49,824 bases of DNA from Klebsormidium nitens (taxonomy: Eukaryota > Plantae > Klebsormidiophyceae), in the NCBI GenBank assembly GCA_000708835.1, contig DF237575.1, positions 1-49,824 of the forward strand, in the 5' to 3' direction. The position numbers and the translations under genes were made by a program. A model generated the notes under the pieces. It did no database searches. It was not told the origin of the DNA and worked only from the letters and a program-made list of their open reading frames with translations. Below, piece by piece: positions 1-49,824 of the stretch (position 1 is its first letter; the number at the start of each line of letters is the position of its first letter).

Positions 1-597
1 ACTCACAAAAGTGAGATAAGATTTTGCTATTTCACGTAGCTTATTACATAGGCATCATGCTTTTTCGCTTCGACTGCATATGTTGAGCGCACCCGACACG
101 GCACAGCCTCGACTCATCACGGCACGACACGTGCAAGCGTTCAAACTTCAAAGCTATCAACCTCAAGAGACACACTTTGCATACCAGTATTTGGCAGCTG
201 CAAGCTGTGCAACAGAACCACTGCTGCTGCCTGCATCACAGTGCTCTTCAATGGCTGCAGTGTGTTCATATATATCTTCATATTTGATTCGCAGAGCATG
301 CAGGGGAGTGCTCAATATAACCATGGTGTCAAGCATTCGACTGAATTCTTCGGGATAGAGAAGACAACCAGTATTGAACACTGCCAGACATAGCTGCTTC
401 CGGATCCGGTATAGCCGGGCATACTTCTATTCATTTCAATTTTCAGATACTTTGCGGAGGAAACAAACTCTTGACTTGGGAGGACAGCAACTAGGTTGAA
501 CGTGTTTCGCTGCTTGCGGGTCTTATGATTATAAGTTCAACAGCTCGGCCGGCGGCGGGCGGCCGGGCGCTCGGCCCGGCCGCGGGCGGCCCGCTCC

Positions 598-799
598 AAG
601 TCCACCCCGCTTCAGCGCTGTCGACGTTGAGTTGTCCAGGGTGCCCCCCCCATCGGCTGCGATGCTGCCGAGGCAAGACCAAGTCCCCCCCCCTTGTAGC
701 TGCTTCGCAGCCACAAGGTCCTTGAGTCCCCCCCCCATCCGACTTCGTTTGCTGGCCGCTAGTCCCAGCTGCCCCCCCCATAACAGTTACTACGGGGGG
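598..799. repeat. Degenerate ~42-44 bp periodic array of C8-9 runs (G-runs on the - strand), next to a GC-rich hairpin at ~545-595
   Basis: C-runs start at 644 (C8), 685 (C9), 728 (C9) and 772 (C8), with a degenerate CCACCCC at ~602. The 33-35 nt spacers are only loosely similar to each other. Confidence 0.6.
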
Positions 800-923
800 T
801 ACCGCTTCAAAATGACCCTTCCCTAAGATGTTTTCACACTTTTTTCGAGCCTGAGACACTAACAAAAGGAGTCTACTTCGTCGTACTTGCTTCATTGCAT
901 TGTCGCCACTTTCAGCTATCGGG

Positions 924-1142
924 CAGGGTTTCCCACAGCCGGCAAGAGAACCTGGACCTGGCCGGCCGAGACAGAACCCCGGCCGGTGCTGAAGGCACCC
1001 CGCCGCCTGGTTGGCCGGCAGAAAAGGCAGGCAGTTTGTGCGCTCAGCCGGCCGGTAGAGCCAATTGCCGACCACTCAGCCGACAGAACCGGGGGGGTGC
1101 CGGCAGCTAGCCGGCCGGGACAAAAGTGCGTGGGAAACCCTG
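924..1142. mobile_element. hAT-type MITE, 219 bp, non-autonomous
   Basis: Perfect 13-bp terminal inverted repeats CAGGGTTTCCCAC (924-936) / GTGGGAAACCCTG (1130-1142), flanked by an exact 8-bp direct repeat CTATCGGG (916-923 and 1143-1150). An 8-bp TSD with CAGGG termini is the established hAT signature. The interior is CCGG-rich with no transposase. Confidence 0.9.
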
Positions 1143-1819
1143 CTATCGGGGCGCTCGCGCATACCTATCCGAAACCTTCGCGCAGATTTTGGCACTCTTT
1201 CGGCACAATGATTGGCACATGTTCCCTTCCGTTGCTCCGTTTCCGTTTTTCGGAATCCGTGGTGCGGAACATGGAGAAACATTCACGTACACTACTGACG
1301 TATACACTACGATCATTATGTGACTTATGGACTTTGGGCCGCTCGAATCGAAAATCTGAACGCTGCATGCCTTCTGTTGTCTTTGATGCCTGAGTCCTGA
1401 GATGTCAAGGAATCGCCCTTGTGCCCGATTTCCCCCTTTGGTGTGAGCCATCGAGCATGATCAAAAGATCAAATATGGCCAGCTGAGATCTATGTTTATG
1501 CAACCAATCAGAGGCTCAATCTGCTTGAGACCGAAGGAGCTTTGACTTATCCACACTGTCTGATCAGTGTCTGTGTATAGCTAGCCGTCGTCATCTCTAC
1601 CGTCGGCGCGACCTGCTTAAAACCTTGACCATTACAAAGGATTCAATACAATGCGTTGCTCTTTCACTAGTATCCGTGACCACGCACTAACGTCGACTCG
1701 AATGCGTAAATGGCTGAGGATCAAGGAAGTCCTATGTAATGCCGGCGACTTTTTAGCAGACGAAGAGAGACGAAGTGTTCTTCCGATCTGAATATTGTAC
1801 AAGATAAATAGCTTGCAAG

Positions 1820-4800
1820 TTAGTAAGAAACCTTAGCAGAGGGCGAGGACGGAGCGTCCGAATCGCTCTCACTGCTTTCTTCGTCCTTGATGGGGGACCC
1901 GGTTCTCGACTCTGATATCAAGATCATTTTGCTGCTATCCATTTCCACCCCTGGTAATTCTCCTCTTTTTGCATCACCAGTTTGTGAACGCGTTTCCGTC
2001 AAAGATTCCGCTGCCTTGTCGGATCTCGATTCCGTTGCGGATTCCGCTGCCAAGCCGATCTCCACCAGGTCCGGCGCCGACTTGACGGAAAGCAGGCCGC
2101 AGCCCTTCCGCTTTCCGCTATGAGATGACCGCTTGGAGCGCCGCAAAACGGACCCCTTTCCGGCGGAACGAATCACCGGACCGTCAGACAACACCGGACA
2201 GCCGCTGCCGTCCGGTTCACTGTCCGGTGACACCCGGCCTTTTCTCAAACTAGAGGCGGACGTTTCTTGCTTGCTGCTCTGCGCGAGCTTGGCCTGACTT
2301 ACAACCCACCTGAAAGTAACGACGGAGATAAACGTCTTGAGAAGTGGATTGAAAGAACATGGATCAAAAAGCGCGTCAGAACCTTCGATCAGCAGAAATT
2401 TGCGGACCTGAACAATCTTTTCTTATCCCCTGCTCCTCGGGTCTGTTGGCAAAAGAACGGAGCAAGTAACGCAATAAGCTTCTTCGAATGAACATACAAA
2501 CACATCCTTTCAAGGTTCTTGGAAGGTACGTACATTCCGTCGTGTTTGACAAACGCGATTCCGGCTACGATTCATCTCCTAGTCTTATCCACGTGTCCTT
2601 TGGGCACGAACACTTGAAAGGAAGAGAATAGGGCGTGGAAGAGGTCCTCTTTTGGCAACCCGATAAGTGAGTTCAATAATGGCGCCAATAACTAGGTTGA
2701 GGGCGGCTCACTTGTCCCACAGTTTTGACGCGCAGGAGGCGTGCAAATCCAACGCGGTGCAGCACTGGACGGACGACAGATGGACACGCGTCAGAGAGCT
2801 GGCCAAGACTCCTCGGAAGCCTAGCCAGGGGCGTGCGGTTTCATCGGGCCTCACTCGTATGCGGTGCGCCTAACTACAGAATGGGCACCAGTAATCCACA
2901 TTTCGCGACTATGATAAGTCGGCTCTGAAAACCTAAACTCAAGTTTTGGACGTCAAAACGATTTGCTTTTACCTCTAGACCTTTCAAGCGGTGGATCTTA
3001 GCCAAGCGACTAAATGCTCACAGACCAGGCGCGTCGAGTTACCGGACTCGAACCGCTTCCGTTCCGTCGAATCATCAGCGGATTATCGCATTGCGCTGTT
3101 CTGAGCTGGCGAAGCGTCTCTTTTCAACGGAGCAAATGCCACGTGTGAGCTCACCTCTTCCCACGGTCGACTTGACACCTTGAGAAGGAGGTACCGCCAG
3201 CATATCTGATTCTGCGAGTGCGCGTCATGCTCTACCTGCGCAGATGACGTCATGCTCTTGTCATGGGCGGCGGGAACTTGAGATGAAGTCAACTTTTAGC
3301 AAAACGTGCTTGCACCTTCGCGAAGGGGGACAAAAAGGAGAATGAAGAAACGCCAGGAGAGAACTTTACAGGCACGCGTTTGTGTTCACGTCTGTGCGAC
3401 ATTCTGCAAGGCTGTGCTTCTCCTTTTATGAGGTGTGCGCTGAGTGCGTTTAGACGGGAGCGAGGCGCGCGCGTCTTCAGATGTCTGTCTGACAGTACAA
3501 CGTGTAAACCGACCGGGTAAATCGGAGGGGAGGCTCACCGGCAAGCCGACCCGTATCTTGAGCACGGTGTGCCACCACCGCTCGTACGACTGCTTGAAGT
3601 CTGTGACAATGGCGGCCAAACTGCACGGGATTTTGTGTTGCTTCACATGTCTCGAATCACTGGAACGGTTCCAAAGGAAAGTGGTGTCCTAAGCGGTGGC
3701 GTGTAGAGCACAAGGACGAGGCCAAAAAGCAGAAGTGGGAGGAATGACGACGTCAGAGCAGATTTCGAAGAGCCATTTCTATTTGCTCGTAGGAGAAAGA
3801 CGAGAAAAATGGTGAGAGCTCCCGAACGCAAGCTCGAACAGCAAAGCGGATTTCGAGTGAGGCGTTTGTCATGAGTAGGCGGAAAAAGGAAAGGAGACGG
3901 GTTCTCAGATGAGGATTGGATGTCCAAAACGATGGCATCAAACAAGCTGAACCGCCAGCATACCATGTTTGTAATCAGAACATTTTTTATTATTTTCGAG
4001 CGACGACACAAAAAGTTATCCCCGGCGAGGGCCACCGAGGGAGCCACCTACAGGCTGCAACGGGATCCCCGTCAGAAAAAAGGTAGCGTCAGATCCGGAT
4101 TGTCAAAGCTGACGTGAGCAGCCACGAAATTGGACTCTGATGCTGACGTCAGCAGCTGAGAGACTTCGATGCTTATTTTCCTGACGTAACCGCCACAAAC
4201 GCCCACCTGTTAAAGACGAGGTCCTTGAACATGAGCTCCTTCCGCCGGCTGATGCCCAGGGCGCCGTACCGGCCTCCGTTCCGCACTACGAGAACGATGT
4301 GGCGGAACTCCTGAACGGAGCGGCCATGAAGAACAAAGCTGTTCAGCAGAAAGGCGGAAGCGCGAAGAGACCTCTTTGACACTGACCAAGATTGGATGCG
4401 GCCGGGGAAAAACGAAGGCACGAAAGAGGTTTGCGAGTCTTATCGTTTCGGCGTTCAAGAAGCTTTATCATAGCAAAGAGCAACGAAGTGGTCAGGCTTT
4501 ATGTCTCTCAGCTGATTGGACCGAAAGGATATGAAGAGCTACAAAGCCGAGGCGAGGCTTGAGCTTCGATTGAAGTCGTGAAGATAGGACTCCACAGAAA
4601 GCGTGTGATGACCCGGTCAGGAAGAAGCTCTCACCTGGCCATCAACTGCCGTCTTGAAGCCAAGCGGAATCCGATCGATGTCCAAGCCCGACTGCAAGCA
4701 AGAAATAGACCCATTTGGCAAGGCAAAAGTATGGTGAAATCCTTGGACAGATACGCTTTCAACGATCAGTCCTTCACATCCTCAACTGGTGCAAACTCAG

Positions 4801-6156
4801 TGGAAAGGAGTTTTTCTGGCCGTCTCATCGGCACCCTTACATTTGACTCGTCAAAAGTTTCACCTGATTGGTTGGATAGTCAAGAAGGACTTTGCTGAGC
4901 GTCGACTTACCGTCAAAAGAAGTGCCAGAAAGACGGCCTCTACGCACTTGATTGGCAGAGCATCGCGTATGATCTGTGAGGAAACGGCAGCTGATCAGAC
5001 AAAAGCTACCTTTTTCTTCACCTTTTCCATCAAGCTTTGGCATGACTGGGCAGAGCAATAAGGCTAGCAGCCAACGAGCCATTTGCAGACCAGTTTGCCA
5101 ATTCTACAGATTTGATTGGAAACCCCAGAACATCTCCAAAACTCCTGGCATTCAGGGCGAGGGAGTCAGGCAATCTGGCAGCCTTCCCAGAACTCAAGCT
5201 TGTGAACTTTGACACCGGCTTCTAAGATGATGTAGAGAGCGCGTGAACTGAAGAAGAAGAACAAGGCACCAGTGCTCAGTATTGTCATCCTGAAGCGACT
5301 GACAGAAGTGTCGACTTCTGGGGCATGTCGAACGTTTAACACAGGGAAGAGCGCCCCTACCTGCCGCCCGGTGTCAACAATGCGCTTCAGAGGCCGCTTC
5401 TTGCGAACGTTGAAGTAGGTCTCTGGGGTGTAGTTGTACTCGAACGAGCTTATGAACTGCAGACAGACGGTTTCGAGTACTGAAGAAAAGACTATCAAAC
5501 GGGTTATTCAATAAAAGCATCTCGGATTACCCCAGAAGCCGAGTGCGTTGCTTCATTCGTGATGAATCTGTGGTCGCCTTCCCCTGTCGAGGTCGACTAA
5601 CCCCAATGGTCAACGGCATAACGGCATTCCCTTCCAATCTGTACCAAGTGGCTTCCACAGAAAGCGTTCTGAAGTTGATGAACACCACTAACCCAGCAGC
5701 ATTCAGCTGCCTAACAAGTCTCACACGGGTCCAGATCACGATCAGCAGGCGCTTCTGTTCTGCGGATACACCTGTTAGCAAGCTACTGGAGTCAGCAGCC
5801 CTGTTACAGCATTGCATTGCACACACTCGTTGGGACAGTCCGAACGGTGGTGCAGATCAGTTTGTTTCAGCAAACACCACCCCAAAAAACGTTCCAAATT
5901 TCAAGGGTGCCCCTTCCTTTCTTGAGCATGCTGCACAAACGGCGCGATCACCTGTAAAGGCCCTATTACACCTAATGGGCAAAAGCAGGGACTGCAAGTT
6001 TTCTTTGCATACAGCTGACCCCACCTGCTGAATTGCTCTGAGTCGCTGCCGCAGCGGCAGCTTAGCAAGTCCCTCAGGCAGTACCGGACGTGGTGGCGCC
6101 GGACCCACTCCGGACGGCTCTGATTCGGATGGCTCTGATTTGATCGAGCAGCCCAT
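1820..6156 (-). CDS. VASH: Vasohibin-family tubulin carboxypeptidase (detyrosinase), ~385 aa, 9 exons
   Basis: Phase-consistent GT-AG exons: 6025-6156, 5361-5456, 4911-4973, 4635-4691, 4207-4310, 3539-3620, 3155-3235, 2712-2764, 1820-2309. The translation contains FEYNYTPETYFNVRKKRPL, DALPIKCVEAVFLALLLT, DRIPLGFKT, FRHIVLVVRNGGRYGALGISRRKELMFK and FKQSYERWWHTVLKIRVGLPV. These match the VASH1/2 motifs LQYNHTG..FEIKKSRP, LPIKCLEAV, FRHIV..GRYGALGMSRR and YGRCWHVLKKVKLG. The start Met at 6156 is uncertain. Confidence 0.9.
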
Positions 6157-9136
6157 TGGCGAAGAGAGTGCGAGACTCGATGATTTTGAGATGTGGCAGG
6201 GGGTGAGTCCTAGCAGGAAGTCACTGGTGTGCTACGGTAGGGACTCAAATTTGAGCATGAGTATGAGTCGCCTTGACGAGGCACCATTCATGCACCATCT
6301 GCTTTGCTCGTTGCTGCGCAAACTCGTTGGAGGACCTATATCACCTAAAGTGCAGCGCACATACGCCTCTACTCAGTAGATCAGTAGCATACAAGTCTCG
6401 AATCAGACTAACAGCGGGATCTGCCCCTTCATCACAAATGCGGAGAGATCCGATGATCGACCAGCTTTGAGAACACAGCATTGGGAAGCCGCCTTCAAGG
6501 GCCACTACAAAATTGCTTCGCGCCTTTCTATGCGCTTCAAGTTCAAAGCTCTCAGAGTCAGAGTCAGAGGTCTCCGGCTGGAGTGGACCCCAAATTGACG
6601 TGATGTCAACGATCTACGATCATCTACGGTCTCAAATCCATTCGGTCTGGCTATGGACGGACGGACGGCCGGATTGACTACATGTATGACTGCGCGCGCA
6701 ATCGCAAGGGTAAACCTGCTGTGGATTGAAGGTTGCAAAGGCAGTCTCTCGAATTTTGCTGTCAGTGTTTAGGACGTACATGCCAAAGTACGCTACCTAT
6801 TGATTGCAGGTAGGTATTGAAAAGACTCATGAACAGTACACCCAATTTGGGACCTGCATGTGAGAATCTGGAGAGGCGGCTTCCTATTGGCCAGCTTCAC
6901 CGCCGATGTTTGCATCCACGCGCAGCTTGGATTGGGGTAGGTAGAGCCTTCACCAATACCTAGTTCTTATTTCCTCTCTTCTTATTTCTCCTTAAACTTT
7001 GAAGCTTCAACCGTCAGGTACTAGGTACCTGAATTCGTTGCTATCCATAGGAGTCAGGGACCTCACTAGCAGGACCTTCGTAATCTTGAGTTTGAATAAG
7101 CGTACAGGTAGGCAACTGTTATGACCTCATTTAGCACCTCCCTCGGCTGCATCAGCCATCCGCAATCAAAGCGCAAGCTAATCAAAGTGGTCTGCTACTA
7201 GCTAATCAAAATTAACATGCTTGGGCAGGTGCCTCCTTTTCTTGTCTACCAAGGAGGCCGTCTGATTGACCTGAGCTGTCACCACCTGTTGCTGATGACG
7301 GGAGCTGCAATGTGTTTCAAGTTCGTCGCAGACCTTCGATTGATGGAAAATAGTGGTGCAGCAATAGGCAGCTGGAAAGCCCTTCTGGCTGGCTCTAGGC
7401 GTTATTGAGCTGGCTGCAAAAGAAGGGTTTTTCTTAATCCAGCTCCTTGCGCCACATTGTCAATAAGCGCACGCAAAGATGGAGTACCAGAGGTGCACCA
7501 GAGGAGGGGCGTTCAGCAACTTTGTAAGTGTGCTCACCTTCCCTCCGTTCTTCAAGTCAGCAAAGTCCAGTTTAGATACTAGAAAGCCTTGTGATTTTTG
7601 CTCTATAGCGTCACATTGCAGGGGTGTGCAGGTAGGTGCCGACACTAGCTGTTTATCAAAGGGTTTCAGAAGAATTCTTTCAACTTTAGCTTTTCTGTCC
7701 TGCGCAAATGGTTGACAAAATGTAGTGGTATAAGCAACCACGATTTGGATTAACAACCAATCAAGCAGCACCAGCTGCCAAGAGAAATGATTCTGCATCA
7801 GGGCACCTGTATCAGCGAAAAGCAGCAGCAAGAGGGGTGAGGAAAGAAAGAAACCCTTCATTGGATCATTCAAACTTACTACTTAGAAGGCATCTGTAAA
7901 GATCCTAGTGGCCCGCGTGGCAGCCTTGGTAAGACGAGAGAGACGAGAGAGAAAACACTGCCATAAAAACTCAAGGAGGCTGAGGTCTTTCTGATTTGAG
8001 AGCATGAAGGGAAGGGTTTGTCATAAGAACGACGTAAGTTAGGGGCACTGCCCCCATTACATGAGAGCCTGAGTACCCGCAGATCAATGTGTGTGCAGAA
8101 CAATTCGGATCCTTTTTTCTAGGATTTTACGTACCTCAAATAGACACTTCCTCTTTGATGCCAGGGTCAAAGCCAAGCCGAAGGGACTTTGCACTAGGGA
8201 CTTTGGAAGGAGTCTGCGCTGGTTGCGCAGTTTTCCAGATGTTTGCGGATCGAAAATCCTCTCGGAACCTTTTCCGCCAAAGCCAGCCCCGAGTCCTGCG
8301 GGGCATCCATTCTTCCTCAATCCAATCAAACCACGTCCTGGACATGTGACCATCAAAATATCAGGGTAGCTTACAGGGCAAGCCCTCATGTGAATTGAAC
8401 AGGGGGTCCTTCCTGAGTCGACCCTTTTCAATGGCTTGCCAACCAAAGTAATCCGTCTAAGGAGAGCTCTTCGCAACCAACTTCGCGGTACCAAACCCGA
8501 AGAGCACCAACTGCAAGCAGGCATCACATATTGGCTCTTTAATAGCCCCCTCTGGCATGCGTTGCAGCGGTCTGTGATGCTCATACGCTATAGTTTGGGT
8601 TGCTTATTAGCCCTGAGATTCCAGGAGAAAGATACAAGGCTCGCCAACCAAGTCCTCGAATCTAAAGCTTACGATGCGTTCATGTGCAAACCCCCAGACT
8701 AAGGCCTCCAGTGCTCAAATGCTTCTCGTAGCCTTGTTCGACCGTTAAGCGAGACGAGACTTGCCAATCCGCTCTCCTCCGGCTCAGCGCCACCTGAATT
8801 GCTCATAACATTGCTCGTCTTGCACGCTAACATCAACGATTTTATTTTTCGTGCTGCCCCGTCTCACATAAGGTGTTAGAGGGTTTTTATAAAGAAGCTC
8901 TGTAAATTATCATCACGTCAGCTTTCACCAAACGTCGCTCTCAGGTGCACTTTGCAGGGCACACCGCTTTCAGGGAACAATCAGCAACAGGTTCTACTCG
9001 CATTGGCGTCAGCAAGAGTAGATGCGTCTTGAGTTGGCGACTGCAAACGAGCGCCCTTCTCCCTTTCGAGATAGTGGCTGAGGGGCGTGCTCGTCATCCG
9101 TGACGTTTTCCTGACGTCACTCTTCCATCTTCGCAG

Positions 9137-12100
9137 TTGAGCGCCCTCCCCCGCCTCAACGCGGGGCTGAAAGGCGTTTCCAACAACCTGGCCGCGTACG
9201 ACTTTTTCAACTGTCTGCGGAACGAGACCCAGTGCCGTTTGGGGGAGCTCGAGATTGCTGACGTGACAACGCTCGCGGTCAGGGCGTTCACCGGACGGCT
9301 GGGGGGGCGTCCGGAGAAGGCCTCGGACCCCCGGAACTATGTCCAGGTGAGGATGTTGAAACTTGACAACGTGAATGGAAGTATCGTACCAGAATATATT
9401 TTGAGAAACGATGAAAGGTTGTGCTCCTAGAAGTTAGTCTGGGTAGAGCATTTGTGCTTGGAAGAGACTGCTCCGATGGTCGAAAGTGACGTGACGTCTC
9501 GCGAATGGCTAGACGCGGCTTCAACAAAGGTAATCAGCAAATTGCGCGCCGAATCACTTCTGGGCCACTCAAAAAGCTCATGGAGAACACCTGACCCGCT
9601 TTCTGGACGAGCAAGACAATCCTTGATTCATCTACGCTCCTTCCCTTTTGCCTGTGAATGCAACTAGTTTGTGCCGATTGTGAATCCGTGTACGAACAAC
9701 GATCCGGCCAACGATTCGTTAGCTGTTCCTGACGCTTTAAACACGCTACGTTTCTAAGATCTGTGCACGTGGGTGCATCATTGCGAAAGGCTGCACAGGA
9801 CAGGACCGAGAATTCTCTCTTGGGTGCCCGTAGATTTCCGAAGGAATAAAGAGTCAGCTTGAAACCCATCTGCAGAATTTTGACCGAGTCCACGCTCAAA
9901 GAAGAAGTGAAGGGGCGAAGTAACCTTGTCTGTTCATAAGGGTTCTCGTTGTCTTCCGCAGGCCCTCGCCATCTACTCCTACATCGGCCTCGCCCTCGCG
10001 CTCCTCTCCACTCTCGTTCTCTTCGCCACCCTAGTTTGGCTCTGCCTCCGCAAATCGCAGCGGAGCCTGTCGTTCTTCCGGCGGGCCGTCGCGTGGTCGC
10101 GGCCGGCTTCGCGCCGGCAGTCGTCGAAGCACGGCAGCTCTATACCTGACCTGCCCAAGTTCGACGTCGGAAGGGAGGCGCGCCGGCGGCGCTGGGCAAG
10201 CATCTTGCTCGGTTTCTACGCCCTCGCAACAGTGTGAGGTGTCCGATTTCAAGATTGTGCAAGGTTTTGGGAAAATGCCGTGCCCACGTTGTAAACTTTG
10301 CTCAAGTGTACCAGAGAAGAACGGCCCCGGTTTTGCGGATTGACTGGTACAAGTATAAGAAAGCTCTTTTCTGTCGGTCGCACGAACCCAAGTCTGTCCA
10401 CAGAATGTTTCGATATCTGAAATGTTCAGGGACGAAAGGGAAAACGCTTCGATCCTGTTCAGTCAGAGTCTAAAGGGTCGCAAGTCGCTCCTGCACCTCA
10501 CAAAGAAACTTTTCACACCTTCTTCCTCTTTGTTCTTACTTCTCTTTCAATCAAAGTGGTTTGACCCGAAAACAGCGCATCCGAGAACGTTTAGGAAGGT
10601 CATTGTGCATGTTCCTTCCCCGCAGTTGCTTCATCTTCGTCGGCGTCTTCAAGGGCGCGCTCGCGCTCGCGCCGGCCGCGCAGCGCGCGCTGGTGCGCTC
10701 GCCCACGAATCTCGCGGGCGTCGTGCGCGGGCTGAACCCTCCGCTGCAAACGTTCCTGACCGCGTCGGGCGCCAGCATCTCGGACACGTTGCGGCAGGTA
10801 ACCAAAAGTTCGTCTTTTTTGCAAGTGAATGGAATTTCGGCAGGTGATGTCCGTCTTAACAACAGAACGAAAAGAGGTTTTGGCAGGGTCTCTCCTAACG
10901 GTACTTTGAATCATACTGCTGAGGACGGTACGCTTGTCTGATCGACTCTTGACTGTGGTCAGTAGGGGCACCACTCGACACCAAGATGTTCTTGAAGTAG
11001 ATGTTCCCTGTCTAACGCGGTGACGCATTGCATTTCGACAGAGAAACGACGGGGAAAACCTTATTTCTTTCTGGGGGGGAAATTTTCCACGAAGCAAGTC
11101 ATTGTGCCGGAAAACTGAAGCAGATCAAAGATGCTTTCAACCCTTACAGGTGAACGAGAGCATCGTGTCGACGGTGGACTTGGACGCGCTGAGGCGCGAC
11201 GTGGAGTGTGCGGAGAACGGCCAGCTTCAGCTGCCGAGCAACGGAACTCTGGAACTGGTCCTGGGCGCCGTGCAATCAACGTATGATCAGATACCAGGTA
11301 CGAGGCGAATCTTTAGTCCTTCAATTTGTGGTATACGGTAGAGCTTGGGGGGCTTTTCTGCCGGAAGATTCTGAGGCTTAGTGTTCAGGATTCGTGATTC
11401 TATTACGAATCAGGATAAATCAGAAGGCAAAAGGGCGCCAAAATCGATAGAGACTCTTAGTGAAACTCTGCTCGAATCTGATATTCTGTGGTGTTTTTGG
11501 AGTGGCCAAGAATCCAAGACATGCTCATCCCTTCTATTCCGCTACAATACCCTTGGGGTGACGAAAGATACACGAGCGGAAGAAGCCGAGAACTAAGCAA
11601 GCCCGTCAAACAACAAGAACGTGTCTTTTACTGGACACGTTGCATAAATGAGGAAACACTTTGTGGGTTGTTTTCAGATTCTCTGACTGTGGGACTGCAA
11701 ATAGAGTCCGCGCAAGAGGAGACTGCGAACCTGAGTCGGGTGCTGCCACCTGTCAGCACGACGTTACAGGTACGACGCAGAAACAAACAGTGCTAAAATA
11801 GACACTGTGCACAGAATCAAAGATTCTTTGAGTCGAAGCTCTTGCTATCCGGAGCTTTGATTATTATGCCCCGCCAGGGATGGTGATACCTAGAAAGAGA
11901 AATAGCAAGCAATCTAGGTCTCATCCGCTCCTGCAAATCTGTGGCTCTTCGTAAGGTCTTTCAGGGTCGCAAAATAAGCATCGCTTTACGCACAGAGATG
12001 GCCACTCACGTTCTAACAAGTAGATCAAGCTTGCGGTCGACTGGGCCACAAAGGGTCTGATCCAATGTCATGCTGCACCCTCTGTGAAACCAGCACCTTG

Positions 12101-15100
12101 TAAGCCTGCTCCGCTTAAACGCCTTATCCGATACTCCGCAGGCCCTCTCTTCGACGGGCATCGAAGCGGCGATTCTTGACGTGGAGACGCAGTTGTCCGC
12201 TTTGAAGCGTTCGATGACTCTTCTCATCAACGGTCAAGATAAGTTTGGCTCCTTCCAATCGACGTTCCTGGAGGCCCTGTCAACGGCCGAGGGCTTCGTA
12301 GATGGTGACGGTACTGGAGGGCTGATCAGCCAGCTAGAGGGCCTGCCTCTCAAGGTAAAAGCCCAGGGTCATCTGCAATGTTTGAAACTGTCACCATACA
12401 GCTGTCCTTGCCTTTCGAAAAGAGCTGACGCTATTTTCAGACCCTTTGCATGTCTGTAGCTTTTTTGGGACGGACATCTTTCCGAAACTGGTTGATCGTG
12501 CTCTTCTGGTTGCCGACCAATGTATGCAACGGTAGAACAGAAGCCGTTACAAACAGTCGAAAGAGAGCTCCGGGGTGAGAGTCCGATCCTGTCTCATTTT
12601 CAGAGACAACTCTTTCCTTCCGTACAGGGCTGTGTGCTTTGTCCTGGCGGCGCTCAATACCGCCAAGGACTGCTGGCGACGCTGAAGGACTTTCGGAGCG
12701 CTCTGCTGAACGTTACCGCCTTCTCCGCGGATCTGGATGCAATCCTGCAAGAATTCTCGAAGTGAGACGCAAAACCCTGTTATAGTTCGTGAATTTGTGC
12801 ATTTCTACCCTCTCGAACGTTCGATAAATGGTTCAACAACTTCGAGGGCTACGACTGAGCCTGTACGTATGCACCTCAAGTGACGTTAGAAAAGAAGGAA
12901 AACGGCAAGTGTCTAGCCGTCAACGCCAAACGAGAGAGTCTGCAATGTCATCTGTGCCCATGTCAATCTTGGGTTGCTCTTTCAAGATCGCCGCGTGACC
13001 AACTCATTAGTCGCCCACCCCCTGAACTCGGTTTCCTGTGACAAGCAACACCGACGGCTCGTTGGACACGTGGCCCACAAGCAGGCCGAATAGAGCAGCC
13101 TTCCTGCCCGTCCCGAAAGAGAGCAGTCGTCTTCTGGCCTGGTGCAGGTTCGAATATACCCGAACCGGTCTCTTACTGCGAGTTCGAGGGCAGCCATGCA
13201 TCGACGCTGGCTTGTCGCGCTCCACAGGACCTCTTTTTGAGCATCTTGTCCGACTTGCGCGCGCTTGCGGCCGGCATGCGCGCGCTCGATACTTCCCTCA
13301 TCCGATCGTGCTTTGATTCATAACCCTAAACCCTCTTTGCGCAGTTTGCCCGACCTGCGCGCGCTCCCGCCCAGCATGCGCGCGCTCGACGGCGCGCTCG
13401 TGGCGCTCCCCAGCTTCTCTCAGCTCGCAGCGAACCTGACGCTTTTGGACGGCGCATTGGCGTCCGGCGGCCTCTCCGGACTGTACGAAAGCATGCAGAT
13501 GATTCTTAAGTCTCCGGAGACCGTGAACGCTGCTCTTGGAACACTCAGGTGAGAATAGTTGTGCTTCATCCGATTGCGGGCAAAAGGATCGGCCCTTCGT
13601 AACCTCGAAAAGCACGAAGATAATACATGGTTCTATGGAGACGGTGAACTCCGTTTTGGAAACACTCAAGTGGGGAGATTGTGATTCAAAGGTTCGAGGG
13701 AAACATAGACCATCGTAGGAGTGTGCGAAAAAGAGATTGACAAAGATGGAAGCATTGTGACACATGGAGAAGCAGAGAGGACAGGTAAAGGCGGGCTTAT
13801 CAGCGGTTGGAATCCAGTTCATTCCCTTGCACTCAACTCATACCGTTCACGCAAAGTAATGCGAACGGTCCGAAAGTCTTCAGCCACAGAAAAGATCCAC
13901 AGAAATTGTGGTTCGGCTCTTGCTTACACACTTTAGACAAGGAGGATTTTTGATGCCGTCTTTTGACGTTGAGCTTTCCTATCCTCGCGGTTTACGGAGA
14001 GATGATGACGTCGTCGTCCACGTGCAGCGCCCTGTCCGGCAACCTGACCCAGCTGAACGGCGCCATCGACACGTACGGTCCGTGCGTCCGAAACATCCGC
14101 GAGCAGCTGGACGTCGTCAACACCACGCTCGTGCACCTGCCGCACGTGAGCCGCGTAAACCGCTTTTTGGTATATTCAAACCCAAGATTGTCGGGATGAG
14201 GTTGACGGGCCTCAAGTTTGGTCGAAGTAGCCGCGCAAACGTGAGTAGGTGTCGAAGGTGGCGTCTTTAGATCCATATCGCCTCTCACCGGAACAATATC
14301 ACAGCTTTACCTAAGAACCGCCCGCGTTTTTCGTCCTTGGCCGCAGAACCTGGACGGCGTCCGCAAACGGCTCCAAGGGATTCGGACGCACCCGCTGATT
14401 CTGCCAAACTTCTTTGTGATCGAGGTAAGCAAGCTTGCATTCCAAAACGCCTTTCGCAAATGCACTTAAAATCCCTTTTGCGCACCCTTGAATGAGGAGC
14501 TAGCTCGCTTAGATTTCAATGGTGCGGGATTGTGTAGGTGACAGTATTACCGATCCTTCAAGGCGCTCTTTCCTGCTTTGAACCTCTGAAGTACGTGAAT
14601 CTGTGACTTCTCATAAGCAATCCTGTGCGTGTCAGATTGAAAGCCGGTATAAGCGTTCGAGACCAGGTTATCGCACCCTTAGCTTTCTTGAGTCCGCTTG
14701 CAAATCTTACTCGCGCTCATAGTTGCACGTTTCTTGCAGAACTCTCTGCAAAGCTTCCTCTTGAGCGTCCAAATGGTGCTCCCCATCATCGGACAATACC
14801 AGGGCCCCTTCGCGCGCGCGGTCAATCTCACGAATCAGGTGATGCTTGCAGCCATGATACAGGGTTCAAATGCTTCTCAAACTCCGACGGCGAACAGGTT
14901 CGAACTCGTCACATCAGCTTTCCGCTTGTACTTTCTTTGAACAAATTTGAAGGTGCTCTGTCAGAGTTTTCGAAGTCGGTCGACGTACTGACCTCGCAGT
15001 TTGCCCCAAGCTTTGCAACGGGTTGCCAGCGTTCTGCTCCATGTATGTTTCGACCGTGCGATAAGACGGCTGCCCATCCTTAGGTAACAATTATATAAAC

Positions 15101-18100
15101 TTTGTGGACGCTGCCATATGTCAGCTTGCCCGATATGCTATTGTGTCTCCTTACAGCTTACCGGTGATCTGAGTCCGGCCAACCTCACCAATCGAGCGAG
15201 CGCGCTCGCGCACAAGACGTGGAGCCTCGAGCTCCAGGCCGCGCAGGTCGACGCGGCCGCGCCCGCGCTCGCGCAGCTGAACACGTCAGCACTGCAGCTG
15301 CAGAGAGTGCTGCGAAGCGTTGCAGGTGATTGAGACTCCTTGAAGTTGGCGAACCCTCTCGTGCACGTTCACAGTCGTGTCGCTAGCTAACTAAGTCACC
15401 GGCTTCCATTTTTGTAAAAGCAATCGATCAAAGAATATCCACCTGTGCCTGCGGGAATTTCAGTGCTTGGAGACCAGTGAGCTTTTTGTATCAATTATCA
15501 CAACGGAAACGACTGTGGTTGTAATACATTTTGCATAATCGTCGAAGAAGAAAAGAGTCTCGGGCTCCCCGAACATTTCATTCAAGGGACCAACATTGAT
15601 TGCCTCATTCCTTTCAGCCTTGATCCGGGCAAAGCTAAGGCACTGTGAGTTCTCAACCGGCCTTCGTACATTAACACGGCTACTTGACTTACCCTTTCCG
15701 TTCCTATCTTTCGAACCAGACTCCCTTTCTTAACCCTCTCCATTATCCTTCTCTAGATGCCAAGGCCCCGCTGCTTACGGCGCTGGGCATTGCCCTCTCC
15801 CCCTCAGCCACCGACAGCGCAACCCTCCTCAAAACGGGGCCTCAGCTCATTCCGGCCATCACCGCGTTCCGGTCAGCGGCCGGAACCGCGTTGGCCGGCA
15901 CTCTACCGAATATCGCGGCTCTTTCTGCGGGGCTTAGCCCACTCCCGGGTTTGGAAGAACACGTGCGAGACCTGCAGGGTTATCAAGCAAACATCGAGGT
16001 GTTTGCTAAACCCGCACTCAGCGATCTGGTGAGGATCGAGCGTTTTAAGGTCTTCTCTAGCCATAGGCAGCGAAAACTTTCCTGCAGGTTGAAAAGTGAC
16101 GCCTACTGAGATTTCTTGCGTGATCCTTCGCAGAAAGCTGGCTATCTGCCGGCAACCTTTGAATCTTTGGACCTTGTTGGACAGGGCTTGTCAGTCTTGC
16201 GACCATCGGGATTTGAAGAATATAATTTTGATTTCTTCGAGGACTCAAAATCACTGACACCAAAAATCAGCCGGCTGCGAGCCTCGCTTCAGACCTGCAG
16301 AGAGGTCCTGCACTATGAGAGGAAAGCTTTCAGTTCTTCACCACTTCTTCGAGGATGACAAATATCGAGACCGGCCGCCTGAGCAAGAAATCGGCTGACC
16401 CTCATTTCCTCTCTTGTGAGCCGCAGCTTGTCGGCCTGGCGGGCGCGCTCCAAGCCCTGCCAAACCTCGCTGACGTCAGCGCGTTGTGGGGCCAGCTGTC
16501 GTTCCAGGCGCCCGCCGCGCCGCTGAACCTGACGTCAGCAATCGCGGCCGCGCGCCGCGTGGGCGCGCAGCGCCTCATGAGCGCCGAAAACTTCACGACC
16601 GTGTACCAGTACCTGGACAGGGTGCGTCAGCGTGACGTCACAAGCACTCAACACATTTTTAAGATGGAGCCAAGAGGCCATGTGATTGACAGGAAAGCAA
16701 GGTTTCGAGAGGAAAGGGTGTTATAAAGCCCGATCGAAACAGCGGCAAACTCGTCGAGGGAAACTAGATAAAGTCCACTCGTTCCTATTTTTGACGACGG
16801 CGTCGGGGGATCGGTCCCCCTGACGTCAAACGGCGACTGTATTGTTTGCCCCTCTGCACTTGCGTCGCCGACAGGCTCAAGTAAGTTAGCGGTGACAGTC
16901 TCCGAGCCCAGGTCTCGAAACGGGTTCTGACGTTTTGGGCCAACCCGGTCATACGCCCTCTTTAGTGCCAACTCGCGGAGCCTGGCCGGAGTCACGCATA
17001 GCTCTGCTTAAATAAAACGCTTCAACTCTTTCCGCAGGCGGACGATCTTCTCTACGGCTCCGGTGACGTTATCCTGACGCAGCTCGAGCCGGCGTCCGTG
17101 CACGCCTCCCTGACCGCGAACGGAACGGGAGCCGCCGCGACCGGAATCCTGGACGCCTTCAACCGGGTCTACAACCTCGCAACTGGGGACAATTCCTCGA
17201 CCGGTGATCCGTTCGATTCCGCTGCGATACGAACCGGTCTGAAGATCGTCGGCCGGATTGGTGCCGGTCCAAACGCGTCCCGCGATTCCGCGGCGTATCT
17301 GGCGAGAGTGGCGGACGTTGCGAATGGAACGGCGGAAGTAGAACGGAACGGTAAGCGCGACTATGCGCAGAAAGCCATTGATGTCAGATAAAATTTTCAG
17401 ACGCCTCTTCCGAAACAGCTCCCTCATCACATTTTTCTGCCATAGACCTCTCGATAAACTTATGTTGGGGTGTGATTTGTGCAGCAAGATGTCAGTTACA
17501 GAGGATCTTGAAAAGTGGTAACTTACAAAGCCCTTACTGAAACCACAAATTCAGACGCTAAGACAGCAAACAAGCGAGCCCTCAGGTGCACCCGTTTCGT
17601 TGGGCCACACGTACAGATCCGTTTCCGCTGCGTTACAGGTTCCGCCGGAAGGTACTTCACGTTCCATGGCGCGTCCTGCCTGACGGACGACTGCCTGTCC
17701 AATTCCATCGACCTCCTGTTTAAGGGATCCCTCTCGCAAGCGGCTGACGTCATCTTCGGTGAGCCCGCTGTGACTCGACAGAAGCTGAACCCTCCAAGAT
17801 CTCCGAAGCGCTTTGGCTAGTAGGTGGAAGCTGCTCTTCGCAGCGCATGAAGAGCGGCTGTTATAGAAGAGCGACCGACGGGGAAAGCCTCATAAAAGCG
17901 AAACTATTACAGCTCTGCATGTGAGCAGATCAGCTTTGTACGCAGTTGCAGCCCTTTATGAAAACAAAGTCTGATCTGGAGGACGGTCACGTTGGTCTCA
18001 TTTCTTACTCTCCTGGACTTTTGATTCGCAATGGAGCATCAACAGCTTTCCAACAAAATGACCATTCTTCTGGGTGATCTATATCTGTGACAAGAAGCTC

Positions 18101-21100
18101 TGATTATGCCGACCTTTGCTACTTGAAAGAGCCATCTGCTTCTGCTTCATGCAGAATGTGCAGAACAAATACCAGTAACTAATTCCTCCTGGACGCTGCC
18201 CGGTTGCAGGTACCGGGGCACTATCGGCCTGGCAGCTCTCCATCCAGGGTACCTTGGTCATAGCGTATGTCGTCCCCGCGTCCGCGGCCGCGCTTGCCGC
18301 GCTGAGCATCGTCTTCGCGAGGCCGTGGCTGGCCATTACCGTCGCCGCTACGGTGACGGTTATCAGTCCGTTTGCGTTGCTTATCAGCGGAGCGCTCGAA
18401 GCGCCAATCGGTGAGACTCCTAACACCGGTCAACCATTCATTTGCATCTACTAGTTCATGGAGCGGGACTGTTGTAATCGATCTCGCTGAGCTTTCGAGC
18501 AATGAAAACAGGACTCAGAAAGATCCGGTATAAGGCTTCCTGCTTCTGCCAGTGATTTCGCACTCACCCAACTGCAAGTGAGATAAGAAGATGACAAGCT
18601 ACGTGGTGCTTGTATAATGAGAATAACGCTCTGATGCCTCACCTCTTAGGCGAGTCGTCTCCTATCCGTTGGTCAACTCAGATGTAACCGCTTGCTTTGT
18701 CCTTCGTTAAGATGAGGTTTGCGTCCGACGCATTGTCAGCAGCTTATGCGGACGTCCGGATGTGGTGTAGGTCTTTTGGCTGCGGACGCTTGCGGCTCGT
18801 TCGCCAGCCTGACGGTCAAGCTGCTCGACACGACAGCCGCCGACTACCACGTGAGCTTTGCCGCTCGATCTGAACCTCTTCTGACGCTCACTGACCGAGA
18901 GATGCGAAGAAATACTGGAAATTATCACCAGGTATCGAGAGCCTCGACTCAGCTACTATTCGCGCTCGGAAGACCTTCCTTCTGCTGAGGTCTCGAGTCA
19001 AAGTGTTCTCCATATTGTTGTCGAAGTCCGCGTCGAGTTTTCGGCCACACGGCGGATAGCTCAAAATGTCAATGACTCACGTCTGAGCGAACGAATGCGA
19101 ATTGATGTCAAAGACGTCAAAGGGCAACCAAAGAGATCTAGGGTTTCAATATGAGCATCAAAACCAGTCGAGAGATGGTGAGTAATGCTGCGTTCAGAAG
19201 CAAAGCGAACCAAATGAATGTTGTCTCTCCTAAAGCTGCGCGTTTGAAGTTGAGTTCTCCGTGCTTCCAGATGGCCCTCTCGAACCAGTCCGTTGTAATA
19301 AACCCCGGCGCGGTTGCGGCCGCGGTCTTAGGCGGGGAGTGCGCAGCGGCGAACGACGTCACGGCCATGTGGCACAACGTCAGCAGGGCGGTCGTGCCGT
19401 ACTTTCCGACACTAACGGCGTCATGGCTGGGGTCACCTGACGTTACACAGGGCTTCCAGGCGGGGCAGAAACTGGACGTGAGTGACGTCAAATAGGTGCT
19501 GCAAAGAATAAGAAACTTTTAATGCCAGCCCTACATTTCTTACAAATGCATTTGATCGATTGAACGGTTTCCGCTGCGTCCGCAGATGCATGTCCTAGGG
19601 CGCAACTCCGCACCCCCCAGTCCAGATGCGAACAATCTTGCGCTGTTTGATGTACGGGTTTCGGCAACCTTCGGCTTGAATCTACTCGCAAACTTCCTCT
19701 TAAGTCCCTGGAATGCACCAAATTAAACTAAGCGTGCACCTATGATAATTGCAGGCGATTGTACGGAACGGCTCCGCGGAGCTGGGCGCTCTCCTCAAGC
19801 AACTCGTCCAGAGCGGCGAGAGCACGGCCAGCTGCCAACGGGTAAGTCACGCCACTCTAGTTTCTCCTATGTGTCACTGATTCATTCCGTGAAATAAATT
19901 GCTTGCGAGCGTCCGTTGCTCCCAAAGAGGACTGCCCGTATGTGCGTGTTTTCTGCTCTTTGTCGTCAAGGCCTAAAAGTTGAGGCACTAGAGATGGCGT
20001 TGAGTTCAGTGCTTCCTTAGATCAGTACTTAAGCTCAGTTCACCGTCCACGGCCCAGGGCTGCTGCAAGTGAGGGTCCTTCTCCAGGTCTCAGACCCGTT
20101 GCTTTCAGTCGCTTATCCTTCGCAAGTCGAATTCTTCCAGACGCTGAATGCTCTTCGCGAGATTCATCGACAACGTGCGCAACAACTCGCAAGCCATTCA
20201 ATGACTATTTTCGCTGCGGGTCAGGACCAGTCATTGCAGGCTTGCTCGCGCGCATATGGTAACCAGTTGCAAGGCCCCGTAAACCACCTGCCCCCTTTTA
20301 CGCTGCAGATACACGAGGCGTACCTCGACATCCACGGGGCCTTCTGCTGCGACTTCGTGAACTCAGTGCAGTGGTACTTCGGAAGCTGGTACATCATTTC
20401 GCTTCTTATGCTCTTCGTGGGCACCCCCGCTTCTCTCTTAGCCGCCCGGTACTGCCCCCGGTGGAAACCGGCCCCGGGAAACCCGGAAGAGGTGCCTGCC
20501 GCCACAGGCTTGGCCGGCGGAAGCCAAGACGATCCCGCTCCAGTCAGAGCGCCGAGTTCGTTGGCAGAGCTTACCCAAGAAGAGGAAGCGGATCGCTTAT
20601 CCGAAGGACCGGTTTTGGAAGGGTCACCCAGTCCCGAAATACGAGAGTCTTCCAACGCGAGCGGGATGCGGTGGGAGAAGCTGGGAGGTGACGTCAGGCC
20701 CCGGGAAAAGCGGGCGGTTGGGTACGTGCCTTGGAGCGCCACGTGGGCGTCGGCCAAGGCTCGGGACCCCCTGGCCGGGCCGTCTCGCTCTAGTTCGCTC
20801 GATCCGAACAGCGAAGCATCAACGGCTGTGAGACAAGCGGGTGCCGTCTTACACCAGAGCCAGGGGCCTGATATGAAGGCCCCGTTAGTGGCGAATCAGA
20901 GCAAACCAAGTACGTTGCCTGAAAACGGATCGAACGAGCAGTGCAGGCAATCAACGGAAACGAATGAGGAGGGTTCCGGCGGAAAGCGGAAGCTGCTCCG
21001 CGGTTCGGCAGGTTCTTCGCGGAACCAGCTCTGGGGCGCCCTTGCGAGGGCGGGCTCTTGGAGGCAGGGTGGAAAGGGGCGGTCAGACCCTTCGGCTTGA
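9137..21100 (+). CDS. Large 5-TM membrane glycoprotein of the Tweety/prominin-like superfamily, ~1,380 aa modelled, 5' exon(s) not resolved
   Basis: About 20 GC-rich exons: 9137-9346, 9962-10233, 10626-10797, 11150-11297, 11678-11769, 12142-12354, 12628-12761, 13345-13548, ~13990-14153, 14740-14838, 15157-15325, 15757-16028, 16427-16621, 17038-17350, 17639-17758, 18210-18410, 18771-18850, 19271-19477, 19755-19841, 20309-21100. All junctions are phase-consistent except 13548->~13990. Hydrophobic helices: IYSYIGLALALLSTLVLFATLVWLCL; ILLGFYALATVCFIFVGVF; TLVIAYVVPASAAALAALSIVF; WLAITVAATVTVISPFALLISGAL; WYIISLLMLFVGTPASLLA. There are many N-x-S/T sites, a DAC motif after TM4, and SCQRIHEAYLDIHGAFCCDFV before TM5, resembling the Tweety C..LH..Y......C.D motif. 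The gene model is more secure than the family call. Confidence 0.7.
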
Positions 21101-22549
21101 TGACCAAACTAACAACCATAGAAAGACATATACTATACCTACGACAATAACGCTGAAAGTCTAGGCTTCGCTTAGGTGTACCTTGGTGGGACCTGGAAAT
21201 GAGACTTTCCTCGCCCAACCGGTGCTTGAATACCCTTAGAGCCCAACAAAAGTACGAAGAAGAACCGTGACCCAGCTCCCTAACTACTTTAACAAGAACG
21301 AGCTTGCTTGATTTTAAAAGAAGCGACCGAGCCTCTACGTGTTTCAGTTCTACTTTTTCATCATTAGCGTAGCCAGCAGTCTACTGACGCACAAGACAGC
21401 AGAGACGGGCCATTTCAACCCTAACAGAGTTGCATTGCAGATCGGTCGTAATTAGTAAGTAAGAGGCGTACGACCGGAGTACTCGCGGCATTGCACTCGC
21501 GGCATTGCACCACTCCGACGTTCCCAATATGATTGCCTCCGCTGCGTGAGCTCGTGAGCATTGAATTTTCGGGTAAGTACGCATCCTGAAGATCTACCGA
21601 TACAGCACGGCAGGAACGCAGGGTTCAAAAGTACAGCTGATACCTGTAAATAAGCCTCATTCACGCCTTTTCTTACTGCCCGGCATGGGTTAGTGCAGGC
21701 TGGACTAGCAGGGGTGGATGAGAGCCAAAGCAAACATAACCTGACCTTAACGCACGTCCGGGTTTTTCGCTCAGCCATTTGCTGGGAGCCCGGTAAAAGA
21801 ATGTTTCGAAGTGGCAGGGAGATATTGGAGATGGCGCTACTCCGCCGTGAAGGGGTACTGCATCAGGAGACTCTTGGCATGTCCGACGGCGGTGCGCCGA
21901 TCTTGGTGCGATGTACGAAGTAAGCGATAAGCGAGTAATACCCTTTCGAGCTCGACGATATCGAGCTTGAAATCCCCCTTGAAACTCCGCTCTCGCGCGA
22001 CTATTCGCTCTCATTCATTGACGGCCATCGACATCGCCAAGCTGCTCTATCTCATATTGGCATATCTACGACCGTACTAAGCCACGCTAGCGTTGTCCAC
22101 GTTGTCCTTCTGTACTTCGGCAATGCAGGAAGCAGGGGATTATCGAAACATGCAATAGAAGTCAAGATAACGGTAAACTTTTCAACTTTGTGTATGACTT
22201 GACTTCTGCATACCCTGCCAGTGGGCAGCATATGCATGGATGATGGAAGCGTGCAATGCGCGGGCGGCGGGTCGCGGGCCGCGGCATCGATGTGTACGGT
22301 CACGATAACCGTACGACGTGACGGCCAGCTGGCAGCGCATCTCAGATTCCTGCATTGGCTGTAACCGGTGGTGTCGACATGATTCAAGGCAGCGCACGCA
22401 ATCCGACTTTTTCTGGTTTGACACTTGAAAGTTGAAGAAACCTGTTTGGCTGACCCAACGTACTGGTAGTGTAGACAATGAACCTGCATTGTGTTGGTAC
22501 CTGTGCTGTACCCGGTCCACACCTACCTTAGATAAATTCTACAGACTGC

Positions 22550-24560
22550 CTACCTACCGCATGTATGATGTAGGTAGACCGTAGTACCGGTACCGCCAAA
22601 ATCCCTGCAAGCCCATGCATCTTGAAGGGCGCCTGCCGCATCTCGATGCGCGTCAGTGGTACCGGTTCGGTACCTTGCCTGGAGTCTGGAGTCTGGATTC
22701 TAGACTCAGCTTTAGACTTGCCTTTCATGTGGACCTCCGACCAAGGTTGGTACCGGAGGTGACGGTACCCAATCAACGTGTAATCACAACGTGCATGATG
22801 ACGGGGTCACGAGACACAGCGGTCGGAATAGAAAGTACACGAGCCCACTTCGGAGCACTTCCTACCGGGCGATGGGCGATTCAGGAACTTGGCCCGAATC
22901 GTACAGGGAGTACTACCTAGTAGAGAGTCGAGACTACCGGTCCAAAAAGTGTCTATCGCGCTTGCCCGCCTGGCCGCCCGGGAGTCGGTTCCCCGAGAAC
23001 CAATTCGCCTGTTGCAGACTCTCGAGTCTCCTTTGGTACGTACCGCCTTGTCCGAAATCGATTTGCCGGGTGCGGCAAATCAATCGAAGATATTATATGG
23101 ACATGCTATAGTTGACTTTTGAAATGTGCCTCGCAATTCGTAGCCGTACAGCTCCGACGATGCCTTCCTTACGTCATGATCTGCAAAGGAAGATACGCGA
23201 TCTAATTTGTGGCTATGTGTCGGCATGATTGCAGGGCCCCGGCTTCGGCGCAGATCCCGGAAAGAAAAATGGAACCGTGCGATGGGGTTTCTTCAAGTAG
23301 GTGGGAGATCGTAAGACGCGGCACTCCTATGATGGGGCCATCATGGGCGCCGGGCGGGCCTGTCAGACGATAGATCTCACTGCTCAGTGCTCACTGCTCA
23401 GTGTGCAGCCTGCACTGTGCAGTTTGTACCGTACGGTAGTACCTACCGGTATGTACCTACCGTAATGTGCTGGTCACCGGTGTGCACACTGCAGTGTGCA
23501 CTGCACTGTCACGATACAGTTGAAACTTGAGACTCGAGAGTCTGAGTCGAGACTCGAGACCATGAAATGGCGCGGGAGAGCCTCTGGACTCCGAGTTTGG
23601 AGTCTGGAGTGAGTCCGACTCGGAGTCACCAACGGTTGTCCGAACTAGGCTACTACCTACCGGTAGTAGAACAACCGGCCAGATACTATACCTACGCGCA
23701 CTTTGATGGATTGGTATGATTCGCTGACGCAAGACACGAAGATGGTTTAAGACTCCTTGCATTTGACACTTGTTCGAACTCTTAACCAACTATTGAGAGG
23801 TACCCGACAAAATCGTGTTTGAAATATACCACAGTTTTACTAACTGCCTGAAGGTAGTATAGTTGGTCTAAGGTGATTTTTAGGGGACCGGATTGATGGT
23901 TATGGATGGTTATGGATGGTTAAGGGCTTCAGTTAATAGCATGTTTAATAGCCCGGTAGTATAGCATTCAAACACCTGGGTTATACAATCCGCGTGCCAA
24001 CTTGGCTCAGTTGGGGTTCATGACGTCCGCGCATCTGCTCGCTGGCCATGTGAGCTATGCACAATGATTGCAAAGGTCCCAACTTGCTGAATGGAAATAT
24101 TCCCAAAATTCAGGCCAAAATTCAGGTCCGCTCACTTTCCGTCGCCTTGTGTCCAGACGGCCGCGTGCGATTGGCTTCTAGACGCAAGCTTCGTCATAGG
24201 TGGCATCATTCAATGATGATTCGCGTAACATTCGTACCAGATGGCACCGTTTGCGAAGTCGACAGAGACGACCGGTAGCCTGGCGGTGGTAGGTAGGGCT
24301 TTTCGCTCCAACTTCCCTGTTCCCATTTGCCATTGGCCAACTGTGACCCTCTCGACCAGTCTAGATCTGCTTTCTTATCACCTTCTCTAGAGCTCTAGCA
24401 GCTGCGCAGCCTAACATCAGGTAGGTACCTGCTCGCTCTGGTATAATACCAGGTATGGCATTGGTAGCTGGCTGTACCTACCTACCTGCGGCCCAGATTC
24501 CACCCTGGGGCCTTCAGGAAGGTCTACATGGAAAGGTACCTGGGTACATAAGTGTTACTT
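22550..24560. repeat. Intergenic low-complexity mosaic of short words and their reverse complements, with microduplications
   Basis: Blocks built from GAGTC/GACTC (23529-23630), GTAG/CTAC/GTAC (22570-22680, 23425-23465, 24420-24550) and TGCAC/GTGCA/CAGT (23376-23510). Includes the exact duplication CTCACTGCTCAGTG x2 (23376-23403) and GATGGTTATG x~3 (23895-23922). Confidence 0.6.
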
Positions 24561-25418
24561 TAGGTATGGCTTCCGACCAGGAGCAAGGTCTAGACGGATA
24601 TCAGTCAGCTTTTAGGGATGGTGAGGACGCGAAAGCTTCCTTGCTGATGGGGCCCCTGCTTTTCTGAAAGGCTGCACCCGCTATTGATAGAGAAAGGCAC
24701 GCCGCTGTTGGAAGCCAGCTAGAGGGTTTTTACGCACGCTTTGGCGGGAGGTCTGGTGCACGCTTGTGGAGCTCCTTCCAAAGAATGTTCAGAGCTAGAT
24801 GTTGTGCCAGATTATATCGTTCAATAATATCGCAATGTGAGCGAGAAGTGCCTGCTTAACCTTGAACCTAGAGTGCACATTGTTCTTGAGCCACTGCATT
24901 TCTTTGCCGGGAGGAATACATTTGAAGGCAAAGGCATAGAGCGAGGCAATTGAGCAGTTTGTTACAGCTGCATTGGAGAGTTTCAAATTGTAGCAGTCTT
25001 GTTAGCATGCTACTTCTGCATATTGGTTTCAAAGAAGGTGAGTCCTCTCTCTGGCAAAAGTTTGAACCCATGTTGTATGCGTATCCTTGAAAGCCCTGGC
25101 TCGACAGAAGCTTCTTTTGCATCAACAAGTTTTTCCACCTTGCAGGTTTATGGCAGCTCGTCATATCCCTTGCAGTCAGCGAAGGATTTGTATATTTGTG
25201 CATCAGACTGTCTTCACTGCAAATTGCTAATACATGCAAGAACTCCTTTCCTCCTCAACTCCCCAAGGCTGGCATGGTTTACACTAGAGAAGGCCGTCCA
25301 GCGGAAACATCCAAATGCTGCCGAGAACAGTGTTATTAGGATATGAACAGAGCCAACTGGACCTATTCGGTGCAGGCTGGACGATGTCAAGAAGCGTGAA
25401 GTTCAAGTGAGGTTTGGG

Positions 25419-28400
25419 ATGCAGAGGTGCTTCAGTGGATCTTCAGCAAGGCCTCTCAGAGCAAGTACAGGTGGTATGCAGCAGGCTCAGCTTGTGCAGG
25501 CCAGCAACCTTGAGCTGGACAGGAAGTTCTTCTCATGGCCTAGCATGCATAGAACGAGGGGTCCGGCAGAAGAGTGTGCAGTTGGCAGCTCGATCCTTGG
25601 AATTGAAACAACAACCCCATTGACCAACCCCACGAAGAAACAGCGGGTCAATCAAGAGATTGCCAAGCAAGACGGGCGGCATGCAAGCAGCTCTGCGGCG
25701 AGGTTTCATAGTCCAGACTGTCTCTTTTACATGAAACGCGAGCAGGCTCGTCTGGCGAGACAAGCTGCAACCGATGCACAAAAGCCTCTACCAAATGATC
25801 ATCCGGGAAGGCAAGCCGCTTCAGGATCAGAGCAAGAAGATTTCTACTATAGAGAGCTTGAGGAGGAAAGCAATGATGTCTGCGGCTGCAATGAGCCTGA
25901 GCCTGCAAAGTCATTCTGGGCAAAAGGATGGCATCCCCGTGTGGATAATTCGGCGCTTGGCTTTGAAGAGAACAGCAAAGAGGGCTTGAATGGCCTGCAA
26001 GATGTGGTGAGGCGAGATACCACCTAGCTTTTAAATCAAGCTGCAGAGTGGCATTCAGATGCGAGCTCCTGTCTTGTCTTGCCTGTCACATCTTGCTGCT
26101 CAATGCACCTTGCAGATGCCAGAGGTCTGGATGCGACTTGTCCTTTCCCCCAGGCCCTCTCTAGATTCCATCTTGCAAAATACAACTTTGTCTCTATTTC
26201 TTTCGCCCTAACTAAAGTGGCACCTTTACTTCGCATCCTAATCTCCAGGTTTGCAATTAGTACTGCGTGCTATGCCTTGATTCGAAAAAAGGCCGCACGT
26301 TCTTGGGGAAGAAGCAAATCAAGAATTTCACCAAAGCTGGTGGAGGAAGAAAGCCTGCATCATGGGAGGTTTCGAAGCTCTTCAGGTTGCCAGACATGCG
26401 TCAACCTCGACCGGGAAATGCCAATGCTTCTTCTGTTTCGCCTGTGCAACTTCTTGACAGCCTCTGACTCTCGCAGGTGTCCTACACGGCTGTAAGCTTC
26501 GCAGCGTACCGGGCCATTGAGAGCGAGCGCCCCGATGCGCTGTTTCAGGATCCGCTCGCGGCATACCTGGCAGGCGATCGTGTCGTCAGCAGGCAGAAGG
26601 CGGAGGTGGCTAACAAGGACTACCCCGGGGCGCGGTTCGCTGTCAGGACAAAGTACTTTGACCTTGCCATGATGTCTGCGATCGAGGAGATGAAGGCGCA
26701 GAATTCGCAAGCCAAAGTACAAGTAAGGCGGCTTGGCATGATGGTTGTGCTTGTGTGATCGCGTGTTTCTGTGAACTTCTTATGCAGGCAGAATCACGAT
26801 CCCCGTTTCTAAAGCACATTTAGATTAGCCTTGCTTTGTGTGGTTCCTTAATAACAGGATAAGGACATGTAAGGGATCAAGAAAGCAGTTAATCGAATCA
26901 TGAGCTATGGAGCAGCTTTAGGTGAGCTTCCAATGATCCTAGTCCATGTGAACTCTTGCACTTATCCATCAAATCTCTGACGCTGTTTTGGGTGCCTGCA
27001 GGTTGTGCTGTTTGGGTGCGGAATGGACGCGCGGAGCTGGCGTCTTCCAGCAACATTGGAAACAGTGCCTCCAGCGGATAAAGTTTTTGAGGTCAGCCCA
27101 CTTGAAATTGTGAACAAACCCACTGGAGCTTTACATGCACTGCAGCACTTCTTACCCTTGATCATTCTTTGAGCAACATGGCTTTGTTCAAAAGCTCAGC
27201 AGAAGCAAATACTTCATTGGCTCGATCCTGTGTCCTCCCAAACTTCTGTCTTCCCCATTGTGATCTCAATGTCAGCCAACCTTCTTGGCAACTGTTTCCG
27301 CATGATAAATGTAAACTTTCTGAACACATTTACTTTCGTCACTCTCTAGTCGTGCATCATTCCTGATATTAGCTGCTGCGTTTTTTACACGTCCTGATGC
27401 TATTTTGAACTTTTTAGGGCGATCGACCGGACGTCATGGGCCTGAAGGAGCAGCTCTTAAGTATCCGTGAGGAGGCGGGGGGGCTACCGCCTCTTACGCT
27501 AGCAAAGCAGAGGGTTGTTCTGGCGGTAAGCAACGCTCCAAACAGACAGGGTTTGTGTGAGGAACTGCTCTATCTACTCACGGTCAGGGGAGGGAGGCCG
27601 CACTTCAAATATGTGCACCTCCTTTGGTCTCACTTTTGATGACCTTGTGTGTTCGGTTGTGATGTTCGTTCTTCCCGATGCCTCTCTTTAGTACTTTGAC
27701 AGATGAGAAAGGGTTTGTGCAAAGAGACTGATAGGTCACAAGCAACATTGCTGTTTCTACCAAGATACAACCCATCTAGTTCCACACTTGTTTAACACTT
27801 TCTAAGCTGAGGCGGGGAACAAAAAAGCTTGCGCATCACAAGAAGGGTCAAGCTCGTTAGGAAATCCTCTCAGCAGTTTTCGCAGGCAAATGGCGTTCCT
27901 GATGGTGCCGCTTGTGCTACATTCAGTCGGACAATTCATGAGTCGTTCAATGTCTACCACAGCTGTTTCTCCCTCAGCGTTTCAAAGATGGAACTGTGTT
28001 GCGGGCAGGTTGACTTCAATACGGACACGTGGAAGGAGCTGATCCTCCAGAAGGGGTTTCGGAAGTCCGAGCCAACCGTGTGGCTCTTCGAGGGGCTCAT
28101 CATGTACCTCACGCCGGCAGGGGTCACTTCCCTCGTGGAAACAGTGGCGGAGGTACGTCCATTTTCCTGTTGAATGTTCCAATGTGCCAGTGGACACTCG
28201 ATTAATGTAGGCGTTTTGGATGTAGAAGTGTCCCTATCGGCAGTGAACACTCCAGTTATTGCAGTCAACGTTGCTCATGGCTCTGTGAAACGTGTCCCAA
28301 GTGAAAGTGGACTACAATTATCGAGGTGGAAGTGGCTCGTTGCAATCTGAGGATGTGCGGTTCGGCGACGCTGACTTCCATCGCTCACAATGGACACTCT

Positions 28401-29083
28401 ACTTGTTGCAGTCGACGTTGTAAATTACCTCAACTTCCAGCAGAACTTTCCACATTGGGATATTCAGAGCAGGATTGCAGCGGATGGCTAAGCACTGGCT
28501 CAAGAATAGCTGCAAGTTGCCTACTTCAAGGGTCCTTCGCACAAGTCACTCTATTAGGAAGCTCGAAGCCAGACACCGCAGCGTCTTTTTTACTTTTCTT
28601 CAACCATATCCCTTCTGCTAAGGGTGTGTTCTCTCCTACATCTGTCCAAACCCGTTTGCTCTTGTTACTCGCTTGGTTAATGGAAGCCGTCCATCGCAAA
28701 GAGCTTGATTGATATGCATTTCTGATGGAAAAGGTTCCTCCAACCAGACCCCTAGAACTCAGGCAAGATGTTGCTACCCCCGAATTGTTGACGAGTTTGA
28801 AATCATCTCATGTCAACGACCCGCGCAGTTTTCTGCCCCTGGTAGCGTCCTCCTAATCGACGGGATCAGCGCGTCGGCAGTCGACCGCGCCAAGTCGTCC
28901 CCTTCCCCCGTGCTCCGCTCTTGGACTTGGGGTTCCAACGACCCGGAGACCTTCTTCAACGCTCACGGATGGCGGGTGACGACCGTGGATGATGTCACCG
29001 GTGGCATGTTCGGGCGCGTGCTGCCCAGCTGGCCTGGGCGGGAGCGCAACCTGACGTGGTACATGACTGCAAAGCGGGAGTAG
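25419..29083 (+). CDS. SAM-dependent methyltransferase, TIGR00027/LCM (ML2640/YktD-like) family, with a ~196-aa N-terminal extension; ~476 aa
   Basis: Exons 25419-26006, 26477-26722, 27002-27091, 27418-27525, 28009-28152, 28829-29083, all phase 0 with GT-AG. Motifs VSYTAVSFAAYRAIESERPDALFQDPLAAYLAG, RFAVRTKYFD, QVVLFGCGMDARSWRLP, FEGDRPDV and PTVWLFEGLIMYL are typical of this family. The first exon and start codon are less certain. Confidence 0.85.
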
Positions 29084-30675
29084 GGGGTGGGGGTGCAAAC
29101 TTGCGCCCAGGTTGTTAATGTTTCGCACATGTCAAAGACGATAAGCCCTGCCCTGCGCTCTTTGGGCACACGGGCCTGAATCGGTATTTATTGGTCAAGA
29201 TCAAGAGTAGAGGGTGTAGGGATGCGCTGCGGCAAGGGAACGGCACATGTCGTTGTGGCTCGATAGGGTAGTGTATTCTGACTGCTGCTGCCCGGCAAGC
29301 TAGCAAAAGTAATATAAGCATGGTGACGAACATTGAGAAGTAAGTATTGGCGAGGGGACTGTCGCAGGGCCAGAACGTCTTCTTTTGCAAAACAAGGTTT
29401 CTGTAGGCATATGGGGTGTCCGAGGTCAGACATCACAGTCGGGTTCAGTAGATCCTGAAGGCCGGAAGAGTCGTGAGTCTAAGATCCTCTATTTCGACTC
29501 AAGGTAATGGTGGTATGGTGTAGCTGAGGCCAGCATAGCATTTTGATCAGCGATAGGCAGGGCTGCTTTTGTTTAATCTTCTCACTTGACTCTAATCTGC
29601 ACCAGTTGCGACCGAACTCGATTTTCGTAGCTCGGGTTAAACACTTCTCCAAAATGAGACCTTCCGCTTTGTCGAGGGCCTTGCATGGCTCGCATGTGCT
29701 ACTCATGCAGATCTAGACTGCACCACGAAAATGTGCAAGCTGCCTATCATATGCAATTTTGAACTAAACGTTCAAAGAAACGGCGGAGCTAGACGACGGA
29801 AACATACAGCGGCAGCCCCCAAATGGCTCCGAGACTCTTGAGTTCCAAACTGCACCGTCGTACGCGGCGTGCTCATGGGAAGTTTGTGGCCACTAATTTC
29901 GTGATAAATGTTTCGCACACGGGCTTAACAAAAACGCTTGCAACATTCGACAGCTCACCTATAGCTATGGTCGGGCCGCTGCCGTGCCGGCCTTGAACTT
30001 AAACTAACAATATATACTATGGTAACTACGGCCCTATGGAACAGCTCGGCCGCCTGGATGTGTTTGCGTTGTTGATTCAGGTAACGTTATACTTACTATG
30101 TAGCTCAAGATCGTGCGCGCCGCAGCTATAGTAGTGGGCCACAGCCCATATATGTGGGGCCCGCGCGCCAGGCCCTTTGTCCTAGTTATTAGCTAGTACA
30201 AACCTAGTTGGTTTGCTGGCAAATAATGTCCAAATAATGTCCATTGGTTGGAACGCGAGGACGGTACGAGTCAATGGCAGCTATCACTTTCTGTGGCACC
30301 ATTATGATATTCCTCTCATGCATGATGCACGAATATCAAGAAACGAATAATGCAATGATGTATGCATTGCTTGGTTCCAACTGTGAATCGTGAGTGAAGT
30401 TCCTCTTTGAATCGACCTCCACAGAAGAGCAGTGTTCTTTGGAACTTGCTATTGTTCACGAGTTGACTGTAAGGTCGACCCACATGTTCCACAACCTGGC
30501 GAATGTTTTCCACAACGTGGCTATGGGCAAAGATCTGGTGCGCTGCTTTTCACCGATCGGATCCCTGCCCATTGGATCATCTGTAAATTAATCGCAGCAA
30601 AGCAAACATCAGTGGCTGGCACATTACTGGTCTCACAACATCAGCAGCTTCAAAGAAGGAGGGATGGCCAGCGGA

Positions 30676-33600
30676 TCACAACCTGCTCACAATGTTGACG
30701 AAAAAGGACAATCTTCGCACCATAGTTGACGGGTCTCTCGCCGAGCGTTCTGTCAGTTAGTGCCAATACTGAATCAATTTGAGTTCAACGGACACATTGC
30801 TGACGCTGTTAAGAACATGATAAAGTCCCAAAAAACCATGCGGTCCTCTTCCGACGAAAATCCAGTTTGGTACATCCACACAACGGTGGATGTCCCAATG
30901 TCATATATGGTTCCTCCCGGGCCTTGCAATAATGTGCTCGGACGCCTTTCACTCAACCAACCCTTGGACGTCCGAAACCCTTCATGTACGGAACTGAACG
31001 GTGAGTTGTTGCAAGGCAATCCAGGATGTTGAGATGCGTAATGCTTGGCGGGCTCACCAGGGGCGGCGTTACCGGCGGGCTTCCCGGCTTCCCTCTGGAG
31101 CAGCGTATTGAACAGGCTGCTGAAAATCATGGCGATCACGGTTGACGTCAGCGTGACGACATTGTACGGCATACTGAAGTCGGGAGTCGCGAGCGGGATG
31201 AGCAGGCCGCTCGTGTACACGCGAACAGGGAGGTCCGCCTGCGCACAAAGGAAATGGAAACGGAATGAGCGTGTGGGGCGGACCGTGAGCGGGGAGCTCC
31301 ACGTACGGGCCATAGTAAACGGTAGCACACAAGCTCGTTTGGCAAGCCGCCCAGGCATGGGGAGGTCCGCCGGTACAATCGAACGGAATCCGCCCGGCGG
31401 ACAATCGGACGGAAAGGGAATGAACTTCCGAAACCATACGGGAGGTTCCGCATCCGGTGGAAATCCAAAATTGGAGCGGAAAAGAGTCCACGAATGGGAT
31501 TCGCACGGCCCCCACGCGCCGGAAGCGAAATTCCAAAACGGAATGGACGGAAGGAAAAGCGGAGCAGCTTTTCGGCCTGGAGCACAAATTGGGCAGCATA
31601 GGGGATCACTCGCCTGCATTCTGGCTAGCAGCGGCCGGCCCTCCAGCCCCCGAGAATCCCCACCGGTCGAATCGCCGTCAGACATCCGATAGGCCACCCC
31701 CCCAGAAACGGACGGAAACGTGACAATGGCGGACGGGAGGTCAAATCCCCGGTCGCCATCTGGGGGATGCTCCTCGATCCGCAGGTAGCCCTGCATCCAG
31801 AGAATTTCAGAGTTTGGGCCTTACCGGTTAAGTTACTGGGTTTATTGGGTTTGTTGGGTTGGCACCTCCAACCAGAAGCTCTGTGGTAAACTCCTGAAAG
31901 CACACCGTCTTCTTTCGCATTCTACCCCGAATCTGAAAACGGAGCGATGAATGACTGGCCCAGCGAGTTATCCTAAATGTTTGAGGACTGCACCATAAGA
32001 TCTAACCATGTCGCCGAGAGATTTCGAACCTGGTCGATCCAGAATCCCGTCATGAGCAGTTCTTGGAAACGGGAAAGGACCCAGCGCCACGAATGTAAAG
32101 GGAGAGCCCCAGCACAGCCTGTTTAGAAGCAGGCAATAGCTTTTGAGGCTAACCTGAGCAAAATGTCAGCAAACAATCAGAAAGGCAGTAATGCTGAGTC
32201 CGCTTCAACAGTTCAGCGACGATCCGATCGCCATCATCTTACTTACGATTGCCATCATCTTACTTTCGAAACGCAACCAGAAAATAAAAAGCATGAAGTG
32301 CATCTCCTTAAGATGAGACATGTCTTTCGTGCAAAACCGACTGTTATACCTGCAGACAACTCGACTAGAAAACGAAACGCAGAAGCTTTGACCACTTGAC
32401 TTTGAACTACAGAGAAAACGGACCGGGATCCGAACACGTGGACGAGCTGGGTAAAGTGAAGATGATAAGGCATCTCACCTTGTCGAACTCCATCGACAGC
32501 ACCACCCGTTTCACGTCAGCAGGTATTCGCAGCTCCAGTTCCATCACTGCCTGCCGCTCCCGATCCTTTGCCGGCACCAGGCTCGCCCTCTCCGTCCAAT
32601 CAGAGAGCGCCACGTGGCGTCCATCCATCTCCAGCCTTAGCGTATGGAAGTAAACCCGGATGAACCACGGTAAAAGCTGGAAATAACGGACCACCGTTTT
32701 TCCCTCCCCCCCCGCAAGCCTGGTCAACTCTAAGCGAATGCCCCCCCGTTCCAGTCCGTGCCCCGTCACAAACCGTGATACCTCGAACGGCGCTCGTTCG
32801 GCCGCTGGTTGATTTGCCCCGTCGTAGGGAAGCGAAACGTTCAAGGGCTGCCCCAGAGTGGCCCGTTTCAAGTCGTATTCAAGCAGGGTTTTCGACCTGC
32901 CCTCCGCCGACCAAACCCACTTTGGCTGCGGGTTCACCGACGCTCCGCTAAACCCCTCTCCAAAGTAGTCGACTCGCCGGCCTTCTGTGTAGATCCGGCT
33001 GACGTCAGCCAAGGGACAGCTCCCAGTCAACTCCCTCCCAAACACGTCAGCCAGAGAAACCGCCTGCTTGCTCGCCATATGCCCCACACCCCCAGCAGGG
33101 TTCTCGTTTGGGATGCCCACCCCCTCTCCAACGTCCAGCACGAGCGTCAGCGTCTGCTCCAGCACAATTCCTCCGCGAGCTCTGGCGCTGACATCATCCC
33201 CCCTTCCGCCGACGTCACCCGACGAAGCTCCTTCACATCCTCTGTCGCCGCTCCACTCTCGGCCCGCTCCGGTCGCGGGTTCCAGACAGCTTCCGGACGC
33301 TGACGCCGTCCTGACGTCAGCAGCCGGTGCGCCCCCCGCCCATATGTGCACTTGGAGCGCGTGGTAGCTGCCCCCGTACACTCTGCGGCGCTCCAGAAGC
33401 GTCGCCAGCCCCGCTTTATCTCGGCACGGCAGAAGCTTCAGCCAGGGCGTCAAATTCTCGGTGCAGACTGCCTCGCGAGGAAGCGCTCCGTATCTCGTGT
33501 GCCCCAACCGGATGCCCTCTTTGTTCCCCGCCCCAAGCGAACAGGTTTCCAAGGTTCTTCCAGCAGCCGTCCCCCCACACTCGTTCTCAGCATCGCCTTT

Positions 33601-35057
33601 CTCTCCTTCAGAGGGAGCTCTCGTTGCTGCGGCGAGCAAATGGGTTCGCCAGTCTGCGCCTTTTTTTTGGAAGGATAAAATGGGAACAACTTTTGTGGCG
33701 GGGTCGGCGAGCGCCTTGACAGACGCGCAGAAAATGCCGGACAGGGCGTGCGTCAGATTCCGCCAGGTGGCATCGGCCTAAGGAAGGATGTGGAAACGGG
33801 TTAGACTGCCTGCCAAAGATGGAAAAGTATGCTTTGACAGAGATGGTAGCAAGTGCTTACGTTGGAGATAAAAGCTGCGTTTTGAACAAACTCAGAATAA
33901 AGACAGTCTTTATTTACTTGGCTGATCGCTGCCAAGTGCCGTCTGTTTGCTGACTGCTCAATTCTTTGACCATTTATTCGACTTCACTTATCAATGAGTT
34001 GCGTTGAATGCATGTAGACGATCACAGTACACCGTCCTGATTCATTCCAAGCAACTGAAAAAAACGACCTTCTATGAAACTAGTCAGCTTCTCTCAGCAG
34101 AATACACACCTCCGCTTCAGACTCAGCGCTCAACCGCGACCACAGCTCTACTCCAGGGGGTTTGGCAGCGAGGGGGGCAATCCCCTCTGCAGCCCCCCAT
34201 CTTGTATAGTCCCACCGACCCTGGGTGAAGCTAAGCTCTAGCTCCTGAAGGGAGAACTTTCGAACCTGCAATGGGAATCAGGCGACTATCACTAAGCTGG
34301 TCAAAGCGGGAAAGCAAATTCAAACTTTTGTGCGCAAGATCAAGGACCTACATGCACCGTATACTGATTTCTTGACGCAGCTCATGCGATAGATAGTAAA
34401 ATGCAGAGTGTGTCACCAATGCAAAGATATAGACAGACACGCAGTGCTTGTCAATGTCTGTTACGGGGCGCACAGAAAAGATTACTTTCGTCTTCTCTGA
34501 GGAGAGAAGGCACTTAGTGTCTGCGACAATTTGGGATGTGCAGACAACCTCTTATAAATGTGCAGGTTGATCATTCCTGACAAGCATAGACAGACTTGGA
34601 TTCAGCGAGTCGTCTTATCTGTTTGAAGTTGCCCTACCGCTCCTTGCATTGTGCAACATTGGGGGAAGGCCAGACTGAAAGTACTAATGTCTCAAGATCT
34701 TCTCTGCTGCGGTTGGTCAATGACATCCCTGCTGATTCGATACTGAGCAAGCATCCTTAGCTGTATAGAAGACAAATTGCTCTATATGAAGATAAGCAAC
34801 GACAACTGCAGCTTCTTCAATTTCATTCTCCACCTCACCAATTGATCCACCGCCTTTGAGAAGAGCTTGTGGTGGCGATTTGCACCACTTCCCAGCTGAC
34901 TCACAAAGTGGAAGTGAATAAGCACCTTTCCGCCTGGCAGGGGCCGCACCAGAAGCTCCTCTGAGAAGCACTCATGAGCTGTGCTTGCGCATATGACGAA
35001 TGCACTGAGGACGACGTAGACGAGGCGCCAGTGAAAGTGAAATGGAGGAGCAAACAT
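30676..35057 (-). CDS. PIGT: GPI transamidase subunit PIG-T / Gpi16, ~700 aa
   Basis: Exons 34839-35057 (signal peptide, EELLVRPLP), 34110-34265 (LSFTQGRW), 32479-33777 (WRNLTHALSGIFCAS; LPREAVCTENLTPWLKLLPC; RYFQLLPWFIRVYFHTL), 31614-31790, 31058-31238 (VRVYT..LATPDFSMPYNVVTLT followed by a TM helix) and a probable last exon 30676-30749. The Cys of the CTENLTPW motif, known to disulfide-link PIG-K, is intact. Confidence 0.93.
31239..31613 (-). other. 375-nt GC-AG intron in PIG-T, in frame and free of stop codons
   Basis: Donor ATGCAG|GCGAGT and acceptor TTTCCATTTCCTTTGTGCGCAG|GCG. The length is 125 codons and the ORF track reads through it (30774..31796). Removing it gives RPLLARMQ-ADLPVRVYT, the normal PIG-T spacing before the VRxYT motif. 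Confidence 0.75.
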
Positions 35058-35724
35058 GACCAGAATGAAGAGTTGCAATATTGAAGAGGAGCTGGGACGC
35101 AAGTGACTATGCAACTACAATGTTGTGTCATGAGAATAGATCATCATCACAGATGATCTTCGTTCTCTGCTCACGATCGCTTCCGACTAGTGTAGGCGAA
35201 AACGCTTGCACAGATCCTGGTGAAGATACAGCTTTGTGCAGGACGGAGCCAGAGTGAGCAGCACAGAGTCTTCCAAGTTCCAATGGCTATGCCTAATGCG
35301 CTCACAGGAGGTGGAACTCAATTCACGCAGCCGCCACTGATTCTGGGCTTGAAGTTCCACCTTCCTGGCTTCCACTGCCTTCCACATGACAGTGGAAGTT
35401 TCAATGTCCCAACTTTTCGAAGCAAGTGCTACAAAAGCGACGCGGTTACGGATAGAGTTTGTTTGACCAGGATTCTTCAAAAGAACGTTCATGACAACCG
35501 GCAGCAAACGCGTGACTCCGTGAGCCTCTTGACGCGAAGAGACGATAGAGGGCTGCCGTGGCGGTCAGGGGTTTCGATCCTAACCCAATCGATCTAGAAC
35601 CATTTATTTTCGCATGAGTGCGCGTAGTTCGAACGGGCGGCCGCGCTAAACCCTGGAAAACCTTGCATTGAAAGCACGCGGCCGCGGCGAGCCGCCTGTA
35701 CGAGAGGCTCTGGCAATATGTCAT

Positions 35725-35912
35725 ATGAAACTCAAGAAAAATAATAGTAAGCCCAGATAATAGTAAGGTAACCGCACTGTGACGGGTAGGGTTAGTATGG
35801 TGGTTAGGGTGGGTACGGGTGCGGAGCGGGTGTTTCATATAAGGTTAGGGTTTTTAGTGTTAGTCGGAGCTTACTATTATCTTGCCTTACTATTATCTTT
35901 CTTGAGAATTAT
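35725..35912. mobile_element. Probable Mutator-like MITE, 188 bp, upstream of PIG-T
   Basis: 37-bp inverted arms at 35731-35767 and 35870-35906 (34/37 identical), each containing two ATAATAGTAAG units. Flanked by an exact 9-bp direct repeat ATATGTCAT (35716-35724, 35913-35921). The outermost 6 bp match only 3/6. The interior carries GGTTAGGG motifs. Confidence 0.65.
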
Positions 35913-36046
35913 ATATGTCATGCCTCAGCCTATGCTTGAATATGTAATAACACAGAACAGAGAATGAAAGAATAAAAGCGTTTTTTCCGCCCCATCTCAT
36001 CCGCCTGCCAGCTTATTCGCAGAGGGTGGAGCCTAAGAGTGCAGCC

Positions 36047-36396
36047 ATGTTTTCAGGGACTGCAGGAAGCCTGACCGCTAAGAACGTCCTGGAAGCGGCT
36101 GGAGCACTCGCAACCGTCTTTGTGTCACTTTCATATTCCGCGCTGACAATTCAGAAAGGAGTCCAGAAAGGATTTGATGAGCACTCGACGCAGGATTCGA
36201 AAAGCAGCGGACACATATGGATGATCAGTTTGACCGGATTCACCAAGACTTGGACGAAGTGACCGAAATGGTGAAGGAGATCAATGCGAAGATTGAAGAG
36301 ACGGGAGTGAGATTCGATGAGGGCATCGAACGGTTAAGGGAGGTCATAGACAAGGGGCTCAAAGCAATCCCGGAGAAGCTCAACAAGGATGAGTAA
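36047..36396 (+). pseudogene. Small intronless ORF with an N-terminal hydrophobic helix and a coiled coil (~116 aa), broken by a single -1 frameshift near 36180
   Basis: Frame A gives MFSGTAGSLTAKNVLEAAGALATVFVSLSYSALTIQKGVQKGFDE. Frame B continues ALDAGFEKQRTHMDDQFDRIHQDLDEVTEMVKEINAKIEETGVRFDEGIERLREVIDKGLKAIPEKLNKDE* (TAA 36394-36396). The span is 350 nt, one base short of an intact ORF, and no plausible intron is present. Confidence 0.55.
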
Positions 36397-37758
36397 ATCT
36401 TGTTTGGTGTGAGTTTGAAGCAGATTAAAGCGGGGAACGTTGACATAGCAACCTGGCTTATAATCAAGTGAATAAAAATATGGTGCAAAAGATTTTCAGA
36501 CTGACGAGATCCAAGATACGCACAACGGAAAGATCAAGTCAAATGAGACCCAGTCCTTAGGTCATTTGTTGAAGGAGCAAGACTATTTTCATGGGCTTTG
36601 GATAATTTGATTCGAGAGTGGTTTATACTGGTCGTTGGTCATATGGCTCAATAATAACGGCTTGGAGAGGCAGTGATTCGTACAGATTTGGCCGTGGTGC
36701 AGTGTCTAACAATCATATTGAAAAAGTTACTTGATACGTGCACGAGATCAGTCTGATTGTCCTGTTTATATAATCAGGTCAAACAGAGCGAGATTTCAAA
36801 CGTCGGGCCTCTTTAGCTCCTGCCTTTAGGGCAACCATGGCATTTCCCCCTTCTCGAAGTGCCACGTCTTGGCAACCAGGCTCTTCATGTGAATTCTATA
36901 CTGTATTCTAAATGCGACTGAAGTCTCTGCTTATGAAGGCTCAGGATCTGCACATATGCGGGCCGGCGGCCGCGACCATCAGCTGCCATTGCGCGATCGG
37001 CTCTGCTTGGCGGCCCGCGAGGGAACGTGCATGCAAGCAGACCCGGCACGCTCTACAAGGTGCCTTCAGCTGTCGCGTGCCCAGAACCGAGTCAGTGAAA
37101 GTTGCTAGTTGCAGCGGGCTCGTACTTGTCTGAGAATCATCAACAGTTGCACCAGAAAGACAGATGCGATGCTAAAACCTGCATTCCCGATTGTTTTCGT
37201 CGACGATGGGCATAACTCCATTGTACTTCTCGGACTATATCATGCATGACAGCAAACATTAGGCTTTTTGATGTGAGCTGCGTACGTTGCATATGGGCTA
37301 CCATGTAGGCCGTAGAAGCCGCGCAGATTGAATGTGCACACACCGCAACAGTAAACTTTAGTCGGGACTGCATCATTGCAGTTGCCTTCAGATGATCAGC
37401 TTGACCCTCTAGCTCGACGTAGCACGAAGAGCCGCAATGCGAAGCAATAACGCTGGTGCCGACTGTACAGTTTTTTTTTCAATGATTGTGGTCCCGCTTG
37501 ATTGGGCAGATTGGACACAGGCTTAGCTCAGAATCGTATGCTCGCGGTACGTATTGATGAGTCATGGAAGCATATTGAAACAAGTGCATCTCCGTACACT
37601 GCGTTTGTATACAGCTAGTATGCTTGAATCAGTACTGTTGAGAATCATCCGCAGAGTGACCAACGGGCATCTGCTTTGCCTGAATCCTAGCAGTATAGGA
37701 AACCCGCCACGGCTGGGATCGACAAGGAGGTCTTGAAAGCTCGCGGTCAATCTGCAAG

Positions 37759-40700
37759 TTACAAGATTTGTTGAAGCCAAGGGTTGGCTGCCGCGTCCTG
37801 CTCTAACGACTTTTTTAGGTCCTCCGCAGCTTTCACTGCCTCGTCGGGGCTCATCTGATCAATCGGCAACGCGGCAAAGTCCCGCAGAAAGGCGCGCACG
37901 CGGGCGGCTCCCCGTGCGGTGTCGTCCGGCCCGGACACCCGTTTCCGTTTTGCGCCGACCTGCCGGCAAGAACAAGGCAAATCAACCACGGCTGACAAAA
38001 GCATGCCGTTCCTTGCAGAACGACACTGTTGGCGATGTATCAGCTCTCGGTTGACCACACTGTCCGAAGCTTACTGAACGGGATCCACTTTTGGTCCGCA
38101 CAGGACTGACGTGGACTCAACCGCATCGATCCGTCCGTTCGCGCACGAGGCCATGACCTGGGGTCTCAAAGCCGTTGCTTTCTTCCTCTCAGACTCGATG
38201 AAGAATATCGAGCATTCCTTTAGTAGGCTCCACGCAGTACGAAGGTTGCGCAAAGGAGCCTTTTCAAACCACACGACTCACCTCCCCGTCTGCCTGCTGG
38301 TCGGCAGGTGTGAAGTCTTCGAGCTCCTCCGCCTTTTTCCGCGCGAGCGCCACCACGTTCTCGGGAAAGTGCGCAAACTCGGCCACGTAAATACCAAAGC
38401 TCTGGTCGCACGGGCCTTCCTCAACCTGTAACACAGCAAACCGTGCTCAGCATTCAAGGTGGGCGTCGCGGTTTGCGAGACGTCAGCCGCTATCTCCGAC
38501 GGCGCAAATAGTCAACAGCAACAAAGACTTTCGAAACACGAGCTACAGAAATACGAGACAACGATGAACGTCCGAGTCGCGGGAAGACCTCTTGAAGTGG
38601 GCGTCGCTTTGCATGGAACAATCCAATCGCACGGTGTCCAAATTCCAGGCCGACAATTTCACCGTCGTAAATTTCGACCTGAGGAAGACAGGCTCCGAAA
38701 TGCGCACCTAGCGGACGTCTTCTTCCTCTGTCAACCCCTTCTCGGAAGACTGGGTCGCCGATACTAGATCAACTAGTAACGAGCAGAAATCCTAAAAGGT
38801 CCTCTGATCATGTCCAAAGGACAGGTCAACACTCCACATGGCCTTGACACCTTTTCTCAGCCTAGGAACCAGCCCTCACCTTGTACAGCATCGTGAGTTT
38901 CCGCGTCTCCTCGTCGATGTGCGCGCTGACGTGGTAGTTGGCCACCCCGACCGGGGGACCCCTGGGGGGCCCGTGCACCGGGGCTTGCCCGGCGGTGCTG
39001 GCGAGGGCGGTCAGCTCGTGGAAGTGGGTCGCGAACAGAGTCGGCGCGCGCGTGACTTCGGTCAGGTACTCGCAGATGGCCCAGGCAAGACCTGCAATCA
39101 GAAGAAGAGGTCAGCGAGTAGAACTAACGTTCGCACAAGAACGGATGGGCAAAGCTCTTGACTTTGCTTCAGGTACCTTGAAAGTTTGAAGTTTAGGACC
39201 ACGTTTGGACCACGTTTGAGTGATGAATTTGTAAGGGCTTCAGATATGGATCCCGATTGATTGATGCGGGTGACTTCGCTCGAGTAATCTCAGCTGGCCC
39301 GCGTGCAGCAAGTGAATGTTGCAAAAGGTCCCAAACCGAAGTTTGGGCGTTTTTCTTATTACAGTGCGAGGGTCAACGTGAAACGGCGCGTAAGGAGCAT
39401 ACTGAGCACGCGCGCAAGGTTGATCGGGGACTGGCAGATACCGACGATACTCAACGGGCACAAAGACCAAAAAAACAACATGGCTGACGTCAGCAGTTTG
39501 TGTCAGTGTCTTTGATCGTAGACCGGTTTGCAACGACAGGTTGACCGCCAACGCCGTCAGCTGTCTGCTCACCGAAGCCGTCGTAGGTGGACGTCCCCCG
39601 CCCTAGTTCGTCGATGATGATGAGCGAGTTCTGGGTGGCCGCCTTCAGGATCGCGCTCGTCTCCAGCATCTCCGCCATGAACGTCGACACGCCGCGCAGC
39701 TGACGAAGTACAAGAAGCGGACGGTCAGGAACCAGCGCTTACAGGACTAGAAGGATCGTTTTCGCACCCTCTCATCATGCCCGCTGAGCGTCTGCCCTTT
39801 TCAATTCCAATTGGGCTCTGGTTTCAAACCATTTTCGTCCAAGGGTTGCGGCATTGACGAGGTCCTTGAATCGTTATGAGAGGCAGTTTTGACGTTGTTT
39901 CTAACACTTTCGTACAAATTCCGACACGCGGCCCCTTGACACAACGGTACAAGCGGATATGCAGGACGGAAGGTGATGTGAGCGCAACTTGAAGAAGACC
40001 AGTGCGGAGGTTGCTTCCGAAGCATCTGAATAAGGGGCCGCCTTAAGAGAAGTAACACTTGTGGGATGCTACTTTGTTGCAAAGTAACCGCTGCTGAGTG
40101 TTTGTGACAAGCTGGGACCCGATATTCTGGACACTCGGCACGATAAGGCAGATCGGAAAAGAACGCGAAGTTGCTCGGGTCAATAGAAAAACCCTCAAGG
40201 TCAATGCAAGAATCGGAAAAGAACGCGAAGTTGCTCGGGTCAATAGAAAAACCCTCAAGGTCAATGCAAGAAACAAAGCAACATGGAGACGCCTTCTATG
40301 CGGAAATAAAGCGAGTCCCAAAACCATTCAAAGTCATTGCGTCTGCTCCTTCCAGCTCACCTGGCAGTCGCCCGCCCCGACGCGCGCGAAGATGCAGTCG
40401 CGCACGCTGATGTCAGCGGAGTCGCAGGGCACGAAGCAGCCGACCTGGGCCATGAGCACGTTCACACCGACCTGCCGGATGAAGGTCGACTTGCCGCCCA
40501 TGTTGGGGCCGGTGATCAGCTGGAACCAGCTCTTGCCGCGCACCTGGGTCAGAGTCTCAGAATGTTAGGTTTAAGAGAAAGGCTTTAGCACTTATGATCG
40601 CGATTAGGAATTAAGATGTTGGATATCGAATTGAGGGTTTCGATGTCGCAAGATTGAACTCGATTGTCCCCATCAAAAAGCAGGCTTCGAACGCGGAACG

Positions 40701-43700
40701 GACTTGGTCAACTCAAGCAGGATTGGATTCTTGACCCGCACCTTGTCAAAATGCTGGCGTTTCTTAGATAGTGATGTCTCTTTGTCAAATTGGAAAAGAA
40801 TCCCAGATGCAGATTCGACTCAATTGGAGAAGACGTGTCATGTTCCAACGGACAGCTCATATTCCCCAAGTGGACAAGTTGCAGCAAAAGCTTTCATGCA
40901 TAAGTGCAGTCTGACCATTCCACACGGCCACAGTAGAGCTGCTCTTACATGTAGCCACTGTAAGAGTCGAGTTTGGTTCGACAAGCAAGGAACTGGAAAA
41001 GAGAATCACAGAAACTGGAGCAGAGAATTACAGTTCTCAGCGAAGTGCGCAAGTTCAAACTTGGGTTACCTTTCTTGGCACAAGGTCAACGAGTCGGCCC
41101 TATTAACAAGTGAAAATAGAAGACCAATCGGTACACACAGTTTGCTTCATAATGGAGGAGCAAGTGCACCAGCTGACGATCGTTCGTAACGACGCTGACG
41201 TCATCCCCTTTCCACTTCTGTAGAACAAGTGGATTCTCCAGTTCGTTTGTTTAGATAAGGTCTCACGGAACTTTTGAGAAGTTGAACATCACACCCGCGC
41301 CGTCTTCAAAGCTCAGTGAGGAAGTCTCACGGAACTGCAAGAAATTAAAACTGACCAGCTTGCAGTCATTGGCGATGAAGCTGACGTCATCCTGGACCTC
41401 GACGCAGGGGTGACGGCTGCCGCGCAGCACGATGTCGCCCTCGTCGCATGACGTCATGGTCGGACGCACGTACGGCAGGGGCGCGTTCACGGACAGGTCC
41501 GCGAAGCTGAGCAACACGTCCAGCTGGCTCACAATTGCGGCTACGGACTCAAAGATCTGGAAAAGAGCAGAAACGACGGTGATGTTTTTCACAATCAAGG
41601 TTGCGGGGTTTAAGATTTTTAGTCGTCTTTCTTGACTTGGTAGCAAACTCGGAGTCGCAACATCCGCGAAGCTGAGCAGCACATCTAATCCGCTCACAAT
41701 GACGGCCACCGACTCGAAAATCTGAGAGTGGAAAGACGAAGCACAGGGCTTGTCGCTTTCTTTCGTCTGAGCTCCCCTTCTATATTGTTCAAGCCAGAGT
41801 GTATCTTTCTTGGCATTTATCAATGAAAGAAAGCGAAAAACAGAAAGCTTTGCGGACACGAGCAGCGCCCACGTTGGCGGCTACGGACTCAACGATCTAG
41901 AAAATGGGAGGCACGGTGGCTTATGTGCTTATTTTCAGTTCGGTTTTTCCCGTTTTTATCAACTGCATCTGACGAGGAGTCTGCAGAGTTTGTCAAAGAG
42001 GGCACTTCGAGGTCTGAAGCAGAGTCCAGCTACAATGAGGAACTCTTCTCGATCGATAAAGAGGGGGCCCCTCAAAGGTTATCATGATTTAAAGAAGTTG
42101 CGAGGAGCTGGTAGAAATTGCTCCAGAATGTAAAAGAGTGATATACTCCCCCTTCGAAGCAAACAAGCCCTCGCCGGAGCGAAGGTCCGACCCATTCCGA
42201 CGGTCCGGTTCAAAGCCGCCGACAAGAGTACCTAACCCCGATACAGTCAAAGCGAAACCTCAAAAAGGCGCCCCCACAAATGACGCCGCAATATTGACGA
42301 CCGTCTTGACCAGCATCATTACCTTGTTGCTGTTATTACCCTCCATAACCGCATACCAAAACCCCAAAATGTCACCTCCACAAGCAACGCTTCCGACCAG
42401 CACCTTCCGCGTGGTGTTGTAAACTAAGCCTTGTACCAAGACCCAGAAAACTTACTCCACAAACGACGCCGCGATGTTGACCACCGTTCCGACCAGCTCC
42501 TTTGCGTGGTGACTCTTCACAACTCTCGTACCAGAACCCAGAAAACTTACCTCCACAAACGACGCCGCGATGTTGACGACCGTCCTGACCAGCTCCTTCT
42601 GCGTGGTCTTATGTTTGACTCTCCTTAACCCTCGTACCGAAACCCAAAATCTTACCTCCACAAACGACGCCGCGATGTTGACCACCGTCCCGACCAGCTC
42701 CTTTTGCGTGGTGTTGTAGTCCTCCGTCAGCTTGACGTACGTGTCGCTCAGCCGCTTGAGCTTGCTGGTCGAGAACTTGACGCCGTCCTTGCGCGTCTCC
42801 ACCATGTGGTACGGCGTCGTCGTGATCTTCTTGCGGTACTTGGGCTCCTCCTTCTTCGTCAGCCGGAACACGTGCCCGTGCTGCGGTTTTAAATGTTGCA
42901 GGTTAGGGTTTTGCGATTTAGGATCAAGCCTTTTAAGGTCTCGAGGTCTCAGGTTGCAAGATTCTGAAGTGTCGAAGTGTTACCACTGAGTAGAATGGAG
43001 ATTAGGAGGATCCTCTCGTGGGACTTGGGCTCCTCCTTCTAGGTCAGCCGTGCCGGTGCCGTGCGAAAACACAAGGTCAGACTTTGGTGCGTTGCATGGG
43101 TCTGGCCTCAGTGTGTCTTGTGTCTTTTCAAGTGCCTTTTACGTCTTGGTCAGCAGAAGTACTTACTCGCGCTGAGGTGCGAAGTTCCGGCTTCCTGTTT
43201 TGACAGTTCCAAAGTTCAGAATTCAATGGATGGCTTACTTGCTTCTGCTCGGCTTCCGCTGCTTGCGCTGTTCTATCTCAGCCAGGCCCAAAAGTAGGCC
43301 CCACGTCAGAAGGGGCGAAGGCATAAGCGTTCATGATTTTGACTATGGCCTTCGCCGTCACTCACTTCTCCCCCTCAAGAGAACCTGCGGCTTTACAAGT
43401 GCCGCTAGCGCTTTTGCTTTAAGTGTCTCCGTCTCGAATTCGCTCTTGTCCTCGACGTATACCTTTGCTGCGCTTTCCACTCGTACTGGGAAAATTATCC
43501 TACAACAAAACTCTGCGTACTCAAAAAAGCGGAACCACAATCAGAACCAGAAAGATACAGAAGCACAAATGGCCAGATCTCAGCGACGGATTCCGTCCAA
43601 CCCACCTGCGGATTTCGGTCCAACTTGAGCACCTTCTCCACGTCCTGCCCCTTGAGCCCCAGATACCGCGCCGCCTCCGCATACACGTCCCGGATCTGCG

Positions 43701-46700
43701 CCTCACACTTATCTCGCTCGTCTTTGATCTTCTGCAAACTGGGATCATACCCTGGCGCGATGATATACTCCCCGTGTTCGATCTGGTCCAAGTCGACCGC
43801 TGTCTCGACCAGGCCCTCGTACTTGCCCAGCTGCTCCGCTGTGCTGTGCTTTTTCAGGGGGTCCGTATAGCTGCGGAAAGGAAGGGGGAGGAAGGAGTGT
43901 GCTTTCCAGGGGGTCGAAGTTGCTGACACTTGAGACAGTGATCTAATTTGTGCTGTATTTTGGGCACACATACACGCTTCTTGATCACGAGCAATCTTCG
44001 GTTCGAGATGCAATGGGTCTCATCTACTGTGCCTTCACAGAGATAGTAAGGTTGTAACCAGAAGTTCTCGAAGCAGGAGGACTTTGACAAGGGCAAAAGA
44101 GTTGGGCCTGTGAAGCAGCGCAATGTCGGGAGTTGAGGGCACGCTCGGGCCCCTTAACCTCGCACCCAAGATGTTTTCGACGAGGTGTTCGATACTTCTA
44201 ACAAAGGCTGGGAGTGCAGTAGATTGTTGAATTCTGTAAAATTCGCACCTGATAAATTGCGGACAGGCCGTGATACAGTTCGGATGCGAGGTTAGGGTGC
44301 CCGAGACGAGTGAAAGGGTGGAAACAGGGAGCGTTGTTCGGAGAAGGGGAAGGGAGCGACATGGGGCAAATGCGAGCTGCTTGCGGGACCCAAAGTCGGG
44401 CCTGCTCGACATTACAGCTGTAGGGACCTCGCCAGAGTGGTGCGTTTCCGAAGTTTCTAAATTACTGGCATGAGGAAGGACTCATTAACGGCCTCGAGCA
44501 AGGAGCGGATAGGGGACTCATTACATGAAAGAAACGTTCACCAACTCTTCTGAGGTGAAAGGCAGAGGAGGGCAAAGGAATCTGGTGGCTTAAACGGGGG
44601 CGCGACTTTCAGCTTATTCATCGATGATGGGAGACACAATGCTGTCTCTGACCATTCGGAAACAGCAAGTTTCAATGAAGATGGCGGCCAAGTTTGATCA
44701 GGAACCAGCCAGCTTGAGTCGATGCACTCGAGCCGGAGTCTCACCAAGCCTGACAGAGCTGAGGCACCGTTCCCTTCGGGGCAGGCGACAGAAAACTGAC
44801 ATGAAGCCTCACCTTTCTGATAAAAGAGGCTCAAACTCGCCCTCGTATCGCTGTAGGACACCGGTTATGATCGGCAATCGCACGCTGGCCTGTAAGGCCA
44901 AGAAAAGAGTACATTCAGTATACTCCTTTGGTAGCGTGACGCTGTATGTCGTAGGTGCGTTCAAACAAATGCTTCGAACGCCTGAGTACCAAGGCTGGAG
45001 CTCTTGAAGGGAGTCATTTCGACGATACACACGCTGGTCTACTTTCCATTCGCCTGCCCAAAACTTTCCACCCGGTCGACAATCATCCAAAAGCTCAGCA
45101 GCCTCTCTTCGTAGGAGCCGATGTATCGCCAGAAAAATGAGACGGAGAAAGAGAAGAACTGGAAAGAAAGATTCGCGATACCGACCTGGTATAGTTTGAC
45201 GATGTCCGCGAGGCTGGCCCGCTTGGTCTCCAGCTTCCGGGCGAGCCGCTCGATGTCCGGAATCCGCTTGAGCTGGAAGCGGAGGTCCTGCCGGACGGAA
45301 GCGTCCTCCACGAACGCGGCCACCACGTCGTGCCGCTTTCCGATCTGCGTGCAAAGAAGCAAACAAACGAATCAGACACTCGGAAATGAAGGGCGAACAT
45401 TAGGTCTTCATGTAACGAAAGTCCTGCTTTTGCCGAGCGTTCTCTCCAGAAAGCAGTAGACGGGTACAATGACAAGGGACACTTATCGGTCGCAATAATA
45501 ATGCTGCAAAAAGCTCAAGAACGAGGACGGAGCGAGAGCTCTTGCTTCTTTCGCATAGTTCTCCTTCAGCAACCACGAGATAAAACGCAACATCGAAGGC
45601 GGTCCTGGCATCTTATCGGTGGACTTTCAGAACGAAATTCTTACACTTTCTGCACGGTCGACAACGCAAATCATCCAAGCCTGCGCAGACGCTAACTTCC
45701 TTGACGTGCATCGGAAAGAGCTCGTCTCATCTCCGTCTGACAATTCGACTTTCTCTTGAACGGCTCATATTTGACCAAGAAGGCTTCGAAATGCGAGATC
45801 CTTCTCGGCACCTACCTGCTTGACTCCTGGCATCTTCCTCCATATAAGAAGTGATTAAGCATCCAAATCAGTTCAAACCACTGCTAGCTGGAGGCTCACC
45901 TGCTCGACAGTTAGGAGCGGTTGCTTAGGAGCCAGCGCCCAGTGTTCGCTCGACGGCTTTAATTGCACAGCCACGAAAAGTTAGTCTGCGAGTTTCTGTC
46001 TTGCGACCCACCTGCTCTACGTCAAGCAGCGGCTGCTTGAGCCAGCGGTTGAGGAGGCGCTTGCCCATCCCCGCCGTGCACGTCCGGTTCATCAGACCAA
46101 ACAGGCTGAACGTCTTGTTCGCGTCCGTTCTGCACAACAGACGCTGGCCCTATTAAGTCTGTCCTTTTCCTTCTTTCTCCTTTGATTTCTCTGCTTGCTT
46201 CTTTGATCGTTCACAGACATCCTTTCATCCGCTTTCCGCCTTGTTTCCACTCTGCCTGCCCTACTTCGTTCACCCGCATCGGCTCCTTTTTCGTTGCTTT
46301 AACTTCCACCCTCTTTCTCTCCTCTTGAATCTTTACTGTCGCTAAATTGTCGGCATGTTTTGAGTGCTGGTTGCCCTTGTCTCCGAACATCGATGACTGA
46401 ACCGAAGCCCTCGATTCAAGCAAAGCCGTCGACTTAGGCAGAGCCGTTCCGACACTACAGGACGAGGACGTCTTTCACGGGCATCAAGCAACTAGCATTC
46501 GCCATGTAGGCACGAATGATCAATGCGGAAGCGGGTGCTGCTCTGAAGGGCGCTCTCTCTGTTTCTCACTTGCTCTCTTGTACGTTGAGCGCCTTGAGCG
46601 CCGCTGCGTCCAGGCGCATATACGTATTGAGGCTGTACGGCTGCAGGTGGTACTTGCCGTAGTTGGTGCTGTCGGCCAGGAGCTCCTGCAAGGGATCGGA

Positions 46701-49524
46701 AAACGAAGCCTTCAAATGAAAGACACAGCATCGAGCGACTGTGAAAGGAAAAGCGTGACTCGAACGTGGTATCCTCAGAGGCTAGCTATCCAGTCCAAGT
46801 TACCACAAGCCCAGCTTTGGACAGATGAAAAACGATTTTTCTTTGTTTCGGCGCCACACATACAGACTGAGCATCGTGCTTTCAAAAATCCCCCAGCCCA
46901 ACAACTTACGGTGTACGCCAGCACCGCTGCAAGCGCTGCCGCCGCATTCTCCGTGTCCCCCAGGCCCCGGTGCTGCTCCGCTGAGCCCTTCACAAGCCTC
47001 GCCATGTCTTGTTCCACGTCCCGCGCCTTGAACTCGGCGCGCTTCCGCTCCGTCGTCAGTACCTCGCAGCGCGCCATTACGTCGCGCAGCTTTCGGCCAT
47101 CCGGGGTCTTGGCTCCGTCCTGCAACAACGGTGTTCCGATTTGGTGCTGTTAGCAAGGAAAGCCCTCGCTCACTACCTCGTTCGAAGCATGTCGAAAATG
47201 CAAAGCACGTTACTTTGAGCCAAAATACTAGGAGCCGGACAGTCCAAACCTCTGTAGCCGTCCTGCATAGTGTACACGTTCTAGAGGATTCGGGTGTACA
47301 GGGGTTTGAAACCGGATTGCTCTCGAACCCATTTGCTTGCGCAGATGGTACTGCTCGGGTCCTGGCCTTTCAATACAAGAGAGATTTTCTCTCTCCATTT
47401 CCTGTATCTTTCGTCGCACATCACTCTAGAAGCGAAGAGGAACCTTGAACTCACTACGCAGGCTATCAGAGCCCAAAACAAGCAGTCGTTGTTCAGCCTC
47501 CCAAAACGCGAGATCCAGACCTCATCCTCACCTGCGGAAGCACGCACTCTTTGCACCCAAGCGCTACCATGGCCGACTCAAGATTCGTGTACTGGTCATC
47601 GTCCAAAAACTCCGTTGCCCCAATCAACCGCTTCGTCATGTCCACAAACGCCATCCCGACCAGGCGCTCGTTCTCCTTGGCGGACGGGAAGATGGCCATC
47701 ACGACGGGCGACTCTTGCATGTCGTTGGACGCGTTGAAGAGGACATCCTCAAAGCTGGCACAAATAAGCAGAGTGTAATCAGAGACTTGACGCAGCAAAG
47801 TTGGATTGTCCATCTTTGGAGCTTTAATTTTTGCCCTTCCGTCATTGTTGGTTTGTTCCTTCGTGATTTTCGAGGTGAAATGTCTCTCCCATATTCAATC
47901 CGCTTTCAAGATTTTCGAACCAGCCCCCCTGCACCCGTTATCCACACTTTCCAGGATCAGACTCAAGGTTTTAAGGTGGGACATACACTAAAGCCAGTCC
48001 CAGCAATGCTTTCGGGAAGGCAGAGAGATGGCCAGGTTGATAAAGTCACGTTGGAAAAGGACCATTCTTTTGACCATCCTCGCAAATAAGTACCCTTCAT
48101 AAGACCAGTGAATGAGGGGCCCTGTATCTTTCAACAAAGAAGCAGGTTAATCTAACAGAACGCTAGCCACATCTTTTATAAATACTAGAACTTACCTGCC
48201 AAGCTTTCCAGGTGTTGCAGTTTTTGTGAGGCGCCAGTTTGAACCGCTGCCCTCATAAAGCTCGACCGTGTGATCCCCCCTCTCTAGCAGAAGGTCCCTC
48301 AAGACCGTCTCAAAGAGCTTCCGATGCAGAGACAATCCCGCGAGTGTGTTTGGGGGGTTCCCTAATTGCTTTACTGCGGCCATGGTCTTGTGATAGTTCC
48401 GGGCAATGAAAACCGCATCGTCCCCATGGACGGAGTAGAACTCCTGAAACAATAATATTGGAAGAAATCACCGTAAAGCAAGGGCGGTTAGGGAAACCAA
48501 TTGGTGCCCAACTCCTGGGTTAGGCGTCCTAAACAAGATCTAAGTAGTAACCAACAAGATCTAACTAGTGACCTTACACAAGCGATATTAGGAGATGACA
48601 GTCTTTTTAGAAGCAGGGGGGACAACGCTCTTAATGACTTGAGGGTTGAGAATGCCATGACAAGCATCAGGTTCTCAAGGTTGGATATAGGATCACAACA
48701 TCTCCGGCACTCGGTGCATGAGCAATTGCTTTCTGGCAGCAGTTCTGAGGACTCACTTTTCTGTCAAAGAAGCGGATGACCTGAGAATCCTGTAAAAAAG
48801 GTCAAGGCAAAAGTTAGGGCCCTGAGGATAACATTGAAATTGTGGTAGACAAAGTCGCCGCGAACGCCACAGCATTGGAAGCCCGATTGCAAGATCACAA
48901 AGTGTTTGCTGGAGAAGATGATCGTGATATTGACCAACTTGCAAGGTCCACTCCTTGAGTATCAAGTAGTGCCACTGCTTACAAAGGCACACCAATGCAA
49001 ACTTAGCATCTCAGGAAGCTCCCTAAAGGAGGCGGTGAAGCTCTATAGGCCTGTCGCCTACTAGGTTGCAAAAAGTAGTGCTGAGGGACAGAACAACTGA
49101 TGCTATTTTGGAAAGTCTGAATGTGAGTTCAGTATGATCCAGTACCTCAGGAAGTCCCCTGAAGTAGTTGATGAAGCTCTGGGCCTGGCGTGCATCTACA
49201 AGCAATCAAAGCACACTTCAGAAAAGCACTTGCACCTGCCTAATGACTTTGTAAAGATAGAAGATGATGTTGCTGCCACCCTCTTGGATAAGACAGAGGT
49301 TGAAGCCCAGCAAAGAACAATACATGACACATGCAGCATTTGCATGACCATGGACTGTGCTTGCAAAATCTGTTTCGCCAGCCTAGGTGCTAGCCTAAGC
49401 AACTACAAACATGTAAAGATTGTTAATATTTTCATTTTTCCAGCTCACCTCCAAGCTTCAACTCTGGGAGCTTCTGATCCTCCCCACTTTCCCCATAATC
49501 CTCTTCCTCAACGTTGTTTGCCAT
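37759..49524 (-). CDS. MSH2: DNA mismatch repair protein MSH2, 955 aa, 18 exons, complete
   Basis: Phase-consistent exons: 49449-49524, 49146-49195, 48757-48789, 48196-48443, 47532-47754, 46910-47119, 46570-46685, 46012-46129, 45186-45344, 44813-44889, 43606-43870, 42656-42880, 41356-41556, 40361-40543, 39573-39699, 38880-39091, 38282-38425, 37759-37959 (2,868 nt). Plant-type N-terminus [26 protein letters not shown], Walker [54 protein letters not shown] and C-terminal KRKR. Confidence 0.98.
40152..40271. repeat. Perfect 2 x 60 bp tandem duplication in an MSH2 intron
   Basis: ATCGGAAAAGAACGCGAAGTTGCTCGGGTCAATAGAAAAACCCTCAAGGTCAATGCAAGA occurs at 40152-40211 and again at 40212-40271 with no mismatch. 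Confidence 0.95.
41660..41735 (-). repeat. Intronic duplicate of the acceptor and first ~19 codons of MSH2 exon 13
   Basis: CTCTCAG|ATT TTC GAG TCG GTG GCC GTC ATT GTG AGC GGA TTA GAT GTG CTG CTC AGC TTC GCG GAT ([20 protein letters not shown]) versus the real exon TTCCAG|ATC TTT GAG TCC GTA GCC GCA ATT GTG AGC CAG CTG GAC GTG TTG CTC AGC TTC GCG GAC ([20 protein letters not shown]). It starts at 41721, 165 nt upstream of and in frame with 41556. Confidence 0.9.
42280..42715 (-). repeat. ~105-bp tandem copies of the MSH2 exon 12 3' end plus donor site
   Basis: The real exon end (..GTCAACATCGCGGCGTCGTTTGTGGAG|GTAAGA, donor after 42656) is repeated at ~42540-42610 (donor GTAAGT after 42551, 105 nt away, in frame) and at ~42447-42511 (two 1-nt deletions). 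A more decayed copy lies at ~42280-42320. Confidence 0.92.
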
Positions 49525-49824
49525 CCTGACTCAATCAAGTGGCAAACAAGGTAGGTGAGCCCCGTTACTCGTCAAACTTGTCAAATTATACGCTCTTTGA
49601 GCTTTTGAAGGGCACGAAGAACCTAGCTAGCCTTTTAAAAAATCTGCAACCCTTGCGAGGTTGTGCGTGATCAAAGCACAAGATAGAATTTGAAGCTGCC
49701 ACAGAATCCACTAGACTCTACTTAGAGTGCAGTGTTGCTCACACTGACACAATTTCAACCTCAATATTAAAAGCTTCGCTTGAAACTTTTTGGCGGGAAG
49801 ACTTGAAGTGGGCCATCCAACTCC

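Follow-up and report, generated by a model that had tools for sequence, protein, structure and literature searches.

The window, that is the whole stretch of DNA analysed, is an entire scaffold (~50 kb) of the streptophyte alga Klebsormidium nitens, a eukaryote. It contains a 1406-aa gene, the genes encoding PIG-T and MSH2, an LCM gene and, in the left 15 kb, larger ORFs that show no Pfam match. The commonest 8-mer of this scaffold is the octameric palindrome TGACGTCA, which is present in exactly 17 copies between positions 3245 and 41456, an earlier sequence-only reading of the same DNA having counted at least 17; the four copies of the 12-mer GCTGACGTCAGC which that reading had reported are also found (0.00 expected). 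The sites and related features are the following, given without strand except for the tandem at 17064-17079.

3245-3252: TGACGTCA site in non-coding DNA, spanned by no credible ORF
4142-4153: perfect 12-mer GCTGACGTCAGC in non-coding DNA
9089-9119: triple cluster CGTCA-(12)-TGACG-(11)-TGACGTCA, shortly before the first coding segment predicted for the 1406-aa gene (9131-9379) and probably at the 5' end of this gene
16469-16480: perfect 12-mer GCT GAC GTC AGC, encoding A-D-V-S in a coding exon of the 1406-aa gene
16530-16537: site in exon 16426-16620, cTG ACG TCA, encoding L-T-S, in the other open frame than the 16469 site
16622-16640: site in an intron, 13 nt past its 5' splice site and preceded at 11 bp by a CGTCA half-site (GTGCGTCAGCGTGACGTCA)
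16821-16828: site in the middle of intron 16621-17036
17064-17079, plus strand: TGACG-N6-TGACG half-site tandem in a coding exon, without a full site
17745-17752: exonic site encoding A-D-V-I (gcT GAC GTC Atc), with the 5' splice site about 6 nt downstream
19483-19490: intronic site immediately past the 5' splice site (GTGAG followed by TGACGTCA)
20689-20696: site encoding G-D-V-R in the last exon of the 1406-aa gene
31143-31161: site in PIG-T exon 5, CTG ACG TCA, encoding L-T-S with the rare Ser codon TCA, and a TGACG half-site 11 bp away
32998-33009: perfect 12-mer in PIG-T exon 3, encoding A-D-V-S
33190-33320: variable Gly/Ser-rich insert of PIG-T, with a full site at 33312, a CGTCA half-site 11 bp off and the decayed copies TGACGTCG and TGATGTCA
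39483-39494: MSH2 intron with a perfect 12-mer, the 5' splice site behind the ...YDGFG exon being ~81 nt upstream
41196-41203: MSH2 intronic site, ~128 nt into the intron as counted from a predicted splice site
41382-41389: site in an MSH2 exon, GAT GAC GTC AGC, encoding D-D-V-S
41449-41456: site in an MSH2 exon, ATG ACG TCA, encoding M-T-S

One hundred dinucleotide shuffles of the window give 0.75 copies of TGACGTCA on average and four at most, and the Markov expectation is 1.9 (order 3) or 2.7 (order 4), orders 5-6 being largely fitted on 50 kb by the sub-words of TGACGTCA itself. The density of TGACGTCA (~1 per 3 kb) appears to follow genes and falls from exon through intron to intergenic DNA, unconstrained DNA being poorer in sites than coding DNA. 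Nine sites are in coding exons and five in introns of three genes, which bears out the placement in exons and introns and in different frames proposed from the sequence; the frames then named are also right (A-D-V-S at 16471, L-T-S at 16530, P-L-A-D-V-S-R at 33000, Q-D-D-V-S-F at 41382 and P-T-M-T-S-C at 41449), and the PIG-T insert described as holding full and decayed versions contains one full site, a CGTCA half-site and two one-mismatch copies. The introns of the three site-bearing genes contain five sites versus 0.55 expected. Sites are clustered, with 6 of the 16 gaps being 320 bp or less (P = 0.004). The 14 kb made up of intergenic DNA and the LCM gene contain no copy, which is weak evidence because only ~0.2 copies are expected there at background.

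Pairwise identity between the flanks of different sites does not exceed 40%, and random positions reach 39%. A dispersed repeat or MITE family, the kind of origin that the sequence-only reading had put forward as a possible full explanation, is rejected, since the flanks are no more alike than those of random positions. The preferred extended form is GC-TGACGTCA-GC, and this preference is dyad-symmetric, being equally strong on both sides when the sites are read along the transcript: nine sites have C at position -1, eight have G at +1, and the GC dinucleotide is found six times on each side. Direct pairs of half-sites (TGACG-N6-TGACG) at a start-to-start distance of 11 bp number five in the window versus 0.27 expected (position-jitter P = 5e-5; family-wise P about 0.003), and none is present in 816 kb of control DNA. 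Three of the five lie within coding exons, where they are out of frame because 11 is not a multiple of 3; two are oriented in sense and three in antisense. Symmetric flanks and tandems in both orientations suggest a word of double-stranded DNA with a symmetric reader.

The same features bear on a role in RNA, according to which UGACGUCA in the pre-mRNA would be a splicing or processing enhancer, or self-complementary copies would pair. Fourteen sites fall within genes as annotated or as supported by RNA, and another one (9112) shortly precedes the first coding segment predicted for the 1406-aa gene; three sites (16633, 17745 and 19483) are 13 nt or less from a 5' splice site, and the close pairs 16471/16530 and 41382/41449 could form stems of 8-11 bp. 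However, an RNA-level element is improbable. The flanks show the same dyad symmetry along the transcript, the three remaining intronic sites lie farther from the splice site (81-201 nt), for most sites the next copy is more than 900 nt away, and one cluster is at or before a probable gene start. The strand specificity of a splicing enhancer is not seen, given the symmetric flanks and the mixed orientation of the tandems.

In related algae TGACGTCA is enriched about 7-11 times, with four sites per 31 kb and three per 3.9 kb versus ~0.3-0.4 expected per locus, and some sites are identical at orthologous positions, so the excess is not restricted to this window, as the sequence-only reading had allowed that it might be. 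In contrast, 79 PIG-T loci of unrelated eukaryotes (816 kb) contain eight copies versus 11.3 expected, and the excess is restricted to the lineage of K. nitens and its relatives. The PIG-T site at 31143 and the MSH2 site at 41382 are identical over 16 of 16 nt in two distant relatives (rel1 and rel2), with which only 48-51% of 4-fold sites are identical, synonymous sites being near saturation. The 12-mer at 32998 is kept in a closer relative (L003) and absent in rel1 and rel2, and the MSH2 site at 41449 is specific to K. nitens, its relatives reading ATG ACC CCC. Two of the five K. nitens exonic sites are kept over 16 of 16 nt in both rel1 and rel2, and two more in L003 (roughly P ~0.02, in a small sample); the conservation and tandem statistics come from one 50-kb window and few orthologous exons. 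The decayed copies of the PIG-T insert, TGACGTCG and TGATGTCA, are intact in relatives, and the pair of sites in this insert persists while the surrounding amino acids change. L003 retains one of the 11-bp pairs, its spacer being altered. The orthologue alignment that had been proposed as a check shows sites persisting at synonymous positions across near-saturated divergence.

The exonic sites are found with no differences in RNA-derived contigs from other studies, among them exon 16426-16620 of the 1406-aa gene. Contigs of a relative, organism B, are aligned through the 16633 site and break at 16642/16645, and a contig of this organism is aligned up to 19490 and diverges beyond. Since RNA-derived contigs match and independent assemblies of relatives carry orthologous sites, the sites are not an assembly artefact.

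In coding sequence nine sites are present versus 0.55 expected from synonymous shuffles, none of 5000 shuffles reaching nine, and the enrichment therefore does not vanish under a codon-aware background, an outcome that the sequence-only reading had considered. The word is carried by 6 of 14 permissive x-D-V-x contexts (0.41 expected) and by 3 of 5 permissive [L/M/V]-T-S contexts (0.15 expected), that is by 9 of 19, and the rare codons GCT, GAT and TCA are recruited for completing it. Asp-Val dipeptides are 2.4 times over-represented (29 versus 12.3 expected); the observed/expected ratios for PIG-T are 2.8 (K. nitens) and 1.6-4.2 (relatives), versus 1.24 in 91 other orthologues. TGACGTCA overrides codon choice and even amino-acid choice. 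The filling of about half of the permissive coding contexts resembles a density-driven, genome-wide pressure more than gene-specific regulation.

An ordinary origin, in codon usage, base composition, repetitive amino-acid stretches, a single dispersed repeat family or an artefact of assembly or adapters, would draw on the fact that GAC, GTC, AGC, ACG and CTG are common codons in the genes of this scaffold and that the PIG-T insert is low-complexity. Such an origin, which is extremely improbable, is refuted by the synonymous shuffles and the recruitment of rare codons, by introns enriched 9 times, by mutually unrelated flanks, by tandems out of frame, by the presence of sites in independent RNA-derived contigs and in the assemblies of relatives, and by control eukaryotic loci without excess. 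Being the commonest 8-mer, present within exons and introns, overriding codon and amino-acid choice and kept in related algae, TGACGTCA is a real DNA-level signal, and apparently an undescribed one: the sequence-only reading knew of no description in algae, and no description of an over-abundant TGACGTCA was found in the searchable literature.

The specificity of the signal is sharp, since one-mismatch neighbours of TGACGTCA are close to expectation (35 versus 28.5, ~1.2 times) and the full word is enriched ~9 times. The most enriched neighbour is the CpG-deamination product TGATGTCA/TGACATCA (6 versus 2.15 expected), the opposite of what a repair drive of the very-short-patch type predicts. 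There is mild enrichment of hybrid C/G-box forms (TGACGTG, 14 versus 6.8; CCACGTCA, 5 versus 1.5). The CpG observed/expected ratio near the sites equals that of the GC-matched background (1.09 versus 1.08), with no sign of special CpG handling.

These values weigh on a drive similar to that of HIP1, in which a (T)GACGTC(A)-specific modification or repair activity, such as that of a methyltransferase or of an enzyme repairing mismatches or nicks, would convert near-cognate sequence to the word or protect it. It would do so preferentially in exon-rich chromatin that is transcribed and methylated, and the excess would be mutational and not selected for binding. This rival is live but unlikely. 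It accounts for the sharp 8-mer specificity and for the filling of about half of the permissive contexts, and the exon-to-intergenic gradient matches the gene-body methylation of plants, which is exon-biased. One clear CpG-to-TpG decay is found in K. nitens at a site kept by three relatives. Against it, the deamination product leads the neighbours, which are not depleted, sites are sparsest in the least constrained DNA, the CpG ratio is that of the background, and the 11-bp tandem geometry is left unexplained; furthermore, we know of no eukaryotic enzyme with 8-bp palindromic specificity. In its favour, the word has a central CpG and K. nitens shows CG gene-body methylation (PMC5890265), and cyanobacterial HIP1, which behaves alike, is linked to methyltransferases (PMC4390886). 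The preference of the sequence-only reading for a mutational or repair-driven generator is thus disfavoured by the neighbour counts, by the lower density in unconstrained DNA and by the persistence of sites at synonymous positions.

The best explanation, which we advance tentatively, is that TGACGTCA is a selected DNA word read inside transcription units by a dimeric protein of the bZIP type, as suggested by the dyad-symmetric flanks and by the TGACG-N6-TGACG tandems, which are similar to as-1. GC-TGACGTCA-GC would act on double-stranded DNA, and selection would keep its density high inside the transcription units of K. nitens and relatives. The candidate bZIP would bind single palindromes and the as-1-like tandems, one helical turn apart, in gene bodies, and the putative binding would serve a gene-body function, such as a chromatin- or methylation-related mark or intragenic regulation, and not classical promoter control. 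TGA-class bZIPs have been reported in Klebsormidium (PMC6508501). The sharp specificity (~9 versus ~1.2 times) resembles an enzyme recognition word more than a degenerate transcription factor motif, and the sites are mostly mid-gene and not promoter-proximal; both observations count against a bZIP reader. Gene bodies of K. nitens are CG-methylated, and methylation of the central CG would count likewise, since CpG methylation there generally impairs bZIP binding.

The promoter or enhancer location typical of bZIP sites is not seen, as only the 9089-9119 cluster is near a probable gene start. The sequence-only reading was right that these are not ordinary promoter sites, but it set transcription factor sites aside too quickly, given the dyad flanks and the half-site tandems. 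The core is identical to the consensus of the plant C-box and animal CRE, which share dyad-symmetric flanks and homotypic clusters with the sites described here. Those known sites are, however, promoter or enhancer elements at ordinary frequency, whereas the sites here are chiefly exonic and intronic ones in mid-gene, fill about half of the permissive codon contexts and are over-represented ~10-16 times, and their binding is putative.

The HIP1-like behaviour noticed from the sequence holds: as GCGATCGC of cyanobacteria, TGACGTCA is an octameric palindrome among the commonest words, in coding and non-coding DNA, which bends codon choice and seems to be conserved at orthologous positions beyond neutral expectation, here in a small sample (roughly P ~0.02). 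The differences are that the host is a eukaryote, that the word is another one, that it coincides with a classical transcription factor site and that it appears to follow genes at ~1 per 3 kb in the window; unlike for HIP1, no cognate site-specific methyltransferase is known to us. A more far-reaching and rather doubtful possibility is a eukaryotic counterpart of HIP1, in which GC-TGACGTCA-GC would serve in gene bodies as a word of identity or chromatin, would be recognized by a protein of the bZIP type that may sense methylation, and would be favoured wherever the protein code permits, which would reshape codon use and dipeptide content genome-wide. Transcription units would then be marked, for instance for gene-body methylation, protection from silencing or co-transcriptional control, and individual genes would not be switched.

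Among known bZIP systems, fission yeast has M26/CRE, a meiotic recombination hotspot (ATGACGT) to which Atf1-Pcr1 binds; it too is a CRE-type word that acts within coding sequence via a bZIP dimer and chromatin, without promoter activity. Conversion is, however, expected to erode hotspot motifs rather than let them build up, the flanking bases of TGACGTCA are GC and not A/T, and to our knowledge sexual reproduction is not established for Klebsormidium. The as-1 element, with two TGACG motifs recognized by TGA factors, resembles the direct half-site tandems of the window, about one helical turn apart, but the spacing is 11 bp here versus 12 bp in plant as-1, which counts against a bZIP reader; in the relatives, TGACG pairs are spaced 11, 12 and 21 bp.

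The octamer TGACGTCA, a palindrome known as the plant C-box and the animal CRE, shows 17 exact copies in the window against 0.75 ± 0.9 in dinucleotide shuffles, and its 12-bp extension, GCTGACGTCAGC, shows four copies with none expected, which confirms the excess claimed for both words in the sequence-only reading. Markov models give 1.9 (order 3) and 2.7 (order 4) expected copies of the octamer, which is the most numerous of all 8-mers in the window, palindromic ones included. Half of the GACGTC copies (17 of 34) carry both the flanking T and the flanking A, so the unit is the octamer and not the hexamer. The window is an entire scaffold of the streptophyte green alga Klebsormidium nitens (DF237575.1 in assembly GCA_000708835.1), with the following genes:

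end at 21100, + strand: gene of 1406 aa without Pfam domains (annotation)
25731-29083, + strand: LCM gene (annotation)
30456-35057, - strand: PIG-T gene (annotation; six exons when the PIG-T protein is aligned to the window by tblastn)
37759 to past 45057, - strand: MSH2 gene (annotation)

The large PIG-T exon is 100% identical to the 718-aa phosphatidylinositol glycan class T of Klebsormidium nitens, and RNA-derived contigs of another study define the exons that the 1406-aa gene has between 15800 and 21300, with GT..AG introns and no differences. Positions 1-9000 show weak coding potential and larger ORFs without Pfam match, with two copies of the word inside; none of ten ORFs in the left 15 kb, the region of sites 3245 and 4144, has a Pfam match. 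MSH2 and PIG-T form a tandem on the - strand of K. nitens, with 2.7 kb between them (35058-47200, compared with the relatives' contigs L005 and L006), whereas the two genes are divergently oriented in both relatives, where TXD17-like and ASTER-like ORFs separate them; this points to an inversion or rearrangement. The 17 sites are distributed as follows:

16471, 16530, 17745, 20689, 31143, 33000, 33312, 41382 and 41449: coding exons (nine sites)
16633, 16821, 19483, 39485 and 41196: introns (five sites)
9112: probable 5' end of the 1406-aa gene, part of a triple cluster (one site)
3245 and 4144: non-coding DNA (two sites)

Coding sites are read as D-V (six) or T-S (three), the remaining frame giving a TGA stop. 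Introns of the three site-bearing genes contain five sites against 0.55 expected, and the sites are clustered, with six of the 16 gaps not exceeding 320 bp (P = 0.004). Exclusion of the word from intergenic DNA was rejected, since its absence from 14 kb of intergenic and LCM-gene DNA is not significant (about 0.2 sites expected at background and about two at genic enrichment). Proximity to 5' splice sites (+6 and +13 in introns, -6 in an exon) was likewise rejected as post hoc, the other three intronic sites being at about +81, +128 and +201.

A single dispersed repeat family does not account for the excess: compared with one another, the 40-bp flanks do not exceed 40% identity among the 17 sites, and random positions reach 39%. 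A transposon excision footprint was rejected on logical grounds, as the order duplication, end, reverse-complemented end, duplication cannot yield TGACGTCA; moreover, sites in conserved codons, such as those of QDDVSF, vary at synonymous positions only. No partner was found in the TGTCCAAG/GGACA motif: TGTCCAAG occurs once per strand, as the inverted pair TGTCCAAG/CTTGGACA at 4679 and 4742, within positions 1-9000 and at least 527 bp from the nearest site. A second over-represented palindrome, GCGGCCGC, shows seven copies against 1.7 expected in the window, and four of them form the 10-mer CGCGGCCGCG; they are located in the intergenic region between PIG-T and MSH2 and, at Ala-Ala-Ala codons, in exons of the 1406-aa gene:

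15252, 16543, 18283 and 35677: CGCGGCCGCG
19316, 35637 and 36966: further copies of GCGGCCGC

The coding set comprises 9.3 kb of in-frame segments, either RNA-supported, homology-supported or stop-free from a codon model, which were treated exon by exon as separate pieces with none joined. When synonymous codons are permuted among identical amino acids, the excess persists: nine coding sites are found against 0.55 ± 0.73, a count reached in none of 5000 shuffles. Among x-D-V-x contexts able to hold xxT GAC GTC Axx, six of 14 are filled (0.41 expected), and the word is present in three of five [L/M/V]-T-S contexts (0.15 expected). It is completed with rare codons: GCT (13% of Ala), TCA (8% of Ser) and GAT (28% of Asp). 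The coding set contains 29 D-V dipeptides where 12.3 are expected, indicating that the pressure for the word extends to the protein; within PIG-T, K. nitens has an observed/expected ratio of 2.8 for this dipeptide, the relatives have 1.6-4.2 and 91 other orthologues 1.24. Composition, codon usage, repeats and artefact are excluded as causes, the chance that an artefact produced the excess being negligible.

The excess is not restricted to the window. In more distant relatives, two syntenic contigs (JGI samples 3300060284 and 3300060285) show four sites each in 31 kb, and the Logan contig of a closer relative (L003) shows three in 3.9 kb, with about 0.3-0.4 expected per locus at order 3. The next 8.8 kb of the first relative contain no further site, and its density of about one per 10 kb is below the 3.4 of K. 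nitens. Among unrelated eukaryotes, which served as negative control, 79 loci with PIG-T (816 kb in total) show eight sites against 11.3 expected. These distant eukaryotes were found by an alignment-based search for related loci; the search with a single protein found no relative. A homologue search with the MSH2 exon gave no match within its length range, and MSH2 orthologues were found by walking along the relatives' contigs.

Identity to K. nitens at four-fold degenerate positions is 48-51% in the two distant relatives (rel1 and rel2) and 68% in L003. Sites 31143 (L-T-S, PIG-T exon 5) and 41382 (D-D-V-S, MSH2) are identical in 16 of 16 nucleotides in K. nitens and both distant relatives, sites 33000 and 33312 are common to K. 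nitens and L003 only, and site 41449 is present in K. nitens alone. The Gly/Ser-rich variable insert of PIG-T shows a site pair in all four lineages, intact or decayed, next to differing amino acids and with a spacing of 21 bp, or of 12 bp following a 9-bp deletion; the two K. nitens members have decayed to TGATGTCA (CpG-to-TpG) and TGACGTCG. The comparison of these few orthologous exons thus suggests that sites are retained against a background that is saturated, and that they turn over where the protein is weakly constrained.

Symmetrised flanks show a preference for G at -2 (20 of 34) and C at -1 (19 of 34), which is the same on both sides after orientation by transcription. Direct TGACG pairs show a sharp peak at a start-to-start distance of 11 bp (TGACG-N6-TGACG), with five pairs against 0.27 expected (position-jitter P = 5e-5; family-wise 0.003 over offsets 6-40), and four of the five include a full site. 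Three are in coding exons, out of frame, which rules out peptide repeats. Relative to transcription, two pairs run in sense and three in antisense orientation. L003 retains one pair, whose spacer has three changes, none is found in the control loci, and pairs in the relatives are spaced by 11, 12 and 21 bp. The arrangement is similar to that of the plant as-1 element, where, according to the passage of PMC6508501 that cites it, two TGACG motifs 12 bp apart, instead of the 11 bp of K. nitens, are bound by two TGA bZIP dimers; TGA bZIPs are reported in Klebsormidium (PMC6508501). A role of the word in RNA would have to accommodate dyad symmetry and strand-neutral tandems, and is for both reasons unlikely, with a slight chance at best. 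Conservation, symmetry, helical-turn tandems and clustering count towards a dimeric protein: the word would be a selected one, and a putative bZIP-type reader would act on it within gene bodies, a candidate that we prefer to the other readings but hold tentatively, as plausible.

The central CpG of most sites would be in methylated territory, since K. nitens has CG gene-body methylation (PMC5890265). CpG observed/expected is 0.94 in the whole window, and the sites show no special CpG neighbourhood (1.09 against 1.08 at GC-matched random positions). By gene, it is 1.08 in the 1406-aa gene at 9100-21100, 1.03 in MSH2 at 37759-47200, 0.90 in PIG-T and 0.74 in the site-free LCM gene at 25731-29083, a contrast that may reflect different methylation histories in a sample too small to interpret. 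A modification or repair drive like that of HIP1, the cyanobacterial highly iterated palindrome, would fit the sharp specificity and the near saturation of permissive contexts. In its simple form it is at odds with one-mismatch neighbours that are not depleted (35 against 28.5 expected in the window), with the CpG-deamination product TGATGTCA/TGACATCA as the most enriched of them (6 against 2.15), and with a lower density in unconstrained DNA, and we consider it doubtful. The residual probability belongs to other readers or mechanisms not yet conceived.

The related known kinds are the HIP-type iterated palindrome and the C-box/CRE site. Full-text literature searches gave nothing relevant on TGACGTCA or ACGTCA with Klebsormidium, on TGACGTCA in algae, on eukaryotic highly iterated palindromes or on K. 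nitens chromatin-accessibility motifs. A word that fills about half of the permissive coding contexts and raises Asp-Val content suggests that in this alga, which is closely related to land plants, the protein code is overlain by a code at the DNA level. With a bZIP as reader of the word, the role of transcription factor sites would extend beyond promoters to gene bodies throughout the genome; with a modification or repair system as its driving force, the word would represent the first eukaryotic HIP1-like system. The question can be tested directly, since a methylome and RNA-seq data are available for K. nitens and its bZIP family is small, and the outcome is relevant to the targeting of gene-body marks in the plant lineage. 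The word is also a confounder in codon-usage, dN/dS and motif-discovery work on these algae.

Other repeats are present in the window. MSH2 introns contain copies of exon-end and splice-site sequence, consistent with an exon-end echo noted separately: a second ttccgtgagacc follows GTGAGA at 41330, the probable 5' splice site, by about 65 nt (41260-41330, - strand), and 42429-42713 contains 2.9 copies of a 105-bp unit with CTTACCTC, the reverse complement of an exon|GTAAG junction. At 40152-40272, a sequence of 60 bp is perfectly duplicated in tandem. The intronic stretch 16923-16964 (42 bp) matches, with seven differences, other contigs of the RNA-derived runs and of a relative, organism B, whose flanks are unrelated to the window, and is probably a small dispersed repeat.
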